Positions 1-64,000 of a stretch of DNA of 64,000 bases are shown piece after piece. The DNA comes from Candidatus Latescibacterota bacterium (GTDB lineage: Bacteria; Latescibacterota; UBA2968; GCA-2709665). The position numbers and the translations under genes are program-made. The DNA is taken from positions 3,840,001 through 3,904,000 of the forward strand of contig OZ252100.1 in assembly GCA_965248435.1 (NCBI GenBank). Reading direction: 5' to 3'. Positions within the stretch are counted from its first letter, which is position 1. Each line of letters opens with the position of its first letter. The notes under the pieces were generated by a model. That model did no database searches. It worked only from the letters and a program-made list of their open reading frames with translations, and was not told where the DNA came from.

Positions 1-497
1 TTTTGCCTCTGGGACCGGAAGGGAGCTGGGACTGGGGCATGGTATCGGCAATTCAAGCGCCGATTCGGCTGAACGACGAGCTCTGGTTCTACTACACGGG
101 GGTGGCCGGGCTGCACGATGCGCAGGGCAAGTCCGTTGGCCTTGGATTGGCCAAGCTGCGGGTGGACGGCTTCGCGTCGATCGACGCGTTCGAGAATACG
201 CACCGAACGAAGAACTACCCGCCGACGCTGCTCACCAAACCGCTCTACTCGCACGGCAACCGCCTGGAGGTTAACGTGGATGCCTCGAAGGGTTTCATCG
301 AGGCCGAGCTGCTGAACGTGGACGGATTTCCGATCGAGGGGTATTCGAATGATGAGTGCGACACATTCAAGGGGGACAGCCTGGCGCATACGTTCACCTG
401 GAAAGGGAGGTCGGATATCGGAGGGCATCTTCCAGTTAGAGTGAGGTTCACCATGAATAATTCGAAGCTTTATGCGCTGCAGATTCCGAAGGGGTAG
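1..497 (+). CDS. 3' part of a beta-propeller glycoside hydrolase-like protein (paralogue of 59322-60845), truncated by the window start
   Basis: LPLGPEGSWD..ELWFYYTG..GLAKLRVDGF..NYPPTLLTKPLYS is nearly identical to the C-terminus of 59322-60845. Confidence 0.8.
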   Translation, partial: LPLGPEGSWDWGMVSAIQAPIRLNDELWFYYTGVAGLHDAQGKSVGLGLAKLRVDGFASIDAFENTHRTKNYPPTLLTKPLYSHGNRLEVNVDASKGFIEAELLNVDGFPIEGYSNDECDTFKGDSLAHTFTWKGRSDIGGHLPVRVRFTMNNSKLYALQIPKG

Positions 498-567
498 GCA
501 GTGGGTTACTCAATGCGGATTGCGGATTGCGGATTAAGGGGCAGCCCGTGTCGTTGGAGGTCTGACA

Positions 568-3123
568 GTGTCGAGCATATATAATGTAAAGGACTATGGG
601 GCGAAGGGCGACAGCGTGACGCTGGATACGGAGGCGATCCAGAAGACGATCGACGCGTGTGCCGAGGCAGGCGGAGGCGTGGTGACCCTTCCCCCGGGTA
701 CTTATCTATGCTCGACATTTTATTTGAGAAGCAACATGACGTTTGAGGTTGGTCAGGGGGCGGTGCTGCTTGGGAGCAAGAATCTGTCTGATTATGGTGC
801 ATTTACGGACGACAAGGAGTTTTACAGAAATGAAGCAGCCCGGACAACCAGCCACTCTGCAAAACTCCTTGAGGCTGGTTGTCCGGGTTTCTTCATTCGG
901 GGCATCGGCCTTCATGATGTGACGATGCGCGGACCGGGTGTGATCGATGGAAACGATGCGGTTCGTGAAGACGGCAATCGAGGTCCGCGCCTGATTCTCT
1001 TCGAAGGTTGCCAGAACGTCACGCTTCAAGATATAACCGTTGTTCGGGCGCCAGCAGAGAACACGGGCTTTCTGGAATGTGAGGATATCCGCATCTTGGG
1101 CGTAAAGATCCGCGATAGCTTTGCGGATGGTATCTACATCATAAGCTGCCGGCGGGTGCTCATTGACGGCTGTGTGATCGAAAGAAGCGGTGACGACCCC
1201 CTCTCCCTCAAGAACGAAGGCAGGCCCGAGCGTCCCTCCTTCTACAAAGACCTCGTCGAAGATGTCCTCATTACCAATACCACGATCCGCCACGCGACGC
1301 ATCCGGCGATCAAGATCGGCACGGACACTGCGGGTGTTTTCCGAAACATCCAGGTCTCGAACTGCATCTTCGAAAACGTCGGGCCCATGTTCCAGATCCA
1401 GCTTATGCGTCCCAAGCTCAAGAAGACCAAGGAACGGATCATTGAAAATGTGATGTTTTCAAACGTCATCTCACGAGATGTGCGGGAGGTAATTGACATT
1501 ACAACGATGGGTGTGGATGAGGCGGCTGTCTCAGATCTTGTTTTCGACAATCTGCTCGTTTCCGGCATGCGCGAACCCTCGAGGATCCACGGGAACGAGC
1601 AAGTCTCGATCAGCAACGTTGCAATCAAGAACTCCCGCTTCATTCATTCCCGGAGCAGCATGACGAAATGGCTGTCCTGTCTCTACACGAAAAACCTGAT
1701 GGTCCGGGACGTGACGTTCGATCTCCGAGAACCGTTGGAAAGCATTGTGGAGGTGGATCGGGCAGATGGGTTTACCTGGGACAGGGTATCGATACAGGGT
1801 GAGGCAAGGGCTGACCGTGGGGTGACGATCGGGAACGCTTCAGATGTAGAGATCCGGGGCTGTGGCACGAAAGGCGTCAATACGTATCTTCGGGTTGGGG
1901 AAGGAGGCCTGTCGGATATCCGGTTTCTGGGCAACGACTTTCAGGATGCATCAGAGGCCTCTTTTGCCCGGTGGGACGCGATTTCAGGGGATGTCCGACC
2001 TCTGGCTGACCGTATTTCGAGCTCCGTTCTGGAGATGGAAAGGGAGATCGATCCCGGGACGGCACTCACGATCAAGGTCAAGCTTCAGAACGAGGGGAGT
2101 GCAGGTGCATTTCTGCTGAATGTGACCGAGGATGGCAAGACCCTGGGTGGAAGGTGGGTGCTTCTCGGGCCAGGGGAGTGCAGGACGGTAGTGTTTGAGA
2201 CGGAACCGATCTATCGGTCCGGAAACCACGCGCTGCAAGTGGGCGGTGTAGTAGAGACAGTAGCTGTTCGAGAGACGCCTTGCACGCTCACGCATCCCGG
2301 GCCACTCGAACTGCGGCTGGAAGAGGGTAAGCCTGAGGCTTCGTGGGTGAAGGTCCCGGTTCAGAACGTCGGAGGAAAGCGCAGCGTGGCGGAAGTGATG
2401 CTGGATGCAGCCGGGCATACAATCAAGAAGGAGATCTTGCTGGAACCGGGAGAGTTTTCGTTTGTGACTTTCGATGATTTCAAGGGTGTGCAGTCTTTAC
2501 TTCCGCTCAGAGTAGGAGATTTTCCCTCCTTAAAGTATTGTACGTATGCAAATACTGACGGGCGATTCTTATATCATCACGACGGTCGCATCGAGATTCA
2601 CGCGGGTGGGGAACGTGGAACATTCGAGCAGCACGCAGCTGTCTACCTTTCACGGATTGTGGGCGATTACACGGCGGTCTGCCGTTTGATCCATCAAGAC
2701 GACCATACGGGGGAATACGCGGGCGCGGGTCTGGTCGCACGAAACGTGATGACGGACGATGGGTCTCCGGGTTTCGCAAAATATTTTCGCGTCATCAAGT
2801 ACGGCGGATTCATGATTTTTTGTGTCGACATTGACGGGGATGGAAAATTTGACCCGGCAGATGGTTCGGGATGGGGAATAGGTCACATCCCTTTCTGGCT
2901 GAAACTCGAGAGGCGGGGCAAGGACTTCCGAGCCTACGTAAGTGAGGATGGCGAGCACTGGGAGGAGAACCACTCGATGGTGGCGGGCAAGCGCAAGCTT
3001 CTCAGAGGCCATTATACCCTGGAGAACACAGCGGATACACAGGATGTGGGTGTCTTTGGGTTGGCCTATGGGAATGGGATCTCTAAGGTGATTGTAGGAG
3101 ACTTCAGCGTTACGAAAAGTTGA
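568..3123 (+). CDS. Right-handed beta-helix GH28/pectate-lyase-like protein with C-terminal beta-sandwich domains, copy 1
   Basis: N-terminal YNVKDYGAKGD..DTEAIQKTIDAC..GGGVVTLPPGTY; ADGI..GDD and IKIGT motifs; GTG start with GGAGG upstream. Confidence 0.8.
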   Translation: MSSIYNVKDYGAKGDSVTLDTEAIQKTIDACAEAGGGVVTLPPGTYLCSTFYLRSNMTFEVGQGAVLLGSKNLSDYGAFTDDKEFYRNEAARTTSHSAKLLEAGCPGFFIRGIGLHDVTMRGPGVIDGNDAVREDGNRGPRLILFEGCQNVTLQDITVVRAPAENTGFLECEDIRILGVKIRDSFADGIYIISCRRVLIDGCVIERSGDDPLSLKNEGRPERPSFYKDLVEDVLITNTTIRHATHPAIKIGTDTAGVFRNIQVSNCIFENVGPMFQIQLMRPKLKKTKERIIENVMFSNVISRDVREVIDITTMGVDEAAVSDLVFDNLLVSGMREPSRIHGNEQVSISNVAIKNSRFIHSRSSMTKWLSCLYTKNLMVRDVTFDLREPLESIVEVDRADGFTWDRVSIQGEARADRGVTIGNASDVEIRGCGTKGVNTYLRVGEGGLSDIRFLGNDFQDASEASFARWDAISGDVRPLADRISSSVLEMEREIDPGTALTIKVKLQNEGSAGAFLLNVTEDGKTLGGRWVLLGPGECRTVVFETEPIYRSGNHALQVGGVVETVAVRETPCTLTHPGPLELRLEEGKPEASWVKVPVQNVGGKRSVAEVMLDAAGHTIKKEILLEPGEFSFVTFDDFKGVQSLLPLRVGDFPSLKYCTYANTDGRFLYHHDGRIEIHAGGERGTFEQHAAVYLSRIVGDYTAVCRLIHQDDHTGEYAGAGLVARNVMTDDGSPGFAKYFRVIKYGGFMIFCVDIDGDGKFDPADGSGWGIGHIPFWLKLERRGKDFRAYVSEDGEHWEENHSMVAGKRKLLRGHYTLENTADTQDVGVFGLAYGNGISKVIVGDFSVTKS

Positions 3124-3279
3124 TAACGGGTACCGGGGAATCAAAACACGGGTACAGGGTACCGTAAAACCGTGAATCGTGGATCGTGGATCGTAAACTA
3201 GCCGGATAGAATGCGGCCGTGCATCGGGTAGGCTCCAGGCGGCGAATTTCAGCTTGATTTTTTAGATGAGGAGCTGACA
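3124..3279 (+). repeat. Duplicated intergenic spacer (second copy 5791-5940) containing one unit of the 22-bp repeat family
   Basis: taacgggtaccggggaatcaaaacacgggtac..gtggatcgtggatcg..gcatcgggtaggctccagg..gagctgacaATG occurs in both spacers. Confidence 0.85.
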
Positions 3280-5790
3280 ATGTCGAGCATTTATAATGTA
3301 AAGGAGTTCGGGGCGAAGGGGGACGGCGTGACCCTGGATACGGAGGCGATCCAGAAGACGGTCGATGCCTGCGCCGAGGCGGGCGGAGGGACCGTTACCC
3401 TTCCCACGGGTACCTATCTATGCTCGACCTTTTATTTGAAGAGCCGGATCACGTTTGAGGTCGGTCAGGGAGCAGTACTGCTGGGGAGCAAGAACCTGTC
3501 AGATTATGGTGCATTTACGGACAAGGAGTTTTGCAGGGTGGCCGGCTGCGCGGGCTACTTCATCCGCGGCATCAACCTTGAGGATGTGACGATATCCGGA
3601 CCGGGCGTGATCGACGGAAACGAAGCGGTTCGCGAAGATGGCAATCGGGGGCCGATGACGATCCTGTTCGAGGATTGCCGGGACGTCACCGTTCGAGACA
3701 TCACGATCATTCGCGCTCCGGGGTGGTGCACGACCTTCGTTGAGTGTGAAGATCTACGGATTCTGAGGGTCAACGCACGGGATTGCGAGTGCGATGGGAT
3801 CAACATCGTGAGCTGCAGGCGGGTTCTCTACGACGGCTGCGTGATCGATACGACCCATGATGACCCGCTGTGTATCAAGAACGAAGGAAGGCCGGGTGAC
3901 CCTAAGCGACACCGTTACAAGAATGTGACGGAGGACGTGATTATCTCCAACACGGTGATTCGGAATACCACGCATCCAGCGATCAAGATCGGGACGGCGA
4001 CCTCCGGGGTTTTCCGAAATATCCTGGTGTCGAACTGCATCTTCGAAAACGTAAGGAGCATGTTTACCATCCAGCTCATGCGACCCAAGCTGGAGGAGAC
4101 GAAGGAGCGGATCATCGAAAACGTGATGTTTTCGAACGTCACCGTGCGGGACGTGCGGGATGTATTCGATATCACGACGATGGCCGTGGATGAAGCGGCC
4201 GTTTCAGATTTGGTTTTCGACAATCTGCTGGTCTCCGGCATGCGCGAGTCCTCGAAGATCCATGGGACCGAGCAGGTCTCGATCAGCAACGTCGCGATCA
4301 AGAACTCCCGCTTCGTTCATTCCCAGAGCAGCATGACCAAATGGCTGTCCTGTTCCTACACGAAAAATCTGACGGTTCGGGATGTGACGTTCGATCTCCG
4401 GGAGCCGCTGGACAGGGTCGTGGAGCTTGACAAGACGGACGGGTTTACGTGGGACAGGGTTTCCTTACTGGGCGATGCGGTGCGTGACTGTGTCGTCACG
4501 GTCGATAACTCTGCCGGTGTTGAGATCCGGGGCTGCACTGCGAAGAACGTCCATACCTATCTTCAAGTCGGAGAAGGAGGGCTGGCGGATATTCGATTTC
4601 TGGGGAACGATCTGCAGGATGCGTGGGAAGCTTTCCTGGCCGAGTCGGACGCGATTTCGGGGCGCGTCCGACCTCTGGCCGACCGTGTTTCGTGCTCCGT
4701 CCTCGAGATGGAGAGGGAAATCGATCCCGGAACGGCGCTCACGATCAAGGCAGAGCTCCAGAACGAGGGACAGGCAGGCGCGTTTCTTTTGAGTGTGATC
4801 GAGGACGGCAAAACGCTGGGTGGCCGGTGGGTGTTCCTCGGACCGGGAGAGCGCAGGACCGCGGCGTTCGAGACGGAACCGATCTATCCGTCCAGAAGCC
4901 ACGTGATCGAGGTCGGCGGTGTGACGGAGGAGGTGACCGTTCGAGAGGCCCCGTGTACGCTCGCGCATCCCGGGCCATTCGAACTGCGGCTGGAAGAGGG
5001 TAAGCCTGAGGCGTCGTGGGTGAAGGTCCCGGTCCAGAATATCGGGGGAAAGCGCGGCGTGGCGGAGGTGATGCTGGATGCAGCCGGGCATAGGTTGAAG
5101 AAGGAGATCTCGCTGGAACCGGGAGAATCTTCCTATATAACTTTCGATGATTTCAAAGGAGTGCCGTCTTTGCTTCCGCTCAGGGTAGGAGATTATCCCC
5201 CCTTAGAGTATTACACGTATGCAAATACGGAAGGGCGATTCCTATACCATCACGACGGTCGCATCGAGATTCACGCGGGGGGGGAACGTGGAACATTCGA
5301 GCAGCACGCAGTTGTCTACCTTCCGCGGATTGTGGGCGATTACACGGCGGTCTGCCGTTTGATCCATCAGGACAACCATACGGGGGAATATGCGGGCGCG
5401 GGTCTGATTGCACGAAACGCGATGACGGACGATGGGTCTGCAGGTCACGCCAAGTATCATCGTGTCATCAAGTACGGTGGGTTTATGAATTTTCGCGTCG
5501 ACAGCGATGGGGATGGAAAACTGGACGTGGGGGGCGGCGGGCAAGGCGGGCGCATCCCTTTCTGGTTGAAGATCGAGAGGCGGGGAAAGGACTTCCGGGC
5601 CTACGTAAGCGGGGATGGCGAGCACTGGGAGGAGAACCAGGCGATGAAGGGGGGCAAGCGAAAGCTCCTCAGGGGCCACTTTGTCCTGGAAAACACTGCG
5701 GATATACAGGATGTGGGTGTTTTCGGGCTTGCTTACGGCGGCGGGATATCCGAAGTGATTGTAGAAGACTTCGGCGTTACGAAAAGCTGA
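3280..5790 (+). CDS. Beta-helix GH28-like protein, copy 2
   Basis: Full-length paralogue of 568-3123; GAGGAG RBS. Confidence 0.8.
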   Translation: MSSIYNVKEFGAKGDGVTLDTEAIQKTVDACAEAGGGTVTLPTGTYLCSTFYLKSRITFEVGQGAVLLGSKNLSDYGAFTDKEFCRVAGCAGYFIRGINLEDVTISGPGVIDGNEAVREDGNRGPMTILFEDCRDVTVRDITIIRAPGWCTTFVECEDLRILRVNARDCECDGINIVSCRRVLYDGCVIDTTHDDPLCIKNEGRPGDPKRHRYKNVTEDVIISNTVIRNTTHPAIKIGTATSGVFRNILVSNCIFENVRSMFTIQLMRPKLEETKERIIENVMFSNVTVRDVRDVFDITTMAVDEAAVSDLVFDNLLVSGMRESSKIHGTEQVSISNVAIKNSRFVHSQSSMTKWLSCSYTKNLTVRDVTFDLREPLDRVVELDKTDGFTWDRVSLLGDAVRDCVVTVDNSAGVEIRGCTAKNVHTYLQVGEGGLADIRFLGNDLQDAWEAFLAESDAISGRVRPLADRVSCSVLEMEREIDPGTALTIKAELQNEGQAGAFLLSVIEDGKTLGGRWVFLGPGERRTAAFETEPIYPSRSHVIEVGGVTEEVTVREAPCTLAHPGPFELRLEEGKPEASWVKVPVQNIGGKRGVAEVMLDAAGHRLKKEISLEPGESSYITFDDFKGVPSLLPLRVGDYPPLEYYTYANTEGRFLYHHDGRIEIHAGGERGTFEQHAVVYLPRIVGDYTAVCRLIHQDNHTGEYAGAGLIARNAMTDDGSAGHAKYHRVIKYGGFMNFRVDSDGDGKLDVGGGGQGGRIPFWLKIERRGKDFRAYVSGDGEHWEENQAMKGGKRKLLRGHFVLENTADIQDVGVFGLAYGGGISEVIVEDFGVTKS

Positions 5791-5940
5791 TAACGGGTAC
5801 CGGGGAATCAAAACACGGGTACCGGGTACCGCAAGACTGTGGATCGTGGATCGGAAAGCGACTAGATAGAACGCGGTCGCGCATCGGGTAGGCTCCAGGT
5901 GGCGAATTTCAGCTTGATTTTTGAGATGAGGGAGCTGACA

Positions 5941-8448
5941 ATGTCGAGTATATATAATGTAAAGGAGTTCGGGGCGAAGGGGGACGGCGTGACGCTGGAT
6001 ACGGAGGCGATCCAGAAGACGATCGACGCGTGTGCCGAGGCGGGTGGGGGGGTGGTCACCCTTCCTTCGGGCACGTATCTATGCTCGACCTTTTATTTGA
6101 GAAGCAACATGACGTTTGAGGTTGGTCAGGGGGCGGTGCTGCTTGGGAGCAAGAATATGTCTGATTATGGTGCGTTTACGGAGGACAAGGAGTTTTGCAG
6201 AGTGGCCAGTTGCGCGGGCTACTTCGTTCGGGGAATCGACCTTCATGATGTAACGGTATGCGGACCGGGCGTGATCGATGGAAACGATGCGGCTTGTGAA
6301 GACGGCAATCGAGGTCCGATGACGATCCTGTTCGAGGGTTGCCGGGATGTGACGGTTCGGGATATCGCAGTCATTCGTTCTCCGGGGTGGTGCACGACTT
6401 TTGTCGAATGCGAAGATGTCCGGATCCTTAGGGTCAACGTACTGGATTGCGACAACGGTGGGTTCACAACCGAGAGCTGCAGCCGGGTTCTCTACGACGG
6501 CTGCGTGATCGAAAGGACCTACGACGACCCGCTGTGCATCAAGAACACTTCCGGATACAACGATGTAACAGAGGACTTGATTATCTCCAACACCGTGATT
6601 CGGAACATCGGGAAGCGCGGGACACATCCTGCGATCAAGATCGGGACGGCGACGGCAGGGGTTTTCAGAAACATCCTGGTATCGAATTGCATGTTTGAAA
6701 ACGCACAAAGCATGTTTGCGATCCAGCTTATGCGCCCCAAGCTGAAGGAGAACAAGGAACGGATCATTGAAAATGTGGTGTTTTCAAACGTCATCGTAAG
6801 AGACGTGTGGAATGTAATTGACATCACAACGATGGGCGTGGATGAGGCGGCTGTCTCAGATCTGGTTTTCGACAATCTGCTTGTTTCCGGCATGCGCGAA
6901 CCCTCGAGGATCCACGGGACCGAGCAAGTCTCGATCAGCAACGTTGCGATCAAGAACTCCCGGTTCGTTCATTCCAGGAACAGCATGACGAAATGGCTGT
7001 CCTGTCTCTACACGAAAAACCTGATGGTCCGGGACGTGACGTTCGATCTCCGAGAACCGTTGGAGAGCATTGCGGAGGTGGATCGGGCAGATGGGTTTAC
7101 CTGGGACAGCGTATCGATACAGGGTGAGGCAAGGGCTGACCGTGGGGTGACGATCGGGAACGCTTCAGATGTAGAGATCCGGGGCTGTGGCGCGAAAGGC
7201 GTCAATACGTATCTTCAGGTTGGGGAAGGAGGGCTGTCGGATGTCCGATTTCTGGGCAACGACTTTCAGGACGCATCGGAGGCCTCTTTTGCCCGGTGGG
7301 ACGCGATTTCAGGGGATGTCCGACCTCTGGCTGACCGTATTTCGAGCTCTGTTCTGGAGATGGAAAGGGAGATCGATCCCGGCACGGCACTCACGATCAA
7401 GGTCAAGCTCAAGAACGAGGGGAGCGCAGGTGCATTTCTGCTGAAGGTGACCGAGGATAGCAAAACACTGGGTGGAAGGTGGGTGCTTCTCGGGCCAGGG
7501 GAGTGCAGGACGGTAGCGTTTGAGACGGAACCGATCTATCGGTCCGGAAACCACGCGCTACAAGTGGGCAGCGTGCTGGAGACCGTAACCGTTCGAGAGA
7601 TGCCTTGCACGCTCACGCATCCCGGGCCACTCGAACTGCGGCTGGAAGAGGGTAAGCCTGAGGCTTCGTGGGTGAAGGTCCCGGTTCAGAATATCGGAGG
7701 AAAGCGCAGCGTGGCGGAACTGATGCTGGATGCAGCCGGGCATATAATCAAGAAGGAGATCTTGCTGGAACCGGGAGAATCTTCGTTTGTGACCTTCGAT
7801 GATTTCAAGGGTGTGCAGTCTTTACTTCCGCTCAGGGTAGGAGATTATCCCCCCTTAAAATATTGCACGTATGCAAATACTGACGGGCGATTCCTATACC
7901 ATCACGACGGTCGCATCGAGATTCACGCGGGTGGGGAACGCGGAACATTCGAGCAGCACGCAGCTGTCTACCTTCCAAGGATTGTGGGCGACTACACGGC
8001 GGTCTGCCGTTTGATCCATCAGGACAATCATACGGGGGAATACGCGGGGGCGGGTCTGGTTGCACGAAACGTGATGACGGACGATGGGTCTCCGGGTTTC
8101 GCCAAATATTTTCACGTCATCAAGTACGGCGGATTCATGATTTTTTGTGTCGACCTTGACGGGGATGGAAAATTTGACCCGGCAGATGGTTCGGGATGGG
8201 GAGGAGAACGCATCCCTTTGTGGTTGAAACTCGAGAAGCGGGGCAAGGACTTCGGAGCCTACGTAAGTGAGGATGGCGAGAACTGGAAGGAGAACCAGGC
8301 GGGGAAGGGGCCAAATCGGATACGTCTCAGAGGCCATTATATCCTGGAGGACACCGCGGATACGCAGGATGTGGGTGTCTTTGGGTTGGCCTATGGAAAT
8401 GGGATCTCCAAGGTGATCCTAGAAGACTTCAGCGTTACTCCGATCTAA
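5941..8448 (+). CDS. Beta-helix GH28-like protein, copy 3
   Basis: Paralogue; start set to ATG 5941 (MSSIYNVK) by alignment with copies 1 and 2. Confidence 0.8.
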   Translation: MSSIYNVKEFGAKGDGVTLDTEAIQKTIDACAEAGGGVVTLPSGTYLCSTFYLRSNMTFEVGQGAVLLGSKNMSDYGAFTEDKEFCRVASCAGYFVRGIDLHDVTVCGPGVIDGNDAACEDGNRGPMTILFEGCRDVTVRDIAVIRSPGWCTTFVECEDVRILRVNVLDCDNGGFTTESCSRVLYDGCVIERTYDDPLCIKNTSGYNDVTEDLIISNTVIRNIGKRGTHPAIKIGTATAGVFRNILVSNCMFENAQSMFAIQLMRPKLKENKERIIENVVFSNVIVRDVWNVIDITTMGVDEAAVSDLVFDNLLVSGMREPSRIHGTEQVSISNVAIKNSRFVHSRNSMTKWLSCLYTKNLMVRDVTFDLREPLESIAEVDRADGFTWDSVSIQGEARADRGVTIGNASDVEIRGCGAKGVNTYLQVGEGGLSDVRFLGNDFQDASEASFARWDAISGDVRPLADRISSSVLEMEREIDPGTALTIKVKLKNEGSAGAFLLKVTEDSKTLGGRWVLLGPGECRTVAFETEPIYRSGNHALQVGSVLETVTVREMPCTLTHPGPLELRLEEGKPEASWVKVPVQNIGGKRSVAELMLDAAGHIIKKEILLEPGESSFVTFDDFKGVQSLLPLRVGDYPPLKYCTYANTDGRFLYHHDGRIEIHAGGERGTFEQHAAVYLPRIVGDYTAVCRLIHQDNHTGEYAGAGLVARNVMTDDGSPGFAKYFHVIKYGGFMIFCVDLDGDGKFDPADGSGWGGERIPLWLKLEKRGKDFGAYVSEDGENWKENQAGKGPNRIRLRGHYILEDTADTQDVGVFGLAYGNGISKVILEDFSVTPI

Positions 8449-8647
8449 TTTCGAGCACCCACGGCCTTCTCATTTGTCTCCAGCGTCCGCCCCTCGCCCC
8501 GAACAAATTCCTCTGAATTGTGAGGATGGCGGGAAAACACTCGGGAACAAGATCGATCGTGAACATCGAATCGAGAAACTGTCTATTCCATGACGCAGCT
8601 TTGGAGCCAGCTTTCTTACTAGGTGATTAGACGAGGAGCTTCCAGGA

Positions 8648-9682
8648 ATGACCGAGACGATTCTGACTGACGGATACGGATACGGGGCCCTGAGGGACGA
8701 GGTGGCCCTGCTCCTCCAGGAGGGCAAGGCGCGCGCCGCTGCGGCGGTGGCGCGTGAGACGCTGCTGACCTACCACGCGATCGGCGGGGCCGTGAGCGAA
8801 TACCTGCTCGCGCACCCGGCCGCATACGGCGAGCAGACCGTGGCGCGGCTCGCGGCCGACGTTGGGCTCAGCAACTCGATCCTGTATGAGGCCGTGGCTT
8901 TTTATCGATTTCGCCCAATTTTCCACGCGCGTGGAAAATTGGGTTGGACCCACTACCGGGCCCTGCTGAAGCTGCCCACGGACGCCCAGCGGGAGGCGGC
9001 TGAGGCCGCCGCCCAGGAGCATCGCTGGAGCGTTCGAGACCTGGAGGCGCAGATCCGGTCCGGCGCGTTTGAAGGATCCGGGTTGGCCGCGACCGAGGTC
9101 AAGGCTGCTCACCAGCTGCCGGCCCTGCGCGGACAGTTCTACACCTACAAGCTGGTCGAGGCGCCTCAATTCCAGGAACGCAGTCTCCGGCTGGACCTGG
9201 GATTCGGGACTCAGCTCGCGTGGCCGATTCCGGATGCGGAGAGGTTCCGCGGAGGGCAGTTCCTGAACGCGACCCGCCAGGGGCCAGAGAAATACCGCTT
9301 CGCCGAAGCCGTCGAGCGAACCGCCGCATTCTATACCTACGTGGCGCGCGTTCTGCGCGTCATCGACGGAGATACGGTCTGGCTGGACATCGACTGCGGT
9401 TTCCGCGTGTGGGCGCGGCAGAAGGTGAGGCTGCGGGGGATCGACACGCCCGAGATCAAGACGGCGGAGGGCGTGCGTGCCAGGGACTTCGTCGCGGAGG
9501 CGCTGGAGAGCGTCCCGTTCGTCGTCGTGACGACGACGAAGCCGGACAAATACGATCGGTACCTGGCCGACCTGTTCTACCTGCCTGAGGCAGAAAAGGC
9601 GGAAGAAGCGCTGGCGAAGGGACGGTTTCTGAATCGCGAGCTCGTGGAACAGGGATTGGCGGAGCGGGTCAGAAAGGGATGA
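8648..9682 (+). CDS. Fusion of a DUF1016/YhcG N-terminal-like domain and a thermonuclease (SNase) domain
   Basis: N-term TYHAIG..YGEQTVARLA..LGWTHYRALL..WSVRDLEAQI; C-term RVIDGDTV..VRLRGIDTPE..DKYDRYLA. Confidence 0.8.
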   Translation: MTETILTDGYGYGALRDEVALLLQEGKARAAAAVARETLLTYHAIGGAVSEYLLAHPAAYGEQTVARLAADVGLSNSILYEAVAFYRFRPIFHARGKLGWTHYRALLKLPTDAQREAAEAAAQEHRWSVRDLEAQIRSGAFEGSGLAATEVKAAHQLPALRGQFYTYKLVEAPQFQERSLRLDLGFGTQLAWPIPDAERFRGGQFLNATRQGPEKYRFAEAVERTAAFYTYVARVLRVIDGDTVWLDIDCGFRVWARQKVRLRGIDTPEIKTAEGVRARDFVAEALESVPFVVVTTTKPDKYDRYLADLFYLPEAEKAEEALAKGRFLNRELVEQGLAERVRKG

Positions 9683-10019
9683 AAGCACGGTCCTTTAGAC
9701 GACCTGATGGAAATTAGGTTCTATGGTTCAGAATATTAGGTGTATCTATAGAAAGGCATTCACGTAATAGGGCGCATTATCTATATTATTGGCAGGATTT
9801 ACGCAGTGCATTTTATCTGCCCTACAGGTGGAATCTGCGCACATGGTGCGCGAATGCAGAAGTTGAACTAAACCGCTTCGCGGTGGCCTGCTGCAAGGCC
9901 TTTGCTCTTTGACAACCAGGATATGATACCGTGCAAGTCCGGAGCCACTTTGCAAATGGCTCTGTGCTTCGCATCCTCCTTCTGCTAACAACGTCCACCA
10001 TCAGCAGAAGGAGAGAGCC

Positions 10020-10871
10020 ATGACCAAGCATCGGAAGCGAATGATCCGGGACATGCAGTTGAAAGGTTTAGATCCGGATACGCAGAAGGCGTACGTGAGC
10101 GGAGTGGCCGGGCTGTGTCGTTACTGCAAGACACCGCCCGACCGGCTCAGCGAAGAAGAGATCCGCGCCTATCTGCACTATCTGATCACTGAGCGGAAGC
10201 TGTCCCAAAGCTATGTCAACCAGGTATACAGCGGGCTGAAGTTTCTGTTCCAAACGACGTTGAAGCGTGACTGGGTCGAGTGGGGCATCCCTCGTGCGAA
10301 GAAGGCAAAGAAGCTCCCGGTGGTACTCTCCACAGAGGAAGTGCAGCGGCTGATCGACAGGACCAACAACCTGAAACACCGTACGCTGCTGATGGTCATT
10401 TACTCTGGCGGGCTCAGACTGAGTGAGGCCATCGGGCTAAAGCTTTCCGATATCGACAGTGACCGGATGCTGATCCGTGTGCGGGGCAAAGGCCAAAAAG
10501 AGCGAGAGACGCTTCTGGCCCAGGAGGCCTTAAAGGCACTCCGCGTCTATTGGCGCACCAACCCGTCTCGCGATTGGCTGTTCCCCGGCGAAAGACCGGA
10601 CGCGCCGCTCCATGCTCGCACTGTCCAGAAAGTCTTCGAGCAGGCCTGCCGACGCGCGGAGATACAAAAGCGTGCGAGTGTCCACTCGCTGCGTCACAGC
10701 TTCGCCACGCATCTTCTGGACAACGGAGTCGACATCCGCTTCGTCCAACAACTGTTGGGTCACACGAGCATTCGAACCACCACCGTCTACCTCCACGTCA
10801 CCACCCGGGACCTCACGCGTATCAGAAGCCCCCTGGACCTTTTGGGAGATGAAGACAAGCCGACTTCGTAG
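10020..10871 (+). CDS. Tyrosine recombinase (N-terminal SAM-like + catalytic domain), without the IntI-specific insertion
   Basis: YSGGLRLSE (R), GKGQKER (K), HSLRHSFATH (HxxR), LLGH..TTVY (H, Y); 283 aa; the segment before WLFPG is short. Confidence 0.92.
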   Translation: MTKHRKRMIRDMQLKGLDPDTQKAYVSGVAGLCRYCKTPPDRLSEEEIRAYLHYLITERKLSQSYVNQVYSGLKFLFQTTLKRDWVEWGIPRAKKAKKLPVVLSTEEVQRLIDRTNNLKHRTLLMVIYSGGLRLSEAIGLKLSDIDSDRMLIRVRGKGQKERETLLAQEALKALRVYWRTNPSRDWLFPGERPDAPLHARTVQKVFEQACRRAEIQKRASVHSLRHSFATHLLDNGVDIRFVQQLLGHTSIRTTTVYLHVTTRDLTRIRSPLDLLGDEDKPTS

Positions 10872-10883
10872 CGGAGGTCGGCC

Positions 10884-12068
10884 ATGTCACAGGCTCTCGA
10901 AGTCGCCGACATCTTCCGGGCCCACGGAGACAGCTATCAAGTAGAATACGGTGATCACATGCCGCTTCGGCAGAAGCGGGCCATGCGGGCTATCCAGATC
11001 TGCCGAACAGCTGCGCTGGGCGGACACGTGGAAGTGTGCGGACACTGCGGAGCGAAGCGGATCGCCTACAACTCCTGCCGCAACCGGCACTGTACGAAGT
11101 GCCAGTTCCTGACGACCGAACGATGGATCGACGCTCGTAAAGAGGATCTCCTTCCGATCCCATACTTCCACGTCGTCTTCACGTTGCCCGAGCCCCTGCG
11201 GCCGCTTGCTCTGCGGAACCAGAAGCTGATCTACAACCTGGTGTTTAAAGCCGCATCGCAGAGTCTTCTGGAGCTGGCGCGGGAACGGAAGTATCTTGGA
11301 GCGCAGATCGGCTTTACCGCCGTGCTTCATACATGGTCTCAGACACTCATCGACCACCCGCATCTGCACTGTATCGTAACTGGAGGTGGGCTGACCCACG
11401 ACGGTCAGGAATGGAAGGCGGCGCGACGGGGCTTCTTTCTACCCGTAAAAGTTCTGTCCCGACTGTTCCGGGGGAAGTTCCTTGCGTTCCTGAAGGACGC
11501 GCACCAGGAAGGCCTTCTGGCGTTCCCGGGATTGAGTGCTCCACTGGAAGATGCGTTCTTCGATCTGCTTCGGGGTCTTTACCAGAGAGAATGGACCGTT
11601 TACGTCAAGCCGACTTTTGCGGATCCAGAACGCATCGTGGCCTATCTGGGACGATACACACACCGGATCGCCATCTCCAACCACCGGCTGGTCGCCTGTG
11701 AGGGCGACCGGGTCTCATTCCACTACCGGGACCGCCAGGCCGGCAACCGACGGAAGCTGATGACCGTCGATGCCTACGAGTTCATCCGGCGGTTCCTGCT
11801 TCACATCCTGCCGGATGGCTTCGTGAAGATCCGGCACTACGGACTGCTCAGCAATCGGGGTCGCCGGAAAAAGCTCGCACGATGCCGTAGGCTCCTGGGC
11901 ACTGTATGCACGACGGCTTCCGCAGCCACAAAGGCGACCTGGCAGGACCTTCTGCTCCGGGTAACAGGCATCGATCTTCAGGTCTGTGCGCAGTGCGGAG
12001 GCCCTATGCTCACAGTCGGAACCCTCGCGCCTCTGCGAGCGCCTCCGGCACATGTTGCCGTAGCTTGA
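10884..12068 (+). CDS. IS91-family rolling-circle (HUH, Y2) transposase with N-terminal zinc-binding domain
   Basis: CRTAALGGH..CGHC..YNSCRNRHCTKC; HPHLHC HUH motif; YLGRY (YxxxY); FIRRFLLHILP..IRHYG; GGAGG RBS directly after the recombinase stop. Confidence 0.93.
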   Translation: MSQALEVADIFRAHGDSYQVEYGDHMPLRQKRAMRAIQICRTAALGGHVEVCGHCGAKRIAYNSCRNRHCTKCQFLTTERWIDARKEDLLPIPYFHVVFTLPEPLRPLALRNQKLIYNLVFKAASQSLLELARERKYLGAQIGFTAVLHTWSQTLIDHPHLHCIVTGGGLTHDGQEWKAARRGFFLPVKVLSRLFRGKFLAFLKDAHQEGLLAFPGLSAPLEDAFFDLLRGLYQREWTVYVKPTFADPERIVAYLGRYTHRIAISNHRLVACEGDRVSFHYRDRQAGNRRKLMTVDAYEFIRRFLLHILPDGFVKIRHYGLLSNRGRRKKLARCRRLLGTVCTTASAATKATWQDLLLRVTGIDLQVCAQCGGPMLTVGTLAPLRAPPAHVAVA

Positions 12069-12273
12069 GCTCCTACACCATCCCTTGCCCGCAAGCCCAA
12101 CCACCCAACACGGCAGTAGTCTGTCCACTCTTTGAGCTTGGTAGAGCGACTATGGGATCCTGCGACATCGGCCCCTCCAAACAGCTTCAAATACGGTCCG
12201 ATGACTGGGCCAGCCCAGCGGTCCTTACACAAGAATCACTCATCCAATCCCCATAGGCAGGTGAAGCGGCTTC

Positions 12274-12348
12274 GTTCAACACCGTGTATCCGGAATCCCG
12301 CTCCCGTCCACGCTTCTCCGACTCCGGATACACGCTTAATCGTTAACT
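12274..12348 (+). repeat. attC-like site A0 (closes the recombinase-transposase module)
   Basis: GTTCAAC, stem cgtgtatccgga/tccggatacacg, then GTTAACT. Confidence 0.75.
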
Positions 12349-12383
12349 GCAATCGTGGCCTGGGTGTCAAAGCAAGGAGAACC

Positions 12384-13448
12384 ATGTTGTCTGTAGCTGT
12401 TGTGGCCCTGGTATCTGTCCTGCTTTTGTCAGATTCTTCTTTCGGAAGAGATGTGAACCTTGACCTGACTCAAGCAGTAGCCGAAAATGACAGCGCCGCC
12501 TTGAGAGTCGCTCTAGATTTAGTTGCAGATGTGAATGCTAAGGACCAGAAAGGCATGACAGCTCTAATGGATGCGGCGATGAACCCCAATCCACACATTA
12601 CACAAATGTTGTTGGATTCAGGAGCAGCTGCAAATGCAATAGATTCGGAAGGCAGGACAGCTTTAATGTATGCGGCAGTGAAAGGAAATATCACAACCGT
12701 TCAAACCCTGTTGGACGCGGGTGCCCATATGAACACTCAAAACCGCGGGGGTAGGACAGTTTTGATGCTAGCTTCAGCAGCGGGTTACGAATCAATCGTA
12801 CAGGTGTTACTGGATGCGGGGGCTAGGGTGAATGCAGAAGACGGGAATGGTTACACGGCATTGAGGTGGGCGGAAAAGAATGCTCACATTGGCATTGCGC
12901 GGACGTTGCGGCTTGAGCGGGTACGGTTTAGGCCAGACATTGATATTCCCCTAATACGGGCATCATTTGCCGGAGACATATCCACTGTCCAAGCCTTGGT
13001 TGAGAAGGGCGTTGATGTGAACTTGAGGGACGAAGGTGGCAATACAGCTCTGAAATGCTCAGCTCGAAAGGGACATACAGACATTGTAGAAGTACTGTTG
13101 GATAGAGGTTCAGACGTGGATGCACAAAGTAAGAATGGCCATACAGCCCTGATGGTGGCAGCTCGTAAGGGCCATACGACTATTTTAGAAGTGCTCCTAG
13201 AAAAGGGCGCAGATGTGAACGCCACGGATATATATAGGGTTACGGCTTTGATGGGCGCGGCAGTCAAGTGTCATCGGACTGTCGTGCAAGCGCTTCTGGA
13301 TAATAATGCGGATGTCAATTTGAAAGACAGTAAGGGTAGAACAGCCTTGGAGTTAGCCAAGATGGCCTTAGGATCTGCCGTCGATTCAAACAAGGAACGC
13401 TATTCTGACCTTATTCTGTTGCTCCAGAATGCAGGAGCCGAGGAATAG
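12384..13448 (+). CDS. Cassette 1: secreted ankyrin-repeat protein
   Basis: Repeated GxTALMxAA..GADVN motifs; hydrophobic N-terminus; AAGGAG RBS before ATG 12384. Confidence 0.9.
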   Translation: MLSVAVVALVSVLLLSDSSFGRDVNLDLTQAVAENDSAALRVALDLVADVNAKDQKGMTALMDAAMNPNPHITQMLLDSGAAANAIDSEGRTALMYAAVKGNITTVQTLLDAGAHMNTQNRGGRTVLMLASAAGYESIVQVLLDAGARVNAEDGNGYTALRWAEKNAHIGIARTLRLERVRFRPDIDIPLIRASFAGDISTVQALVEKGVDVNLRDEGGNTALKCSARKGHTDIVEVLLDRGSDVDAQSKNGHTALMVAARKGHTTILEVLLEKGADVNATDIYRVTALMGAAVKCHRTVVQALLDNNADVNLKDSKGRTALELAKMALGSAVDSNKERYSDLILLLQNAGAEE

Positions 13449-13480
13449 CTGACTGTCAAAAGTTCTACGGCCACGACAGC

Positions 13481-13561
13481 AGTTAACAAGGCACTTGCGG
13501 CTCGGGCCGTGCGGCCCTCGGCAAACCCCTACGGGGTTCGCAAGTGCCTAGACCGTTACAC
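13481..13561 (+). repeat. attC-like site A1
   Basis: AGTTAAC, stem aggcacttgcg/cgcaagtgcct, GTTACAC. Confidence 0.85.
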
Positions 13562-13587
13562 GCCAGGCACACAAGGATGGCTCAAAG

Positions 13588-14160
13588 GTGCTGATGCCCG
13601 AAGCCCTATCCATAATCGTGCAGCGGGTCTTTCACTCCAAGCCTCGATCAACACTGTTGACGGAGAGCACTGCACTCCAAGCTAGCGAGTTGGCCGACAC
13701 TTGCCTGGGCCTGCGCGCGCAGATGCTCCACTGTCTGGAGGGGCTTCCCGCGCTGGCCTTCGAACCGGCGCCTGACCGCCTGCCTGGGGAGACTGGCTGG
13801 ACGGCGGGTGAGATCGTCAGCCACAACACCGACCGCCTGTTGTGGGCGCTGACCGAGGCAACCGCGACCGCCGGACTGAGCGAAAGCATTGTTCCGAGGC
13901 CGCCCGAAGTGGTCGCGAGCAACGCAGCGCACGAGCCTATACTTCTAGACCGCTGCCTTGCCCTGGAGGTCGTGCAGGCGGCAAACGGCCATCTCAAGAG
14001 TGTGCTTCCTCTCCTGTTGTCAACCGACCGGGGGGAGACGACAACGAGGACTCACCACGGACCCATGAGCGTCAAATCGTGGCTACTCCTGATTTGTATC
14101 CACGACAGCGACCATTTGGGGCAGTTGCGCGCACGCCAGGAGCCAGGCACGTTGGCTTGA
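13588..14160 (+). CDS. Cassette 2: DinB-like four-helix protein
   Basis: WTAGEIVSH and IHDSDHLGQL histidine motifs. Confidence 0.7.
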   Translation: MLMPEALSIIVQRVFHSKPRSTLLTESTALQASELADTCLGLRAQMLHCLEGLPALAFEPAPDRLPGETGWTAGEIVSHNTDRLLWALTEATATAGLSESIVPRPPEVVASNAAHEPILLDRCLALEVVQAANGHLKSVLPLLLSTDRGETTTRTHHGPMSVKSWLLLICIHDSDHLGQLRARQEPGTLA

Positions 14161-14203
14161 TGAGGAGGCGATGCTTTTTACATGTGGTGTGGATGTGCCC
14201 GGC

Positions 14204-14345
14204 GTGTAACACGACGGGCTGCGGCTCGTGGCATTCGCCCCTCGCCCAACCTGCCTCATCGCGGTCACGGCACTTGCTCAAGAAAATCGTGGGTGGCAAG
14301 CGCCGCGCCCGCTTGGCAGGTTCGCAGCCCGCGAGAACGTTACAC
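14204..14345 (+). repeat. attC-like site A2 (long form)
   Basis: GTGTAAC, outer stem cgggctgcg/cgcagcccg, inner aacctgcc/ggcaggtt, gagaacGTTACAC. Confidence 0.9.
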
Positions 14346-14408
14346 GCCAGCAGGTTCTTCCTGAAACAACCGATAGGATGATGTTCCTGATGGAGTTCCC
14401 TTGGAGCA

Positions 14409-15299
14409 ATGATGAAAGACTCTTTTTCCGTATCTGACATCCCGCCCGAAGAAATCCAAGAGGTAATCGAGGTCACCAACGACTATCTAGTTGCGTTGGC
14501 GGCTGCGTCGAGGGATCAAGATGGGCATGTAAACGTGAACTGGACTGCTAGCGGCATGCTGGCTACCATAGGCGGTGAGCCCACTATCATCACTGCCCGA
14601 CATGTCGCTGAGGCTCTGGAAAGAGAAGAACCGGAGAGTGTTAAGATCTGGACTGACTTCAGAAAGGAAAGTGCAACGGCAGTAATGTCTTTAGACATTA
14701 CGCATGTACGCTTTGTGAAGTCTGCAAAACCGGCGTCAGGGAAGGCCATTGATGGCCCTGACCTGGCATTGATATTACTTCCGGACCACTTGGTTGGATC
14801 AATATCGGCCACCAAGGGCTTCTACAATCTGGACAAACGGCGCGACGCCGCGCTCCAGCAGGAGGGACCGCCCACGACAGGCTTCTGGCTTGCTCGTGGC
14901 TTTCCGTACGAACTCGTGACCGGGATGGATGGCGCCGAGGGTTTCTGCTTCTACTGCCTCAACCACGTGTGCTACCTCAGCGGATCCCACGAAGAGGCTG
15001 GCCATGATTACTACGACCTGGAGTTCGATTTCACATTGATGGACACCCTATCAGCCTCCGGCGAGCATCCAGAGTTGAAGACCAACCAGGGAATGAGCGG
15101 TGGTCCTATATGGCACGTTAAGGTTCACGGCGACTCGGAGGGCGTACCACGAATAAAGGACCCGCAGGGAGATATCCTTCTCTCCGGAGTGATCTTCTAC
15201 GAGTACGACCTAGAGAAGGAAAGCAAGAAGTTTCGCTGTCACGGAATCCGGTCGGTCTATAAAGCGCTCTACGATCTCCTCAAACAGCAGACTGACTAA
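14409..15299 (+). CDS. Cassette 3: trypsin-like serine protease, no signal peptide
   Basis: IITARHV, DLALI and GMSGGP give a His-Asp-Ser triad. Confidence 0.75.
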   Translation: MMKDSFSVSDIPPEEIQEVIEVTNDYLVALAAASRDQDGHVNVNWTASGMLATIGGEPTIITARHVAEALEREEPESVKIWTDFRKESATAVMSLDITHVRFVKSAKPASGKAIDGPDLALILLPDHLVGSISATKGFYNLDKRRDAALQQEGPPTTGFWLARGFPYELVTGMDGAEGFCFYCLNHVCYLSGSHEEAGHDYYDLEFDFTLMDTLSASGEHPELKTNQGMSGGPIWHVKVHGDSEGVPRIKDPQGDILLSGVIFYEYDLEKESKKFRCHGIRSVYKALYDLLKQQTD

Positions 15300-15316
15300 C
15301 CCTTTGGTGCGCCGGC

Positions 15317-15455
15317 GTGTAACACGAGCACCCACGGCTCCGGCGCATACGCGCCTCCGCTGAAACCTGCCTCCCGCCTTACCAGTCTGCTCTGATAGAT
15401 GCCTGACGGCCTTCGTGAAGAGTCGGCAGGTTCGTGGGTGCCGAGAACGTTAAGT
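15317..15455 (+). repeat. attC-like site A3
   Basis: GTGTAAC, gcacccacg/cgtgggtgc, gagaacGTTAAGT. Confidence 0.9.
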
Positions 15456-15484
15456 GAAACCCGACGAAGGGGTTTACGCAAATC

Positions 15485-16132
15485 ATGCAATCTAAGCGGG
15501 CTGTGGTCCTCCAGCGCATCGCTGCAGAAATCTGGGGGAACCTTACTGACAATGTGATAAAAGTCGCGATCGATGGTGTAGATGGCGCCGGCAAGACGAC
15601 ATTTGCAGACGAGCTCGCTGAAATCATCGAAAACCGACCTATAATCCGTGCATCAGTAGATTTCTTTCACAATCCCCGAGCAATCAGATACCGACAGGGA
15701 AAAGATTCGCCGTTAGGTTTTTTCGAAGACTCGTACAACTACGAGGAACTTCTCGGCTTACTTCTCAATCCTCTAAGTCCTGGAGGGTCTGGGCGCTTTC
15801 GCACTAAGGCATTCGACCACAGGACCGACGCCCACGTTGAGTCACCCGAACTGTACGCGGAGCCAGAGTCGATTCTCTTGTTCGACGGGATTTTCTTGCA
15901 TAGACCTGAACTTTGGGACATATGGGATTATTCAATCTACTTGGACGTGAATTTCGAGAACTCAATTCCGAGATGTGCTCTCCGTGGAGAGGGAAATCCG
16001 GATCCCTATGCCGAGCAGAACCGCCGCTACATAGAGGGGCAGAAAATTTACATCCAAAACTGCCAACCCAGTGAACGGGCAACAATAATCGTCGACAACA
16101 ATGATTTGGATGCTCCCTTTATCGTTTCTTAA
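15485..16132 (+). CDS. Cassette 4: uridine-kinase-like P-loop kinase
   Basis: VAIDGVDGAGKTT Walker A; LLFDGIFL; RRYIEGQ. Confidence 0.8.
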   Translation: MQSKRAVVLQRIAAEIWGNLTDNVIKVAIDGVDGAGKTTFADELAEIIENRPIIRASVDFFHNPRAIRYRQGKDSPLGFFEDSYNYEELLGLLLNPLSPGGSGRFRTKAFDHRTDAHVESPELYAEPESILLFDGIFLHRPELWDIWDYSIYLDVNFENSIPRCALRGEGNPDPYAEQNRRYIEGQKIYIQNCQPSERATIIVDNNDLDAPFIVS

Positions 16133-16166
16133 TGCTGGTACGGCGGGCGTATCCGCGTCGGACTTC

Positions 16167-16294
16167 ACTTAACACGTCCACTTGCGCTGCGGCGCATTCG
16201 CGCCTTGGCCTGACGGCAACCCGCCTTCCTCCTTCGCTGCTTCGCAGCTTCGGAGGGCAAGTCGGCGGGTTCGCAAGTGGCGGGAACGTTATAT
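16167..16294 (+). repeat. attC-like site A4
   Basis: ACTTAAC, ccacttgcg/cgcaagtgg, GTTATAT. Confidence 0.9.
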
Positions 16295-16321
16295 GCAATG
16301 CAGCCAGGAGAGGGTTTTCGA

Positions 16322-17044
16322 ATGGAGAGTCGATTGGATTCGGACCATCCAGATCCCATCCTTGCAGAGCAGGTAGAGTACTACCGTGCTCGGGCTCCAG
16401 AGTACGATGACTGGTACCTCCGCAGGGGGCGATACGATCACGGGCAAGAGCTGAATGACCGATTCAGGGCAGAAATCAACACCGTTGAAACCGAGGTGAG
16501 GGCTCTTGCGAATGTGGACAGGATTTTGGAACTGGCTGCTGGTACCGGCTGGTGGACGAGGCTCTTTCGGGAGACAGGTGCCAGAGTGACGGCCGTGGAT
16601 TCTTCGCCGGAGGTCCTAGCAAAGAACCGGGGTAGGAATGGAGACGAGAAGATCGAGTACGTAGAGGCCGATGTACTCAGTTGGACGCCGCGCGGAAGGT
16701 ATGATCTGGTCTTCTTCGGCTGCTGGCTCTCTCATGTCCCCCCCGACCAGTTTGAGACCTTCTGGAATAGAGTTGGAGAATCTGTGAAACCGGGAGGCAA
16801 AGTGGCTTTCGTGGACACACTGCGAGAAGGAATCAAGACCGTGGCGGCGCGAGACCATCACCGGAGAGAGAATGAAGGCGACATCACCGAACGCTACCTA
16901 AACGACGGAACGCCGTTCAAGATTTACAAAGTCTTCTACCAACCAGAGGAGTTGACAGAACGGCTACAACGACTGGGATGGGAAGTCAAGGTCAAGACCA
17001 GCGGAGAGTACTTCCTTTTCGGATCGGGTGAAAGGGAAAACTAA
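16322..17044 (+). CDS. Cassette 5: class I SAM-dependent methyltransferase
   Basis: ILELAAGTGWW motif I; YDLVFF..WLSHVP. Confidence 0.85.
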   Translation: MESRLDSDHPDPILAEQVEYYRARAPEYDDWYLRRGRYDHGQELNDRFRAEINTVETEVRALANVDRILELAAGTGWWTRLFRETGARVTAVDSSPEVLAKNRGRNGDEKIEYVEADVLSWTPRGRYDLVFFGCWLSHVPPDQFETFWNRVGESVKPGGKVAFVDTLREGIKTVAARDHHRRENEGDITERYLNDGTPFKIYKVFYQPEELTERLQRLGWEVKVKTSGEYFLFGSGEREN

Positions 17045-17088
17045 CCCCCACAGAAATGTGTTTTCTCTCGGCAACCTGGCTGCACTGC

Positions 17089-17175
17089 ATATAACACGAC
17101 GGGCTGCGGCTCCGGCCATTTGGCCTCCGCACCAACCTGCCTGCGGCAGGTTCGCAGCCCGCGAGAACGTTATAG
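17089..17175 (+). repeat. attC-like site A5 (short form)
   Basis: ATATAAC, cgggctgcg/cgcagcccg, GTTATAG. Confidence 0.9.
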
Positions 17176-17252
17176 GAAATGCCAGCAGCTCAACTTACTG
17201 GGTGGTTGTTAAGAATGTTCGGAACTATTGAATCGAAAGAGGTGCGCTGAAC

Positions 17253-17906
17253 ATGAAAGTGCCCTACGCAGACTCCGGTGTATGGGACCGAAGGTTCGAG
17301 CAAGAAGGTGATTTAGACTGGGGAGGGCTTTGGACCGATCCGTTCATAGAACTTTTTCGGGAGAACGGTTGCCATTCGATTCTGGATCTGGGGTGTGGGA
17401 CTGGAAACGATGTACTCCGCCTGGCAGAGGAAGGGTTTCAAGTCACTGGACTGGATTTCTCTGAGCACGCTCTTAATCTAGCGGAGCCTAAGAGGATTCA
17501 GGATGCGACATTCATTCGGGCGGACATGGTCGATGGGCTGCCGTTTGTTGATAAGCGCTTCGATGCTGCAATGGCGAACGTAGCGCTTCACATGTTCGAC
17601 CGTGGCACCACAGACACTGTCATTCAAGAAGTAAGAAGGATCCTCCGTCCGGAGGGAGTGTTCATCTTTCACGTCAACTCTATTGATGATCGAAGGCTGC
17701 GTGAGAAGCGTAGGAAACCCGAGGAGGAACTGGATAAGAATCTTATCAGAGAAGAAGATGGACAGACCGTTCACTTTTTCACCCAGACCGAACTCAAGTT
17801 ACTCTTTGCTGGATGGTCCCAGTTACAACTTGACCACTTGGAGATTCCGCATAGGGAAACGGGTGAACCATTCAAGAGGATGTGGAGAGGAGTGGCCAAG
17901 AATTGA
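17253..17906 (+). CDS. Cassette 6: class I SAM-dependent methyltransferase
   Basis: ILDLGCGTG; GLDFS; RILRPEG. Confidence 0.88.
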   Translation: MKVPYADSGVWDRRFEQEGDLDWGGLWTDPFIELFRENGCHSILDLGCGTGNDVLRLAEEGFQVTGLDFSEHALNLAEPKRIQDATFIRADMVDGLPFVDKRFDAAMANVALHMFDRGTTDTVIQEVRRILRPEGVFIFHVNSIDDRRLREKRRKPEEELDKNLIREEDGQTVHFFTQTELKLLFAGWSQLQLDHLEIPHRETGEPFKRMWRGVAKN

Positions 17907-17943
17907 GGATCTAACCAATTAGAAACATGACTGCTGGCACTTC

Positions 17944-18037
17944 CTATAACACGACCACTTGCGCTGCGTCGCTTTCGCTCCTTGGCCTTTACGGCAACCC
18001 GCCTTTGGCGGGTTCGCAAATGGCGAGAACGTTATGC
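17944..18037 (+). repeat. attC-like site A6
   Basis: CTATAAC, ccacttgcg/cgcaaatgg, GTTATGC. Confidence 0.9.
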
Positions 18038-18143
18038 GCCAATGCTGTTTCTGTGGTGGAAACTGCAGACTAGGGAGCAGACCCCCAGGGCAATTGTTTG
18101 TACACCCAGATTGCCTATGATGGTGTAACGAGCAAGAAAGTTC

Positions 18144-18680
18144 ATGACAAAGATCAAGAACCTTCGAGATGTGGGACTCGGCATCAACGAAATCCTAGTG
18201 GAAAGCATGCTTAGACAGTGCGCTCTCTATCGCAGCGGCGCCCTACCTGATTCTCTGCAAAAGGGTGATCTGCCCTGGGTTGAGACCGTTATTAGCCTGA
18301 GACGGGAGGCCGATCCCGAACTCGAAAACATCAAACAGCTGCAAGTTGCACCCAATGGCTCGATGAACAACTACGTTTTCACGGCTCAGGTCTTCGAAGA
18401 GTGGATTCAGAGACTGTATAGGACACTAGCGGAGTTTACTGTCTGGCCTGTTCTCCTGCATTGTACAGGAGGCAAAGATAGAACTGGAGTTGGCGTCGCC
18501 CTTGTTTTGAGAAACCTTGGCATCTCTGAGGACGCCATTGTGGAGGAGTATATGCGGGGTGAAGGCACTCGCTACCCAGAAAGCATGGAGAACCTCCTAA
18601 AAGAACTCCCTCGGCTGTCACATCTAAGAATGGATGAACAACAAAAGGAAACGATCGGAAGTGAATTGCTGGCGGACTAG
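18144..18680 (+). CDS. Cassette 7: protein tyrosine/dual-specificity phosphatase
   Basis: NLRDVG, LYRSG, HCTGGKDRTG (CX5R). Confidence 0.88.
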   Translation: MTKIKNLRDVGLGINEILVESMLRQCALYRSGALPDSLQKGDLPWVETVISLRREADPELENIKQLQVAPNGSMNNYVFTAQVFEEWIQRLYRTLAEFTVWPVLLHCTGGKDRTGVGVALVLRNLGISEDAIVEEYMRGEGTRYPESMENLLKELPRLSHLRMDEQQKETIGSELLAD

Positions 18681-18766
18681 ACGTCGGGTTCGGATAGAGG
18701 CAAGACCGAGAAAGTCAGGCAAACGACTGCTCTTGTATTTCTGTCGAGACACAGAAACAGCACAGC

Positions 18767-18911
18767 GCATAACAACGGCACCCCCGGCTTCGGCGCTTAC
18801 GCGCCTGCGCGCAACCTGCCTGGCGCTGTCACGGCGCTTGCAATAAATCAAGACCCTGAGGGGCAAGCGCCGCGCCAGCTTGGCAGGTTCGTGGGTGCTT
18901 GACCGTTAAAC
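18767..18911 (+). repeat. attC-like site A7
   Basis: GCATAAC, gcaccc/gggtgc, GTTAAAC. Confidence 0.88.
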
Positions 18912-18933
18912 GACATAAGAAAAATCAATCACT

Positions 18934-19923
18934 ATGGTAGACAGTTGGAACAAGGATTCTAATACGGAAGTGCTCAACAAAATCGATCAATTCATATTTG
19001 AATACCCTGAATACACTCGCGAAGGAGTTGATCTGCGTCCCCCAATGGGTACGAACCGGGTTGTATTCGCACGCCGAGGGCAAGATAAGGTTGTGTTCAA
19101 AGTATTCTGTGAAGAAGAACGCAAGGAGCGCGAGTGTTTCGCCCTACGCCACTGGCATAAGACGGGTCTGGTGCCCCATATTATCTGGGATGATGACCCC
19201 ACTATGGTCATTCTGTCCTGGATACCCGGATTGACGATGGGCGAAGCGCGGGAGCAGGGTGCAACAGACGCTGAATTTTGCACCGTCTATCAACAAATTG
19301 GCGAAGCGTTTGCGACGCTGAATACAGTCCCTCTAAGTCCCGCCGATCAAGCAGCTTTTGAGAATCGCTTCTATAGTGACTTAGGCCCCCTTGATTCGTA
19401 TTTGGAGCGCATTCTAGAGTTAGCCAAGGGCGTGCATGTCCGAGATCCAGATTTCCAAGATGTTTTTTGGGGGGAAAGTCTCGATTTTATCGAAGAGCAA
19501 CTAAACAAGATTCTAAACCAACCCCGTCTTCTCTATCATCAAGATGCCGGAAATCTGCACATCAAAGGAGAACGCTTGATTGGTTTTTTCGATTTGGAGA
19601 TGTGTCGGGTCGGTGGTTTCGCCATGCAATTGGCAGCCGCGCCTGGAGTATTTTACGAAGACGGAAGTAATCCAGAAGAGCTACGAAAAGTGCTCTGGCG
19701 CGCATTTCGCCGAGGTTGGGAAGATGCGATAGGCAATCCCTTAAGTTTCGATGATCTCGAAGCGATTACAGCCGCCAACCACTTGCTAAACTGGCGTGAG
19801 ATTACTCGCTATTTGAGCTACGATGGTACTCCTGGAACAGGCTTTTCTTGGGCTAACCCGGCTGATCCCGTAAGGTATCGAAACCGACTTGAACCACTGG
19901 CACGCGTACTCCAAACACAATAA
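18934..19923 (+). CDS. Cassette 8: APH/choline-kinase-like phosphotransferase
   Basis: VVFKVF; HQDAGNL (HxDxxN-like); FFDLE. Confidence 0.7.
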   Translation: MVDSWNKDSNTEVLNKIDQFIFEYPEYTREGVDLRPPMGTNRVVFARRGQDKVVFKVFCEEERKERECFALRHWHKTGLVPHIIWDDDPTMVILSWIPGLTMGEAREQGATDAEFCTVYQQIGEAFATLNTVPLSPADQAAFENRFYSDLGPLDSYLERILELAKGVHVRDPDFQDVFWGESLDFIEEQLNKILNQPRLLYHQDAGNLHIKGERLIGFFDLEMCRVGGFAMQLAAAPGVFYEDGSNPEELRKVLWRAFRRGWEDAIGNPLSFDDLEAITAANHLLNWREITRYLSYDGTPGTGFSWANPADPVRYRNRLEPLARVLQTQ

Positions 19924-19944
19924 ATGATGAAACTATCTTACGTC

Positions 19945-20046
19945 GTTTAACAGGCCACACACGCTGCGGTCGCTACGCTCCCTTGGCCTACGGCACAGCG
20001 GCTCCGTTTCACTGCGCCGCCGTCGTGTATGGCCGGACCGTTAGCC
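19945..20046 (+). repeat. attC-like site A8 (divergent sequence)
   Basis: GTTTAAC, ggccacacacg/cgtgtatggcc, GTTAGCC. Confidence 0.8.
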
Positions 20047-20102
20047 GCAAGCGGCAGAGAAACACCAGATTGGGCACAAGGGATCTTAGGACTAGAGAAA
20101 AG

Positions 20103-20498
20103 ATGGAAGACCGGGCTTGCATCGCATTCATCGAAGACGGGCAGATTCTGATGGTTCAACAGCTCGACGGGGGGAGGATGGTCTGGACTTTTCCGGGCGG
20201 AGGGATTCGGAATGGAGAGAGTCCCCGTGAGGCAGCCGTTCGCGAGGCCAGGGAGGAAGTCAACGTATATGCAAAAGTAGGCCGAATCCTATATCGAGGC
20301 CCCAGGAGTACCACCAAAGGAGAGTATTACTGCTTTGAGGGACGAATCGTCAGAGGAGAAGTGAGTCTGGGGAAGGATCCTGAATTGCCGGATGATGCAC
20401 AGGAATTGCAGGATGTCCGGTGGTTTCCAATTACAGAGGTCAGGGATCACTTTGAAGTTTCGAGAATCTTGGGATCTATAGTCCGGAATGAAGGGTGA
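20103..20498 (+). CDS. Cassette 9: NUDIX hydrolase
   Basis: PGGGIRNGESPREAAVREAREEV Nudix box. Confidence 0.9.
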   Translation: MEDRACIAFIEDGQILMVQQLDGGRMVWTFPGGGIRNGESPREAAVREAREEVNVYAKVGRILYRGPRSTTKGEYYCFEGRIVRGEVSLGKDPELPDDAQELQDVRWFPITEVRDHFEVSRILGSIVRNEG

Positions 20499-20551
20499 TG
20501 GCGTGCCCTTTACGCATCTGCGTGATGGCTTCGCCTGATTCGACCGCCAGC

Positions 20552-20693
20552 GGCTAACACGGCACCCCCGGCTCAGCGCCTGTCGGCGCTTCGGCCCAAC
20601 CTTCCTTCGCGGTCACGGCGTTTGCTTCAAAGACAAAAGCTGGGCAACCGCCGCGCCCACTCGGCAGGTTCGTGGGTGCCGAGAACGTTAGAT
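20552..20693 (+). repeat. attC-like site A9; IS110 inserted directly in its right core
   Basis: GGCTAAC, cggcaccc/gggtgccg, gagaacGTTAGAT. Confidence 0.9.
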
Positions 20694-20706
20694 ACTCTCT
20701 TGGTGG

Positions 20707-21699
20707 TCAAGCCATTTTGTAGAACTTTTCTCCGTCGAAGTCCTGGTTGTGTTGGAGAATACCCCAGATGCAGTGAAGCAGCTTTCGCATCACCGCGATG
20801 ACCCCCTGCATCGGCTTCTTGCCTCGACTGATGAGTTTTTCGTAGAACGCCTTCACATTGGGCTGCTGTTGAATGGCCACCAGCGCTGGCATATATAAGG
20901 CGGTTCGTAAATACTTATTCCCCGCTTTGGAGATCACTCGGCGCTTGTGAATCGTGTCTCCCGATTCGTGGGGTCGTGGATCCAGGCCTGCGTAGGCCAC
21001 CCATTGGGCAGGCTTCATATCGGCAGGCAACATCGCAATCTCTGCCAGAATGCCCATCGCGCTGGTTGCTGCGATCCCGTGAACGGAAGTCAATCGTGCG
21101 AACTTCTCGCGCAGAGTGGCTTCCCCCTCAATGAGCTCCAGAGCCCGCGCTTTCAGCTGCTGCACACGCGCTTTGAGATGTTCAACATGCTCTTCGATGT
21201 CCAAGGAGACGGCAGAGGTGACCGATGGCCGCTGCGTGGAAGCATGAAGCCGGTTTCCTTCCCGGTTGATCTCGACTTTGATCTGCGCGATCCGGCGTGT
21301 AATCGCCTGCAGGTCAAGCACTTCATCACGGGGTGCCTGCCACGTCTGGAAGGGCATCCGCTGCACATACTCCAATGCCACTTCCGCATCGATCGGGTCG
21401 GTTTTCCCCCGTTTCATCAAAGCCTGGGAGAAATTCCTCAGCGCTCTGGGGTTGATTACCATCACCTGAGTCTTCGGATGCCGATGCAACGCCAACGCCA
21501 CCTCAAAACTATAGATGCCTGTGGCCTCGACTCCCACTCGAGCCGGCTTTCCCCGCTTTGTCGCCCACTTGATCAATCGACGGTGCCCTTCGCCTGTGTT
21601 GGGAAATCTTGCCAGTGGATACGCTTTCCCTGAGCGACGGATCGCGACCACCAGCTCCCGGGCTGAGACGTCTACCCCCAACAGATTCTCTTGCTTCAT
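20707..21699 (-). CDS. IS110 DEDD recombinase/transposase
   Basis: GVDVS, GVEATG, KTDPIDA (DEDD); YAGLDP..ESG..ISKAGN..LRTALY; AAGGAGGG RBS before ATG 21699. Confidence 0.93.
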   Translation of the reverse strand: MKQENLLGVDVSARELVVAIRRSGKAYPLARFPNTGEGHRRLIKWATKRGKPARVGVEATGIYSFEVALALHRHPKTQVMVINPRALRNFSQALMKRGKTDPIDAEVALEYVQRMPFQTWQAPRDEVLDLQAITRRIAQIKVEINREGNRLHASTQRPSVTSAVSLDIEEHVEHLKARVQQLKARALELIEGEATLREKFARLTSVHGIAATSAMGILAEIAMLPADMKPAQWVAYAGLDPRPHESGDTIHKRRVISKAGNKYLRTALYMPALVAIQQQPNVKAFYEKLISRGKKPMQGVIAVMRKLLHCIWGILQHNQDFDGEKFYKMA

Positions 21700-21719
21700 G
21701 ATCTCTCCCTCCTTATTTG

Positions 21720-21900
21720 TACCTCTGGTCCCCCGACCTTGCACCTGGCCTACCAGCCTTGTGATACAGACTCTCGGGTCTCGGATACTCCTCGGCATGG
21801 GCCAAGAAGGCGGGGGGCCTATCTAACGTCCAAGGTCAATGCCTTCATGCGCAATCCGGCCTCCCCAGAGGTCTTCTTCGAACCAAGATAATCTACAAAT
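21720..21900 (-). ncRNA. Putative bridge RNA in the IS110 non-coding end (limits approximate)
   Basis: Contains segments matching the target (21821-29, 21847-56) and the IS circle junction (21784-90, 21758-62) in the order and orientation expected of bridge-RNA guides. Confidence 0.7.
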
Positions 21901-21956
21901 AGATCATATTTTCAAGATACAAGATGCAATCGTGGCCCTGTTACGAAGAGGGTTGA

Positions 21957-22790
21957 ATGCTTAGAATCGGGATTTCTGCCAGTACAATTCTTTCGGATTC
22001 AGATAGACTGGATGAAGTATTCTGGGAAGGGATAGACCACATAGAAATAGGGGCACTTTCCTCGCATCGTGATCTGACTTATCTACTCAGAAAGGCACAA
22101 GACAAACGGATAAGTGTCGGCTTCCATTCGCCCGTTTTCGCGGGAGGCAGCAAATACGACCTCTTGGTACCGGTAGACGGGGAGATCGAGAGTGCGTGGA
22201 GCCAAATCGAACAGGAAATGGCCTTGGCGCAGGATAACGGAGTAGAATATGTGCTGATGCATTTCCCGTACTTCGAAACCTCCTCTACACCAAACTCTAT
22301 TTCAAGAATGGAATGGGGTCTGGAACGCCTTCGCTCGTTGCAGGAGAGATACGCAACGAGATTAGTGTGCGAACCCAAACTCGGTGACAACCGAAATGCC
22401 GGTGCAATCGAGATTCTCCGGCGCTATTCAGTGGAGAAATGGGCAAGCTGGGGTATCGCTATGTGCTGGGATATGGGCGATTATCTGTTGGCGACGGGCT
22501 CTTCGGACGAATCCGTGCTGGAGCTGCGGAGGCTGAGTAGCATAATCGAGGTAGTCCACGTGCATAACGTACAGGTGGAATCCGGAAAGTATTTCTGGGT
22601 GCCCATACACCCCTCGCACGAGGAAGACGATGGGTTTTTTCGCATTGCACCAATCTTGTCGGAGATGAAAAACATGGATGCTGTGCTCGTTTGGGAGCAC
22701 ACTCCCCATTTCACCCCGAGTGAGGAGTTTGCAGTTGAGGGATTCAAATGGGCAGTAAACTTGCTTGGATTTGGCTCACGCTCTAGTTGA
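21957..22790 (+). CDS. Cassette 10: TIM-barrel protein (xylose isomerase/AP endonuclease 2-like)
   Basis: GFHSP, LMHFP, VCEP, WDMGD, VHVHN, WEH metal-ligand pattern. Confidence 0.7.
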   Translation: MLRIGISASTILSDSDRLDEVFWEGIDHIEIGALSSHRDLTYLLRKAQDKRISVGFHSPVFAGGSKYDLLVPVDGEIESAWSQIEQEMALAQDNGVEYVLMHFPYFETSSTPNSISRMEWGLERLRSLQERYATRLVCEPKLGDNRNAGAIEILRRYSVEKWASWGIAMCWDMGDYLLATGSSDESVLELRRLSSIIEVVHVHNVQVESGKYFWVPIHPSHEEDDGFFRIAPILSEMKNMDAVLVWEHTPHFTPSEEFAVEGFKWAVNLLGFGSRSS

Positions 22791-22807
22791 AGCGGGGCCA
22801 CGACAGC

Positions 22808-22896
22808 ATCTAACACGACGGGCTGCGGCTCCGGCGCATTCGCGCCTCCGACCCAACCTGCCTGCGGCAGGTTCGCAGCCCGCGAGAACGTTATGC
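22808..22896 (+). repeat. attC-like site A10 (nearly identical to A5)
   Basis: ATCTAAC..cgcagcccgcgagaacGTTATGC. Confidence 0.9.
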
Positions 22897-22942
22897 GGCA
22901 TCGGCACTTCAAAATCTTTCTGGTTAACCATCTGGACCTTTG

Positions 22943-23491
22943 ATGATGATCTCTATATTCCGGGTAATTCTATTCGCCTCTATTTTCATCCATCTTCTGG
23001 GCGCTAGGACCAATGCACTTTGGGACGAGGCGCCTCTCCTCGATAGGATCCTAAGAGCAGAAATGGTCGTTGTGGGCAAGCTAGTCAACGTCGAAAACAA
23101 CGCGATCCTTATCAGACGTCCTGGACCGAGGGGAGAGAAGGGATTTCAAGTGCATCTTGACATAGGGTCTATTCAAGCCACAAATGTGCTCTACGAAAGG
23201 GGGCCACCCGGCGCTTCCCCGAAAGCTCGGAAACTTCCGGCCAACTTTCCATTTGCCTGCCATAGCCGAAGCCAGCCTCAATCTGGCGGACTCAGGGCTT
23301 GGAGTTTTTCTTATTTGAATTTCGAAGAAGGTGATGAGGGGGTTTGGATTCTTAACCAGTCTCATTTTGTCGGGTACCTAGCAGTCACGTATCCCCACAA
23401 CTTCCTTCCCATCGATTCGCTGATAGTTGTAGAGAAGACGATAGACAAATCAGTCAAAGCGACCAACGTTGACAGTTTGCCGGGAAACTAG
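22943..23491 (+). CDS. Cassette 11: hypothetical exported protein
   Basis: ORF fills the cassette; hydrophobic N-terminus. Confidence 0.6.
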   Translation: MMISIFRVILFASIFIHLLGARTNALWDEAPLLDRILRAEMVVVGKLVNVENNAILIRRPGPRGEKGFQVHLDIGSIQATNVLYERGPPGASPKARKLPANFPFACHSRSQPQSGGLRAWSFSYLNFEEGDEGVWILNQSHFVGYLAVTYPHNFLPIDSLIVVEKTIDKSVKATNVDSLPGN

Positions 23492-23538
23492 CTTTGAGAA
23501 CATCATACTTAGAAACGGACACTAACCGCACCAACGCC

Positions 23539-23651
23539 GCATAACACGGCACCCTCGGCTCAGGCCATCCGGCCTTCGCCCAACCCGCCTTCGCGGCTTA
23601 CGCCGCTTCGGTGGACAGGCGGCAGGTTCGTGGGTGCCGAGAACGTTATGC
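23539..23651 (+). repeat. attC-like site A11
   Basis: GCATAAC, cggcaccc/gggtgccg, GTTATGC. Confidence 0.9.
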
Positions 23652-23714
23652 GGCAAGTCGGTCTTGGTACAATGGTATGAGGCCATAGGGAGAAAGCACA
23701 AACCGGAGAGACCT

Positions 23715-24605
23715 ATGCATTCGATTGACCTGAAGGGAAAAGTTGGTTTGGTCACCGGCGTTGGCAACAAGTGGAGCCTGGGTTGGGCAATTGCCCAAAT
23801 TCTCCACTCCGCAGGAATGCTCCTTGTTTTTGGGTATTCCAGACAGAGAAGTCGAAAAGCAATCGAGAAGCTCCTGACCGAATCGGGATGGGATAATGTG
23901 GTACTTCCAGATGTGATCTACGATGCCGAGGACGATACTCAGATTGAAAGACTCTTCAACTTTGTGGAGGATGAGGTTGGTGCTTTACATGCGTTCCTTC
24001 ACTCGATAGCCTTTGCACCTCCAGAGGCACTGCAAGGCGAGTTCGGTGATACATCCCGTGAGGCTTTTCGGACCGCTCTGAATGTCAGTACGTTTTCTTT
24101 CTTGAAGATGAGTCGATGTGCCTCAGAATTGATGGTTGATGGCGGTTCCATTCTCACTCTGAGTTTCTTGGCTTCACAGAGAGTGTTTCCTCACTACAAC
24201 GTAATGGGAACTGCGAAAGCCGCGCTCGAACACTCTGTCAGACAGCTAGCTTTCGAGTTAGGACCCAGAAACATCAGGGTGAACACCATTTCGGCTGGAC
24301 CAATAAGCACGGCGTCTGCCCGAGGCGTAAAGGGATTTGGAGGATTTCATCACTCCTACGCTGAGAATGCACCCCTGCGAAGAAATGTAAGTCAGGAGGA
24401 AGTCGGTAAGGCTGCTCTCTTCCTTCTTAGTGATCTGTCGAGTGGAGTCACCGGGGAAGTGCTTCATGTGGATGGAGGATACAATGTCCTGGGAGCGCCC
24501 CTTGGAGAATTTCCAAAGGCAGATCAACGGCAAAAAAGGGGAGAAGCATGCTCCGGCTCTCCCCCAAACTCCTTCGATGAGAACCAAAGCCGACTCACCG
24601 CATAA
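23715..24605 (+). CDS. fabI: Cassette 12: enoyl-ACP reductase
   Basis: GLVTGVGNKWSLGWAIA, LHSIAFAP, YNVMGTAKAALE, RVNTISAGPI, VTGEVLHVDGG; the stop TAA lies inside TAAC of site A12. Confidence 0.9.
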   Translation: MHSIDLKGKVGLVTGVGNKWSLGWAIAQILHSAGMLLVFGYSRQRSRKAIEKLLTESGWDNVVLPDVIYDAEDDTQIERLFNFVEDEVGALHAFLHSIAFAPPEALQGEFGDTSREAFRTALNVSTFSFLKMSRCASELMVDGGSILTLSFLASQRVFPHYNVMGTAKAALEHSVRQLAFELGPRNIRVNTISAGPISTASARGVKGFGGFHHSYAENAPLRRNVSQEEVGKAALFLLSDLSSGVTGEVLHVDGGYNVLGAPLGEFPKADQRQKRGEACSGSPPNSFDENQSRLTA

Positions 24606-24685
24606 CAAGCCGTCTGCGGCTCGGGGCAGTCGCCCCTCGCTCAACTTGCCTTCGGCAAACTCGCAGAACGGCCAGAACGTTAACT
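24600..24685 (+). repeat. attC-like site A12
   Basis: GCATAAC, gccgtctgcg/cgcagaacggc, GTTAACT. Confidence 0.85.
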
Positions 24686-24713
24686 GCAATGGCGGTGGGG
24701 GGAAGCAGGAGTG

Positions 24714-25586
24714 ATGAAATTGAAAGCGAACGTCATGAACGAAGCGAGTCGCTGGCGACTTGCCCTAGCAAAAAGGGTTTCGGAGATCTATTGCGAACAT
24801 GCCGATGTAAAGGCGGTAGCAGTGGGTGGGTCAGTTGCACGTGGGATTGCTGATGCCTATTCAGACATCGACATGCCAGCGTTCTGTAAGGAATTGCCTT
24901 CTGAGGATTCCTTAGAAGCTTTGTCGGGAAGAATCAAAGGAGCGGTCTGGAGACCTTTTCGCAAATCAGATATGGCTATAGCTTCAGAACTCTATATCGA
25001 CAGTGTTCGAGTAGATATGCCGTTCATTAAGATTGATAGAATGCTAGATGTTCTAGATCAAGTTGTGGAACAGCACAGTACTGATCCCTCCAAACAGAAG
25101 TCAGTTGGAGGAATTCTTGACGCAATTCCGATTCATGGCTTTGATCTAATCGACAAATGGAAGGCCAAGGCTGCCGAATATCCCAATGAACTCGCGAAAT
25201 CAATGGTGAAGAAACATTTACAGTTCGAGCCTCTATGGGTACCAAGGGAATACGCTGTTTTGCGAGAGAGCAAACTTTTTGAGTGTGAGCTAATATGTGC
25301 TTATGCCAAAAATATTCTCGGTGTACTCTTGGGGCTCAATCGAATCTATCACCCAGGTGACCTTAAGAGATTGGATTGGCTTGTAGGGAGAATGTCAATT
25401 GTTCCACGTGACCTGCTGTCTCGTCTGAGAGAAGCTTTCCAGGCTAATCGGAAGGATGTTATAAACGATCTCAGTAAACTAATCGAGGAAATAATCGACT
25501 TAGTAAATACGAAGGAAGTTAGGAAATCACTTAATAGTTCGCCGTATGTTTGTACCATTCCACCCACGGTTGAGATTTCCGATTAG
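24714..25586 (+). CDS. Cassette 13: Pol-beta-superfamily nucleotidyltransferase
   Basis: VGGSVARGIADAYSDID. Confidence 0.8.
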   Translation: MKLKANVMNEASRWRLALAKRVSEIYCEHADVKAVAVGGSVARGIADAYSDIDMPAFCKELPSEDSLEALSGRIKGAVWRPFRKSDMAIASELYIDSVRVDMPFIKIDRMLDVLDQVVEQHSTDPSKQKSVGGILDAIPIHGFDLIDKWKAKAAEYPNELAKSMVKKHLQFEPLWVPREYAVLRESKLFECELICAYAKNILGVLLGLNRIYHPGDLKRLDWLVGRMSIVPRDLLSRLREAFQANRKDVINDLSKLIEEIIDLVNTKEVRKSLNSSPYVCTIPPTVEISD

Positions 25587-25634
25587 AAAAGCGCAGGCCA
25601 CCGTTTTGTAATGGAGAGTCAGCACCGCCACAGC

Positions 25635-25779
25635 AGTTAACACGGCACTCCCGGCTCAGCGCCTGGTTGCGCTTCGCCCAACCTTCCTTCGCGGTCACGG
25701 CGCTTGCTTTAAAGATAAAATGCGGTTTGCAACCGCCGCGCCCGCTTGGCAGGTTCGCAGCCCGCGAGAACGGTTAAAT
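25635..25779 (+). repeat. attC-like site A13 (outer arms do not pair; chimeric)
   Basis: Left arm cggcactccc, right arm cgcagcccg. Confidence 0.88.
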
Positions 25780-25886
25780 GACATGGGATGAAATGAGACT
25801 ACATTCTTGCGGTATATCCTCAGAATAGAAGGAGATATGCTGCAAATTTCGTGATTCACTAATGAACGGGCAACAAGACAAGGAAT

Positions 25887-26786
25887 ATGATGAAAGAACT
25901 TGCTGCAAGAGCCTTGGAAGATATCGAGCACTCAGTACCTCATGGGATATGGGGTGCTCACAACGGCTGTGCGATCCTCGCGGGCATATTTCTGATCGAA
26001 GAGAACTTGATCGAGGAAGGTGCGAAGGAAGCGGTGAAGCAATTGCTCAATTCGAGTAGAGTTAAGAGGGACCAGCAAGGAAACGAAAGGCGCCTCATCA
26101 GCTTGGGTGATTTCAGAGAAAGATTGATATCTTGCCTAGCGCTGGACCCGGAGCAAGTAAAAGAAATCGGCCACGATGTAATCTTCTCTTCGTACGTACT
26201 CAAGGCTTTGGATTTCCTTTCGATCTCACCCTGGGAGTCGTTGCTGGAGAGCATGGTAGAGTTGATCGGCGCGATTAAGGAATCCACGCCAGGTTGGATC
26301 ACCGTGAATGGAGAAAATCAACCGAGAGAACTGGACAAAGTTGACTCAAGTCTGCCGACAAACTACTGGCATGCCTTCGCGGCCTTAGATAGGCCCATCC
26401 AAATGGAAATAGGAGATATGCAGTTAGGACATGTTCTTACTCACGGGCATGCGATCGAGATGTTCAAATTGTACGGAAACAAGAAATCAGCGGTTGCATT
26501 TGATATAGCCTATCGCAAGCGATTGCACGGACTGCTATTGGCAAACAGTGAACAGAAAGAAAGAACAGCGCTTCCTCGTAGAAGGTTAGATCCACGCCTC
26601 GCGAGCTATTGGAGGCACGTGAAAACCAACGGCGACATGGAAGGCCATGTTTACAAGTACGCCTTCAGCTTCCTGGATCTGAATAGGCATGATCTGCGGA
26701 CCGAGGCATTCGAGGCATTCGGAAGGGTTGTTTGGCCCAACAAGCCGCTGGAGACAACGGCGACAAACGATGCGTCTAAGCCCTGA
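25887..26786 (+). CDS. Cassette 14: hypothetical protein with His-rich motifs
   Basis: 299-aa ORF filling the cassette; GAH, IGHDVI, LGHVLTHGH, EGHVYKY. Confidence 0.65.
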   Translation: MMKELAARALEDIEHSVPHGIWGAHNGCAILAGIFLIEENLIEEGAKEAVKQLLNSSRVKRDQQGNERRLISLGDFRERLISCLALDPEQVKEIGHDVIFSSYVLKALDFLSISPWESLLESMVELIGAIKESTPGWITVNGENQPRELDKVDSSLPTNYWHAFAALDRPIQMEIGDMQLGHVLTHGHAIEMFKLYGNKKSAVAFDIAYRKRLHGLLLANSEQKERTALPRRRLDPRLASYWRHVKTNGDMEGHVYKYAFSFLDLNRHDLRTEAFEAFGRVVWPNKPLETTATNDASKP

Positions 26787-26841
26787 TGTTAGTAAGAACT
26801 TGGCTCAACTATCAGTTTGACCAGAGATAGTATCCCACGTC

Positions 26842-26933
26842 ATTTAACACGCCCACTTGCGCTGCGGCGCATTCGCGCCTTGGCTTTTGGCAACCCGCCT
26901 GCAGCGGGTTCGCAAGTGGCGAGAAGGTAGGAC
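26842..26933 (+). repeat. attC-like site A14 with degenerate right core (GTAGGAC)
   Basis: ATTTAAC, ccacttgcg/cgcaagtgg, then gagaagGTAGGAC instead of gagaacGTTA. Confidence 0.8.
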
Positions 26934-26959
26934 GCCAAGTCTGTACAGGCGGGTAGCCT

Positions 26960-28267
26960 ATGGATGAAGAGATCTTGAATGAGTCAATCGTATTCCTTGG
27001 TCTATGTGAGAAAGTCCAAACGGTTCCCGATGGCCATCCGGACTTTCTGAAACAGAACATACTAGGACTCAAGACTACTGTCTTCTCTCCCTTCTTTCCT
27101 ATGGGAATGAAAGGGTTTAGTCTTGCCTTCTGTATGAAGTGGCGGGATGTGCCATTTTCTGCCAAGATTAGAGGCTTGCATCCCGACGGGAAGGAAGCGT
27201 TTCGTATCGAATTCAACGCTGAATTTGAGCCACATGAGTCCGGACAGCGAAAGAAACCAGGTGAGGCCAGCCAATCAAGGTTTAGTGTAATTGCATCAGA
27301 CGATCCGCCATCTTGGGCATTTGTGACTTTCCCTGTGCCTGAAAAATCAGTGGTGGCAACGCCGGGTTTTATGAAAATCTGTGCCGCAGTTGCCGAGGAG
27401 GAGTCAGTCATTGGCCAGGTAAGATTTGTGCATGCGAAGCCTGCCCCACTCACTCCAGATAGAATCGACGCGATCAAGAGCAACCCACAAGCAGCGAAAA
27501 CAGTCTGGTACACAATCGGGTGCACGGAGTGTTCGGACGCTATCAAAGCCTACGCTGGGATCGGTCGCAACATGGATTCGGAAGAAGATGGCTGGATTTG
27601 GCAACATGACCTACCTAAGACGTTCAAATGCAAATGTGCGAAAACGAGGTTGGATCTATCCTATATGCGCGATGGTCTTCACGGCCTCTTGGGTTCCATC
27701 TATAGCATAGGCGAGGACGTAGAGTTCACCCGTCTCTACGAAAGAAGCGCTCTTGAGTCAATTTCAGGCAAGTATTGGAAGATACTGCGAGATTCGGAAA
27801 GGGAAGAAGATCTGCAGAAGTTCATCGAGGGAGCTCCAGCACTTTTGCAGTGTTTTAGTCCTGCACGGATCTTTCACAAGAGCCCCATCCTGAGTAAATA
27901 CAGTGTTGATTTCGCCATTCTCGACACTCAGGGGCACCTAATCCTTATTGAGATAGAAAGACCAGGAATCCGCTTGCTTCGTAAGGATGGCGGAATGGCG
28001 GCCGAACTCGGACATGCTTTCACTCAAGTAAGTCAATGGTTACTGGAATTTGACTTGCATCGACAGGCTTGCCTGGAATGTATTGGGGTCGACCCAAAAG
28101 AGGTTGTCCAAGTTAGAGGTGTAGTTATCGCAGGACGAGAAGCCGAGTATCCGGCAGAACATTTGGCCAGGCTAAAATGGGAAGACCGAGGTAAGATAAG
28201 CTTCCTTACATACGACGATCTTGGCCGGAGCTATATCAGTCTTATTCGAAGGTTCCATGACCTGTAG
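26960..28267 (+). CDS. Cassette 15: Shedu-like (DUF4263) PD-(D/E)xK nuclease with a long N-terminal region
   Basis: C-terminal EEDLQKFI, VDFAI, LIEIERP, AFTQVSQW, VVIAGRE, FLTYDDL. Confidence 0.78.
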   Translation: MDEEILNESIVFLGLCEKVQTVPDGHPDFLKQNILGLKTTVFSPFFPMGMKGFSLAFCMKWRDVPFSAKIRGLHPDGKEAFRIEFNAEFEPHESGQRKKPGEASQSRFSVIASDDPPSWAFVTFPVPEKSVVATPGFMKICAAVAEEESVIGQVRFVHAKPAPLTPDRIDAIKSNPQAAKTVWYTIGCTECSDAIKAYAGIGRNMDSEEDGWIWQHDLPKTFKCKCAKTRLDLSYMRDGLHGLLGSIYSIGEDVEFTRLYERSALESISGKYWKILRDSEREEDLQKFIEGAPALLQCFSPARIFHKSPILSKYSVDFAILDTQGHLILIEIERPGIRLLRKDGGMAAELGHAFTQVSQWLLEFDLHRQACLECIGVDPKEVVQVRGVVIAGREAEYPAEHLARLKWEDRGKISFLTYDDLGRSYISLIRRFHDL

Positions 28268-28283
28268 ATCGTGCAGACTCGGC

Positions 28284-28427
28284 ATCTAACACGCCGGGCT
28301 GCGGCTCCGGCGCATTCGCGCCTCCGGCCCAACCTGCCTTTCGCGTTCACGGCGCTTGCTTGGCGACGAACAAAAGGGGCAAGCGCCGCGCCCACGGGCA
28401 GGTTCGTGGGTGCCGAGAACGTTAAAT
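28284..28427 (+). repeat. attC-like site A15 (chimeric)
   Basis: Left arm cgggctgcg, right arm cgtgggtgccg. Confidence 0.88.
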
Positions 28428-28507
28428 GCAATTGCGGCTCACAGACAAGCCGGCGACGCGTCCTGCGCCGCAAACAAAACTAGAGCTACGGAAGTAGGAG
28501 TACACTC

Positions 28508-29422
28508 ATGGCTGAACAAACCGAAACTGAATCACCCGAATGCAGTAATGTCGCCCCTCTCGTGGGATTCTGGGGCTGTGATGCGGAAACGGACGAGATA
28601 CCTGTTGGGTTTGATGTCGCACTCGTCAGGAATCCGAGGGTGGATGTTGATGAGGAATGGTCAAAGAAGATTGGGACGTCGGCTACCGATGAGCTGCGAA
28701 GAGCTCAGTGGGCACTTGAACACAGGTATCGTGGTGAGCCGGGAATCCATTTGGGATCAAAGGAGGATCTTTCGGATCAGTTGTTGCAGACTGCGTTGCT
28801 TGCTCTTTGGATCACTAAGCCCACCGGAGCCAGGATCACGCACCTGCTGAGATACCGTACCCCCTGGCACTCTGCGAATGCAGCATCTGTCGCGTTCTAC
28901 CGAGGGGATTCCTTTAGACCTAATCGTCGATATGAAAGGACTACTTTCGCCCCCGACGATCTGGATGACCTCGGGACAGTGTTCAAGGGCGTGAAATCAA
29001 TATTCGACATGAAGAAGGGACTCAGGCGAGCACTCTACCATCTGAGCGGGGCCTTACACTTGTGGTTCTGGGATGCTCGATTCGCGATGTTCACAGTCGT
29101 TCTCGAAAGCCTGTTCACCACAGACGCACAAGAGATCACGCACAAGATCAGCGAACGCATCGCCTTCTTCCTTAAGGACACTCCAGCAGAGAGGCGATGT
29201 GTGTTTGATGACGTAAAGGAAATCTACCGTACAAGATCGAGAATTGTCCACGGACTCGATCTCAAGGCTACTGAAGAACAAACCGTCAGCCTCTTGGCGG
29301 AACTAGAGGCGCTTGTTCACCACGTTTTGAAGAGGATTTTGAAAGATTCAAAGCTGGTAGAGGAGTTCTCTGGCAATGCCAAGCGACGTGAACAGTTCCT
29401 AACTGACCTTGTGTTCTCCTAA
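28508..29422 (+). CDS. Cassette 16: ApeA-like HEPN domain protein
   Basis: LESLF..ITHKISERIA..IYRTRSRIVHG (RxxxxH). Confidence 0.8.
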   Translation: MAEQTETESPECSNVAPLVGFWGCDAETDEIPVGFDVALVRNPRVDVDEEWSKKIGTSATDELRRAQWALEHRYRGEPGIHLGSKEDLSDQLLQTALLALWITKPTGARITHLLRYRTPWHSANAASVAFYRGDSFRPNRRYERTTFAPDDLDDLGTVFKGVKSIFDMKKGLRRALYHLSGALHLWFWDARFAMFTVVLESLFTTDAQEITHKISERIAFFLKDTPAERRCVFDDVKEIYRTRSRIVHGLDLKATEEQTVSLLAELEALVHHVLKRILKDSKLVEEFSGNAKRREQFLTDLVFS

Positions 29423-29479
29423 GTCTTTATGGAGCTTGGCCAACTTGCCTTCGTAGCAAGCTGGCCGGGCCGCAACAGC

Positions 29480-29622
29480 ATTTAACACGAGCACCCCCGG
29501 CTTCGGCGCATTCGCCCCTCGCCCAACCTGCCATTTCACTGTCACGGCGCTTGCTTAAGAAAACCGTGGGTGGCAAGCGCCGCGCCAGCTTGGAAGGTTC
29601 GCAGCCCGCGAGAACGTTAGCC
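29480..29622 (+). repeat. attC-like site A16 (chimeric)
   Basis: Left arm gcacccccg, right arm cgcagcccg. Confidence 0.88.
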
Positions 29623-29716
29623 GAAATTCCTTACCCCACCCCGTCTGTGAAGGCACGCAGATTCGTAACCACAGTCGATCGGAGACCGTTTCGACCGGTG
29701 GGACGGAGATCTTATC

Positions 29717-30166
29717 TTGAGATACGGAATGAGTGCCGCGGCCGTGATCGTCCAACACAATCGAGTGCTGCTGGTCCATCATTCTAAGCGGGGCGAGTTT
29801 GACTTCTGGTTGCCCCCCGGCGGCGGCCTTGAAGGACAGGAGTCTATCTTTGACTGCGCCTCGCGAGAGGCACTGGAAGAAACGAGTCTTGAGGTTGAGT
29901 TAGACAGAATTATCTACATTCAAGAATTTGTCGAATCTGACTATCACTTCTGCAAGTTTTTCATCCTGTGCCGAAGTTACAATGGCACCATTTCTCTCAA
30001 GAACAAAACAGCCGAGGAGGATTTCCTGGTAGACGCTCGTTTCTTCTCTGAGAGTGACCTAAGCAGCATGGATGTCAGGCCAGATATACTGAAGGAACAA
30101 TTCTGGTCAGATCTTCGGGCGGGCTTTCCAAAAACGAGATATCTCGGGTTGCACACGATAGGTTAA
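29717..30166 (+). CDS. Cassette 17: NUDIX hydrolase
   Basis: PGGGLEGQESIFDCASREALEET. Confidence 0.9.
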   Translation: MRYGMSAAAVIVQHNRVLLVHHSKRGEFDFWLPPGGGLEGQESIFDCASREALEETSLEVELDRIIYIQEFVESDYHFCKFFILCRSYNGTISLKNKTAEEDFLVDARFFSESDLSSMDVRPDILKEQFWSDLRAGFPKTRYLGLHTIG

Positions 30167-30243
30167 AGACGCAAATGCTTTGACGCGTGCTTGAGGGCTG
30201 CCCTCAATGGAAATACCGAGGGGGGCAGTTCTTCAAGAACTTC

Positions 30244-30340
30244 GGCTAACACGTCTACTTGCGCTACGGCGCATTCGCGCCTTGGCCTCCGGCAACCCGC
30301 CTGACGGCGGGTTCGCAAGTGGCGAGAACGAACGTTATAC
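30244..30340 (+). repeat. attC-like site A17
   Basis: GGCTAAC, acttgcg/cgcaagt, duplicated gaac, then GTTATAC. Confidence 0.88.
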
Positions 30341-30369
30341 CACATTAGTCAGGACAGAAAGGCAACAGA

Positions 30370-30828
30370 ATGAAGGATTGCATGACCTGCGAACTGACGG
30401 AGAGACGCAGGCTGGGCCAAGCTCCACTTTGGGACTGCATCTATCGCACTCAGTTTTGGGATGTGGCGCATGCTTACAATACCGCATTGCCTGGCTGGCT
30501 TGTGTTGATTGTTCAGAGACATATAGAAGCGATCGATGAACTGACTGAGCAGGAAGCCGTTGAGTTGGGGGGCTTGATTCGCCGGGTTTCTTTGGCGCTA
30601 AAAAAGATCACTGGATGTGCGAAAACATACGTGATCCAATTTGCCGAGCATAAAAATCATCCGCATGTGCACTTCCATATTGTGCCACGTATGTCTGATC
30701 AGCCCGAGGACCGACGAAGCACAAAGATCTTTGCCTATCTGGGCGTCTCTCAAGAGGAAAGTGTGAGTGAACATCAGATGAATGACATTGCCACCAAGAT
30801 TCAGAGCATTCTGTTGTCAAATGATTGA
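30370..30828 (+). CDS. Cassette 18: HIT-family hydrolase
   Basis: CxxC at the N-terminus; HVHFHIVPR. Confidence 0.9.
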   Translation: MKDCMTCELTERRRLGQAPLWDCIYRTQFWDVAHAYNTALPGWLVLIVQRHIEAIDELTEQEAVELGGLIRRVSLALKKITGCAKTYVIQFAEHKNHPHVHFHIVPRMSDQPEDRRSTKIFAYLGVSQEESVSEHQMNDIATKIQSILLSND

Positions 30829-30845
30829 AAGTCTAAACTCACGTC

Positions 30846-30988
30846 GTATAACACGGCACCCCCGGCTCAGCGCCTGACGGCGCTTCGACCCAACCCGCGC
30901 TCGCGGTCACGGCGCTCGCCTTAAAGACAAAAGCCGGGGCAACCTCCGCGCCCGCTCCGCAGGTTCGGGCGTGCCGAGAACGTTACAC
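30846..30988 (+). repeat. attC-like site A18
   Basis: GTATAAC, cggcac/gtgccg, GTTACAC. Confidence 0.9.
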
Positions 30989-31102
30989 GCAACCGGCCCC
31001 TAGCAAGGCAGGGCGGCGCGTCCTGCGCCGCCAAACACAAAGGTTGCAAAAACCGACAAAATTGGCGTCTATTAGAGAGATAATAGGTAAGGATCTTGAA
31101 TA

Positions 31103-31342
31103 ATGCCGACGGTATTGAGGGAAGGTCCCTATCGATTCTTTTTCGTATCACTCGACCGAGAAGAACCCGCGCATATTCACATACGGCGGGAGAACATGGT
31201 AGCAAAGTTTTGGCTTGATCCTATGGCGCTGGAAAGGGCTGGTGGATTCAGAGCTTCCGAACTGAACCGGATCGCCCAGCTTGTTCAAGAGCATCGAGAA
31301 CACTTCTTGGAGCAATGGCATGGCTTCTTCGCAGAAGAGTAA
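31103..31342 (+). CDS. Cassette 19a: DUF4160 protein (putative toxin-antitoxin component)
   Basis: MPTVLREGPYRFFF..EPAHIHI..AKFWLDP..W..FF. Confidence 0.85.
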   Translation: MPTVLREGPYRFFFVSLDREEPAHIHIRRENMVAKFWLDPMALERAGGFRASELNRIAQLVQEHREHFLEQWHGFFAEE

Positions 31343-31637
31343 GTCTGAAGCAAGAGCGCAAGAGGTGACACTCACTGACGAAGTGTTGAGCATTAGCCTC
31401 GTGGACGGTCGTTCCGTCAGTGTGCCGCTTTCGTGGTATCCTCGTCTGTGGTACGGCAGTGAGGAAGAACGCAAGAACTTCGAACTATTTGGAGATGGAT
31501 CGTACATTCACTGGCCTGATCTCGACGAAGATCTCACAGTTGAAGGTATCCTCGAAGGAAAGCGATCGGCCGAAGGTCCCAGCTCGCTGAAGAAATGGCT
31601 CGAGACAAGAGAAGGAAAATCCAAACCCACAGCTTGA
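31320..31637 (+). CDS. Cassette 19b: DUF2442 protein (putative toxin-antitoxin partner)
   Basis: LVDGRSVSVPLSWYPRL..IHWPDLDEDLTVEGIL; overlaps 19a. Confidence 0.85.
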   Translation: MASSQKSKSEARAQEVTLTDEVLSISLVDGRSVSVPLSWYPRLWYGSEEERKNFELFGDGSYIHWPDLDEDLTVEGILEGKRSAEGPSSLKKWLETREGKSKPTA

Positions 31638-31712
31638 GGATACATCCAACTGAGTTGTGCGTACGCGGCCTTGCCATCCCCGGCAAGGCCGCAACTACAA
31701 GGTCCCGGCAGC

Positions 31713-31852
31713 GTGTAACACGACGGGCTGCGGCTCGGGGCATTCGCCCCTCGCGCAACCTGCCTTATCGCGGTCACGGTGCTTGCCGATGAAAGGCGGG
31801 TTGCAACCGCCGCGCCCGCTCGGCAGGTTCGTGGGTGCCGAGACCGTTACCT
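31713..31852 (+). repeat. attC-like site A19 (chimeric; last intact site)
   Basis: Left arm cgggctgcg, right arm cgtgggtgccg, GTTACCT. Confidence 0.88.
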
Positions 31853-32064
31853 GCCATGCAGGTTTTTGAGTTTCCGGTTTCAATAGAAGGGGCAAACCAA
31901 ACAACAGCTCAGGGGCTTCTGACGAGGCCCCTTGTTTGTCAGGTTGATAGGTACTTGGCGCGCGCGCGGCAGCGCGCCCGACTGACACCTCGTTTCAGTC
32001 TGAGCCCAGCCTGGCGATGAATCTTTCACATCGCTGGGGGAATTCCACGCGAAGCGAGAAGCGA

Positions 32065-32997
32065 ATGGATCGAACCACGCTTGGCAGAACGGGCCTCGAG
32101 GTCAGCGTCGCGGGAATCGGCGGCGGAGGTTCGAGCCGGATCGGCAAGAGAACCGGGAAGACGGACCGGGAGTCGGCCGACATCGTCCTGAGGGCGTTCG
32201 AGGCCGGCGTCAACTTCATCGACACGTCTGAGGGATACGGTACCGAACCGATCATCCGGCTGGCTCTCGAGGACATCCCACGCGACCAGCTGATCATCTC
32301 GACCAAGAAAAGCTCGAAGGGTCGAACAGCCGACTCTGTCGTCACAAGCTGCGAAGAGAGCCTGGAGCGGCTCGGGACCGACACCATCGACGTCTACAGC
32401 CTCCACAGCGTCTTCCCCGACGACTACGCGCGATGCCGCGAAGAGCTCTACCCAGGGCTGGTCAAACTGCAGGAAGCGGGCAAGATCCGGTACATCGGCA
32501 TCACGGAGATCTTCAACTCGGACAAGGCGCACGACATGCTGAAAGCCGCCCTCGCCGACGACCTGTGGGACGTCGCCATGGTCGGGTTCAACATCCTGAA
32601 CCAGACCGCGCGGGACGCTGTTTTCGCGAGGGCGATCGAACAGGACGTCGGGATTCAGGTGATGTTCGCCGTTCGCAAAGCAATGAGCGACCCCGCGTTC
32701 CTCGTCGAGGTAGTCGGCGGGCTGATCGAGGCCGGTCAGCTGGATGCGGGCGATCTGGACGACGTCGGCCATCCGCTCGACTTCCTCGTCCACGAGACCG
32801 GCGCGGTCAGCATTCCCGACGCAGCCTACCGCTTCTGCCGATACGAGCCCGGCACCCACGTCATTCTGTCCGGAACCGGCAATCCCGATCACCTGCAGGA
32901 AAACATCGCGAGCTTCGAGCGCCCACCGCTTCCCCAGGCCGACGTCGACCGCCTGAAGCGCATCTTCCGCAACGTCGATTCCATCACCGGTCAGTAG
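32065..32997 (+). CDS. Aldo/keto reductase
   Basis: LGRTGLEVS, GVNFIDTSEGYG, SLERLGTDTIDVYSLH, GKIRYIG. Confidence 0.92.
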   Translation: MDRTTLGRTGLEVSVAGIGGGGSSRIGKRTGKTDRESADIVLRAFEAGVNFIDTSEGYGTEPIIRLALEDIPRDQLIISTKKSSKGRTADSVVTSCEESLERLGTDTIDVYSLHSVFPDDYARCREELYPGLVKLQEAGKIRYIGITEIFNSDKAHDMLKAALADDLWDVAMVGFNILNQTARDAVFARAIEQDVGIQVMFAVRKAMSDPAFLVEVVGGLIEAGQLDAGDLDDVGHPLDFLVHETGAVSIPDAAYRFCRYEPGTHVILSGTGNPDHLQENIASFERPPLPQADVDRLKRIFRNVDSITGQ

Positions 32998-33039
32998 GTG
33001 ACCGCTCGATTCGAATTCGCGGTCGTGGGGTGGGGATGC

Positions 33040-33104
33040 TCTCGGCGCATTTTGTTTTCTGAGGCCACGGCCATTTCGGGTGCCCGCAGAACGTTAGCCG
33101 AAAG
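33040..33104 (+). repeat. Degenerate right half of an attC-like site
   Basis: ttcgggtgcccgcagaacGTTAGCCGAAAG; no left AAC arm found. Confidence 0.55.
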
Positions 33105-33193
33105 TTGCTGATTCGAATATGAGATAATCCGGACTTCGGAGTGATAATGGATTCTACATAGTTATACACTCCGTGAACCCTGGAGCTCACCCA

Positions 33194-34165
33194 ATGAACA
33201 CGTTGGCCATTCCCAACACCGACCTGCATGCATCGATGCTCTGTTTCGGCACGGAAAGCATCGGCGCCAAAAGCACCGAGTCCGAAGCCCACGCGCTGCT
33301 CGACACCTTTGTCACACACGGCGGCAATTTCATCGATACCGCACGCATCTACTCCAACTGGTTCCCCGGAGAATTAAACTGCAGCGAACGCATCATCGGC
33401 GACTGGCTCGCCAACCGCCGTGATCGCGATCGGCTCATCATCGCCACCAAGGGAGGACATTTCGACCTCAAAGACAGAATCCCGCGCCTATCAACCCGGG
33501 AACTCGAACTCGATCTAGCAGGCAGCCTGGCCAAACTGCAAACCGACTGTATCGACCTCTACTGGCTCCATCGTGACGATCCCAACCGAACCGTTGCCGA
33601 ACTGCTTGAGACGCTCCATACATTCCAACAAGCCGGCAAAATTCGCCACTACGCCTGCTCCAACTGGCATCCGGATCGCATTTCCCAGGCTATCGCGTAC
33701 GCCCGGGAAAAAGGCTACACCGGATTTGTCGCTAACCAAATGCGCTGGAGCATCGGCAGCCCAAACATGCGTCCATCCAGTGATCCCACCGTATTCGCCA
33801 TGGACGAACCGACCTACGACCTTCACGTTCAGACCGGCCTGGCAGCCGTCCCCTATTCCTCTCAAGCAGGCGGCTTTTTCACCAAGTTCAGTGATGATCC
33901 CAACATCCAGAGCGGCTACGCAACGCGCGCCAACCGGGCCCTACACCACAGTCTCCAGGCCCTATCCCAGAAGCTCAACTTAACCATCGGTCAGCTTGTC
34001 CTGGCCTATCTTTGGTCCCATCCGTTTCCCGTCATCCCCATCATCGGCTGCAGGAACGTCGAGCAACTCGAAGATTCCCTCAAAGCCCTCGGTCACCGCC
34101 TGCCAGACGATGTCGTGAAGCAACTTACAGAAAAACACAACCTGCCATTCGTGCAAGAACTATGA
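33194..34165 (+). CDS. Aldo/keto reductase
   Basis: GGNFIDTARIY, IATKGGH, IDLYWLHRDD. Confidence 0.92.
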   Translation: MNTLAIPNTDLHASMLCFGTESIGAKSTESEAHALLDTFVTHGGNFIDTARIYSNWFPGELNCSERIIGDWLANRRDRDRLIIATKGGHFDLKDRIPRLSTRELELDLAGSLAKLQTDCIDLYWLHRDDPNRTVAELLETLHTFQQAGKIRHYACSNWHPDRISQAIAYAREKGYTGFVANQMRWSIGSPNMRPSSDPTVFAMDEPTYDLHVQTGLAAVPYSSQAGGFFTKFSDDPNIQSGYATRANRALHHSLQALSQKLNLTIGQLVLAYLWSHPFPVIPIIGCRNVEQLEDSLKALGHRLPDDVVKQLTEKHNLPFVQEL

Positions 34166-34238
34166 TTATTTTGCCCGCTGTACCATTGAGGACATACCGG
34201 ATACTAAGTCCGACTCGGGAGGTGAAGGGAGGGAAGAA

Positions 34239-34601
34239 ATGGCGAGAGTAAGGTACATGGTCGACGATCCTGGGGCGTCTGCCGCATTCTACGTCGAGCA
34301 CTTCGGTTTCGTGATCGAGTTGCAAGTCCCCGCGATCTGCATCGTCTCCCGTGGTGACCTGACGCTCCTGCTCAGCGGCCCCAAGTCCTCGGGACGCCGC
34401 TCGATGCCCGACGGACAGGAGACGGAGCCTGGCGGTTGGAACCGCATCCTCATCGACGTCGATGACCTGGATGCCGAGGTCGAAAGAATCAGACGGGCCG
34501 GAGTCCAGCTCCGAAACGAGATAATCGGCGGCCCTGGTGGCAGGCAGATCCTCGCCGAAGACCCTGATGGCAACCCGATCGAGCTGTTCGAGCCTGCGTG
34601 A
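34239..34601 (+). CDS. VOC/glyoxalase family protein
   Basis: VRYMVDD..FY..GF; GPGGRQILAEDPDGNPIELFEP. Confidence 0.9.
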   Translation: MARVRYMVDDPGASAAFYVEHFGFVIELQVPAICIVSRGDLTLLLSGPKSSGRRSMPDGQETEPGGWNRILIDVDDLDAEVERIRRAGVQLRNEIIGGPGGRQILAEDPDGNPIELFEPA

Positions 34602-34834
34602 GTCTTCTGAAGGTAATTCCTAGAGTGTGGGGCAGATCGCAGCCCTGACGGAATTTCAGGAACGATTCTTTAGAGCTCAGGACATCGCTTTGAGCGGATA
34701 AGCCTGTCTGGCAGCCTCGCACAGCGCCGGTCCCGTCTCTGACGCCCGGAAATCCTGCTGGACTTTTCGGGGACGCCGCCTTATCCATACCCTGCCTTCC
34801 ACTCTACCGGTCTACCGCTTCACGGAGGAACACT

Positions 34835-35353
34835 ATGGATTGGGAAATCAAGAAACGGGGACGCGTGACCTACTACCGCAAGAAGACCAACGAGGTCTTC
34901 TCGGACCTGGTCGTGGAGGAACTGGACAACGGGGACATAAAGATCCGGTTCGTGGGCATGTCGGGTGCGCTGGCTGCCACCAACGAACTCGGTCTCGGCG
35001 ATGTTGCGAGCATGGACCCCACGAATGAGATCCCGCGCTTGTTCGACACCTGGGATTTCTACGTTCGCGAGGCGGGGATTTGCGGCGGGCTATCCGACCT
35101 CGACTTCCTGGAGGTCCACTCCTTCGGAGCTGCACCCAAGCAGCCGAATCCCATCGTGGATCCTGAAGGCTATCTGCAGGAGAAGAGGCGCATCCGTCAG
35201 GCCTATCGCGAAGCATACGCGAAGTACTGGAAGGAGAAGCTTCCGGAGAACGGGTTGCCTGCGCGGTTTACGGTCTATCTTGAGGAACTCCCAGACACGG
35301 AGGCCAGCTACGAGCTGTGTGCGACGGCCTTGTTGCAGAAATCGCTTCAGTAA
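34835..35353 (+). CDS. Hypothetical protein
   Basis: GGAGGA RBS; GC3-rich codon usage. Confidence 0.65.
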   Translation: MDWEIKKRGRVTYYRKKTNEVFSDLVVEELDNGDIKIRFVGMSGALAATNELGLGDVASMDPTNEIPRLFDTWDFYVREAGICGGLSDLDFLEVHSFGAAPKQPNPIVDPEGYLQEKRRIRQAYREAYAKYWKEKLPENGLPARFTVYLEELPDTEASYELCATALLQKSLQ

Positions 35354-35428
35354 CTGCTTTTCAGTTAGCGGTGGTCAGCCGAACTTGGATTCGGCGGGTT
35401 CAGCGATTCTACAGGAGACACAGTTGCG

Positions 35429-36514
35429 ATGAACGAACGGCTGATCGTTGCCCGGGGTGACGCATTCGAACGAGGGCGCGTTATCGGCGAAAGAACCGTA
35501 GAGCGCATCCGCAAGGTGTTGCGAGCGCAGCAGCAGGCCGACGTCGACAAGGATGGACTGACCCTGCACGACTGGTTGCGACAAGCGGAGGCATTCATGC
35601 CTTACATCCGGGAGCATGCCGCCGATACGTTGACCGAGATGGAAGGAGTCGCAGCCGGATCGGGATTAGCTTTCGACGACATCCTGTTGTTGGCCTGTGT
35701 CTACGAGAAACACATGGGGAAAGGCGCGAAACACTGCACCGCCTTCGCGGCTGCGGGGACGGCAACCGCGACCGGCGAGCTCATCTGCGGGCAGAATAAC
35801 GACGAGGCCGTCGAGCCCTGGGTCGGGGGAGCCATGGATGTAGTCGTCCACCACATAGACGAGTCAGGCCATGAGGCTTTGCTTTACACCCACCCGGGGA
35901 TCCCGGCCTACATGGGCATGAACTCAGCGGGACTCTGCGTCACGTGGATGTATATCGATAACGGGGAACGCGGACCCGGTGTGCCAACCTGCGTCCTGAT
36001 CAGAGAGCTGCTGCGCCACGCGACCCTCGATGACGCCGTTGCCTACCTGGAGGCGACGCCGCGTGCGGTACCTAACGACTTCCTACTGGCGCACCGCACA
36101 GATGGAATCTGCAACGTCGAGTTCTCGCCGCGTCAGTTCCGACCGGCACGCGATGATCTTGTACTCTGCCACGCCAACCACATCCTCGACCCATCCATGG
36201 CTGTCGATGACGTGAGCCGGGGGGACGAGAAAGGCACCACAAGGTCGCGGTTCGACTGCATGTCCAGGCTAGTTGAGGAGCATCGTGGTCGGATAGATGT
36301 TGCCGTTGGACTGCAGATATTGTCCGATCACGGCAACGCACCGGGGTCGATATGTTGTCATCCCCGTGAAGAGACAGACCGCCCTAGCAAAACCCTAGCC
36401 AGCATGGTCTTCCAACCTGCCACAGGAACCATGCACATCGCCTTCGGCAACGGCTGCGAGACGCCGGCGAAACGATTTACATTCGCGACTCGGACCTCCG
36501 CATCTGTCGTTTAG
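35429..36514 (+). CDS. C45 (AAT) autoproteolytic acyltransferase/hydrolase
   Basis: EMEGVAAG, HCTAF nucleophile, GQNND, GMNSAGL, HANH. Confidence 0.88.
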   Translation: MNERLIVARGDAFERGRVIGERTVERIRKVLRAQQQADVDKDGLTLHDWLRQAEAFMPYIREHAADTLTEMEGVAAGSGLAFDDILLLACVYEKHMGKGAKHCTAFAAAGTATATGELICGQNNDEAVEPWVGGAMDVVVHHIDESGHEALLYTHPGIPAYMGMNSAGLCVTWMYIDNGERGPGVPTCVLIRELLRHATLDDAVAYLEATPRAVPNDFLLAHRTDGICNVEFSPRQFRPARDDLVLCHANHILDPSMAVDDVSRGDEKGTTRSRFDCMSRLVEEHRGRIDVAVGLQILSDHGNAPGSICCHPREETDRPSKTLASMVFQPATGTMHIAFGNGCETPAKRFTFATRTSASVV

Positions 36515-36557
36515 ACGAATTCATGGCCATGAGAATGGACGAAGAGGGAGCCCGACT

Positions 36558-38663
36558 ATGGAAGAAAAGCACGTAGAATTGGGTAATGACAGAATTTCGC
36601 TCAAGGCGACTGCTGCTGAATCTGGGGTGAGTGTCGATCTGCGGAGTGCAGGAACCGGGTTCAGCTACGCAGAAGGCATGTGTGTCTATCGGCTGAGCAA
36701 GAGAACTGAAGAGGGTATCCTGTTGGGCGAGGGCCTTAAGGACGTACACCTCGATATCGTTGACCAAAAGTGCGCAATTGTTGGCAAGCTCCTCGGGCTC
36801 GAAGTAAGGCACCAGCTCGAATGCGATCAGAAGAGCCATAGAATCGCAGAGTGCATCTCCATTACCAATCCGGGAAGATCCGAAGAGACGCTCATCGATT
36901 TTGCCTTCGGCCTCACCAGACCCATAGCCAATTCCGTAGGGACCGTCCATCCGGACCTGCGCGACGACCGCTTTGTGGCGATTCCGTTTCGCCACACCCC
37001 TATGGATGAGGCGGATTTTGATCTCGATTTCGCTGTAGAGGATCTGATACGGACTCCAGGAAGAATGCAGCGGACCGGACCCGGACCCCTCGAGTATCCG
37101 CGCAGAGGTTTTGTAGCGGCGCCCTACTGGGCTTCAGAAGGTTGGGCCTGGATCAGGGAGGGTGAGGTTCTCCTGGTTGCCGCGTTTTCTCAAGAGCGTA
37201 TGTTTTGGAGCACAATCGCTCCTGAATTCGAACCAGAAGAAACATTTTTGCGATTCGGCGGAGCTTCCATGGCAGCCCTGGATCCCCACTCTCCGCTAGT
37301 TCTGCCGCCGGGGGGTTCTCTGAGCCTCGGTGTCGTTCAGTATGAGATTGCTCCGGGCGGTATAAATCAGGCTTGCTATGCCTTCAGATCACTGCTTGAC
37401 GAGAACGGCTGTCGATTTCCACCAGGTTACGATCCGCCGGTCCACTGGAACGAACTCTACGACAACCCTGAATGGTCTCTCGGTACTCCCGGCGCCCCTC
37501 CTGGAAAGCGAATGACCCGTCCCAAAACTTATACGAGGTCAATGCTCGAGGAGGAAGCGGCAAAGGCGCGTGATTACCGATGTGAGTCCCTCTATCTGGA
37601 TCCTGGCTGGGACACAGATTTCGGCACGCTTGTCTGGGGAGAACAGTGGTTGGGACCCAGAAAGGACTTCGTCGACGCCGTGCGCGAGCAGTACGGACTT
37701 GGGCTCTCCCTCCACTGCCCGCTCGCTACCTGGATGTCCAAAGACGGAAGGGGCGTGACCGATTGGTCTGAAGAATCCTTCCAGATGGATAACCAGGGCA
37801 ATGTCATTGATGGCGCGGTGTGTATTGGATCAAAGCAATACCTCGACGCTGCTGGGGAAAGACTTGTGTCCCACTGTGCCGACGGCGTTACGTTTCTCAT
37901 GTTCGATGGAAACTGGTGGAACGGCGGATGTTGGAATCCTAACCACGGGCATCCGGTGCCCTTCACTATGGAAGACCAAATCCAAGCCTGCGTAGACCTG
38001 GCAAAGAGAGTACACCGGGAGTATCCGGCGGTACTTATCGAAATGCACGATATGATCGCGGGCGGCACGCGCCAGAGATTCACTCCGGTATACTACAGGT
38101 ACGGTCTTCCCGGAAGCTACGACGAGAACTGGGGCTTCGAGCTCATGTGGAAAGCCATGGCCGACATTAAGACGGGGAGGGCAAGATCTCTCTTCTATTA
38201 CAATCTGGCCTGCAACGTACCGGTCTATCTGCACGTTGATCTCAGGGACGACAATTTAAACTGTCTGCTCTTGTGGTGGTATGCTTCGACCTGCAGACAT
38301 CTGGGAATCGGCGGCACTCACCCAGTTCCGGAAGTCGCGGAAGCACAGAAACGGGCGATGGCCACCTATGCTCGCTACAGCAGGTTCTTCAAGCGCGGCG
38401 ATTTCTTTGCCATGAATGAGGAGGTGCACATCCACGTCCTCCCGGACGAGAACAGTTTTGTGGTGAATCTGTTCAATCTAAGCGATCAAGAGCGGGAGAT
38501 CGGTGGGAGCATATCGGTGGAAGAAATGGGGATTCAGAAAGACCTCTGGTATCACGCCCCAAAAGGCGGTCGTTTTTACTCGGAACCAGGCCGGTTTACG
38601 ATCAGCCGTAAGCTCGGTCCGTGGTCCGCGGAGCTGGCGTTTGCCCACTCCATAGAGAGCTAG
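36558..38663 (+). CDS. Glycoside hydrolase-like TIM-barrel protein (GH36/alpha-galactosidase-like)
   Basis: LYLDPGW, FLMFDG, VLIEMH pattern. Confidence 0.55.
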   Translation: MEEKHVELGNDRISLKATAAESGVSVDLRSAGTGFSYAEGMCVYRLSKRTEEGILLGEGLKDVHLDIVDQKCAIVGKLLGLEVRHQLECDQKSHRIAECISITNPGRSEETLIDFAFGLTRPIANSVGTVHPDLRDDRFVAIPFRHTPMDEADFDLDFAVEDLIRTPGRMQRTGPGPLEYPRRGFVAAPYWASEGWAWIREGEVLLVAAFSQERMFWSTIAPEFEPEETFLRFGGASMAALDPHSPLVLPPGGSLSLGVVQYEIAPGGINQACYAFRSLLDENGCRFPPGYDPPVHWNELYDNPEWSLGTPGAPPGKRMTRPKTYTRSMLEEEAAKARDYRCESLYLDPGWDTDFGTLVWGEQWLGPRKDFVDAVREQYGLGLSLHCPLATWMSKDGRGVTDWSEESFQMDNQGNVIDGAVCIGSKQYLDAAGERLVSHCADGVTFLMFDGNWWNGGCWNPNHGHPVPFTMEDQIQACVDLAKRVHREYPAVLIEMHDMIAGGTRQRFTPVYYRYGLPGSYDENWGFELMWKAMADIKTGRARSLFYYNLACNVPVYLHVDLRDDNLNCLLLWWYASTCRHLGIGGTHPVPEVAEAQKRAMATYARYSRFFKRGDFFAMNEEVHIHVLPDENSFVVNLFNLSDQEREIGGSISVEEMGIQKDLWYHAPKGGRFYSEPGRFTISRKLGPWSAELAFAHSIES

Positions 38664-38699
38664 CCGTCAGACCAGCTACTTCTCGAATGGCGCGAGCAC

Positions 38700-38860
38700 C
38701 TCGCACTCTGTTCGATACCACCACATTGTCCTCAAGCCGGATGCCTCCCATCTCCGGGTAGGTGATCCCAGGTTCAACGCTGTGCAGCATGCCGGGCTCG
38801 AGGACCACATCACTTCCAGGACAGATCAGGGGCACAGGTTCGCGCAACCCGAATCCCAAG
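38700..38860 (-). pseudogene. C-terminal remnant of an M24 (Xaa-Pro) peptidase
   Basis: GFGLREP..LEPGMLHSVEPGITYPEMGGIRLEDNVVV; the rest of the gene is absent. Confidence 0.75.
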
Positions 38861-38899
38861 CCGGCTCGGTCACACGAAGAAACTCGTCGCTAGGAGCTG

Positions 38900-39937
38900 A
38901 TGCGCATGAGCACCCGAACAGCCGTTGTCGGCGCCGGCGCCATGGGCAAGGGACACCTGCGGGCGCTGAACGGTCTCGACACCGCGCAGGTAGTCGCGCT
39001 GGTCGATCCCAACGCCGAGACGCTGGCCGCCGTAGCGGCGGAACACGAAGTGCCGGCGACCTACGCCGACGTTCCCAGCATGCTCGAGGCCGAGAAACCC
39101 GAATACGTCGTCGTCGCCTCGCCGGTGCTCTACCACGCCGAGCAGAGCATCGCCGCCTTCGAGGCCGGCGCCCATGTCCTGTGCGAGAAGCCCCTGAGCA
39201 TGGACATGGCCGAGGCCGAGGCCATCGTCGCTGCGTGCAAACGCGCCGGACGGTTGTTCACCATGGGTTTCCAGTTCCGTCAGAGCCGCGCCTACCGGGC
39301 GCTCAAAGCCTTCGTCGAGGCGGAGCGACTGGGCCCCGTGTATCACTCGCGCGTCTGGAGCGGGCACATTATGAACTACCCGTGGGGTCGCTACCACCAC
39401 AAGAAGGAGTACTCCTTCGGCGGTGTTATGGCGACCACCGTCGTCCACATCCTGGACGCCGCCATGTGGGTCCTGGGATCGCCGCAACCCGTGACGGTGA
39501 GCGCCAGCGCCTTCCGCAGACTGGACAAGCTCCCCGATCCGCCCATCAGCTTCGAGGGCACCCCGGCCGATGTGACCGTCGAGGACTTCAGTCACGCCCA
39601 CGTGCGTTTCTCCGACGGCTCCTCCATGTCCATCGAGGGCAACTGGCTCATGCACCCCAGCGACCACCGCACAGGTTTCGAACTGCACGGCGTGCTGGGA
39701 GTGGCCAGGGACAACGGCGAGGCCGTGGAGCTGGAGAAGAAGAGCGACATCATCCTCGAGAAGCTGAACGTCGAGGAGGGGCCGGCCGATCGAACCGCCG
39801 CAGAGCACGAGGAGTTCATCGCCGCCATCGGCGGATCCGGCGAGCCCCAGGTGAGCTTCAAAGAGGCGCTGAGCGTGCAGCGCATCCTCGTTGGCATCTA
39901 CCGATCGGCAGAGGCCAGCGCCGAGGTGGAGGTCTAG
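38900..39937 (+). CDS. Gfo/Idh/MocA oxidoreductase
   Basis: VVGAGAMG, HVLCEKP, HILD. Confidence 0.92.
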   Translation: MRMSTRTAVVGAGAMGKGHLRALNGLDTAQVVALVDPNAETLAAVAAEHEVPATYADVPSMLEAEKPEYVVVASPVLYHAEQSIAAFEAGAHVLCEKPLSMDMAEAEAIVAACKRAGRLFTMGFQFRQSRAYRALKAFVEAERLGPVYHSRVWSGHIMNYPWGRYHHKKEYSFGGVMATTVVHILDAAMWVLGSPQPVTVSASAFRRLDKLPDPPISFEGTPADVTVEDFSHAHVRFSDGSSMSIEGNWLMHPSDHRTGFELHGVLGVARDNGEAVELEKKSDIILEKLNVEEGPADRTAAEHEEFIAAIGGSGEPQVSFKEALSVQRILVGIYRSAEASAEVEV

Positions 39938-39953
39938 GCATCCACGTCCTCGC

Positions 39954-40949
39954 TTACCTACCCTGCGTCGCCCGCAGCAGCGACTCCTGAACCTGCCGGT
40001 CATGGTCTAGTGAACGGTCCGGCTCCTTTTGGCCACGCAGCACAGCCAGAAATGATCCCAGCTCCAAATCGTAAAGCCGCTGGCGCGATTGTGGCTCAAC
40101 CTGCACGATTTGCGATCCGGCCTGATAGCCATCTCTTGCTTCTGCCAGACACAGCCGAATCGACTCAGCCGGTTCAAATGGCTCCATGATGATGGCGCTG
40201 CCCTCGGTGCCGTAGACCTCGAAGCGGCGGGCCATGGGGCGAGTTTCCAGGGCGGCGATGTCGATGGTGGCCATGGCCTGCTCAAATTCAAAGACGACCA
40301 GGGTGTTGTCGGCAAAATTTGGCACAGGCACACCATCCTGGCGAAAGAAGGGGGTCACCTTAGCTGGGCGACCCAGCAGCCAGACAATCTGGTCCAGCAT
40401 ATGACCGGCCAAATCGTAGAAGATGCCGCCCTGATGACGGCTGATGGTTTCACGCTGTTCGATGGTCAGCCAGGTGGACATGTGTGCGCGCACCGAAAAT
40501 ACCCGGCCCAGCAAGCCCGACTTGACCCAATCGGCAATTCGGCCGAAACCGTTGTGGTAGCGAAACATGTAGCCCATCTGAATAAACAGATCGTTTTCTT
40601 CAGCCAGGTCGGCCACGCGTTGCCAGTGCGTCAAATCATCGCCGGCGGGCTTATCGTACCAGACGTGCTTCCCGGCACGAATGATTTGCTCGGTCTGGGC
40701 CAGGCTTTCGTCGTTTCTCCCCTCGGAGGCGACCGCCACAATCGAGGCATCGCCCAACATCGCCTCGGCACTCTCAAACCAGTGAACCCCGGCAAACGGT
40801 CCAGCCGCTTTCTCCAGCACCTCCAGCCGGGCCGGGTCCGGCTCAAAGACGCCTACCATCTCTACCTCTGGATTCTCGCACATCGAGATCAACTTGCCGG
40901 CGGCGTGGCCATGTTTGGTGCTGTATTGGGCCATTCGGATGGGGGGCAT
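39954..40949 (-). CDS. Gfo/Idh/MocA oxidoreductase
   Basis: GKHVWYDKP, GYMFRY, GGIFYDLAGHMLD. Confidence 0.88.
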   Translation of the reverse strand: MPPIRMAQYSTKHGHAAGKLISMCENPEVEMVGVFEPDPARLEVLEKAAGPFAGVHWFESAEAMLGDASIVAVASEGRNDESLAQTEQIIRAGKHVWYDKPAGDDLTHWQRVADLAEENDLFIQMGYMFRYHNGFGRIADWVKSGLLGRVFSVRAHMSTWLTIEQRETISRHQGGIFYDLAGHMLDQIVWLLGRPAKVTPFFRQDGVPVPNFADNTLVVFEFEQAMATIDIAALETRPMARRFEVYGTEGSAIIMEPFEPAESIRLCLAEARDGYQAGSQIVQVEPQSRQRLYDLELGSFLAVLRGQKEPDRSLDHDRQVQESLLRATQGR

Positions 40950-41049
40950 GGGGTGTCTCCTGGATGGATAGTGACGATTGGCTATTGATAATTGACTTCG
41001 GCGATGAGTTGCGGCCGCCTGGGTCTGTCTGCAGACGCACGTTACAATG

Positions 41050-41977
41050 TCCGGCCTGCCTTGCTCTGGCGGTTTCAGAGGATCTGAGGAATTGGGAAAT
41101 GAAATCCCCTTTCTATGCCCCGAATGTCCATTTTCACGCCCTTGAATGCCCCGATATTTTCAACGCTCAAGGTCGATGGTACGCAATTTACACTTCCGAT
41201 CGACGCACATTTTATCGAACGGTCGATAAGATCACGGGTCCCTGGCAAGCGGTGGGACCCGATAGTGCCGATCATTATTTTAAAGGAATTTATGCCCCCA
41301 AAACATTGAGTGACGGACAACGCCGTTTTCTATTTGGTTGGATTGGGACACGATCGGGGGAAAACGATGATGGCGATCACGAATGGGGTGGCGATATGTT
41401 GATTCCGAGAGAGCTGTTGCCGCTGCCGGGCGGCGAATTGGCCCAAATCTGCCCGGCTGAAATTTTGGCCGCTTGCGGACCAAATCTAGAGATTGAAATA
41501 GACTCTCGGTTAGGACATTGGCAACGGTTACCAGAGAAGATGCACGGCCAACGAGTAGACGGTCTTGCCTATGCCGCCTTGAACAACGCTCCCTCGAGCT
41601 ATCTTCTGGAATGTTCGGTGACCTTTGCTCCAGGGACCAATGCCGCCGGGATCATGTTTCGGGCTCATCATAAGTTGAGTACTTGTCATTCCTTACGCCT
41701 GGAACCCGTCTGGCATCGAGTCGTTTTGGAACGTTGGGAGTTAACACCACGGAAAAACCGCACCACTATTTTGGCAGAACGACCATTGACCACGATTCCG
41801 GGCAAATCCGTTTCCGTCCAATTATTTGTCGGCGGTGATATCATTGAAGCATTCATTGACGGCCGTTCAGCATTGTGTGGTCGAGGATACGATTTTCAAT
41901 CAGGCGAGAGCGGCTTATTTGTGGAGCACGGGGAAGCGGCATTTTCCCATGTCCATTTACGACAACTGCCCGTGTAG
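41050..41977 (+). pseudogene. 5'-truncated GH32-like glycosidase
   Basis: LECPDIF, YAPKT, GWIG, PREL and a C-terminal beta-sandwich; N-terminal propeller blades and a credible start are missing. Confidence 0.65.
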
Positions 41978-42152
41978 GCAACCACAATCTAGACCCGCAA
42001 CATATACATACCTAAATTGAGCGATCCTTCTCTCCTGGGGTGAATATGAAGAATCCACTTTGAAGTTTCCTGCTGTCTGTGAAACTCGCGAAAAAGATCG
42101 CGCCAAACCGTCGGGGCCGCGGTGTGCGACTCCCTTGCAGTGATGCATCTTG

Positions 42153-42256
42153 AAATCCCCCTTTAACAAAGGGGGAAGAATTAACTTTCTGAGTAGAGAA
42201 TCCACATCATTTAGAGCAATGTCCCCCCTTTGGAAAAGGGGGGCAGGGGGGATTTA
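42153..42256. repeat. REP-like palindromes (CCCCCTTT..AAAGGGGG)
   Basis: Two GC-clamped hairpins; similar ones at about 50775-50945. Confidence 0.55.
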
Positions 42257-42819
42257 TTTTAATGTCAATTCCTTCTTGTGGCGAGAGACTGTGTGAATAG
42301 TCAAATCTGAGCGAGAGGCCATACTGTATATTGATTTGATCCAAAGAAAATGTCTATATATGGTATCCGATAATGTGATAAATGGAGTTTTCACACAGTC
42401 TCGGCGAGCAAGAAAAGCATGCCCTGAGCTTGCCGAAGGGTAGGCCGCCGGAGGCATGATGTTTAGGAGGTTGTATTTCAGCACGGGAGATCGCCTCACT
42501 TGATGAGTGAAACATTGTTGACCATTACAGACCTCTGATGGGCCTTTATCATTACGCTTTCTGAAACAATTTCCTTATATCTTGAAGTTAAAACCGCTCA
42601 ACTTGGGACATATTTATTTTATTCAGTCTTCACATTCATCAATCGGTTTTTGTTTTCGCCGATTTCGGTCAAACATTCAGTCAAGGTGTCGAGGTTTCCA
42701 CGACAGACACGACACCCAGGAATATCGGCACGGACAGACAGCTTTTCGTAGACGACTTCTGGATCGCTGAATCGAACGGAGTCTCCCGAAGACTTCACTC
42801 TCAGCCAAGCGTGCGACGG

Positions 42820-44079
42820 TCACTTCTGGGTGACCTCGGATCGGCCACACCAGGCCAGGACGAAATTTACCAGCGATTTGAGCATGGGGCTAAGGTCTTT
42901 CAATTCGTAATACTCGTCGTAACCGTGGTCGCCGCCGCCACCGCCCGGTCCATAGAAGATTGCGTTGGCACAGCCCAGGAGCACCATGTCACCCCAGCCG
43001 CCGATCCAGCGGCTGACCAGAGGCGTGCCAGACCCTTGCTGGTGCGCCTGCGCTAACATTCGAAAGAAGTCTGTAGATTCATCGGTAATCATGGCCGGAA
43101 CTTCCAATGGCCCCCAATGCAACTCGGGCGGATGTTGTCTGAGCCAGGCAATGGTCTCGGCCGCCGTTTGCAGATGCTGGCCGAAAAGGCGCTTATATTC
43201 CTCCAGTGTCAGAGGTGGCGGCACACTGCAGTAGCCGTGCAAAACACATTCCTCAGGCACGTTGCTGAACCATCCTGCACTCTGCATCTCGGTAGCCACA
43301 ATGTTGGCAGGCGGCCAGCGTGGATCTACGTGACGCGCTTTAAGCAGGTCGCGCACCTGCTGCTCCAACGTGCCCAGGCTTTGAATCAGTCGCCCCATCA
43401 ACTCGATGGGGTTGGCCTCATGGGCAGGGCCCTGCGCCGAACCGAAAGGACCTTCGATGCAAATCGTAAAGTTGAGCACACCAGGATGACCGGTAATGCA
43501 ACGATTGGCCTTATTACCATCAATTAACAGGTGCCCGTCCGGCTGCACAGACTTGGGTCGTTTAAGATATGACCTCATACCCCCGCACGAAAATTCTTCC
43601 TCGGTGGTCACGAGAAAATGAAGATCGCCAGCTGTCGTCACCTCCAACTGTTGGAGCAGGTCGGCCACCATCCACAGCATTGCGGCGCCCACCCGGTCAT
43701 CGTGCGCCCCCCGGGCATACACCCGACCCTCGCGAATCGTCCCAGACCATGGGCTATCGCTCCAGCGCTGCCGCTTGCCAGGCGGCACGGTGTCCATATG
43801 CGCTTCGAGCAACAGGCTGCGTCCCCCACCGCCACCTTTGCGGTGGGCAATGCAGTTGAGCGGCCGGCCGACCGGGGTGGGTTCGCCCAATCCCTCCCCT
43901 TCGAAAAATTCCATAGCGCATCCCTGCGCCGCCAGTTCCCGGCCGACCAAACGCACTGAATCATGTTCCCGCATGCGCTCATTGGGTATTCGTAGCAGTT
44001 GAACCAGGAAGTCGACGTATCGCTTTAGTGATAATTCCAGCACGTCTTCGAGTGTGTGATCTGAGTCCCTTTTGCGCAT
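42820..44079 (-). CDS. M20 metallopeptidase/deacylase (ArgE/DapE-like)
   Basis: AHMDTVP, YARGAHDD, TEEE, YGPG..HGYDE. Confidence 0.88.
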   Translation of the reverse strand: MRKRDSDHTLEDVLELSLKRYVDFLVQLLRIPNERMREHDSVRLVGRELAAQGCAMEFFEGEGLGEPTPVGRPLNCIAHRKGGGGGRSLLLEAHMDTVPPGKRQRWSDSPWSGTIREGRVYARGAHDDRVGAAMLWMVADLLQQLEVTTAGDLHFLVTTEEEFSCGGMRSYLKRPKSVQPDGHLLIDGNKANRCITGHPGVLNFTICIEGPFGSAQGPAHEANPIELMGRLIQSLGTLEQQVRDLLKARHVDPRWPPANIVATEMQSAGWFSNVPEECVLHGYCSVPPPLTLEEYKRLFGQHLQTAAETIAWLRQHPPELHWGPLEVPAMITDESTDFFRMLAQAHQQGSGTPLVSRWIGGWGDMVLLGCANAIFYGPGGGGGDHGYDEYYELKDLSPMLKSLVNFVLAWCGRSEVTQK

Positions 44080-44378
44080 ATTATGTATTGACCTGCTCCG
44101 CTCTCGAGGCGCGTGGGTTATTTTTAGGGTAATCCACCCCTGCAGACGTAGCTACCATCAAGGAATAGCATACATGGCTAAATATACGAAATACGATCTT
44201 GGTAGCCATCGCGGATCCCAGTCGGGCAATCCTGCACGTCCAGCAAGTGCCGAGTCGTCCCGGAGAACGGTATCGAGGCAAGCGAGCGCAAGCATTCGAA
44301 CGTGTCGAGGTGTTGGCTGCCAGAGGCTGGTCTGTTTAATCGTCAGGTGGATAAGAAACGGGAAAGGAGACTGCTGGC

Positions 44379-45959
44379 ATGCGTGTGGAACTCAGAGATG
44401 CACTGGAATTTCTTTATGTTGATTCGGTGGTGTCAGGATCCCTCCGTCGTTCCATGACCGTGGATGTGCCGCGGGGCGGGACGGGCAGCTTCCACGTTCT
44501 GCTTTGCGGACTCTCCAGGGGGAAAACCGTCCGTTTCGCGATTCGCAGAGATGGGAGGGTCGTGCGGAACGCCGAATGGTTTCGCCTGGTCGATGTGCCG
44601 GTGGAAAAAAACACAGGTCCTGTTCTCGGTGTGGAGAAACGCGGTGAGCGGAACCCGTTCGTCATCCGTCGCGCACCTTTTCGCGTCTATGACGCCATGG
44701 AACCTGTTCAGGGTTCTGTCCAGGCCGTTTCATCAACCATGGCGCTCCGCGCTCACCTTCCAGCGGGCAGGGGGAAGGCAGGGCAGCGTGAATACAGGGT
44801 GGAAATTGAGCACGAAAAAGAGACGCGCACCCTTTCATTCTGCATGCGCGTTCACAAACCTGTCGTGCCGGGCATTGGAAAGGATAGCTTTTTCATGACC
44901 CATTTCTATAACCTGGGTAACGTGGCGGGCAGGCACGGATTGCGGCAGTGGAGCGAACCACACTGGCGAATGATCCGGCGCTATGCCGATTTGATGGCGC
45001 ACGCGCGTCAGAACACCTTTCGCGTTGCTCTGAACGACATCTTCACAAAGAGAGGGAAAGCACCCAGCCTGGATCGAAACCGCCTGCGTCGTATCGTCAG
45101 GCTGTTCAGCGATGCTGGAATGTATTATATCGAAGGCGGCCACCTCGCCGGCAAAAGGGGAAACCCTTGGAAAGCGACGAAGTTCGACCTCGGCCTCAGC
45201 GGCCTGCCGGCCACTTCCGCTGAGGGGAATGCGAGCCTGGCCGGCATCACCCGGCAGCTTATGTGCGAGATCGAGCGAAATGGGTGGCAGAAGCGATGGA
45301 TACAGCACGTTGCCGATGAGCCGCTCGATCCGAGTGCGACAGACTTCAGGATCCTCGCGGGCATGGTGCGCAAGTACATGCCGGGACTGCCGCTTCTGGA
45401 TGCCACCCAGACCCGGGAGCCTGTCGGCTCGGTAGACATCTGGTGCCCGCAGCTTCAAGAATACCAGAAACACCGCAAGCATTTCGAGGCGCAGCGGGCC
45501 CTCGGTGACAGGGTGTGGTTCTACAATTGCCTCGAGCCAGGGGGTCCGTGGCTGAACCGGCACCTGGACGCGGAATTGCTGCGCCCCGCGCTTTTCGGGT
45601 GGGGCGCAGCACGGTTCCGTCTCGAAGGCTATCTTCATTGGGCTCTCAATTACTACAGGCCGCACCAGGATCCTTTCAAGCTGAGCGTTATCGAGCACCA
45701 TAGCGGCCTCAGCCTGCCTGCGGGGGAGACCCACATCGTCTATCCCGGACCCGCTGGGCCGTGGTCAAGCGTGAGGTTGGAGGCCCAGCGGGAGGGATTC
45801 GAGGACTACGAACTTTTGCGCAGGCTGCGTGTTCAGGACGAGGAAAGTGCAACCAAGATAATCCGCAGGGTCATCAGAGGTTTTGACAAATACACGAAGC
45901 GTGTGAGGACGTTCCGTTCGGCTCGCAGGGACATGCTTGAGGCACTCGCTCGCGACTGA
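44379..45959 (+). CDS. DUF4091/GH123-like protein
   Basis: ADEP, VWFYNC, GYLHWALN, IVYPG..SVRLEAQREGFEDYELL. Confidence 0.8.
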   Translation: MRVELRDALEFLYVDSVVSGSLRRSMTVDVPRGGTGSFHVLLCGLSRGKTVRFAIRRDGRVVRNAEWFRLVDVPVEKNTGPVLGVEKRGERNPFVIRRAPFRVYDAMEPVQGSVQAVSSTMALRAHLPAGRGKAGQREYRVEIEHEKETRTLSFCMRVHKPVVPGIGKDSFFMTHFYNLGNVAGRHGLRQWSEPHWRMIRRYADLMAHARQNTFRVALNDIFTKRGKAPSLDRNRLRRIVRLFSDAGMYYIEGGHLAGKRGNPWKATKFDLGLSGLPATSAEGNASLAGITRQLMCEIERNGWQKRWIQHVADEPLDPSATDFRILAGMVRKYMPGLPLLDATQTREPVGSVDIWCPQLQEYQKHRKHFEAQRALGDRVWFYNCLEPGGPWLNRHLDAELLRPALFGWGAARFRLEGYLHWALNYYRPHQDPFKLSVIEHHSGLSLPAGETHIVYPGPAGPWSSVRLEAQREGFEDYELLRRLRVQDEESATKIIRRVIRGFDKYTKRVRTFRSARRDMLEALARD

Positions 45960-46087
45960 TGTTGCTAACACGCATCAAGTGCCTGATCGACACCGTGCAG
46001 AAGATGTGAGCACACACCCGGGATGAGGGCGATTCCGGCACGAAGTTGCCCTAGACAAGGAAGCAGAGAGAGAAGAATAGGGAGAGC

Positions 46088-47629
46088 ATGGCTCAATACG
46101 ACGCGATCGTGGTCGGCGGAGGCCATAACGGACTCGTGGCTGCCAATTACATCGCCAGAGCGGGCATGTCGGTCCTGGTATTGGAACGCCGCGACTTCGT
46201 TGGTGGGGCATGCATTACAGAAGAACTGTTCCCCGGTTTCCGCGTATCCAGCTGCTCGTATATCTGCTATCTGCTACAAGAGAAGGTTATCGAGGACCTG
46301 GAACTCAGGAAGCACGGCTTCGAGGTGCATGCCCTCACGCCGTATCGCTTCCACCCCTTTCCGAACGGAGAGTATCTGCTGCACTGGCACGACGATGCCC
46401 GGACGGCCGACGAGATCCGCCGCATCTCGCCCCGTGATGCTGAAAGGTATCCCGAATGGGTCGCTTTCTGGGAGCGGGCTGCCGGCATCCTCAAACGGTA
46501 TTTTCTCGCTGAGCCTCCAACGATCACAGAGATCGCGGCCAGCGTCGAAGGCACACCAGATGAGCGGGTCTTCGAGCGGATGGTGACGGGAAACATGAAG
46601 GACCTCGTCGAGGAATACTTCGAGTCCGATCTCGTGCGTGCGAGCTACATCGATGCTCAGGATGCCGGCGATGTGAGCGCACCTGGCAGCGTCATGGCAG
46701 TTGCCTATTACAAGGTCGCTATACTGAGCGAGGAGAAGAACGTAGGAATACCCTATGGCGGCATGGGCGGTATCACGCAGGCGATGGCTCGGTCTGCTGA
46801 AGCGAGGGGCGTTGACATTCGGACCGGCGCAGAGATCCAGCGCATCGTGATTCACAACGGGCGTGCCGGCGGCGTTGTTCTGAACAACGGTGAGGAGATC
46901 GGCACCAGCGTGGTGGTCTCGAACGCCGACCCGAAGCGAACGTTTCTCGGACTCGTAGACCCTGCGGAACTCGAACCGGAGTTCGTGGAGAAGATCAAGC
47001 GACTGAAGAACGGCGTGACCTATCTCAAGTTCCACTGCGCGCTGAAGGAACTGCCCGATTTCTCAGCCCATCTGGGCAAAGACTTCGATCCACACTACCT
47101 GGCGCAGGCGCGCATATGTCCCTCCGTCGAGTATCACGAACAGAGCTGGGATGATGCCAGACGAGGTCTTCCGTCGAGTTGTCCCGTCATGTCGATTCAG
47201 ATCCCGTCCGTGTACGAGCACAGCCTGACCCCTCCCGGGCAGCACGTTATGTCCGTATGGGTGCTCTACGCGCCGCCACAGCTTCGAAATGGATCGTGGG
47301 ATGATGCGAACAGGCGAGTCGGAGAACACCTGATCGACACGATCAATGAATACGCGCCAAACTTTCGGGATGCGATCATCGACTGGAAGCTTTTCACGCC
47401 TCCAGATCTCGAACGCAGGGTGTATCTGACGAACGGGAGCATCCGTCATACAGACATCACGATCGATCAAATGCTGTCCAAGCGATTCGATGGCGGAGAA
47501 TCGGGCTACAGCACGCCGGTGAAGGGTCTCTATCTGTGCGGGGCTGGAACGCACCCCGGGGGAGAGGTCACCGGGGCACCGGGACATAACGCGGCGGAGG
47601 CTATTCTGAGGCTCGAATCGTGTTCGTAG
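46088..47629 (+). CDS. Phytoene-dehydrogenase-like FAD oxidoreductase
   Basis: VVGGGHNGLVAA, GGACITEE, LYLCGAGTHPGGEVTGAPGHNAA. Confidence 0.92.
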   Translation: MAQYDAIVVGGGHNGLVAANYIARAGMSVLVLERRDFVGGACITEELFPGFRVSSCSYICYLLQEKVIEDLELRKHGFEVHALTPYRFHPFPNGEYLLHWHDDARTADEIRRISPRDAERYPEWVAFWERAAGILKRYFLAEPPTITEIAASVEGTPDERVFERMVTGNMKDLVEEYFESDLVRASYIDAQDAGDVSAPGSVMAVAYYKVAILSEEKNVGIPYGGMGGITQAMARSAEARGVDIRTGAEIQRIVIHNGRAGGVVLNNGEEIGTSVVVSNADPKRTFLGLVDPAELEPEFVEKIKRLKNGVTYLKFHCALKELPDFSAHLGKDFDPHYLAQARICPSVEYHEQSWDDARRGLPSSCPVMSIQIPSVYEHSLTPPGQHVMSVWVLYAPPQLRNGSWDDANRRVGEHLIDTINEYAPNFRDAIIDWKLFTPPDLERRVYLTNGSIRHTDITIDQMLSKRFDGGESGYSTPVKGLYLCGAGTHPGGEVTGAPGHNAAEAILRLESCS

Positions 47630-47885
47630 AAAAGGACCTGAGTTTTTGGGTACCGGGAAGGCAAAACACGGGTGCCGGGGACCGTAAGACGGTGTTGCTT
47701 AGAGAAACGAACCAAATATTCCTGTTGACATCCCGCGGTTTTTAGGTTCTTTTTTTGCAGAAATTGTAGATTTTTCTGCACCCTAAACGATTTAGCCAAA
47801 CCGGACTTGAGTGAACCTTGACATCGCGTGAAACAAAGGGATCGCCTTCTTCTACTCGCCGGGAAGACCAGAAGGAGGATTCACG

Positions 47886-49538
47886 GTGAGAGCATCACTT
47901 CTTAGGCGTTGGACTGTCGTGACGGTCGTCGGACTGGGCTGCTTTGCGTGCGGCAAAGACCAATCTCTCTCGCCCGGAATCGAGCGAGCAGGGGGCCTTG
48001 GAAAGCCCGCTGTTAAGGCAGCTGTGAACCATCGTTTGGTTGTGACTGTAACGGTGATTCAGGCCGGTGAGCCGGCATCGGGCGTGGAAGTTGCGTTCTC
48101 TCGCTCCATCTCCGGTCGAGCAGCCGACTACAGGTGGCAGGGCACAACGGACGAGAATGGCGAGGTGGAGATCGAGATTACGGCTGATCCGACGGGACAG
48201 TTCGGGCGGGTGGGGACGACCGGCTATTATCTCGCGATGGCCACCGAAACTGCAAGCGAAGAGGTCTTGGAGAAATGGGGCAGTATCCCGATCAACGATG
48301 GAGAGACGGCAGAACTGATTCTGGAGGTCGGGAGGCGAGCCTTCTTTAGACAGGATTTGAGAGGCAGGTTCGATCTTCGGACGCTTGGTCCCATTCCTTA
48401 TCCTTCGGACAACGCATACGATCCGCAAAGAATCGCTCTGGGAAAGCTGCTCTTCTACGACCCGATCCTGGGGGGAGAGAAAGACGTTGCTTGCGGGACC
48501 TGTCATTTACCGGGATCTGCCTTTGCCGATGGTCGTCAATTCGGTGCAGGCGTGAGTGGTGTAGGCCTGGGTAAAGACCGTGAGCTTTCTAACCTATCTA
48601 TCTCCGGCGATGAAATCCTGCTCGAGCCCAGGAATACGATGACGATTTATAACACGGCGTTTAATGCAGACGAGGGTGGCCTTCCTTCCGCCTTCGGGTT
48701 TTTTGCTGTGGATGGTAAAGCCAGGGGGCTGGAGGAGCTGGTTACGATTCCCATCGCTAATCGGGTCGAAATGCGGGGAGATGCCTACTCCGAGGAGGCT
48801 GCCCTGGATAGTGTGGTTGCAAGGCTTCGAACGGTTCCCGAATACGTTCAGCTTTTCCAGGAGGCCTTCCCGGCAGAGGCGATGCAAACCGGGGGAACGG
48901 CCGTCATCGACGGTTCCACATACAGTCGGGCGCTAGCGGCCTATGCGCGAGAATTGGTCACGCGAGACTCACCCTACGATCGCTATGTAAAAGGTAGTGA
49001 TGGCGCGCTAAGCGACGAACAGAAATTGGGCCTGGAGTTGTTCTTCACCAGGGCCAAGTGTTCCGTCTGTCACAACGGACCGATGTTGAGCGACTACCGG
49101 TTCATCCGTCAAGGGGTGCCCCAGGTAGGTGAGGGAAAAAGCTCGGGGGACGACAGGGGTCGGGAAGAATTTACCGGAAACCCTCTAGACCGGTATAAAT
49201 TCCGCACGCTGACGATTCGGAATGTTGAGCTGACCGCGCCCTACATGCACGACGGTTTTTTCGAAACGCTCGAGGAAGTCGTCCGATTTTATAACGATGG
49301 CGCTCGGCCACGACATCCTGTGGTGGTAGATGATGTGCTGGAGCCCATTCTGATCGAGCCTCTGGGCTTGACCGATGAGGAGATAGACGCCATCGTCGAG
49401 TTCATGAAGGCGTTGACCGATCCGGGAACGGCCCTGGATCCCTTCCTCGTGACCGTTCCGGACGAGGTCCCCAGCGGACTCACCCCGCTCATTGGGGTGA
49501 GTGCGGTAGGAAAAATCGCTTCGGGGCCTGGAAGATAG
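47886..49538 (+). CDS. Di-heme cytochrome c peroxidase/MauG family lipoprotein
   Basis: LGKLLFYDP, CGTCH, CSVCH, LTAPYMHDG; lipobox-like FAC. Confidence 0.88.
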   Translation: MRASLLRRWTVVTVVGLGCFACGKDQSLSPGIERAGGLGKPAVKAAVNHRLVVTVTVIQAGEPASGVEVAFSRSISGRAADYRWQGTTDENGEVEIEITADPTGQFGRVGTTGYYLAMATETASEEVLEKWGSIPINDGETAELILEVGRRAFFRQDLRGRFDLRTLGPIPYPSDNAYDPQRIALGKLLFYDPILGGEKDVACGTCHLPGSAFADGRQFGAGVSGVGLGKDRELSNLSISGDEILLEPRNTMTIYNTAFNADEGGLPSAFGFFAVDGKARGLEELVTIPIANRVEMRGDAYSEEAALDSVVARLRTVPEYVQLFQEAFPAEAMQTGGTAVIDGSTYSRALAAYARELVTRDSPYDRYVKGSDGALSDEQKLGLELFFTRAKCSVCHNGPMLSDYRFIRQGVPQVGEGKSSGDDRGREEFTGNPLDRYKFRTLTIRNVELTAPYMHDGFFETLEEVVRFYNDGARPRHPVVVDDVLEPILIEPLGLTDEEIDAIVEFMKALTDPGTALDPFLVTVPDEVPSGLTPLIGVSAVGKIASGPGR

Positions 49539-49568
49539 CGTTCTCTCTCCGATCGCAAGAAATCGAAA

Positions 49569-49596
49569 GGGCCTGCACCCTTATAGGTGCAGGCCC
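49569..49596. terminator. Hairpin, likely terminator between convergent genes
   Basis: gggcctgcacc/ggtgcaggccc stem. Confidence 0.6.
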
Positions 49597-49741
49597 TGAA
49601 TATTTGTAGTCGGCGTTGACCGATCAGGGATCAGATCTCGATCCCTTCCTTCTGACCATTCCGGATGAGGTCCCCAGCAGACTCACGCCCATCTTTGGTG
49701 TGAGCACGGTTGGGAAGGTCGCGTCATCTCGAAGAAGGGTG

Positions 49742-50581
49742 CTACTGCCTCACAAATGTGAGCGTCCCAAGCGGGGGCGAACCGCCTGGAAGGGGGCTTG
49801 ACTGGATCTTTTTGATCGGCTGAGGGGGATCGGTTACGACATCATCGGTCTCGAAGGTGACACCACTGTCGGTGCCCGCATCATAGGCAAAAAGGTCCAC
49901 GGCGAGCGTGTCCAGCCAGGTCCCTTCCGGGAACAGGTTGAGGCCTGACACGCCGACAAACCAGTCGGGGCTGGGCGCAATCATCGTAACGAGGGTGACG
50001 AGGGGGTGCGATTCAGTGATCTCAAACGTCATACTCAGCAACCCCGGAGATCTTTCCATTGACATTTCCAAAAGCTGGAGCTCTTCAGGCAGATGGAACT
50101 CTGCAGTCCCTGCCTCCATAGCCACTTCCACTTCGGCCCTCAGCTTGTTCGTGAAACCCAACTCGGCCATCTGCTTGATGCCGGGAGTGGCGAGCCCGCC
50201 CGGTTGCCAGAACACGACATCGGAGTCGTGGGTGGCCCCGACCAGGTCGGAGAAGTAGTTACGGAAAATCGGAAAATCTTCGGGATGGGTTTCCTGACTC
50301 CATTTACCTTCGAATATGACCTCATACGTAACCGTTTCTTTGGGGGGCTTGCCGAACTCGACCGCGAACGCGACGAAGTCAAAGAAGTTTACGTCTCCGT
50401 TTCCATCCAGGTCGACCTTGAGATCTAGATTGCCGAATCCTACGGCGAATTCCACAAAATCAAAGAAATTGACGACGCCATCTCCGGTAAAATCGATATC
50501 GACCGTCGATTGCGCAGGCAGCAAGGCCGGAATAGTGAGCAGCTGCAGCGTGAAGCCTAAAGTCATGACACGCTTCCGCAT
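49742..50581 (-). CDS. Secreted spondin_N-domain protein with N-terminal dockerin/EF-hand-like repeats
   Basis: DFTGDGVVNFFDF-type repeat x2; FSDLVGATH, MIAPSPDWFVG, YDAGTDSG. Confidence 0.88.
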   Translation of the reverse strand: MRKRVMTLGFTLQLLTIPALLPAQSTVDIDFTGDGVVNFFDFVEFAVGFGNLDLKVDLDGNGDVNFFDFVAFAVEFGKPPKETVTYEVIFEGKWSQETHPEDFPIFRNYFSDLVGATHDSDVVFWQPGGLATPGIKQMAELGFTNKLRAEVEVAMEAGTAEFHLPEELQLLEMSMERSPGLLSMTFEITESHPLVTLVTMIAPSPDWFVGVSGLNLFPEGTWLDTLAVDLFAYDAGTDSGVTFETDDVVTDPPQPIKKIQSSPLPGGSPPLGTLTFVRQ

Positions 50582-51499
50582 CGATTTCTCCTGCCTTTTC
50601 GTCTCTCTACATTAATGTTACATTCAAGAAAAAAATTTAGCCAAAATAGACTCTGAGGGCAATCGAGAAGGTAGTCTGCACGGAAACGCGGGCCTGTGGC
50701 CGCTTCGGTGGAAGTGGAGGAGATGGTCATGCCCACGATCATGGTGACGGCGCCAATGGGATCGTGAATCGCAGACCCCTCCCTCGGTCCCTCCCCTAAA
50801 GGGGAGGGAAGGCAGTTGCAAACCTTCTGGCCTAAACGAAGTCCTGATCTTCTACCTTGAAACGTGTGGATCGTGAAGAACCTTATCTAATCACTGTGCC
50901 CGTTCCCCCTTCGCTTTAGGGAGGGGGGAGTTAGGGGGGATAGGTCAGCACGCTGCCTTTGCCACACCATTATGTCTTTTGCCGTTTTATCACCTGTTCC
51001 CGTTTCCCCAAGGTCCGAATCAGGATAAGTATCTATTTGTAGATGACTTAAGTCATGATAGGTTCGAGGAGTACGTAACAGTTGCTTCCGTAGCCGGTTT
51101 GGGCGATATGTTGCGGTAGCTTGTTGTTTTAAATATGCTAATATTTAATATTCAAATAGGAGCGATTTGGTCTTTTTTGCTTGACGGAGCTCGCAAAATA
51201 GCTTTTCTTATTAAAGTGAGTATTGAACCTAAGGCGATCTCTTATGCCAGTTCGCTTAGTACCTAATCAGCATTTCAAAATTACAAGAAATGGTCTTTGG
51301 CCGCATTGACCGGGTTGCAGGCATGCGGCTATTTCCGTGCCTGAACGAAGGGGGGGATGACCAACCTAAGACGTTCAACGCTTTCTTCAAGATCTTTCGC
51401 TGAATACCGAATCACCGCAACGGAGGAGCGTAAATGCAGAGAATCGAATCTAGAGTTGCAGGTTTGAGGTTAGCCGGAAAACAAATAAGGAGGAACAAG

Positions 51500-54400
51500 A
51501 TGAAGTTTCTTTGCAGCTTCGTATCCATCCTTTTGGTGGGGGCGCTCGTCGCCTTCAGCCCGACGGATGGAACAGCCGGTACTGTCGGCAAGGTCCAGGG
51601 CGTGGTGCAGGACGATACGGGCAATCCGCTGCCCGGGGCCAACGTCGTGGTCGAGGGCACCCAGCGCGGTGCCACGACCGATTCCGACGGGTATTACGCG
51701 ATTCTGGGCATCGACCCGGGCAGGCAGCGGGTCGTTGCTTCGATGATCGGATATAACACCTCGGCCGTGGAAAACGTGTCCGTCAAGGCGGACTTCACGA
51801 CCACCCTCGATTTCACCCTTTCGGAGACCGCCATAGAGGCGGTGGAGATGGTGGTTACAGCGAAGCGGCCGCCCGTGGAGCCCGACAGGACCTCCAGCCG
51901 CTACGTGGTCGACATCTTCGAGATTCAGAATGTGCCGCTGGCACGGAACACCGAAGACCTGATCGAGCTTCAGCCGGGCGTTTCGCTGGATGGCGCGCTG
52001 CGCCTGCGGGGTTCCGACCACGTGCAGAACACGACGTCGTCGCAGGCCATGTACTATGAGGTGGATGGCGTCAGGATGATCAACGACGACGGCTCAGCCA
52101 ACTACCAGCAATGGACGCCCCTGAACAAGGGCGCGCTGCAGGAGATATCGGTCATCGTCGGCGGGATGGACGCCGAGTACGGCAGTGCGTCTGGCGGCGT
52201 TCTCAGCCTGGTGAGCAGAGAGTCCGGAGCCAGGTTCGGGGGCCAGGCAGAGGTCCGGATTCACCCGCCTGGAAAGAAGCACTTCGGGCCCAACGTCTAC
52301 GAGAGCGCTGAGTTCAAGCGCATGACCGGCCTGGAGAACCCCTGGTCCGATCAGGACTTCGTGAACTATGAGAGAGGTGCGGCCAACTCAGAGCTTCCCG
52401 GCCAGAAGCATCACGTGCGGCAGGACTACACGGACAACTGGGGGCAGTTCGTCGAAGGCTCGCTCAACGGCCCGATCTCGGATAACGCCGGGTTCTTCGT
52501 GAACGCGAGGACGAGCCGCGTACAGGCCCGTTGGCCCGACCGGTGGGGGCGCGAGCCGCCGAACTACCAGGGGTCGGGGAATGTGACCTTCCGCAGTGGC
52601 GCCAACTTGAAGTTCAAGGTGGGCGGCATCTACGGCTACCGTGAGCAGTCCTACGGTATGCAGACGATGACGTCAGCCTTGGGCGGGGTTGTTGGGGGCA
52701 ACAACTGGTGGAGGAAATTTTATCCGGACTTGCGCGTGCTTTTCCATCCGGAAGGCTTCTCCAGCCGCGGCACGATCGAGAACACTGAAAAGGTGGCCTA
52801 CGTGACGGCCACGCATTCCCTCTCGCCGAAGACCTTCTACGACATTCGGGCCTCCTTCCAGCAGACGACCGTAGGTGTGGGAGGCGCCGTTGCGGAGGGG
52901 CAGGGTTCGCAGTGGGTCACCTCTTCCATTCCCAGGGACGACTGGGGGTTCTTCCTGCTATGGTCGAATCACAACACGGTCGACGAGAACCGCAAGCGGA
53001 TGACCCTGAAGGCCGACGTGACCAGCCAGGTCCAGAAGTCGATCCTGGGCAAGGCCGGGTTCGAGCTCGTCCGCTACGATGTCTTCCTGGACAACTTCCA
53101 GGAGCATTTTGGGCACCCTGGAAGGTGGCGGCAGCTGGTCGGCGTGGGCGACCCGTACGTGGGGCAGGAGGGACACATCCTCAACCATCTGGGCGGCTAC
53201 GTCCAGACCAAGATGGAGTTCGAGGGCCTGGTGATCAACGCGGGCGTTCGGGGCGACATATTGCTGATGGACGACATGTGGCCGAACGACGCCTTTGTCT
53301 GGCCGCACTACTGGTCGCTTACGCGCTTCCGGAACGCGCTGCGGACATCGGCGGACCCGATGAAGAGCATCAGCCCCCGGCTCGGGATTTCGCATCCGAT
53401 CACGGAGCGCTCCACGGTCCGGTTCCACACCGGCGTGTTCCACACCTATCCGGACAAGGTCAGGCTCTACAAACGCTGGTACTGGGGCCTCGACGAAGAC
53501 ACCGACGTGAACGGGAACGGGCAGATCGACCAGCTCGAGAAAGAAAACGCGCTTACGGGGCGGAACGAAGCCCTGCAGTACTCGCGGGATATCGAGCCGG
53601 AGAAGACGATCGCCTTCGAGGCGGGCGTCGACTGGAACTTTGCCGGCGACTTCGTCCTGCAGGTCACGGCCTACCAGAAGGACCTGAAGGGGAAGGTCAT
53701 GCGTCACTCCACCCTGATCTACCCCGACAAGAGCCTGGTGACGGAAAGAGCCAGCGGCTCTGTGCTGGGCAACCACCGGGGGACAAACTCCAGCCGCGGG
53801 TTCGAGCTGTCGTTCAGGAAGATGTTCAGCCAGATGACCTCGTTCAACGTGTCGTGGAACATCGCCTGGGTTGAACAGCAGCAGACCCGCGAGGAACGAT
53901 ACCTGCTCCACGACGCCACTTACTTGAACGGGCCGAATTTCTTCTCCGGCGTGACGGCGAATGCCGACGGATCGGAATCGCCCAAGGCCCCGACGGCTGC
54001 GGAGCGTGCCGATTTTGTGGCCGCCGCGGAGAAAAACCTGGCCAATGCCCACGCCCGGGCAGGCACCATGGATGCGGGCCTCAACGTCTGGCACGACGTG
54101 AGGACAAGTTCGGATTCGGACCCCGGGCAGTACATCCAGATGCTGGAGCGGGCGATCTACGGAGCGGCTATCGGTCCGGAGACGCACGATCGCCGCAGCG
54201 TGGGTGCGGCCCAGTTCCTGTTCTCGGCCCCGCAAGATTTCCACATCAAGGCGCTCGCGGGAGCCCGGGCGACCATGGTCTGGAAGATCCAGGGCGGCAC
54301 CCCCTTCCGCTACACGCCGCCTCTGGGAGTTCAGGAGACCCGGAAGGGTCCCATTCAGACTATGACGGACGTGAACTTCGAGAAGGACTTCAGTGTCGGC

Positions 54401-54658
54401 CAGACCGGGCTGATCACGGGCTTCGTCGAAGTCCGGAACCTCTGGAACCAGAGGGCGGATATCGCAAACACCCGGGACTTCAACTACGTGCTCCACGGGC
54501 TGAGTCTGCCCGAGCCGGACGACGCGAACTACCTGAAGTTCGGGGACTACAAAGACGTCACGCGCTGGGCCTTGGGTGTCAATTCACAGGATCATGGCCA
54601 GGAAGCATTCGGACTCGGCCCGCGCGAGTTCGTGCTCGGCGCTCGACTATCATTCTGA
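51500..54658 (+). CDS. TonB-dependent receptor with N-terminal carboxypeptidase-regulatory-like domain
   Basis: GNPLPGANVVVEGT..GATTDSDGYY; GGMDAEYGSASGG plug; SPRLGISHPI; C-terminal F; AGGAGG RBS. Confidence 0.9.
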   Translation: MKFLCSFVSILLVGALVAFSPTDGTAGTVGKVQGVVQDDTGNPLPGANVVVEGTQRGATTDSDGYYAILGIDPGRQRVVASMIGYNTSAVENVSVKADFTTTLDFTLSETAIEAVEMVVTAKRPPVEPDRTSSRYVVDIFEIQNVPLARNTEDLIELQPGVSLDGALRLRGSDHVQNTTSSQAMYYEVDGVRMINDDGSANYQQWTPLNKGALQEISVIVGGMDAEYGSASGGVLSLVSRESGARFGGQAEVRIHPPGKKHFGPNVYESAEFKRMTGLENPWSDQDFVNYERGAANSELPGQKHHVRQDYTDNWGQFVEGSLNGPISDNAGFFVNARTSRVQARWPDRWGREPPNYQGSGNVTFRSGANLKFKVGGIYGYREQSYGMQTMTSALGGVVGGNNWWRKFYPDLRVLFHPEGFSSRGTIENTEKVAYVTATHSLSPKTFYDIRASFQQTTVGVGGAVAEGQGSQWVTSSIPRDDWGFFLLWSNHNTVDENRKRMTLKADVTSQVQKSILGKAGFELVRYDVFLDNFQEHFGHPGRWRQLVGVGDPYVGQEGHILNHLGGYVQTKMEFEGLVINAGVRGDILLMDDMWPNDAFVWPHYWSLTRFRNALRTSADPMKSISPRLGISHPITERSTVRFHTGVFHTYPDKVRLYKRWYWGLDEDTDVNGNGQIDQLEKENALTGRNEALQYSRDIEPEKTIAFEAGVDWNFAGDFVLQVTAYQKDLKGKVMRHSTLIYPDKSLVTERASGSVLGNHRGTNSSRGFELSFRKMFSQMTSFNVSWNIAWVEQQQTREERYLLHDATYLNGPNFFSGVTANADGSESPKAPTAAERADFVAAAEKNLANAHARAGTMDAGLNVWHDVRTSSDSDPGQYIQMLERAIYGAAIGPETHDRRSVGAAQFLFSAPQDFHIKALAGARATMVWKIQGGTPFRYTPPLGVQETRKGPIQTMTDVNFEKDFSVGQTGLITGFVEVRNLWNQRADIANTRDFNYVLHGLSLPEPDDANYLKFGDYKDVTRWALGVNSQDHGQEAFGLGPREFVLGARLSF

Positions 54659-54734
54659 AACCCCACGGCGCGCGCCCCGGAACGATTCGGACGAACCGCT
54701 CCGGGGGCACCCATTTGGAAGGAGTTGCGTGACC

Positions 54735-57113
54735 ATGTTCAACATTCAGTTAAAGAGATGGGGATGCGTCGGGCTGATCGTGGCGGTGTGGCTGGCCGCG
54801 GACCCATTCGGCGCGGCGGCCCAGCAAGACATGACTTCCTACCGGCGCAACTTTACACGCTCGCTCATGTGGTCGAGCTTTCAGAACAACGGCCTTTTCG
54901 GTTCAAGCTGGGGGGTTTGGGGAGAGGGGATGTACTGGCACACCTATCCCGGCCTCGGGGCCGGCTCGCAATCTACGGCCAGGTCTGACTGGTACTGGGG
55001 GATCAAGCCATCCGGCTGGGGCGGGGGCCACGAAGCGACCTACATCTCCGTCACCAGGTCCTACGTTACCATGACGACCGTGGGAGGCGAGGAATTCGTT
55101 TCGGACGGCATGTTCCTGGGGGGGAAGGGAGATCTGACGGCCCGCATCTACGACATCGAGAACAGCCCGGAGGCGACCTGGGGCCTGGACACCAAGGCGC
55201 CGGAACGGTCCACGTTAACGGGAGAGAGCACTGCGACCTGGTGGAACGGAAAAGCGACGTCGTTTATGAACGACGACCCGGCCACTACAGTCCCGTATGA
55301 GATCCACAACTACGACTACGGAGTCTACCCGCCGGTCCAGAACGCGGCTGAGGCGGTATTGATCTCGGAGTGGACCTCGAACGAGCACGGCGGGGAGAAC
55401 GTGCTTAAGGGCGTGCGCAGGGTGCTGGGCTGGAGCAACCAGGACCTGGACGACGGGCTCGTCTACGAGACGGAGTGGACGAACATCAGCAACCAGCAGA
55501 TCACGAACGCCTGGTTCGGCAAAGCCCAGGCAATGCACCTGAAGAACGCCGCGCATAAGACCCGGGGCAGCTATACTTATGGCATTGCCCTATACGGTAA
55601 GGGCGCGACGGAGTACGACGACCACTTCGGCTGGTCGGAGGATCCGAATTTCCAAGGCCCTTCCGATTACGTCGGGCACAACTGGATGGTGCAGTGGGAC
55701 GGTGACGACCCGTTTGCGCTGGACGAAGACACGGGCGACCCCTTCTGGTTGGACCTGTGCTTTCACCGTGTGTGCGGGGACCCGGGCTATCTGAACTCCC
55801 TGGACCGACCGGAAGGCATGGTCCAAACCCCCGATTACATCGCCACGGGATCCCTGGCCTGGCGGGGCAGCGGCACGGGCGCCTGGAACGCGAAGGACGC
55901 AGCGGTCGGCTACGTGGAGGCGCAGGGTGATCCGGTCTACCACCACTATGAACACACCCGTGCAGGAAGGTTTGGGTTTGCAGATCCGTATTACAACTTG
56001 AGCGGCGACGGTCCGAAAACCGTCGAAGATAGGTATGCAGCGATTTCCGGGCCGAGTACCACGCCGTCTTCGCTGTCAACCCCGACGACTGCCTTGACCG
56101 ACATCATGTTCGGGCCCTACAACCTGGACCCGGGCGACAAGGTCAAGCTGGTGCTGGCCCACATCGCCGGTGCGGGCTCCCACACCACGACGAATCCGGA
56201 CAACGGCTATCCGTATGACACGAGGGAGTGGGCATGGCAGATCGGCGAGCAAAATTCCTCGCGGGATAACCCGGAGGGACGCAAAACGGAGCTGGCCAAG
56301 GGCTGGCAGGGGCTGTGGACGAACATCGAGCACGCGTATTTCGCCTACAGCAACGACTGGCAGGTCCCGACGACCCCGCCCGACATCGACTTCCAGATCG
56401 GCAATTCTCTGAACGCGCAGGTCGAGCTCACCTGGAACGGGGACGCGGAAACGTCGATCAACCCGGACTACGGGACGACCGATGTCACCGCTTACCGGGT
56501 CTACGTGTCCGAATGGTCAGAAGCGGGGCCCTGGAAGTTGAAGGGCACGGTCTCGGCCACGGGGGCGAGCTCCTACACGTGGACCGACACGGAGTCGCTG
56601 GCCGGATTCAACAGGTTCTATAACGTCCGGTCCGTCGCCTCGGGGAAGACAGACTGGAGCGAGGGGACGATGACGCTGAGCGATCTGCCGTCGCAGATGG
56701 CCGCTCACGTGACCAACGGATTGGAGAGCGGCTACTCGGCGCCCGAGCAGCGTGAGATGAAGAACATCACGCCGAGCCAGCCCTCCGACCCCAAGAGCGA
56801 CGCTCTGGAGTTTCCGGTCACCGTGGTGCCCAACCCCCTGAACATCGAGGACGGGAATCAGAACTACAACGGCGAAATCAAGATGCGATTCGTGGGCATT
56901 CCGAGCAAGGCCAAGATTTCGATTTACAGCGTCGGGGGCGATCTGGTTTCGACCGTCTTCCACAACGATCCGACCTCGGGCGAGGCCGAGTTCAGGCTGC
57001 TGAACAGCACGCTCAGCGGCCAGCTCTACTCCGGCGTCTACGTCTGGGTCGTTGAAAGCATGGTTAACCAAAGCGCGAAGCCGCAGAGCGGATACCTGGT
57101 GATCCACAGATAA
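54735..57113 (+). CDS. Large secreted protein with an FN3-like domain and a T9SS-type C-terminal domain
   Basis: Signal peptide; VELTW..YRVY..YTWTD; VVPNP..MRFVGIP..ISIYSVGGDLV..SGVYVWVV. Confidence 0.75.
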   Translation: MFNIQLKRWGCVGLIVAVWLAADPFGAAAQQDMTSYRRNFTRSLMWSSFQNNGLFGSSWGVWGEGMYWHTYPGLGAGSQSTARSDWYWGIKPSGWGGGHEATYISVTRSYVTMTTVGGEEFVSDGMFLGGKGDLTARIYDIENSPEATWGLDTKAPERSTLTGESTATWWNGKATSFMNDDPATTVPYEIHNYDYGVYPPVQNAAEAVLISEWTSNEHGGENVLKGVRRVLGWSNQDLDDGLVYETEWTNISNQQITNAWFGKAQAMHLKNAAHKTRGSYTYGIALYGKGATEYDDHFGWSEDPNFQGPSDYVGHNWMVQWDGDDPFALDEDTGDPFWLDLCFHRVCGDPGYLNSLDRPEGMVQTPDYIATGSLAWRGSGTGAWNAKDAAVGYVEAQGDPVYHHYEHTRAGRFGFADPYYNLSGDGPKTVEDRYAAISGPSTTPSSLSTPTTALTDIMFGPYNLDPGDKVKLVLAHIAGAGSHTTTNPDNGYPYDTREWAWQIGEQNSSRDNPEGRKTELAKGWQGLWTNIEHAYFAYSNDWQVPTTPPDIDFQIGNSLNAQVELTWNGDAETSINPDYGTTDVTAYRVYVSEWSEAGPWKLKGTVSATGASSYTWTDTESLAGFNRFYNVRSVASGKTDWSEGTMTLSDLPSQMAAHVTNGLESGYSAPEQREMKNITPSQPSDPKSDALEFPVTVVPNPLNIEDGNQNYNGEIKMRFVGIPSKAKISIYSVGGDLVSTVFHNDPTSGEAEFRLLNSTLSGQLYSGVYVWVVESMVNQSAKPQSGYLVIHR

Positions 57114-57147
57114 GACAATGAACACCTTTCACAAAGGAAGATACGCC

Positions 57148-58158
57148 ATGAAATGGATTGTATGCAGTCTGACGGTCCTGGTGTTCGCTGCCGCAGCTGT
57201 GGTTCCGCAGGTGTCGGCGCAGGACCTGCCCTTCGAGACCACGGGGGCGATCTTAAACGAAGACATCGAGGACGTAGACCGTTCCAGCAGGCAGATCCCG
57301 ACCACGTTCCACTTCCTGAAGATCACGCCGACCGCTCGGCTGGCCGCGATGGGCGGGGCCTACACGTCGGTGGCCGACGGGATGGACGCGATCTTCTACA
57401 ACCCGGCCGGCATCGCCAACATCGAGCGGTTCGGGTGGACGTTCGGGTATACGGACTGGTTCCTGGACATGAAGTTCTACTCGGCCGCGGTCGCGATCAA
57501 CACGAAGTTCGGGGTCGTCGGACTCTCGGTGCTCAGCCTCGAACTCCCCGACGTGGAACAGAGAACGACGCTGAGGCCTGGGGGCATGGGCACGATGCTG
57601 GACCTGGGCGACACGGCCGTCGGGCTCCACTATGCCTATCGGATGACCGACAAGATGTCGGCGGGCGTCCAGATGCGTTACGCCAAGTCCAAGCTGGGTC
57701 TGGATCAGGAACTAACGGGGTGGCTGGTGAGCGCCGGGACGGTGATGCACACCGGGTTCGAAAGCCTTCGGATCGGGATGGGCATCAAGAACCTGGGCGG
57801 AAACACGAGCGCGATCGGCACGTTCGAGTCGCGGATGCCCGCGACCTTCAACGTGGGCGCATCCGGCGAAATCATGGGCGACCTGGGCGACCCGGTCTCC
57901 CTGACGGTCTCGTTCGAAGGGTCCTACCACATGGACTCCAACCAGCGCTATCACGCGGGTGCGGAGCTCTGGCTGAGGGAGATGATCGCGATACGCGCCG
58001 GAAACAACTTCGAGTATGATGCGCAGAAGTGGGCTGTCGGCGCCGGGCTCAGGGGGAACTTCCAGGGCCGCCACATTTCGGTCGACGCCTCCTATTCCGA
58101 GCTGACGGAGGAGCTGGACCACCAGCCGATCCGGTTTACTGTGAGCGGCGAGTTCTAG
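57148..58158 (+). CDS. PorV/PorQ-family outer-membrane beta-barrel
   Basis: FLKITPTARLAAMGGAY..AIFYNPAGI; C-terminal F. Confidence 0.85.
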   Translation: MKWIVCSLTVLVFAAAAVVPQVSAQDLPFETTGAILNEDIEDVDRSSRQIPTTFHFLKITPTARLAAMGGAYTSVADGMDAIFYNPAGIANIERFGWTFGYTDWFLDMKFYSAAVAINTKFGVVGLSVLSLELPDVEQRTTLRPGGMGTMLDLGDTAVGLHYAYRMTDKMSAGVQMRYAKSKLGLDQELTGWLVSAGTVMHTGFESLRIGMGIKNLGGNTSAIGTFESRMPATFNVGASGEIMGDLGDPVSLTVSFEGSYHMDSNQRYHAGAELWLREMIAIRAGNNFEYDAQKWAVGAGLRGNFQGRHISVDASYSELTEELDHQPIRFTVSGEF

Positions 58159-58212
58159 ACAAGCCCAGAAACGAACGGCGCACGGCCAGATCGCCGGGCG
58201 CGTCACCGGTTG

Positions 58213-58250
58213 AAACAGCCGCCCGGAGCGTACGCTCCGGGCGGCTGTTT
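58213..58250 (+). terminator. Intrinsic terminator
   Basis: Perfect 38-bp palindrome aaacagccgcccggagcgtacgctccgggcggctgttt followed by a T-rich tract. Confidence 0.8.
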
Positions 58251-58298
58251 GTTTGTTCTATCCCCTGTTGAGAATTGGCATTATCTTGATGGCTAGGC

Positions 58299-59000
58299 CG
58301 GGAACCGGGACACCAGAACACGGGAACCGGGACACCAGAACACGGGAACCGGGACACCAGAACACGGGAACCGGGACACCAGAACACGGGAACCGGGACA
58401 CCAGAACACGGGAACCGGGACACCAGAACACGGGAACCGGGACACCAGAACACGGGAACCGGGACACCAGAACACGGGAACCGGGACACCAGAACACGGG
58501 AACCGGGACACCAGAACACGGGAACCGGGACACCAGAACACGGGAACCGGGACACCAGAACACGGGAACCGGGACACCAGAACACGGGAACCGGGACACC
58601 AGAACACGGGAACCGGGACACCAGAACACGGGAACCGGGACACCAGAACACGGGAACCGGGACACCAGAACACGGGTACCGGGGCATCAAAACACGGGTA
58701 CCGGGACACCAGAACACGGGAACCGGGACACCAGAACACGGGTACCGGGGCATCAAAACACGGGTACCGGGACACCAGAACACGGGAACCGGGACACCAG
58801 AACACGGGTACCGGGGCATCAAAACACGGGTACCGGGGCATCAAAACACGGGTACCGGGGCATCAAAACACGGGTACCGGGGAACCAAAACACGGGTACC
58901 GGGGCATCAAAACACGGGTACCGGGGAACCAAAACACGGGTACCGGGGCATCAAAACACGGGTACCGGGGCATCAAAACACGGGTACCGGGTACCGTAAG
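58299..59000 (+). repeat. Minisatellite: 31 x 22 bp plus tail
   Basis: 17 identical cgggaaccgggacaccagaaca units, then 14 mixed units (e.g. cgggtaccggggcatcaaaaca), tail cgggtaccgggtaccgtaag. Confidence 0.95.
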
Positions 59001-59029
59001 AGACAGGCGAAGCTCACTTCCTGATATTG

Positions 59030-59162
59030 GGGTTCGCCAGCAGGAGCTGGCCACGAAAATGTTATGCCAACACCGTGAATCATTTTGTCGCCAACGGGAG
59101 TTGGCTCCTACCGGATAAAATTTCCAAATTCATTCGGTAGGAGCCGTCTCCTGACGGCGAAC
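59030..59162. repeat. GTAG-type REP-like inverted pair
   Basis: tcgccaacgggagttggctcctaccg ... cggtaggagccgtctcctgacggcga. Confidence 0.6.
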
Positions 59163-59321
59163 CATTCGATCACGGTGTGTTGTCTCTGACAACCGTACCC
59201 GCCGCCTCCCGGCGGCGAACATTTACTCAATGTCGAAGGGCCAAGATTTCGTTCGAACCAAGATCCCCGGTACCCGAAATCGGGTCACAGATCAGTTGAT
59301 TTGGTGTAAGGAGGGTAATCC

Positions 59322-60845
59322 ATGAGGGTTCAGGTTCCAGGCTCAGAAAACGTCGTGAACATCGGCACGCGCAAGCAGCTGTTCGTGGATGACCACATCA
59401 TCGAGACGACGCGGTGGATATCGCCTCGCTCGTGTGAAACTGCCCGATGGCTGCAGCCCCCTGCACGCCCACGCGCTGACCTGGATGGATGGAGCGAAGG
59501 GGTCGATCGGATCGAGGACGACATTCCAGGGCACCTGCTGAGGGCGACGGCGTTCGTGACCCGGATCATCAATCAGCCAGAGCGCTACGAGGGCAATCCG
59601 ATCATGGGGAAGGAACGGCCCTGGGAGGGGGAGTCCGGCCCGTGGCCGACCGGGATCACGTACGATGAGGAGGACGAGATCTGGAAGATGTGGTACCTGA
59701 GCCTGACTCACGAAGACGAGGGCCGGAGGCACGTCTACAACTGTTTGTATGCGACTTCAGAGGATGGCATCACCTGGGACCGACCTGAGTTGGGCATGGT
59801 GAAGGACAGCGCGGGCAACGACACGAACATCGTTCACGAGGGCAAGATCCAGTTCGCCTTCAAGGACCCGAGGGCCGGAGATCCTTCGAGGCGATACAAG
59901 ATGGGTGTCTCGAAGGCCTCCAAAGAGGGACTGCAGCACCCGATGGTCTACTACTCGCCGGACGGCCTCCACTGGACGCCCGACCCGGGGCCGTTCAGCC
60001 ACAACCGCGGAGATGAAACCCTGTCTGTGATGTACGACCCGCAGAGCAAGAAGTACCTGGGCTTTTGTCGTAACCGGTATCCCAAACCGACCCTTCGTCA
60101 CCGGACGGAGCGATCGCTCCTGAGGATCCAGAGCAACGACCTGGTCCACTGGTCGATGTCGGAGCCGATCATGGACAAGGATTCGCTGGACCCGTTCGAC
60201 ACAGACTTCTACGGCATGAGAGGGACATTCTACGAGAGCGTGTACCTCGGTTTCGTGAATGTTCATCATACTGCGAAGGACGATTTCGACATCTGGTTCG
60301 CCTACAGCAGAGACAGCTTTCACTGGGAGCGGATTCGGACAGGACCTTTCTTGCCCCTGGGCCCTGAAGGGAGCTGGGACCAGGGCCAGGTTTCGGCGGT
60401 GCAAGAGCCGATTCGGCTGAACAACGAGCTCTGGTTCTACTACACGGGCGTGGACGGATATCACGATGCGCGGGGCAGGGCAGCCGCTCTGGGCCTGGCG
60501 AAGCTGCGCGTGGACGGCTTCGTGTCGATCGACGCGTTCGAGAACACGCACCGGGGGAAGAATTACCCCCCGACGCTCCTCACAAAGCCGCTCTACTCGC
60601 CGGGCAACAGGCTGGAGGTAAACGTGGATGCCTCCAAGGGGTTCATCGAGGCCGAGCTGTTGAACGTGGACGGGTATCCGATAGAGGGTTATTCGAATGA
60701 CGACTGCGACACGTTCAAGGGAGACAGCCTGGCGCACACGTTCACCTGGAAAGGGAGGTCGGATATCGGAGATCAGGTTCCGGTAAGGATTCGGTTTACG
60801 ATGAATAACGCGAAGCTTTATGCGTTGCAGATTCCTGAGGCGTAG
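59322..60845 (+). CDS. Beta-propeller glycoside hydrolase-like protein (GH32/43/130 fold), copy A
   Basis: KQLFVDD, WKMWY, YATSEDGITW, SPDGLHW, SRDSFHW (Asp-box-like); AAGGAGG RBS. Confidence 0.75.
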   Translation: MRVQVPGSENVVNIGTRKQLFVDDHIIETTRWISPRSCETARWLQPPARPRADLDGWSEGVDRIEDDIPGHLLRATAFVTRIINQPERYEGNPIMGKERPWEGESGPWPTGITYDEEDEIWKMWYLSLTHEDEGRRHVYNCLYATSEDGITWDRPELGMVKDSAGNDTNIVHEGKIQFAFKDPRAGDPSRRYKMGVSKASKEGLQHPMVYYSPDGLHWTPDPGPFSHNRGDETLSVMYDPQSKKYLGFCRNRYPKPTLRHRTERSLLRIQSNDLVHWSMSEPIMDKDSLDPFDTDFYGMRGTFYESVYLGFVNVHHTAKDDFDIWFAYSRDSFHWERIRTGPFLPLGPEGSWDQGQVSAVQEPIRLNNELWFYYTGVDGYHDARGRAAALGLAKLRVDGFVSIDAFENTHRGKNYPPTLLTKPLYSPGNRLEVNVDASKGFIEAELLNVDGYPIEGYSNDDCDTFKGDSLAHTFTWKGRSDIGDQVPVRIRFTMNNAKLYALQIPEA

Positions 60846-61267
60846 AGAATGGTCACTCAATTGCGGATTGCGGAATGGGGATTGCGGATTGAAAATGGCT
60901 GGATCACGAAAGGGCACGAAAGTCCACGAAGGAAAGTGAGAATTAAGAGTTCTAGGTCATTGAATCACTACTCCGTATTTGTCATTCCGAAGCGTCAGCG
61001 AGGAATCTCAACAGGCAACGGAACAGCCGTTACTTCGGGACGGGATTCGGTGAGTCCATCACTCTTGAGATCCCTCGTCACACGGCTGCTCAGAGGGTTA
61101 AGAAAGCATCTTAAGGACGCGAAGTGGCTCCTCGGGATAGACAAATCGGGTACGTTGCTTGTGTATATGTTAATGCGTGATGAATCACCAATCCGCAATC
61201 CGAAATCCCAAATCCGCAATTGGATAGCGGATCACTCTGTTTTTTCACTTATAAGGAGTAACGAGTC
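60842..61267. repeat. About 420-bp palindromic spacer, duplicated at 62770-63196
   Basis: Outer inverted heptamer arrays caattgcggattgcgg../..ccgcaatccg..ccgcaattg enclose a GTCATTCCG..GAGGAATCTC / GATCCCTC..CGGGATGAC REP/MITE-like element. Confidence 0.85.
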
Positions 61268-62773
61268 ATGAACTTACAGATTCCAGGTTCAGATCTCATC
61301 GTGAACATCGGGACGCGGAAGCAGCTGTTCTTCGACGATTACATCCTTGAAACGACGCGGTGGATCTGTCCGCGGCATTCCGAAACCGGTCGGTTTCTCC
61401 AGCCGCCCGGTCGCAGCACCCGAACCGATCTGGATGGATGGAGCGAAGGGGTGGACCGGATCGAGGGAGACGTGCCGGGACACCTGCTGAGAGCGACGGC
61501 GTTCGTGACCCGGACGGTAAACCAGCCCGAGCGGTATGAAGGCAATCCGATCATGGTGAAGACCGAAACGTGGGAGAAAGACGCCCCGCATCCGTGCAAG
61601 ATCATGTACGACGAGGAGGACGGGATCTGGAAGATGTGGTACCTGGGCCTGAAGGACCACATCACACATCAATATTTTCTGATGTATGCCACATCGAAAG
61701 ACGGGTTCGAATGGGAGAAACCGGACCTGGGGCTGGTGAAGGATGACGCGGGGAACGACACGAACATGATCATCGACGGAAAGTTCACGACCATTTACAA
61801 GGATCTTGAAGCCGACCCTTCCAGGCGCTACAAGATGGGGGGCTCGAGGCGGACGGATGGCGTGCAGCATCCGACGCTTTACCATTCGCCCGACGGTTTT
61901 CACTGGACGCCGGACCCCGGGCCTTTCAGCGACACTCGCGGAGATGAAAACTTCGGATTTATCCACGACCCGGAGAGCAAGAAGTTCATCGCGTTCTGTC
62001 GAAATGTCTATCCCAAACCGATGCTGGTTCACAGGACGGAGCGAAGGGTCTACCGGATGCAGAGCAACGATCTGCTGCACTGGACGATGTCAGAGCCCGT
62101 TATCCAGAAGGACGAACTGGATCCGCCCGACACCGACTTCTACGGCCTGGGATGCATGTTCTACGAGAGCATTTACGTTGGATTCGTGTCGGTCCACCAG
62201 ACCGCGATAGACGACTTTAAGACCTGGCTGGCCTTCAGCAGAGACAGTTTCAACTGGCATCGAATCAGGAGTCGACCGTTCCTTCCACTGGGACCCGAAG
62301 GCGGCTGGGAGTGGGGCATGGTTGGGTGTGGGCCCCCGCACCGGGTGGGAGATGAACTCAGGTTCTACTATTCGGGCAGGGACGGGCTGCACGACCAGCA
62401 GGGCAAGAATACCGGGATCGGGATTGCCAATCTGCGTCTGGACGGGTTCGTGTCGATGGATACGTTCGAGAACAAACATCGAACGAAGAACTACCCGCCG
62501 ATGCTGATGACCAAGCCGCTCTACTCCCCGGGGAATCGACTCGTCGTGAACGCCGATGCGACAGACGGATTCATCGACGCCGAGTTGTTGGACGTGGACG
62601 GGTATCCGATTGAGGGTTACTCGAGCGAGGACTGCGATACGTTCGAGGGAGATAGCCTGGCGCACACGTTTACCTGGAAAGGGAACCCGGATATCGGAGG
62701 GCGCCTTCCTGCCAGAGTTCGATTCACCCTGAATAACACGAAATTGTATGCTTTACAGATTCCTAAGGCGTAG
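61268..62773 (+). CDS. Beta-propeller glycoside hydrolase-like protein, copy B
   Basis: Full-length paralogue of copy A. Confidence 0.78.
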   Translation: MNLQIPGSDLIVNIGTRKQLFFDDYILETTRWICPRHSETGRFLQPPGRSTRTDLDGWSEGVDRIEGDVPGHLLRATAFVTRTVNQPERYEGNPIMVKTETWEKDAPHPCKIMYDEEDGIWKMWYLGLKDHITHQYFLMYATSKDGFEWEKPDLGLVKDDAGNDTNMIIDGKFTTIYKDLEADPSRRYKMGGSRRTDGVQHPTLYHSPDGFHWTPDPGPFSDTRGDENFGFIHDPESKKFIAFCRNVYPKPMLVHRTERRVYRMQSNDLLHWTMSEPVIQKDELDPPDTDFYGLGCMFYESIYVGFVSVHQTAIDDFKTWLAFSRDSFNWHRIRSRPFLPLGPEGGWEWGMVGCGPPHRVGDELRFYYSGRDGLHDQQGKNTGIGIANLRLDGFVSMDTFENKHRTKNYPPMLMTKPLYSPGNRLVVNADATDGFIDAELLDVDGYPIEGYSSEDCDTFEGDSLAHTFTWKGNPDIGGRLPARVRFTLNNTKLYALQIPKA

Positions 62774-63196
62774 AGAATGGTCACTCAATTGCGGATTGCG
62801 GAATGGGGATTGCGGATTGAAAAGGCTGGATCACGAAAGGGCACGAAAACCCGCGAAGGAAAGTGAGAAATAAGAGTTCTAGGTCATTGAATCACTCCTG
62901 CCGCCCCCTATTTGTCATTCCGAAGCGTCAGCGAGGAATCTCAACAGGCAACGGAACAGCCGTTACTTCGAGACAGGATTTAGTGAGTCCATCACTCTTG
63001 GGATCCCTCGTCGCCCGGCTGCTCAGAGGGTTAAGAAAGCATCTCAAGGACGTGAAGTGGCTCCTCGGGATGACAAATCGGGCACGTTGCTTGTGTATAT
63101 GTTAATGCGTGGTGAATCGCCAATCCGCAATCCGAAATCCCAAATCCGCAATTGGATAGCGGGTCACTCTGTTTCAGTTATAAGGAGTAACGAGCC

Positions 63197-64000
63197 ATGA
63201 ACTTACAGATCCCAGGTTCAGATCTCATCGTGAACGTCGGCACGCGCAAGCAGATGTTCTTCGACGACTATATCTTGGAAACCACGCGGTGGATTTGTCC
63301 GCGGCACTCCGAAACCGGTCGGTTTCTCCAGCCGCCCGGACGCAGCACCCGTACAGATCTGGACGGATGGAGCGAAGGGGTGGACCGGATCGAGGAAGAC
63401 GTGCCAGGCCACCTTCTCAGGGCGACGGCGTTCGTGACCCGGACCGTGAATCAACCGGATCGGTACGAGGGCAACCCGATCATGGTGAAGACCGAACCGT
63501 GGGAGAAGGACGCGCCGCATCCGTGCAAGATCATGTACGATGAGGAGGACGGGATCTGGAAGATGTGGTATCTCGGCGTGAGTGCTGTCAGCACGAAGGA
63601 GTATTATGACTGGTACTTCCTGATGTATGCCACGTCGAAAGACGGATTCGAATGGGAGAAGCCGAAGCTGGGGCTGGTGAAAGACGACGATGGGAATGAC
63701 ACGAACATGATCATAAACGGCAAATTTACGACCATCTACAAGGACCCGGAAGCCGATCCGTCCAGACGCTACAAGATGGGAGGCTCGAGAAAAACAGAAG
63801 GTGTGCAGCATCCCACGCTCTACTATTCGCCCGACGGCTTCCACTGGACGCCGGACCCGGGGCCTTTCAGTGAGACTCGCGGCGATGAAAACTTCGGGTT
63901 TATCCACGATCCGGAGAGCAAGAAGTTTATCGCGGTCTGTAGGAATATCTATCCGAAGCCGATGCTGGTTCCCAGGATAGAGCGAAGGACCTACCGGATG
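63197..64000 (+). CDS. Beta-propeller glycoside hydrolase-like protein, copy C (runs off the window)
   Basis: AAGGAG RBS, ATG 63197, MNLQIPGSDLIVNVGTRKQMFFDD; aligns in frame with copy B to the window end. Confidence 0.8.
   Translation, partial: MNLQIPGSDLIVNVGTRKQMFFDDYILETTRWICPRHSETGRFLQPPGRSTRTDLDGWSEGVDRIEEDVPGHLLRATAFVTRTVNQPDRYEGNPIMVKTEPWEKDAPHPCKIMYDEEDGIWKMWYLGVSAVSTKEYYDWYFLMYATSKDGFEWEKPKLGLVKDDDGNDTNMIINGKFTTIYKDPEADPSRRYKMGGSRKTEGVQHPTLYYSPDGFHWTPDPGPFSETRGDENFGFIHDPESKKFIAVCRNIYPKPMLVPRIERRTYRM

What the first reader, a model, noticed from the sequence alone, without database searches (positions are those of the whole stretch)
9862..33104. Non-canonical integron-like system: cassette array headed by a non-IntI tyrosine recombinase and an IS91-type HUH transposase
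Seen: 19 co-oriented cassettes separated by 20 AAC...GTT hairpins start immediately after a recombinase-transposase operon. That operon is co-oriented with the cassettes, and no IntI is in the window. Established: canonical integrons use IntI, which has a unique insertion (the I2 helix region) for reading folded single-stranded attC and usually points away from the array; IS91-family HUH/Y2 enzymes generate single-stranded DNA and circles. This 283-aa recombinase lacks the insertion, and many cores break GTTRRRY (GTTACAC, GTTAACT, GTTATAT). Inference: the recombinase, possibly with the HUH enzyme supplying nicks or ssDNA, is the dedicated machinery of a distinct gene-capture system, not an IS sitting next to an orphan array. 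Such gene pairs are usually annotated only as 'integrase + IS91'. I cannot verify novelty without searching.
Basis: partly seen in the sequence, partly recalled or inferred. Interest (0 to 1): 0.92.

Follow-up and report, generated by a model that had tools for sequence, protein, structure and literature searches.

The report
Cassette array headed by integrase-carrying IS91
A chromosomal gene-cassette array of the integron type begins with a mobile IS91-family element that carries an integron-integrase-like recombinase lacking the usual extra domain, and relatives show the same kind of short recombinase heading such arrays, which points to an overlooked variant of the integron.

Summary
Window 12342-31855 contains 19 co-oriented cassettes, each ending in an attC-type hairpin, plus a degenerate 20th. 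No canonical IntI gene is in the window or the genome.

The recombinase+Y2-transposase pair (9862-12341) is a six-copy mobile element of a known IS91 subgroup. It is not a fixed platform. Distant homologous pairs have no arrays (0 of 7 loci), and related genomes hold the same arrays without the transposase.

The element is not randomly placed, however.
- All six copies sit at the GTT crossover of an attI-like site.
- Five of six are followed by a true cassette.
- The element ends in an attC-like site that pairs with its own first bases.
- In a relative, it sits directly behind a canonical IntI.

Its recombinase falls in one clade with IntI. That clade also holds short "solo" recombinases, which lie upstream of and co-oriented with the same attC arrays at 12 loci in 10 related genomes.

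Best reading: this is an integron variant run by insertion-less IntI-like recombinases, invaded at attI by an IS91-integrase element. That element's recombinase is now the only intact family member in this genome. No enzyme activity has been tested.

The parts
8648..9682 (+). Flanking gene (DUF1016_N + SNase-like). It occupies the position where related platforms carry the short recombinase gene. It is not part of the mobile unit.
   Evidence: Pfam. The same gene flanks copy B at lower identity than the IS itself.
9717..9861 (+). attI-like region ending at the crossover (…GAATGCAGAA|GTT). It contains the motif TCTATAGAAAGGCATTCACG about 115 nt upstream of the junction.
   Evidence: A profile of such regions hits the left flank of all 6 copies (that profile includes these sequences). 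A control profile built only from relatives' solo-recombinase loci hits one G000 site, the left flank of copy C, at E 2.1e-4. The motif occurs 7 times in the genome, 4 of them at these flanks.
9862..12341 (+). 2480-bp IS91-family element, one of 6 copies. It begins GTTGAACTAAACCGCTTCGCGG, ends …CACGCTTAATC, and is followed by GTTA.
   Evidence: Depth is 4-6x that of the flanks, and contigs break at 9861 and 12345.
10020..10871 (+). 283-aa tyrosine recombinase, IntI/Xer-like, without the IntI-specific insertion. The catalytic R-K-H-R-H-Y residues are present.
   Evidence: PF00589 and PF13495. NF040815 219 bits and TIGR02249 195.5 bits in two stretches, cut-off 265. Alignment. Closest solved structure is VchIntIA 2a3v, with about 42 residues missing between the two matched stretches.
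10884..12068 (+). 394-aa IS91-family Y2 HUH transposase with an N-terminal zinc-binding domain.
   Evidence: PF04986 and PF14319. NF033538 449.9 bits, cut-off 125.
12263..12341 (+). Structured right end of the element (oriIS-like, attC-like). Box 12263-12280 (GAAGCGGCTTCGTTCAAC) is complementary to the element's own first 18 bases. It is followed by an 11-bp-stem hairpin (GTGTATCCGGA…TCCGGATACAC) and GCTTAATC.
   Evidence: The hypothetical circle junction folds into a two-tier hairpin with z -4.0 (top strand) and -5.5 (bottom strand) against shuffles. G004 copies have the same architecture.
12342..13555 (+). Cassette 1 (ankyrin-repeat protein) with its attC (13478-13564). Its first 9 bases, GTTAACTGC, are complementary to its own R'' box, GCAGTTAAC.
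   Evidence: Pfam..
13555..31855 (+). Cassettes 2-19, each ending in an attC of one family (TAACACG … GGTTCG … GAGAAC|GTTA). Cargo: DinB-like, kinase-like, two methyltransferases, tyrosine phosphatase, APH-like phosphotransferase, SDR, nucleotidyltransferase, Shedu SduA_C, NUDIX, HIT, a DUF4160/DUF2442 pair, and several with no Pfam hit.
20707..21798 (-). IS110-family transposase gene inside the array next to attC 9, on the opposite strand. Three 98%-identical copies lie in three arrays of the genome.
   Evidence: Pfam PF01548 and PF02371. BLAST.
31856..33096 (+). Terminal unit: an aldo/keto reductase gene (32017-32997) followed by a degenerate attC remnant (about 33059-33096, …CGCAGAAC|GTTAGCC).
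   Evidence: Paralogues lie near copies B and F.

Best explanation
The region is a chromosomal integron-type cassette array. It belongs to a lineage-specific integron variant whose platform is: a short (about 270-450 aa) IntI-like tyrosine recombinase without the IntI insertion, then an attI-like site of about 130-190 nt, then cassettes, all on one strand.

At this locus the platform recombinase gene is gone. The first position behind the attI-like site is occupied by a 2.48-kb IS91-family element encoding an IntI-like recombinase and a Y2 HUH transposase. The element is mobile, with six copies. It is inserted at the same GTT crossover that cassettes use, and it carries an attC-like site at its right end.

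Proposed mechanism (inferred):
1. The HUH transposase releases the element as a single-stranded circle, as shown for IS91.
2. The joined ends fold into an attC-like two-tier hairpin.
3. The element's own recombinase integrates the circle at attI-like or attC sites.
4. As the only intact member of the family in this genome, the same recombinase is the most likely enzyme, if any, still moving the resident cassettes in trans.

Shown: the anatomy, copy number, insertion sites, phylogeny and the association in relatives. Inferred: which enzyme cuts where, and whether the array is still active.
For: Array and cassettes: (16 of 18 perfect R'/R'' complementarity).

The element in this genome:
- Six copies at 97.4-100% identity.
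- All six right ends read …AATC|GTTA followed by a cassette-like start.
- In 5 of 6 copies the 9-10 bases after the end are perfectly complementary to the R'' box of the first attC, 614-1539 nt downstream.
- All six left ends abut an attI-like region.
- The similarity grouping of those regions ({A,D}, {C,F}, B, E) disagrees with the grouping of the element cores ({A,B,C} against {D,E,F}). This indicates separate insertions into pre-existing sites.
- The right end has an attC-like architecture complementary to the element's own start.

The element in G004:
- Its copies have the same architecture.
- Two copies lie directly behind a canonical IntI (464 bits), one of them followed by a cassette with an 8-base complement.

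Solo short recombinases in relatives:
- They are 43-52% identical to the window recombinase and have no transposase nearby.
- They are followed by an attI-like site and a first cassette with a complementary junction in G003 (9/9), G018 (10/10) and G004 L107 (10/10), that is 3 of 5 loci tested.
- A solo-type recombinase or remnant lies upstream of and co-oriented with an array at 12 loci in 10 genomes.

Distribution: this attC family is in 24 of 41 related genomes, canonical IntI in 2 of 41.

Tree: solo recombinases, canonical IntI and IS-borne recombinases form one clade (92/91) apart from Xer.

No other intact family member exists in this genome.

Literature: IS91 forms ss circles and only the bottom-strand circle inserts (passages of PMC13181058). 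TRs of IS91 elements sit in the 'Integron-like' subgroup and lack the IntI insertion (passage of bioRxiv 10.1101/542381).
Against: - No activity has been shown. Contig-level read data reveal neither circle junctions nor empty sites, and could not.
- GTT at both ends, no target duplication and a palindromic right end are also what an ordinary IS91-type HUH insertion next to a GTTN tetranucleotide predicts. The junctions alone therefore do not identify the enzyme.
- The element's right-end boxes (CCGGATAC…AATC) differ from the array's attC boxes (GGTTCG…GAGAAC). The IS recombinase may not recognise resident attCs.
- Distant pairs (45-49% identity) have no arrays downstream in 0 of 7 loci, two of which may be the same context.
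- The link between the G000 left flanks and the relatives' attI regions rests on one independent profile hit (E 2.1e-4) plus motif and spacing resemblance.
- Copy F has no attC downstream.
- In the same-genus genome G001 the recombinase lies on the strand opposite to the arrays.
- No cassette of this array other than the IS110 and the reductase is duplicated elsewhere in the genome, so recent cassette movement is not evident.
- Several arrays in the genome have no attI-like site or recombinase within 900 nt upstream.
Confidence: 0.55

Rival explanations
1. Ordinary IS beside fossil arrays. The pair is a standard IS91-family element moved only by its HUH transposase. That enzyme inserts next to a GTTN tetranucleotide, and perhaps prefers the hairpin-prone or single-stranded DNA of attI/attC sites. 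Its recombinase serves the IS only (for example circle resolution or regulation). The arrays are inactive relics (CALINs) built earlier by solo recombinases or IntI.
For: - IS91-family rules fit the ends: no duplication, a tetranucleotide target (CTTG/GTTC/GTCC) next to oriIS, a GTTC-type terIS cleavage site, and subterminal palindromes.
- Distant pairs have no arrays.
- Many solo recombinases in relatives are pseudogenes.
- There are no recent cassette duplicates.
- Other IS types are known to target attC, and an IS110-family element sits in three of this genome's arrays.
Against: - A 4-base target cannot explain 6 of 6 insertions at attI-like sites when GTTA is everywhere.
- The recombinase's nearest relatives outside the IS clade are array-heading recombinases and IntI.
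- The right end plus left end form an attC-like structure.
- In G004 the element sits at the attI of a canonical integron.
Confidence: 0.3
2. The recombinase-transposase operon is the fixed, dedicated machinery of this array. It forms a distinct gene-capture system in which the HUH enzyme supplies nicks or ssDNA for cassette capture, and it is not an IS.
For: The operon is co-oriented with and immediately upstream of cassette 1. There is no IntI in the genome. Five of six copies are followed by cassettes.
Against: - Six near-identical copies with discordant flanks show mobility.
- An attI-like site lies upstream of the operon, not downstream.
- Arrays of the same attC family occur in 24 of 41 relatives, but the transposase in only 3 of 41.
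- Distant pairs lack arrays.
Confidence: 0.08
3. The arrays were built by a canonical IntI that has since been lost from this genome. The short recombinases are unrelated bystanders.
For: Canonical IntI exists in the family (G004, 464 bits) and the order (G036). It is co-oriented with an attI and a cassette. Loss of intI next to arrays is common, and such arrays are called CALIN (passages of PMC4889954).
Against: - Canonical IntI is in 2 of 41 genomes, against this attC family in 24 of 41.
- G036 has IntI but no match to this attC model.
- G004's IntI-linked cassette has a different attC type.
- Short recombinases or their remnants sit exactly at array heads at 12 loci.
- No IntI-specific remnant was found in G000.
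Confidence: 0.07

Closest known systems
Chromosomal (sedentary) integrons, including the co-oriented ('inverted integrase') type; by IntegronFinder's terms this array is a CALIN
   Same: - The cassettes are promoter-less and mostly single-gene, each with an imperfect-palindrome attC (R''-L''-loop-L'-R').
- The crossover lies at G|TT.
- Each cassette's start is complementary to its own R'' box.
- An attI-like site lies at the array head.
- The cargo is small enzymes, a defence gene and TA-like pairs.
- G004's canonical IntI is likewise co-oriented with its cassettes.
   Different: - No integrase with the IntI-specific insertion exists here.
- In relatives the platform recombinase is an insertion-less IntI relative, some with an extra N-terminal extension.
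- All cores are GTTA, and only 5 of 18 fit GTTRRRY.
- The existence of an 'inverted integrase' class is recalled from memory, not taken from a call.
IS91-family insertion sequences that carry a tyrosine recombinase upstream of the Y2 transposase (TRs of the 'Integron-like' subgroup of Smyshlyaev, Barabas and Bateman)
   Same: - The element has a Y2 HUH transposase with a zinc-binding domain.
- It has an upstream 283-aa recombinase lacking the IntI insertion (passage).
- It is multi-copy, makes no target duplication and has a structured right end.
- The end motifs (GAACTAAACCGC… on the left, CAATCCCCATAG… on the right) are conserved in Pirellulales, Terriglobia and Eremiobacterota copies.
   Different: - Here and in G004 the element sits at integron recombination sites and is bounded like a cassette.
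- I found no paper describing this in six searches.
- ISfinder names for such elements are recalled only and were not checked.
Mobile elements that target attC sites (IS1111-attC group of the IS110 family; group IIC-attC introns)
   Same: They insert site-specifically into integron recombination sites and spread through several arrays of one genome. An IS110-family example is present in this very array.
   Different: Those elements use a DEDD transposase or reverse splicing and carry no integrase of the integron kind. This element encodes an IntI-like recombinase and mimics a cassette. The names of these groups are recalled; group IIC is mentioned in the abstract of PMC7923331 (listing).
VchIntIA / IntI4 (PDB 2a3v) and IntI1
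   Same: - IntI4 is the best solved-structure match by sequence (125.8 bits).
- The recombinase shares the C-terminal …SPLD motif and the catalytic residues with IntI.
- It falls in the same clade as IntI in the tree.
   Different: It is only 33% identical to G004's IntI. About 42 residues are missing in the region that holds the IntI-specific helices. TIGR02249 scores 195.5, below the 265 cut-off.

Membership tests
Integron (complete, as defined by IntegronFinder/Cury et al.) | Integrase matching both PF00589 and the IntI-specific region near patch III | tested here: not met
   PF00589 matches. TIGR02249 matches only in two stretches that skip model positions 177-236, scoring 195.5 against a cut-off of 265. 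The alignment shows both IntI insertions absent. No hit over the cut-off anywhere in the genome. The intI_Cterm profile itself was not available.
Integron (complete, as defined by IntegronFinder/Cury et al.) | Cluster of attC sites with R''/L''/L'/R' architecture, co-oriented and spaced by cassette-sized intervals | tested here: met
   There are 19 sites. 16 consensus pairs, 13 with compensatory changes. Spacing is 518-2127 nt, and R'/R'' complementarity holds in 18 of 18 testable cassettes with at most 1 mismatch. IntegronFinder's own attC model was not available.
Integron (complete, as defined by IntegronFinder/Cury et al.) | attI site adjacent to the integrase gene, receiving the first cassette | tested here: inconclusive
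   An attI-like region (9717-9861) precedes the first inserted unit, but no platform integrase gene adjoins it here. In relatives it directly follows the short recombinase gene.
IS91 family | Y2 HUH transposase (Y2_Tnp) with an N-terminal zinc-binding domain | tested here: met
   NF033538 449.9 bits, cut-off 125. PF04986 206.6 bits and PF14319 110 bits.
IS91 family | Discrete ends, several copies, no target-site duplication, a tetranucleotide target beside oriIS, and subterminal palindromes | tested here: met
   Six copies share ends at 9862 and 12341. There is no duplication. GTTA follows the right end in 6 of 6 copies, against GTTC/CTTG/GTCC in characterised members. An 11-bp-stem hairpin lies at the right end.
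IS91 family | Transposition through a single-stranded circle made by the HUH enzyme | not testable with these tools
   Only contigs were available and no junction reads were seen. This has been shown for IS91 itself.
Xer chromosome-dimer resolvases | Single-copy XerC/XerD equivalogs | tested here: not met
   XerC scores 188.8 (cut-off 335) and XerD 184.3 (cut-off 330). Separate Xer-like genes exist elsewhere in the genome and fall outside the clade.

The most novel reading that the evidence does not exclude
Two linked claims.

(1) Insertion-less IntI-like recombinases run true cassette-capture systems, so part of what is filed as 'CALIN' is in fact a second kind of integron.

(2) IS91-integrase elements are self-mobilising 'integrase cassettes'. 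The HUH transposase makes a single-stranded circle, its joined ends fold into an attC-like site, and the IntI-like recombinase integrates it at attI/attC sites.

That coupling of an ssDNA-producing enzyme with an ssDNA-hairpin-reading recombinase would be a living model for how integrons arose, and a route by which integrase genes themselves move between arrays.
Probability: 0.3. Interest if true: 0.9.

Novelty: new variant of a known kind. Interest (0 to 1): 0.72.

Why it matters
Integrons are defined, and found by software, through the IntI-specific insertion. That insertion is thought to be what lets the enzyme read folded single-stranded attC sites. Three consequences follow if arrays of well-formed cassettes are headed by relatives that lack it.

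- The insertion is not required for a cassette system, or these enzymes read their sites differently, for example as duplex DNA through the shared GGTTCG box or with an N-terminal extension.
- Many "orphan" arrays may in fact have an integrase.
- The known closeness of IS91-borne recombinases to IntI gains a functional meaning. An element that makes single-stranded circles carries an integrase of the integron kind and lands exactly at integron crossover sites.

This makes the open question of integron origin, and the unknown role of the recombinase in IS91-type elements, directly testable with standard recombination assays.

Tried and rejected
**Rejected: an IntI gene on the minus strand at 8627-9688.** That ORF has no Pfam hit. 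The plus-strand ORF there is a DUF1016/SNase gene.

**First attC finder.** My first finder required complementary R boxes within one integrated site. It failed, because in an array the R' half belongs to the next cassette. I replaced it with motif pairing.

**attC model on distant loci.** The R1 model found nothing on 20 distant loci. The model is lineage-specific, so this says little. Repeat searches gave the usable result for distant pairs.

**Sequencing runs.**
- No RNA holder was listed.
- All four runs laid were contigs, so neither circle junctions nor empty attI sites could be seen or excluded.
- The skips listed inside the element have short sides (20-41 letters) and were not interpreted.

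**Neighbouring recombinase in Pirellulales-type loci.** I asked whether these elements sit beside a canonical IntI. The neighbouring 218-aa recombinase is Xer-like, with TIGR02249 at 79.9 bits. Rejected.

**IS-less arrays of the genome.** I looked 900 nt upstream of four such arrays for a recombinase or attI-like site and saw none.

**N-terminal extension of two G004 solo recombinases.** It gave only a sub-threshold HARP hit (21.9 and 18.3 bits, cut-off 25). This is a lead only.

**Literature.** Six searches turned up no paper that links IS91-borne recombinases to attC arrays or attI sites. What I read:
- passages of 10.1101/542381;
- passages of PMC8618304;
- passages of PMC4889954;
- passages of PMC13181058.

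All other papers were seen only as search listings and abstract starts. Supplementary files were not consulted. Those of 10.1101/542381 may list the IS91-linked recombinases and bear on novelty.

**Not used.** No structure prediction, atlas search or complex prediction was run.

**Organism.** I did not try to name it. The best distant loci come from Pirellulales MAGs, which is no identification.

Full report
**1. What is there**

The window lies at 3,840,001-3,904,000 of a 5.67-Mb, two-contig genome (GC 56.6%, completeness 97.5%).

From 13478 to 31855 there are 19 co-oriented sites of one repeat family, 87-151 nt long. They share the ends …TAACACG… and …GGTTCG…GAGAAC|GTTA. Their alignment folds into a hairpin of 16 consensus pairs, 13 of them with compensatory changes.

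The nine bases that begin each cassette are the reverse complement of the R'' box of that cassette's own site. This is perfect in 16 of 18 cassettes and has one mismatch in 2. One cassette is untestable because site 14 is damaged. This is how integron cassettes look after insertion of circles by a G|TT crossover. A degenerate 20th unit (an aldo/keto reductase gene with a site remnant at about 33059-33096) closes the array.

The cargo is typical of sedentary chromosomal integrons:
- ankyrin protein, methyltransferases, a phosphatase and kinase-like proteins;
- SDR, NUDIX and HIT enzymes, and a nucleotidyltransferase;
- a Shedu SduA_C protein and a DUF4160/DUF2442 pair;
- an IS110-family element in reverse orientation.

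**2. The pair in front of the array**

Two genes lie in front of the array.
- 10020-10871 encodes a 283-aa tyrosine recombinase.
- 10884-12068 encodes an IS91-family Y2 transposase (NF033538, 449.9 bits).

The recombinase scores almost equally on archaeal XerA/"integron integrase" (219 bits) and on IntI (TIGR02249, 195.5 bits, cut-off 265). The IntI match comes in two stretches that skip the IntI-specific region. The alignment shows the two IntI insertions absent and the catalytic residues present. The closest solved structure by sequence is VchIntIA, with about 42 residues missing between the two matched stretches.

**3. The pair is a mobile element**

The genome holds six copies of a 2480-bp unit (window 9862-12341) at 97.4-100% identity. 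Contig depth over it is 4-6 times that of the flanks.

The recombinase family is huge. 7312 proteins reached E ≤ 1e-20 among the 8000 scored, mostly 283-284 aa and on 1-5 kb contigs.

Pairs at 45-49% identity occur in Pirellulales, Terriglobia and Eremiobacterota MAGs and in metagenomes. They share the end motifs: left …GAACTAAACCGC…, right CAATCCCCATAG…, a box complementary to the left end, then a hairpin. None of 7 such loci with at least 5.8 kb of downstream DNA shows array-like repeats; two may be one context.

It is in print that recombinases of IS91 elements belong to the "Integron-like" subgroup and lack the IntI insertion (passage of bioRxiv 10.1101/542381).

So the pair is an IS of a known kind.

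**4. Its placement is not random**

Right ends.
- All six right ends read …CACGCTTAATC followed by GTTA and a cassette-like start.
- In five of six copies the next 9-10 bases are perfectly complementary to the R'' box of the first attC, 614-1539 nt further on.

Left ends.
- All six left ends abut a region of about 130 nt with a shared layout: TCTATAGRAAGGCATTCNCGAAC about 115 nt upstream, and …GGTTCG/GGTGCG…GCAGWA at the junction.
- These regions group as {A,D}, {C,F}, B, E, whereas the element cores group as {A,B,C} against {D,E,F}. The element therefore entered pre-existing sites several times.

The same layout lies just downstream of "solo" recombinase genes in relatives and ends at the start of their first cassette. 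A profile made from those relatives alone finds one place in this genome: the left flank of copy C, ending at the junction (E 2.1e-4). That is the only fully independent link, so I rate the homology of these regions as probable, not proven.

The element itself is built like a cassette.
- It starts GTTGAACTAAACCGCTTC.
- Near its right end lies the complementary box GAAGCGGCTTCGTTCAAC (12263-12280), then an 11-bp-stem hairpin and GCTTAATC.
- Joined in a circle, the ends fold into a two-tier hairpin, with z -4.0 (top strand) and -5.5 (bottom strand).

The G004 copies (55% and 61% identical proteins) have the same build. Two of them sit directly behind a canonical, co-oriented IntI (464 bits; 52.8% identical to IntI1), and one of these is followed by a cassette.

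**5. Relatives**

The attC model finds 74 sites in this genome, in about nine clusters (150 of 2054 candidates were scored). It finds sites in 24 of 41 related genomes, including 17 of 21 in the same family. By comparison:
- canonical IntI is over its cut-off in 2 of 41 genomes;
- the Y2 transposase occurs in 3 of 41 genomes.

Short recombinases that are 43-56% identical to the window's, without insertion and without a transposase, lie upstream of and co-oriented with such arrays in G003, G018, G038 and G004 (three loci). Remnants do so in G002, G012, G016, G017, G020 and G000 itself. That makes 12 loci in 10 genomes.

Exceptions:
- G001 has the recombinase on the opposite strand.
- One G004 locus, G008 and G021 show no adjacent array. 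The hit lists were truncated at 150 rows, so absence is not shown.

The junction after the solo gene is complementary to the first attC in 3 of 5 loci tested. These solo proteins score 205-241 bits on TIGR02249, which is their best or near-best family.

In a 43-sequence tree, four groups form one clade (support 92/91) whose internal order is unresolved: two solo groups, canonical IntI (on a long stem) and the IS-borne group (98/98). Xer proteins lie outside it. The root is at the midpoint only. I dropped 7 fragmentary or over-long rows before building the tree.

**6. How it most likely works**

Shown:
- the system of cassettes with G|TT boundaries;
- an attI-like site;
- an IS that lands on that site and mimics a cassette;
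- a recombinase clade that includes IntI and is tied to array heads.

Inferred:
- The short recombinases are the integrases of this integron variant.
- The IS moves as an HUH-made single-stranded circle. This form has been shown for IS91, where only the bottom-strand circle inserts.
- The folded junction of that circle is integrated by the IS recombinase.
- In this genome the solo genes survive only as remnants (genome coordinates 4954371-4954625 and 4650359-4650832). The six IS-borne genes are therefore the only candidates for any present cassette recombination.

**7. The main rival**

The rival reading is that the HUH enzyme alone places the IS. IS91-family elements insert without duplication next to a GTTC/CTTG/GTCC tetranucleotide and end in a GTTC-type cleavage site. 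The GTT at both junctions is therefore ambiguous.

Against this rival:
- A four-base target does not explain six of six insertions into one kind of 130-nt site.
- In Pirellulales-type copies the left flank also carries a GTTC box 13-14 nt before the junction in 7 of 11 sites. That looks like a recombinase half-site.

In its favour:
- The right-end boxes of the IS differ from those of the resident attCs.
- Nothing shows recent cassette movement.

**8. Comparison and novelty**

By current software definitions this is a CALIN next to "integrase + IS91". The closeness of IS91-borne recombinases to IntI is known. IS and introns that target attC are also known.

Six searches found no description of the following:
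- arrays headed by insertion-less IntI relatives;
- an IS91-integrase element inserted at attI/attC crossovers with a cassette-like build;
- the two occurring together with a canonical IntI in one bacterial family.

Absence from this library is not proof of novelty. I file it as a new variant of a known kind.

**9. Verdict**

- Observation: confirmed.
- Interpretation: partly supported.
- Best explanation: confidence 0.55.
- Interest: 0.72.

Noticed in passing
window 20707-21798 (-), repeat unit about 20663-21922: An IS110-family transposase gene (PF01548, PF02371) sits beside attC 9 in reverse orientation. 98%-identical copies lie in two other arrays of the genome (G000 1444289-1445548 and 2066291-2067550). 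It looks like an attC-targeting IS of the IS1111-attC kind.
   Followed up: partly
window 26960-28267 (+): One cassette encodes a 435-aa protein with a Shedu SduA C-terminal domain (PF14082, 64.7 bits). This is an anti-phage defence gene carried as a cassette.
   Followed up: no
window 31103-31637 (+): Overlapping small ORFs with DUF4160 and DUF2442 share one cassette. The pair may be a toxin-antitoxin-like module of the sort that stabilises arrays.
   Followed up: no
window 8648-9682 (+): A gene fusing a DUF1016 N-terminal domain with an SNase-like nuclease lies where relatives have the platform recombinase. A diverged copy of the same gene flanks copy B of the IS (G000 about 1449800-1450900).
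   Followed up: partly
window 3280-5790 and 5899-8448 (+): Two tandem paralogous genes of about 840 aa have pectate-lyase-like and GH28 beta-helix domains. They lie upstream of the locus.
   Followed up: no
L104 6646-8004 (-) and L107 5233-6447 (-) (genome G004): Two intact array-heading short recombinases carry an N-terminal extension of about 110-150 aa (…PGxxGRxxV…KIKTxPGRxW…). It gives a sub-threshold hit to the HARP domain, a fold that binds ss/ds DNA junctions. Coding sequence for the same motif lies upstream of the G003 and G004 L109 genes. The extension might stand in for the missing IntI insertion.
   Followed up: partly
G000 genome 4624459-4625491 (+), outside the window: A different tyrosine recombinase (27% identical, 370-aa frame) is followed by a sequence matching the first 110 positions of the attI-like profile (60.9 bits). 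No attC was seen after it.
   Followed up: no
window 32017-32997 and 33173-34165 (+): Two aldo/keto reductase genes sit at the array's end. Paralogues of the first (93-95% identical DNA) lie 2.2 kb behind IS copy F and just upstream of the flank of copy B.
   Followed up: no
L101 (genome G001, same genus) 6460-7425 (-): The only family member in the same-genus genome (322-aa ORF, TIGR02249 240.9 bits) lies on the strand opposite to attC sites that flank it on both sides. Every other locus examined has a co-oriented layout.
   Followed up: no
window 13478-31855, and attI-like sites in G000, G003 and G018: A GGTTCG box lies 11-14 nt before the GTT crossover, both in the resident attC sites and in attI-like sites. 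A GTTC box lies at similar spacing in 7 of 11 left flanks of Pirellulales-type IS copies. This may be a shared recombinase half-site.
   Followed up: partly
window 9844-12345 as laid in run X5: A run from another sample and study holds a 6.4-kb contig containing the IS (7 differences). Its loose ends match the flanks of genome copy C. The same or a very close strain therefore occurs elsewhere.
   Followed up: no

What the first reader, a model, noticed from the sequence alone, without database searches (positions are those of the whole stretch)
9862..31719. Every unit has long terminal inverted repeats with an invariant A/C mismatch at position 11
Aligning each cassette start with the reverse complement of its own end gives 13-25 bp matches, well beyond the 7-bp integron core. 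Examples: cassette 5 GTTATATGCAATGCAGCCAGG vs GTTATATGCAGTGCAGCCAGG; cassette 6 GTTATAGGAAATGCCAGCAG vs GTTATAGGAAGTGCCAGCAG; cassette 8 GTTAAACGACATAAGA vs GTTAAACGACGTAAGA; cassette 14 GTTAAATGACATGGGAT vs GTTAAATGACGTGGGAT. The repeat sequence differs between cassettes, but in all 19, and in the recombinase module, position 11 is A at the start and G in the reverse-complemented end. This is an A-C mismatch on the top strand and a T-G wobble on the bottom strand. Inference: selection acts on a folded single-stranded cassette or circle, with a strand/orientation determinant on the cassette side of the crossover, unlike the extrahelical bases inside canonical attC hairpins.
Basis: seen in the sequence. 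Interest (0 to 1): 0.85.

Follow-up and report, generated by a model that had tools for sequence, protein, structure and literature searches.

The report
Cassette ends pair, with one fixed mismatch
This is an integron-like array of gene cassettes in which the two ends of every cassette can pair over about 16-21 bases except at position 11, a pattern that was not seen beside classical integron integrases but recurs beside a related recombinase that lacks their special domain.

Summary
Window 9862-31845 contains 20 units bounded by G|TT. As the sequence stands, 19 of 20 have A at position 11 of the start and G in the reverse-complemented flank of their own R'' box. The 20th is interrupted by an IS110-family element and fits once that element is read through.

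Pairing is cassette-specific. Own ends match at 0.50-0.91 per position over positions 9-19, against 0.25-0.44 for ends of different cassettes. Position 11 is never a Watson-Crick pair, 0 of 34 genome-wide.

It is not the ordinary integron pattern. In 47 cassettes beside canonical IntI genes, pairing fades by positions 11-13, the longest perfect run is 12, and A/G at position 11 occurs once. The literature gives 9-11 nt (PMC2727003).

This genome has no IntI above the family cut-off. The A/G rule recurs beside a sister clade of IntI that lacks the IntI-specific insertion: 15 of 20 loci in the phylum and 4 metagenome contigs.

Unit 1 is an IS91-family element built like a cassette.

Best reading: a long R-arm stem in the folded bottom strand, with a T.G wobble at position 11 acting as a recognition or strand mark. 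That function is inferred, not tested.

The parts
9683..9861 (+). attI-like leader in front of the array, ending ...GCAGAA before G|TT
   Evidence: It is semi-conserved in front of all 6 copies of unit 1 in the genome, while the unit itself is 97-99.6% identical.
9862..12341 (+). Unit 1: an IS91-family element built like a cassette. Start arm 9862-9881, R'' flank ending at 12280, attC-like hairpin site 12274-12348.
   Evidence: There are 6 copies, and identity stops at G|TT on both sides. Position 11 is A/G. The same end architecture appears in 15 of 15 metagenome copies printed.
10020..10871 (+). Tyrosine recombinase, IntI-like but without the IntI-specific insertion
   Evidence: Pfam Phage_integrase plus SAM_4. 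TIGR02249 scores 195.5 bits against a cut-off of 265, in two stretches. Alignment A1 shows the gap. It falls in the sister clade of IntI. The closest solved chain is 2a3v, IntI4.
10884..12068 (+). IS91-family Y2 (HUH) transposase
   Evidence: NF033538 scores 449.9 bits against a cut-off of 125. Pfam Y2_Tnp plus Zn_Tnp_IS91.
12342..13554 (+). Cassette 1 (unit 2), ankyrin-repeat ORF. R'' end 13487.
   Evidence: Position 10 A/T, position 11 A/G, 17 of 20 matched. Pfam.
13555..14338 (+). Cassette 2 (unit 3), weak DinB_2-like ORF. R'' end 14210.
   Evidence: A/G at position 11. Bottom-strand stem of 18.
14339..15448 (+). Cassette 3 (unit 4). R'' end 15323.
   Evidence: A/G at position 11. Stem of 14.
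15449..16287 (+). Cassette 4 (unit 5), kinase-like P-loop ORF. R'' end 16173.
   Evidence: A/G at position 11. Stem of 18.
16288..17168 (+). Cassette 5 (unit 6), methyltransferase. R'' end 17095.
   Evidence: A/G at position 11. Stem of 21. Fold shown.
17169..18030 (+). Cassette 6 (unit 7), methyltransferase. R'' end 17950.
   Evidence: A/G at position 11. Stem of 21.
18031..18904 (+). Cassette 7 (unit 8), tyrosine-phosphatase-like ORF. R'' end 18773.
   Evidence: C/T at position 10, A/G at position 11. After that the register slips by one base.
18905..20039 (+). Cassette 8 (unit 9), APH-family phosphotransferase-like ORF. R'' end 19951.
   Evidence: A/G at position 11. Stem of 16.
20040..20686 (+). 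Cassette 9 (unit 10), NUDIX. R'' end 20558.
   Evidence: A/T at position 10, A/G at position 11.
20687..22889 (+). Cassette 10 (unit 11), interrupted just behind GTT by an IS110-family element (about 20690-21921). R'' end 22814.
   Evidence: The transposase scores 203 bits on NF033542 against a cut-off of 140. The original start resumes at 21922. Read through, it gives A/T and A/G, with 18 of 20 matched.
22890..23644 (+). Cassette 11 (unit 12). R'' end 23545.
   Evidence: A/G at position 11. Stem of 18.
23645..24678 (+). Cassette 12 (unit 13), short-chain dehydrogenase. R'' end 24606.
   Evidence: C/T at position 10, A/G at position 11. Stem of 17.
24679..25772 (+). Cassette 13 (unit 14), nucleotidyltransferase-like ORF. 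R'' end 25641.
   Evidence: A/T at position 10, A/G at position 11, 17 of 20 matched.
25773..26926 (+). Cassette 14 (unit 15). R'' end 26848.
   Evidence: A/G at position 11. Stem of 17.
26927..28420 (+). Cassette 15 (unit 16), ORF with a Shedu SduA_C domain. Its R' core is mutated (GTA). R'' end 28290.
   Evidence: A/G at position 11 in register, 15 of 20 matched. Pfam.
28421..29615 (+). Cassette 16 (unit 17). R'' end 29486.
   Evidence: A/T at position 10, A/G at position 11.
29616..30333 (+). Cassette 17 (unit 18), NUDIX. R'' end 30250.
   Evidence: A/G at position 11. Stem of 16.
30334..30981 (+). Cassette 18 (unit 19), HIT-like ORF. R'' end 30852.
   Evidence: Mismatch at position 8, A/G at position 11.
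30982..31845 (+). Cassette 19 (unit 20), a DUF4160 plus DUF2442 gene pair. R'' end 31719. The last R' starts at 31846.
   Evidence: A/T at position 10, A/G at position 11. Pfam.

Best explanation
The region is an integron-type cassette array. Its recombination sites have the usual attC layout: an R'' box ending in AAC, an imperfect L''/L' hairpin, and an R' box starting with G|TT.

Because the exchange point is G|TT, the first bases of a cassette and the flank of its own R'' box are brought together only when the cassette is excised as a circle. There they form the outer part of the R arm of the folded site.

In this lineage that arm is long, about 16-21 bp. It carries a fixed imperfection 11 nt from the exchange point: A opposite C on the top strand, which is T opposite G (a wobble pair) on the bottom strand. 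Position 10 is often unpaired as well.

I infer three things:
1. The stem is kept by selection on the folded single strand of the free cassette.
2. The wobble lets only the bottom strand form a continuous arm. It sits where the outer edge of a roughly 11-bp recombinase-binding arm would lie (arm length of Xer-type recombinases is recalled). That makes it a recognition or strand-choice mark.
3. The enzyme that reads it is not a classical IntI. It belongs to a sister clade of tyrosine recombinases that lacks the IntI-specific insertion. In this genome that recombinase is carried by an IS91-family element which is itself built like a cassette.

Shown: the anatomy, the covariation, the conservation across genomes, the association with the recombinase clade, and the strand bias in folding energy.
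Inferred: every step about function.
For: 1. Pattern. A/G at position 11 in 19 of 20 units as the sequence stands, 20 of 20 with the IS read through. Of 54 units defined genome-wide by HMM hits, independently of the arms, 48 starts have A and 47 ends have G. In the 34 de-duplicated units with a 7/7 core match, position 11 is a Watson-Crick pair in 0 and A/G in 29.

2. Covariation. Own-cassette matches at positions 9-19 are 0.50-0.91 (position 11 excepted). Cross-cassette matches are 0.25-0.44. There are 28 different words at positions 12-16 among the 34 units. At least 6 of 8 matches over positions 12-19 occur in 59% of own pairs against 1.9% of cross pairs.

3. Not canonical. I scanned 80 IntI loci from many phyla. 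Of 191 neighbouring site pairs, 72 had a core match of at least 6/7, and 47 remained after keeping 7/7 cores and removing duplicates (16 loci). In these, pairing falls 0.83, 0.70, 0.53, 0.49, 0.34, 0.34 over positions 8-13 and then reaches background. The longest perfect run is 12. A/G at position 11 occurs in 1 of 47. This agrees with the 9-11 nt stated in PMC2727003 and with aadA1 of R100.

4. Long GTTA..TAAC pairs with A/G or G/A at position 11:
- 29 of 34 in 20 loci beside recombinase homologues (15 of the 20 loci)
- 6 of 12 in 80 metagenome loci
- 1 of 36 in the 80 IntI loci (983 kb)
- 0 of 2 in 28 IntI flanks of the same phylum (456 kb)
(all)

5. Enzyme. The genome has no IntI above the cut-off. 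The recombinase aligns with IntI over its whole length but lacks the insertion. In the tree, the 33 insertion-less recombinases form a clade (98/94) next to the 12 IntI (99/99), with two Xer-like proteins of this genome outside. In other genomes the homologue stands alone, 90-350 nt upstream of arrays that obey the rule.

6. Strand. The reconstituted junction site is more stable as the bottom strand in 19 of 20 units, mean -46.5 against -40.0 kcal/mol.

7. Mobility. One cassette is present in two arrays at 97.5% identity over 760 nt. The identity runs from the G of G|TT to 133 nt past the R'' end.
Against: - There is no experiment. Which strand is used, which enzyme acts and what position 11 does are all inferred.
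- In 5 of 34 cassettes position 11 is a transversion (A/C, A/T or C/G). What is strictly kept is 'not a Watson-Crick pair, A at the start', not always a wobble.
- Some arrays in this genome have no recombinase gene beside them.
- In a related genome (G041), a canonical IntI lies directly upstream of the IS91-type unit at two loci. IntI may therefore use the same GTT sites, and the arrays here could have been built by an IntI that was later lost.
- My sample of canonical cassettes rests on my own heuristic site finder and on 16 loci. Class 1 is represented by one cassette and Vibrio arrays by none.
- In that sample, 9 of 47 cassettes have C/T at position 11, which is also a bottom-strand wobble. 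The rule here may be an extreme form of a weaker general tendency.
- The bottom-strand energy advantage comes from the whole site, not from position 11 alone.
Confidence: 0.55

Rival explanations
1. This is an ordinary integron array (a CALIN) built by a classical IntI that this genome has since lost. The long arm and position 11 would be a lineage-specific flavour of attC read by IntI. The insertion-less recombinase would belong only to the IS91-type element and to unrelated neighbours.
For: - The site layout, the G|TT boundaries and the one-ORF cassettes are integron-like.
- IntI occurs in 17 of 168 genomes of the phylum.
- In G041, IntI lies directly upstream of the IS91-type unit.
- 9 of 47 canonical cassettes show a bottom-strand wobble (C/T) at position 11.
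- Half of the CALIN reported lie in genomes without IntI (passage in PMC4889954).
Against: - In 28 IntI flanks of the same phylum (456 kb) there is no long A/G pair. Among the 80 IntI loci there is 1 of 36.
- By contrast, 15 of 20 loci beside the insertion-less recombinase have them, often starting 90-350 nt after its stop codon.
- The genome is 97.5% complete, has about 70 such sites found by profile and no IntI.
Confidence: 0.25
2. The two arms are double-stranded half-sites, not a folded stem. A Xer-like recombinase would bind an 11-bp arm at each cassette end, and the two arms would differ at position 11 (A:T against G:C) to make the ends non-equivalent. The mismatch would be a by-product of two consensus sequences.
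For: - A at the start and G at the end are each conserved even where the two ends do not match each other: 48 and 47 of 54.
- Position 8 is a conserved G on both sides, matched 0.94 in own and in cross pairs alike.
- The recombinase scores about as well on Xer models as on the IntI model.
Against: - It does not explain cassette-specific covariation at positions 9-10 and 12-19, which lie beside and beyond such an arm.
- It does not explain the hairpin between R'' and R', or the bottom-strand energy bias.
Confidence: 0.1
3. The inverted repeats are a footprint of how cassettes are made (copying of one end onto the other), with a mechanistic bias at position 11. They would have no present function.
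For: How cassettes arise is unknown (passage in PMC4889954). The arms fade gradually beyond position 16.
Against: - The same position and the same bases are kept across recombinase homologues only 40-56% identical, in many genomes and in metagenomes.
- Cassette copies that have diverged by about 8% keep the arms.
- A footprint would decay evenly and would not leave a single invariant non-pair.
Confidence: 0.07
4. The pattern is chance, or an artefact of choosing boundaries that match.
For: None beyond the fact that my first list was selected on matching.
Against: - Boundaries defined from profile hits to the hairpin halves, without using the arms, give the same result.
- Position 11 was left out of the scoring.
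- The cross-pair control and the rest of the window give background values.
Confidence: 0.01

Closest known systems
Integron gene cassettes and attC sites (IntI-dependent)
   Same: - AAC...GTT cores, boundaries at G|TT and an R''-L''...L'-R' imperfect palindrome.
- One promoterless ORF per cassette, all in one orientation, arranged in arrays.
- The bottom strand folds better.
- Pairing of the cassette start with the R'' flank beyond the 7-nt core (9-11 nt according to PMC2727003; seen).
   Different: - No IntI in the genome.
- The linked recombinase lacks the IntI-specific insertion.
- The arm runs to 16-21 bp instead of fading by 11-13.
- Position 11 is never a Watson-Crick pair.
- The unpaired spacer is a 4-nt bulge on one arm with a single extrahelical T on the other.
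CALIN (clusters of attC sites lacking an integron integrase; PMC4889954)
   Same: An array of attC-type sites with no IntI nearby or in the genome. Standard software would probably file it here.
   Different: The arrays of this type lie next to a defined recombinase clade, so they may not be orphans. I could not run the IntegronFinder attC model.
IS91-family insertion sequences with an accessory tyrosine recombinase gene (the subgroup is recalled from ISfinder and reviews, not from any call)
   Same: Unit 1 carries an IS91-family Y2 transposase behind a tyrosine recombinase gene. It is multi-copy with fixed ends. 64 of 80 metagenome relatives of the recombinase have the same gene pair.
   Different: Its ends are built like a cassette: a GTT... 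start, an R''-like end that pairs with it, then a hairpin and G|TT (15 of 15 copies printed). In this genome it sits at the head of cassette arrays.
Xer/dif recombination (about 11-bp binding arms; recalled)
   Same: The recombinase scores near the Xer models, and XerA/XerD are among the closest solved structures. Position 11 would fall at the outer edge of such an arm.
   Different: The sites are long hairpins separated by whole genes, not a 28-bp double-stranded site. Arm sequences differ from cassette to cassette.
Single-strand transposons of the IS200/IS605 type, whose end hairpins carry mispairs used for recognition (recalled)
   Same: A fixed imperfection in a hairpin stem that exists on one strand only.
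   Different: A different enzyme class. No subterminal hairpin pair or guide sequences are seen here.
IS1111-attC group of the IS110 family (recalled; PMC11187229 seen only in a search listing)
   Same: The IS in unit 11 is IS110-family. It sits at the same place in R' in three arrays of this genome.
   Different: It is an intruder in the array, not part of the finding.

Membership tests
Integron (IntI + attI + attC cassette array) | An integrase with the IntI-specific insertion near patch III | tested here: not met
   No TIGR02249 match above 265 bits in the 97.5%-complete genome. The recombinase of unit 1 scores 195.5 bits in two stretches. Alignment A1 shows the insertion missing.
Integron (IntI + attI + attC cassette array) | attC-type sites: imperfect palindromes with an R'' box ending AAC, an R' box starting GTT, an L''/L' stem and unpaired or extrahelical bases | tested here: met
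   20 of 20 junctions show this layout. Folds show the R box, bulge, extrahelical T, L stem and variable loop. The curated attC covariance model was not available.
Integron (IntI + attI + attC cassette array) | Cassettes with mostly one promoterless ORF, co-oriented, bounded at G|TT | tested here: met
   ORFs lie on the + strand in all 19 cassettes. A cassette copy in another array has identity bounded by G|TT and the end of its site.
Integron (IntI + attI + attC cassette array) | Recombination of the folded bottom strand by the integrase | not testable with these tools
   Only indirect evidence: the bottom strand is more stable in 19 of 20 units.
Integron (IntI + attI + attC cassette array) | R pairing limited to about 9-11 consecutive nt (PMC2727003) | tested here: not met
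   Here pairing runs to positions 16-19 with an obligatory non-pair at position 11. IntI-linked cassettes behave as the paper says.
CALIN | Two or more attC sites with no IntI within reach | tested here: inconclusive
   The absence of IntI is met. The sites were not scored with the IntegronFinder model, and a related recombinase lies at the head of the array.
IS91 family (unit 1) | Y2 HUH transposase; a multi-copy element with fixed ends | tested here: met
   NF033538 scores 449.9 bits against a cut-off of 125. There are 6 copies at 97-99.6% identity with the same ends.
IS91 family (unit 1) | Insertion next to a GTTC/CTTG-type tetranucleotide without target duplication (recalled) | tested here: inconclusive
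   All copies are followed by GTT plus a variable base, and no direct repeat is evident. No empty site was found for comparison.
IS110 family / IS1111-attC group (element inside unit 11) | A DEDD-type IS110 transposase inserted at a fixed place in attC | tested here: met
   NF033542 scores 203 bits against a cut-off of 140. The same element lies behind GTT in three arrays.

The most novel reading that the evidence does not exclude
There may be a second lineage of integron-type gene-capture systems.
- Its integrase is a sister clade of IntI that never acquired, or has lost, the IntI-specific domain.
- Its sites signal strand and orientation through a long R arm with a T.G wobble 11 nt from the exchange point, alongside or in place of the extrahelical bases that IntI reads.
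- The widespread IS91 elements that carry this recombinase would be cassettes that bring their own enzymes. That would link rolling-circle transposons and integron cassettes.
- Many 'orphan' attC clusters (CALIN) would then not be orphans.
Probability: 0.35. Interest if true: 0.85.

Novelty: new variant of a known kind. Interest (0 to 1): 0.72.

Why it matters
How integron recombinases pick the right strand and orientation of a sequence-diverse hairpin is a central question. So far it has been answered only for IntI, through extrahelical bases, the unpaired spacer and the variable loop.

A natural family of sites with a different, sharply defined imperfection, tied to a recombinase without the domain that reads extrahelical bases, would give a direct comparative test of that model.

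It would also change how arrays without IntI are read in genome surveys. And it would connect IS91-type elements with cassette biology.

If position 11 turns out to be neutral, the finding still documents an unusually strong and clean structural covariation in DNA.

Tried and rejected
- Profiles of the two hairpin halves, built from the window, found nothing near canonical IntI genes of five related genomes. Those integrons have few sites or different ones.

- My generic folding-based site finder has limited sensitivity. At -0.22 kcal/mol per nt it returned 10 places on the top strand and 14 on the bottom strand within the array of 20 sites, some of them with shifted ends. I therefore validated cassettes by the 7-nt core only and left positions 8 and beyond out of the selection.

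- Rfam: no family matches the array. There was one chance-level hit at E = 0.85.

- Sequencing runs: four runs from one sample hold the stretch, all as contigs. No RNA holder is listed. Laying the contigs gave many joints with sides of 20-57 nt inside the conserved parts of the sites. These are what repeats do to assemblies and cannot show excision or circles.

- Literature. Searches for attC + wobble, attC + IS91 + tyrosine recombinase, CALIN + additional domain, IS91 family + tyrosine recombinase and CALINs + Xer + new class listed no paper describing position 11, the long arm, or an insertion-less integrase clade beside attC arrays. This covers only the held library.
  - In PMC3053210, a search for five terms (beyond, flanking, extend, complementarity, mismatch) gave 0 occurrences.
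  - For PMC2727003 and PMC4889954 I saw passages only.
  - Figure S1 of PMC2727003, an alignment of natural attC sites, is a supplement that I could not see and that may bear on the comparison.

- Ideas considered and dropped:
  - Exchange at position 11 instead of G|TT. Positions 1-10 are cassette-specific and pair with the same cassette's end, so the exchange lies before position 2.
  - A methylation motif or ribosome-binding site at positions 8-12. There is no fixed word, and ORF starts lie at varying distances.
  - Protection against long perfect palindromes. One mispair would not prevent extrusion, and the position is too exact.

- Not done: a covariance-model scan of all 168 genomes for a full contingency table. 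I did not sample Vibrio arrays, and I sampled only one class 1 cassette.

Full report
**What is there.** Window 9862-31845 is a head-to-tail series of 20 units. Between neighbouring units lies a 67-138-nt imperfect palindrome. It has the layout of an integron attC site: a box ending in TAAC, a short spacer, a stem (L''/L') around a variable loop, a longer spacer, and a box beginning GTTA. Units 2-20 each carry one ORF on the + strand, or a gene pair in the last one. Their contents are typical of cassettes: ankyrin repeats, methyltransferases, NUDIX, a phosphatase, an APH-like kinase, a dehydrogenase, a Shedu-type domain and a DUF4160/DUF2442 pair. Unit 1 carries a tyrosine recombinase and an IS91-family transposase.

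**Checking the observation.** I took the G of GTT as position 1 and compared each unit's start with the reverse complement of the flank of its own R'' box.
- Position 11 is A against G in 19 of 20 units.
- The exception, unit 11, has an IS110-family element inserted just behind GTT. Behind the IS the original start resumes. It then shows A/T at position 10, A/G at position 11, and 18 of 20 positions matched.
- Matches in the first 20 positions range from 11 to 19.
- With T.G counted as a pair, the bottom strand has an unbroken stem of 14-21 bp in ten units.
- Six units have A/T at position 10 as well, so there the imperfection is 2 nt wide.

The finer points are the IS, a mutated core in unit 16, and position 10.

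**Is it more than chance or selection of boundaries?** Three controls address this.
This gave 142 half-site hits in at least eight arrays and 54 units whose ends were set without looking at the arms. Among them 48 starts have A and 47 ends have G at position 11.
- In the 34 de-duplicated units with identical 7-nt cores, position 11 is never a Watson-Crick pair (A/G in 29, transversions in 5). Positions 8-10 and 12-19 pair at 0.94, 0.91, 0.65 and 0.79-0.50.
- Pairing the start of one cassette with the end of another gives only 0.25-0.44 at positions 9-19. Position 8 (G) matches at 0.94 in both comparisons, and position 11 matches in neither (0.00), with A kept at the start and G at the end.

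So positions 8 and 11 hold conserved bases, and the rest is true covariation, with 28 different words at positions 12-16 among 34 cassettes. Outside the array the window shows background only.

**Comparison with classical integrons.**
- A passage in PMC2727003 states that self-pairing usually extends beyond the 7-nt boxes to 9-11 consecutive nt.
- The aadA1 cassette of plasmid R100 pairs to position 12 with two transitions.
- For a wider sample I aligned IntI proteins, fetched 80 IntI loci from many phyla, found hairpin sites with a folding-based scan, and kept cassettes whose 7-nt cores matched. This left 47 after de-duplication, from 16 loci. Pairing there falls from 0.83 at position 8 to 0.34 at positions 12-13 and then to background. 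The longest perfect run is 12. A/G at position 11 occurs once.
- A search for long GTTA...TAAC pairs with position 11 unscored found A/G or G/A in 1 of 36 pairs in these 983 kb, and in 0 of 2 pairs in 456 kb around IntI genes of the window's own phylum.

One caveat is that 9 of the 47 canonical cassettes have C/T at position 11, which is also a wobble on the bottom strand.

**What enzyme goes with it.**
- The genome is 97.5% complete and has no match to the IntI family above its cut-off.
- The recombinase of unit 1 aligns with IntI end to end at 36-37% identity but lacks the insertion that defines IntI. Its closest solved relative by sequence is IntI4 (2a3v), followed by XerA and XerD.
- Homologues at 40-56% identity occur in 24 of 168 genomes of the phylum. 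IntI occurs in 17.
- I fetched 20 such loci. Only one has the IS91 transposase next to the recombinase. In 15 of the 20 there are cassettes with the long arm and the A/G rule. Often the first cassette starts 90-350 nt after the recombinase's stop codon and in the same orientation. In a few loci the array diverges from the gene.
- Of 80 metagenome contigs with relatives, 64 carry the IS91 transposase. Four of the contigs without it show A/G-type cassettes right behind the recombinase.
- In a maximum-likelihood tree, the 33 insertion-less recombinases form one clade (98/94) beside the 12 IntI (99/99), with two Xer-like proteins of this genome outside. The IS91-linked recombinases form one subclade (100/99). 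The outgroup sampling is thin.

**Unit 1.**
- It is present six times in the genome at 97-99.6% identity, and the identity stops exactly at G|TT on both sides.
- Each copy is preceded by a leader that is only semi-conserved. Each copy is followed by a cassette start with A at position 11 (6 of 6).
- Its own end has an R''-like box that pairs with its start (A/G at position 11), then a hairpin, then G|TT.
- The same architecture is present in all 15 metagenome copies that I printed, whose proteins are only 42-55% identical to this one. In most of those copies the mispairs lie at positions 5 and 9, but again with A at the start and G at the end.
- In the related genome G041 the unit lies directly behind a canonical intI at two loci.

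Unit 1 is therefore both an IS91-family element and, in form, a cassette.

**How it most likely works.** The exchange point is G|TT. The start of a cassette and its R'' flank therefore flank one and the same site only in the excised circle. In the array, the neighbouring flanks belong to different cassettes and do not pair beyond the core.

Selection for the long arm is thus selection on the free cassette, presumably for folding and re-insertion. A cassette found in two arrays, with identity bounded by the cassette ends, shows that such movement has happened.

When the junction sites are folded in silico, the bottom strand is more stable in 19 of 20 units. In its minimum-energy structure the arm is continuous through position 11, followed by a 4-nt bulge, 2 bp, one extrahelical T and the L stem.

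I read position 11 as a mark that only the bottom strand can turn into a helix, placed at the outer edge of the recombinase's arm. This is inference. The rivals are an IntI-built orphan array, double-stranded half-sites, and a footprint of cassette genesis. They are weighed in their own sections.

**Novelty.** Pairing beyond the core is known. The long arm, the invariant non-pair at position 11, and the link to an IntI sister clade without the IntI domain were not found in five literature searches of the held library. Standard practice would file such arrays as CALIN (passages in PMC4889954). I rate it a new variant of a known kind.

**Limits.**
- There is no experiment.
- The canonical sample is small and rests on a heuristic site finder.
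- Contigs of the source sample cannot show circles.
- Supplements were not available.

Noticed in passing
window 25635-25779, 29480-29622, 31713-31852: In three of the long sites, the 5' half (L'') belongs to one sequence subfamily and the 3' half (L') to another, so the two do not pair with each other. This suggests exchange inside the long variable loop, possibly homologous recombination between its conserved central parts.
   Followed up: no
window 20690-21921; also G000:C1 near 2067526 and 1445524: The same IS110-family element (98-99.4% identical, about 1.25 kb) sits directly behind the GTT of R' in three different arrays, like IS1111-attC elements.
   Followed up: partly
window 26921-26933: The R' core of unit 16 reads GTA instead of GTT, and the preceding spacer ends in G instead of C. 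This is probably a dead exchange site that fuses two cassettes.
   Followed up: no
L037 1-3260 and G041:C1 2158606-2160427: In a genome of the same family, a canonical intI (one full-length copy and one fragment) lies directly upstream of, and co-oriented with, the IS91-type unit. Its start there again shows A/G at position 11.
   Followed up: partly
IntI loci L059, L107, L049, L056: Among 47 canonical cassettes, 9 have C at the start and T at the end at position 11 (a bottom-strand wobble), against 2 with the opposite transition. Four loci account for all nine.
   Followed up: partly
window 568-8448: Three consecutive ORFs of about 840 aa lie on the + strand. The third has pectate-lyase-like and GH28 domains. 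The first two were not searched.
   Followed up: no
window 8648-9682: A gene with DUF1016_N and staphylococcal-nuclease domains lies directly in front of the array leader. A similar gene end precedes the copy of unit 1 near G000:C1 1449637.
   Followed up: no
G000:C1 around 2075518 (outside the window): A repeat of about 1.06 kb, with some 40 copies at 98-99% identity across the genome, is inserted in one cassette. It is presumably another IS.
   Followed up: no
window 26960-28267 and 31103-31637: Two cassettes carry a Shedu SduA_C-domain protein (phage defence) and a DUF4160/DUF2442 gene pair.
   Followed up: no
G000:C1 946000-993000 and 2073700-2088800: Two large arrays of the same site type have no recombinase gene of either kind beside them.
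   Followed up: no

What the first reader, a model, noticed from the sequence alone, without database searches (positions are those of the whole stretch)
9862..12348. The recombinase-transposase operon is itself formatted as cassette zero
The module starts GTTGAACTAAACCGCTTC, ends GAAGCGGCTTCGTTCAAC (16/18 inverted match including the position-11 mismatch), and is followed by its own hairpin site A0. An IS91 oriIS-like CAATCCCCATAG (resemblance recalled, not computed) lies just inside the right end. IS91 elements normally lack terminal inverted repeats. Inference: the machinery can excise and move as one of its own substrates and so seed or invade arrays. The alternative is a selfish element mimicking a cassette.
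Basis: partly seen in the sequence, partly recalled or inferred. Interest (0 to 1): 0.8.

Follow-up and report, generated by a model that had tools for sequence, protein, structure and literature searches.

The report
Self-carried integrase-transposase cassette at array heads
A 2.5-kb mobile unit carrying a recombinase gene and a rolling-circle transposase gene is built exactly like an integron gene cassette, sits in six copies at the heads of gene-cassette arrays, and its recombinase is akin to the unusual short integrases that flank such arrays in related bacteria.

Summary
Window 9862-12345 is a discrete mobile unit present six times in this genome. Identity between copies starts at GTTGAAC and ends at ...CGTTA, which are integron crossover points (G|TT).

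- **Contents:** a 283-aa tyrosine recombinase, an IS91-family Y2 transposase, conserved inverted-repeat arms (16/18 here), and its own attC-type hairpin (12274-12348).
- **Position:** all six copies abut a semi-conserved ~160-nt attI-like sequence. Two such sites are empty. Five copies are followed by classic attC sites, 19 of them in the window.
- **Relatives:** a related genus and at least 19 metagenome elements keep the same ends. Hairpin stems covary.
- **No standard integrase:** the genome has no canonical integron integrase. The module recombinase lacks the IntI-specific insertion. Transposase-less relatives of it lie beside large attC arrays in sister genomes, followed by the same attI-like sequence. 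In the window only a vestige of such a gene remains (9692-9739).

Best reading: a self-carried integrase-plus-transposase cassette that moves by attC x attI-type recombination. Self-catalysis and the transposase's role are inferred, not shown.

The parts
9692..9739 (+). Vestige of the C-terminus of a lost module-type (short IntI-like) recombinase gene. It reads PLDDLMEIRFYGSEY*.
   Evidence: The same C-terminal motif (..NPLDDPMERE..) ends the 82-aa recombinase relic upstream of empty site X1.
9700..9861 (+). attI-like left flank, ending ...GAATGCAGAA just before the crossover G.
   Evidence: It is semi-conserved (68-94% identity) at all 6 copies and at 2 empty sites. It aligns with the DNA directly behind the stop codon of the array-flanking recombinase in G018 and G003, and the junction columns are invariant.
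9862..12345 (+). The mobile unit as defined by near-identity among six copies. By integron convention the cassette is 9863-12342.
   Evidence: Public-run unitigs break at 9861/9862 and at 12345.
9862..9879 (+). Left inverted-repeat arm. The first 7 nt, GTTGAAC, form the R' core (GTTRRRY).
10020..10871 (+). Tyrosine recombinase, 283 aa, IntI/Xer-like, without the IntI-specific insertion.
   Evidence: PF00589 and PF13495. TIGR02249 scores 195.5 bits in 2 stretches against a cut-off of 265. The best solved relative is IntI4 (2a3v), matched in 2 stretches. The aligned stretch holds 45 residues against 86 in canonical IntI.
10884..12068 (+). IS91-family Y2 transposase, 394 aa.
   Evidence: PF14319 and PF04986. 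NF033538 scores 449.9 bits against a cut-off of 125. The frame is open in all 6 copies.
12246..12256 (+). Conserved right-end motif AATCCCCATAG.
   Evidence: It is also kept in transposase-less derivatives.
12263..12280 (+). Right inverted-repeat arm. The last 7 nt, GTTCAAC, form the R'' core (RYYYAAC).
12274..12348 (+). attC-type site 'A0'. R'' is 12274-12280, the L'' stem 12283-12294, the L' stem 12323-12334 and the 7-nt spacer 12335-12341. R' is GTTAACT at 12342-12348, with the crossover at G12342|T12343.
   Evidence: It occurs only with the 6 modules. Stems covary across relatives.
12343..31852 (+). Array of classic integron cassettes behind the unit. It has 19 attC sites, the first at 13481-13561 after an ankyrin-repeat gene (12384-13448).

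Best explanation
Window 9863-12342 is a mobile integron-type gene cassette. Its cargo is a short IntI-like tyrosine recombinase plus an IS91-family Y2 (rolling-circle) transposase.

**Shown**
- It is a discrete unit of about 2.48 kb in six copies. It is bounded on both sides by the integron crossover G|TT.
- It starts with an R' core (GTTGAAC) and ends with its own attC-type site: R'' GTTCAAC, a 12-bp L stem, an asymmetric spacer, then G|TT.
- Every copy lies directly behind an attI-like sequence. In five of the six copies, classic attC cassettes follow.
- Empty attI-like sites exist.
- Relatives keep this architecture, with covarying stems.
- A natural head-to-tail junction folds into a long two-box hairpin.

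**Inferred**
- The unit excises as a circle by recombination between the G|TT at attI and the G|TT of its own attC-type site. It re-enters at attI-type sites (and other GTTRRRY-like sites), so it lands as first cassette.
- The catalyst is most likely its own recombinase (my odds about 0.5). That protein belongs to the same branch as the domain-less recombinases that flank attC arrays in sister genomes. Where a resident integrase exists it may also act.
- In this genome the resident platform integrase genes have decayed (relic at X1, vestige at 9692-9739). The only intact members of that branch ride in the cassette.
- The Y2 transposase's part is open. It may supply single-stranded copies for the hairpin reaction, or give a second, rolling-circle route.
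For: - **Copies and boundaries:** there are 6 copies at 98-100% protein identity. DNA identity begins at GTTGAAC and ends at ...CGTTA in all 6, and the flanks beyond are unrelated or only semi-related.
- **Two sublineages:** ABC and DEF differ by 5-8 positions within a group and 50-58 between groups, over 2487 nt. Left-flank similarity does not follow these groups: A-D 94%, C-F 83%. So the unit and its site have separate histories.
- **Empty sites:** X1 and X3 read ...GCAGAA|GTTAAC and ...GCCGTA|GTTAAG. attC sites lie behind them.
- **The hairpin belongs to the unit:** the hairpin and both ends occur only with the 6 modules.
- **Related genus G004:** it has the same ends, with a compensated stem change. 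A canonical intI (464.5 bits) stops 181 nt before GTTGAAC.
- **Metagenomes, ends:** 120 or more stretches carry the right end, and 80 were fetched. 59 of 80 show hairpin plus GTT by my rule. 19 of 19 left ends read GTTGAAC.
- **Metagenomes, flank:** the flank after GTT is GTTRRRY in 19 of 52 unique sites, against about 3 expected by chance.
- **Covariation:** there are 19 distinct stems. Within a site 11.4 of 12 positions pair; across sites 5.6 of 12 pair.
- **Integrase neighbours:** an IntI-type gene lies next to the left end in 4 of the 13 loci with at least 300 nt upstream.
- **Junction:** in L046 the hairpin is followed by G|TTGAAC and 104/104 nt of the element's own left end. This stretch folds at -27.6 kcal/mol, z -7.5, and 0 of 200 shuffles fold as well.
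- **Recombinase branch:** 25 of 168 genomes of the phylum hold homologues, but only 6 of 168 hold the transposase. 12 of 25 such loci have an attC-model hit within about 1.5 kb.
- **Array adjacency:** in the 5 genomes scanned whole, the gene lies directly beside an attC array of 3 hits (G044) to about 14-17 hits in G001, G003 and G018; only 150 of the first-look candidates were scored per genome.
- **No insertion:** the homologues score 161-241 bits on TIGR02249, below the cut-off of 265. They lack the 41-residue IntI insertion.
- **Tree:** transposase-linked recombinases form one clade (support 0.989) among these array-flanking ones.
- **attI homology:** G018 and G003 DNA behind the recombinase stop codon aligns with the window's left flank up to the junction.
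Against: - No enzyme activity was tested.
- The recombinase lacks the IntI-specific domain. A cited paper's title calls that domain necessary for activity (Messier and Roy 2001, seen only in the reference list of PMC4889954). [quoted passage not shown]
- The attC model built from the window's own array does not detect A0 at E<=0.01.
- A0 has a perfectly paired L stem with no bulged base. Its internal loop is asymmetric, 2 nt against 7 nt.
- 21 of 80 metagenome sites failed my hairpin+GTT rule. Some read ..CATT or ..CGAT where GTT is expected.
- A strict attC scan found no further attC in 192 kb downstream of metagenome copies. That scan finds only 4 of the window's 19 array sites.
- Copy F has no attC behind it.
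- A plasmid relative at about 50% identity (Dinoroseobacter) has different termini without GTT...GTT. So the wider family can move another way.
- Support for nesting the transposase-linked clade among the array-flanking recombinases is modest (0.74-0.87). Sampling was seeded with the module protein.
- How about 8 attI-like sites came to lie behind unrelated genes is unexplained.
Confidence: 0.7

Rival explanations
1. Passive cassette. The unit is an ordinary IS91-family element that happens to be packaged with an attC. It is moved only by a resident integron integrase in trans. Its own recombinase and transposase serve a separate rolling-circle life cycle.
For: A canonical intI sits directly upstream in G004 and in 4 metagenome contigs. 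Insertion at attI as first cassette is what integron integrases are known to do (established knowledge). The recombinase lacks the IntI-specific insertion.
Against: This genome has no match over the TIGR02249 cut-off, yet it holds 6 near-identical copies in two sublineages. The R arms and part of the L stem are conserved in sequence across lineages that differ by 40% in protein. This fits a co-evolving dedicated protein better than structure-only recognition. The motif AATCCCCATAG is kept in transposase-less derivatives and in a 420-nt miniature. A plain attC would not need it.
Confidence: 0.2
2. Classical IS91-type rolling-circle transposition with a strong target preference. The GTT...hairpin...GTT frame is part of the ori/ter ends, and the likeness to a cassette is coincidental.
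For: The Y2 transposase is intact. The arms contain GAAC and GTTC, which I recall as the IS91 target and end tetranucleotides. Plasmid relatives are not in integrons. 8 of the 21 metagenome right ends with enough upstream DNA lack the transposase, as decayed or miniature transposons would.
Against: The unit is inserted exactly at the attI crossover, next to integrase genes, in independent contexts. The flank consensus is GTTRRRY. GTT is present once at empty sites and on both sides of the unit. The hairpin lies outside the GTTC end but always travels with the unit.
Confidence: 0.07
3. Not mobile as a unit. The six copies arose by segmental duplication or gene conversion between older paralogous loci.
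For: The left flanks are paralogous. In G004 a 99.3% identity tract runs from inside intI through the module between two platforms that are otherwise 87% alike.
Against: In all six copies the identity tract ends at the same base on both sides, at G|TT. Right flanks are unrelated. Empty sites exist. Contigs in other runs and metagenomes break at the same bases.
Confidence: 0.03

Closest known systems
Integron gene cassettes and attC sites
   Same: It has an R'' RYYYAAC core, an inner inverted repeat and an R' GTTRRRY core. The crossover is at G|TT. It is inserted at attI as first cassette and lies in line with a classic attC array.
   Different: The cargo is two mobility genes with a 157-nt leader. 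The R stem extends to 18 bp through the element's terminal repeats. The L stem has no bulged base, and the loop between the boxes is asymmetric. The site's sequence is conserved within the family. The local attC model does not detect it.
IS91 family, integrase-bearing subgroup (ISfinder names such as ISShvi3; the membership of those names is recalled)
   Same: The Y2 transposase has a zinc-binding N-terminus and is preceded by a tyrosine recombinase gene. Plasmid relatives at about 50% identity are annotated in the same way. [quoted passage not shown]
   Different: Here the cassette format is exact, conserved, multi-copy and tied to attI sites. I found no description of that in 6 literature searches. 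ISfinder and TnPedia are not in the library searched.
Canonical integron integrase IntI (e.g. VchIntIA, PDB 2a3v)
   Same: It is the best solved-structure match, at 125.8 bits. Relatives of the module protein sit beside attC arrays with an attI-like site between them.
   Different: It has no IntI-specific insertion: 45 residues against 86 in the aligned stretch. It scores below the TIGR02249 cut-off.
IS1111-attC elements and group IIC-attC introns (mobile elements that live in cassette arrays)
   Same: Both are selfish elements specialised on integron arrays. An IS110-family gene lies in this array too, at 20707-21798.
   Different: Those insert into attC sites and interrupt them (established knowledge; PMC9229058 passage). 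This unit carries its own attC-type site and occupies a cassette slot.
CALIN (clusters of attC sites lacking an integron integrase)
   Same: By standard criteria, the window's array and the other arrays of this genome would be called CALIN.
   Different: They are headed by an attI-like site. In sister genomes they are headed by a domain-less IntI-like recombinase. Here they are headed by the cassette that carries one.

Membership tests
Integron gene cassette / attC site | R'' core RYYYAAC at the 5' side of the site | tested here: met
   GTTCAAC at 12274-12280. It is invariant in G004. In the metagenome set it was part of the search pattern.
Integron gene cassette / attC site | R' core GTTRRRY with the crossover between G and TT. 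The cassette starts with TTRRRY. | tested here: met
   Identity among the 6 copies starts at G|TTGAAC and ends at ..CG|TTA. 19 of 19 independent left ends read GTTGAAC. The natural junction in L046 restores GTTGAAC behind the hairpin.
Integron gene cassette / attC site | Inner inverted repeat (L''/L') that is kept by structure rather than by sequence | tested here: met
   The stem is 12 bp. There are 19 distinct stems, pairing 11.4/12 within sites and 5.6/12 across sites. Part of the stem sequence is nevertheless conserved.
Integron gene cassette / attC site | Extrahelical bases in the folded L box | tested here: not met
   The L stem pairs perfectly. Instead there is a 2-nt against 7-nt asymmetric loop between the boxes. 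The window's array sites do show a bulged base.
Integron gene cassette / attC site | Detected by an attC model | tested here: not met
   Model R1, built from 18 array sites of the window, gives no hit at the six A0 sites at E<=0.01. R1 has only 11 base pairs and acts mostly as a sequence profile. The published IntegronFinder model was not available.
Integron gene cassette / attC site | Found inserted at attI next to an integrase gene | tested here: met
   G004: the intI stop codon lies 181 nt before the unit. Also L062, L046, L118 and L043. The window's left flank is homologous to the DNA behind the array-flanking recombinase of G018 and G003.
Integron gene cassette / attC site | Excised and integrated by an integron integrase | not testable with these tools
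   This needs a recombination assay.
IS91 family (Y2 rolling-circle transposons) | Transposase with a zinc-binding N-terminal domain and a Y2 catalytic domain | tested here: met
   PF14319 (110 bits) and PF04986 (206.6 bits). NF033538 scores 449.9 bits against a cut-off of 125. The translation shows HPHLH and YLGRY stretches. Reading these as the HUH and two-tyrosine motifs is from recall.
IS91 family (Y2 rolling-circle transposons) | Distinct ori and ter ends, and insertion beside a GTTC/CTTG tetranucleotide without target duplication (recalled) | tested here: inconclusive
   GAAC and GTTC lie inside the two arms. The copies share a further 65 nt past GTTC (12281-12345), and GTT stands on both sides. 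The likeness of AATCCCCATAG to the IS91 oriIS was not computed.
Integron integrase (IntI) | Tyrosine recombinase fold, with a score over the curated IntI cut-off | tested here: not met
   PF00589 is present. TIGR02249 scores 195.5 bits, below the 265 cut-off, in 2 stretches.
Integron integrase (IntI) | IntI-specific additional domain | tested here: not met
   There are 45 residues where two canonical IntI have 86. Of 40 module-type and array-flanking relatives, 39 have 44-45 and one has 51.
Integron integrase (IntI) | Gene lies beside attI and an attC array | tested here: met
   This holds for the branch. 12 of 25 loci have an attC-model hit within about 1.5 kb. The gene lies beside an array in all 5 genomes scanned whole, though these were chosen. 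The module copy itself heads a 19-site array.

The most novel reading that the evidence does not exclude
A whole branch of tyrosine recombinases that lack the IntI-specific domain are working integron integrases. They build and shuffle classic attC arrays in this phylum. One offshoot of that branch teamed up with a Y2 rolling-circle transposase inside a cassette. This gave a self-mobilising 'integrase cassette' that lands at attI and can take over arrays whose resident integrase has decayed, as in this genome. It would also be the ancestor of the integrase-bearing IS91 elements now found on plasmids of many phyla. The transposase would feed single-stranded circles to the hairpin-specific recombinase.
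Probability: 0.3. Interest if true: 0.85.

Novelty: new variant of a known kind. Interest (0 to 1): 0.72.

Why it matters
Integrons are defined by an integrase that carries a special extra domain. Arrays without such a gene are filed as orphan clusters, and the main survey concluded that domain-less recombinases near attC sites are not integron integrases (PMC4889954, passages read).

Here a domain-less branch sits beside arrays of 3 to about 17 scored attC hits in sister genomes. In this genome that branch survives only inside a cassette that also carries a rolling-circle transposase.

If these proteins work on attC and attI sites, three things follow:
- Many 'orphan' arrays have an overlooked integrase.
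- The integrase itself can be a mobile cassette.
- A link appears between single-strand rolling-circle transposons and the single-strand hairpin chemistry of integrons. That link bears on the open question of where cassettes and attC sites come from.

The unit is common in environmental metagenomes (120 or more contigs, and the scan stopped at its limit). All of this can be tested directly with simple recombination assays.

Tried and rejected
- **Species-genome collection:** The search for related loci in the collection of species genomes gave one distant hit, not used further.
- **Plasmid DNA search:** a DNA search of plasmids with the right end plus hairpin gave only chance-level hits at E about 1.
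- **First attC scan:** my first genome-wide regex scan for attC was too unspecific, with about 1200 hits per strand, and then crashed. I replaced it with local scans and with model R1.
- **Model R1 limits:** R1's automatic consensus structure caught only 11 base pairs. It is no fair structural test of A0.
- **Sequencing runs:** 7 coded runs from 4 studies hold the stretch, all kept as contigs, and no RNA holder is listed. Laying 4 of them showed unitig breaks at the unit's ends and the known flanks. No go-back joint appeared. Contigs cannot show rare circles, so this says nothing on excision.
- **Rejected, X1 as canonical intI:** I first took the recombinase relic at X1 for a decayed canonical intI. 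Its C-terminal motif is of the module type.
- **Rejected, one-ended transposition in G004:** I thought the second G004 platform (truncated intI plus module) showed one-ended rolling-circle transposition. It is an internally deleted paralogous platform, with an insertion in the module.
- **Weak negative, metagenome arrays:** the strict scan that found no attC behind metagenome copies has low sensitivity, 4 of the window's 19 array sites, so it is only a weak negative.
- **Flank homology:** nucleotide BLAST of the attI-like flank against relatives' loci hit only the relic's coding part. The flank homology to G018 and G003 rests on the MAFFT alignment.
- **Not attempted:** a structure or complex prediction, a broad tyrosine-recombinase tree with named references, and a comparison with the real IS91 ends.
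- **Not seen:** supplements of papers. The supplementary tree of PMC4889954 may bear on the 'intermediate between IntI and Xer' proteins.
Full report
**What is at the coordinates.** Between them lie two genes.
- The first is a 283-aa tyrosine recombinase at 10020-10871. It has PF00589 and PF13495. It scores 195.5 bits on TIGR02249 in two stretches, against a cut-off of 265.
- The second is a 394-aa IS91-family Y2 transposase at 10884-12068. It has PF14319 and PF04986. It scores 449.9 bits on NF033538, against a cut-off of 125.

Behind the right arm is a hairpin with a 12-bp stem, then a 7-nt spacer and GTTAACT. Read as an integron site, this is R'' GTTCAAC, then L''/L', then R' GTT.

From 13481 to 31852 the window holds 19 classic attC sites behind mostly short + strand genes. 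This is an ordinary cassette array.

**The unit is discrete and has moved.** The genome holds six copies.
- When aligned with flanks, near-identity begins at the G of GTTGAAC and ends at ...CGTTA in all six.
- The unit is therefore 9862-12345. The crossovers fall at G9862|T9863 and G12342|T12343, which are the integron cassette boundaries.
- The copies form two sublineages. They differ at 5-8 positions within a group and 50-58 between groups.
- The hairpin and both ends occur nowhere else in the genome.
- Unitigs from public runs that hold this DNA break at 9861/9862 and at 12345.

**Where it sits.** All six copies abut a semi-conserved sequence of about 160 nt, 68-94% alike, which ends ...GAATGCAGAA or a variant.
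- The similarity of this flank does not follow the module sublineages. So the site and the unit have separate histories.
- Two further copies of the flank are empty. They run straight into GTTAAC or GTTAAG, and attC sites follow.
- Genes upstream of the flank are unrelated from site to site.
- Behind the unit, attC sites follow at copy A (19), B (6), C (1), D (1-2) and E (11). None follows at F. E also has attC sites upstream.
- A six-frame search found no integron integrase over the curated cut-off anywhere in the genome, which is 97.5% complete.

**Relatives keep the format.** G004, from the same family but another genus, has four copies at 62% and 53% transposase identity.
- Three of them define the ends GTTGAAC.AAACCGCT and AATCCCCATAGG..GCGGCTTTGTTCAAC, then a hairpin and GTTA. 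The stem carries a compensated change.
- In G004 a canonical, full-length intI (464.5 bits) stops 181 nt before the unit, on the same strand. A second, internally deleted platform carries the unit as well.

- 59 of the 80 show a hairpin followed by GTT by my rule. The rest are cut by contig ends, have weaker stems, or read ATT or GAT at that place.
- Sequences diverge right after GTT. In 52 unique sites the next four bases fit GTTRRRY in 19, against about 3 expected by chance.
- There are 19 distinct stems. Within a site 11.4 of 12 positions pair, and across sites only 5.6 of 12. The sites had been pre-selected for a stem of at least 7 bp.
- All 19 loci that reach a left end read GTTGAAC, which was not part of the search pattern. 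The two arms and their usual mismatch are conserved.
- An IntI-type gene lies beside the left end in 4 of the 13 loci with at least 300 nt upstream. It is divergent in one and co-oriented in three.
- In L046 the hairpin is followed by G|TTGAAC and 104/104 nt of the element's own left end.
- That natural stretch folds into an 18-20-bp R stem, a 6-nt one-sided loop and a 13-bp L stem. The energy is -27.6 kcal/mol, z -7.5, and 0 of 200 shuffles fold as well.

**Decay products.** Among the 21 metagenome loci with at least 2600 nt upstream of the right end, 13 carry both genes and 8 lack the transposase.
- The 8 include decayed copies and copies with other content.
- L074, which is not among the 21, is a roughly 420-nt miniature with both ends.
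- Five loci carry a small promoter-like, structured unit in front of the right end.
- The motif AATCCCCATAG is kept in these derivatives. This suggests it matters for mobility beyond what a plain attC would need.

**The wider family.** Plasmid relatives at about 50% identity (Dinoroseobacter, Clostridium, Rhizobium, Methylomonas, Cupriavidus) keep the gene pair, except that no integrase gene is annotated beside the Cupriavidus copy. They also keep the left motif GAAC.AAACCGC..GCGG and the right motif. Two identical copies in the Dinoroseobacter plasmid end differently, without GTT on both sides.

**What the recombinase is.** This is where the evidence led outside the finding.
- The 82-aa relic just upstream of empty site X1 carries the module-type C-terminal motif, not the canonical IntI one, and has lost the catalytic tyrosine. 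Window 9692-9739 is a vestige of the same C-terminus.
- Searching the phylum with the module recombinase gave homologues at 39-56% identity in 25 of 168 genomes, mostly in one copy. The transposase is present in only 6 of 168.
- 12 of 25 such loci have a hit of the window's attC model within about 1.5 kb.
- In the five genomes I then scanned whole, the gene lies directly beside an attC array, co-oriented or divergent. I chose four of the five because of those hits, so they are not an unbiased sample. G001, G003 and G018 give about 14-17 scored hits each in the adjoining array, G057 about 7 and G044 only 3.
- The three of these that belong to the window's family have no canonical intI at E<=1e-40.
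- Seven of these proteins score 161-241 bits on TIGR02249, below the cut-off.
- In an alignment, the stretch that holds 86 residues in two canonical IntI holds 44-45 in all 21 array-flanking proteins. It holds 45 in 18 of 19 transposase-linked ones and 51 in the other.
- In a FastTree rooted on the host's two Xer proteins, the transposase-linked recombinases form one clade with support 0.989, plus one member without a transposase next to it. That clade sits among the array-flanking ones, with supports of 0.87 and 0.74. Together they are sister to canonical IntI, with support 0.89. Sampling was seeded with the module protein, so this topology is provisional.
- In G018 and G003 the DNA right behind the recombinase stop codon aligns over about 140 nt with the window's left flank, down to invariant columns at ...GTA|GTT.
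- The left flank is therefore the attI of this short integrase type. The window's array once had such a gene where the vestige now lies.

**How it most likely works.**
- Shown: the cassette-format boundaries, the unit's own attC-type site, its position at attI-type sites, the empty sites, conservation with covariation, a natural head-to-tail junction, and the kinship of its recombinase with array-flanking recombinases.
- Inferred: excision and re-insertion by attC x attI-type recombination at G|TT; catalysis by its own recombinase (odds about 0.5), or by a resident integrase where one exists; and replacement of the decayed platform integrase by the cassette-borne copy in this genome.
- Open: what the Y2 transposase adds, and how the attI-like sites were spread to at least eight loci.

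**Against this reading.**
- No activity is known for domain-less proteins of this kind. The field's survey argued that such neighbours of attC sites are not integrases, although it saw only cases with fewer than three attC sites (PMC4889954, passages read).
- The local attC model misses A0.
- The L stem has no bulged base.
- Most metagenome copies show no array behind them, by a low-sensitivity scan.

**Comparison and novelty.**
- The unit works like an integron cassette and passes the structural tests for one, except for the bulged bases and detection by the local model.
- Its transposase is a clear IS91-family member.
- Its recombinase fails two defining tests for IntI, so I do not file it as one. 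It may still work like one.
- One paper mentions in passing an IS91-like element beside an attC forming 'a new gene cassette structure' (PMC9229058, passage read).
- Six full-text searches found no description of a conserved cassette-format integrase-transposase unit, or of domain-less integrases heading large arrays. ISfinder and TnPedia are outside that library.
- I rate it a new variant of known kinds, with interest 0.72.

Noticed in passing
window 20707-21798 (-): An IS110-family transposase gene (203 bits on NF033542) lies inside the cassette array, just after the attC at 20552-20693. It may be an attC-targeting insertion.
   Followed up: no
window 58145-59000: A long tandem array of a 22-nt unit (GGGAACCGGGACACCAGAACAC and variants, about 40 copies). 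Related 47-nt elements lie at 3128, 5795 and 47648, behind genes.
   Followed up: no
window 568-8448: Three tandem paralogues of about 850 aa. The one scanned (5899-8448) has pectate-lyase-like / glycosyl hydrolase 28 domains, and the DNA repeats are 73-92% alike. Directly downstream is a DUF1016/SNase-type nuclease gene (8648-9682), which abuts the recombinase vestige.
   Followed up: partly
window 28284-28427 and other array sites: Some attC sites pair the L'' box of one local type with the L' box of another. They look like chimeric sites, as if made by attC x attC exchange.
   Followed up: no
window 59322-64000: Tandem paralogous genes of about 500 aa. They are separated by 34-nt inverted repeats made of CAATTGCGGATTGCGG-type words.
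   Followed up: no
L045, L072, L106, L067, L068 (metagenome loci), about 330 nt before the right end: A shared small unit with a TTGACT...TATTTT promoter-like site, a short open frame of 10-13 codons in two of the three loci translated by eye (longer in L068), and two stem-loops. It sits directly in front of the AATCCCCATAG right end and hairpin, with no transposase. It may be a small RNA or peptide cassette that uses the same site.
   Followed up: partly
L074:1204-1541 (oriented coordinates): A miniature element of about 420 nt. It has the full left end and the right end with hairpin, but no genes.
   Followed up: partly
G001:C1:1718960-1748138: In the same-genus genome the short recombinase gene (1722486-1723304, -) lies between + strand attC sites on both sides, as if embedded in the array in reverse.
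   Followed up: no
L169 (G004:C1:2155001-2170000) 6830-8476: A 1647-nt insertion lies inside the module's 3' untranslated part, flanked by a 9-nt direct repeat. The intI of the same platform has an internal deletion. It is 87% identical to the intact copy upstream of the deletion and 99.3% identical downstream of it.
   Followed up: partly
L038 / G000:C1:4624447-4625493 and L032 3797-4919: A different phage-type integrase, intact at one locus and split at the locus of copy C. At both loci it is followed by 187 nt that are 99.5% identical and overlap copy C's left flank.
   Followed up: no
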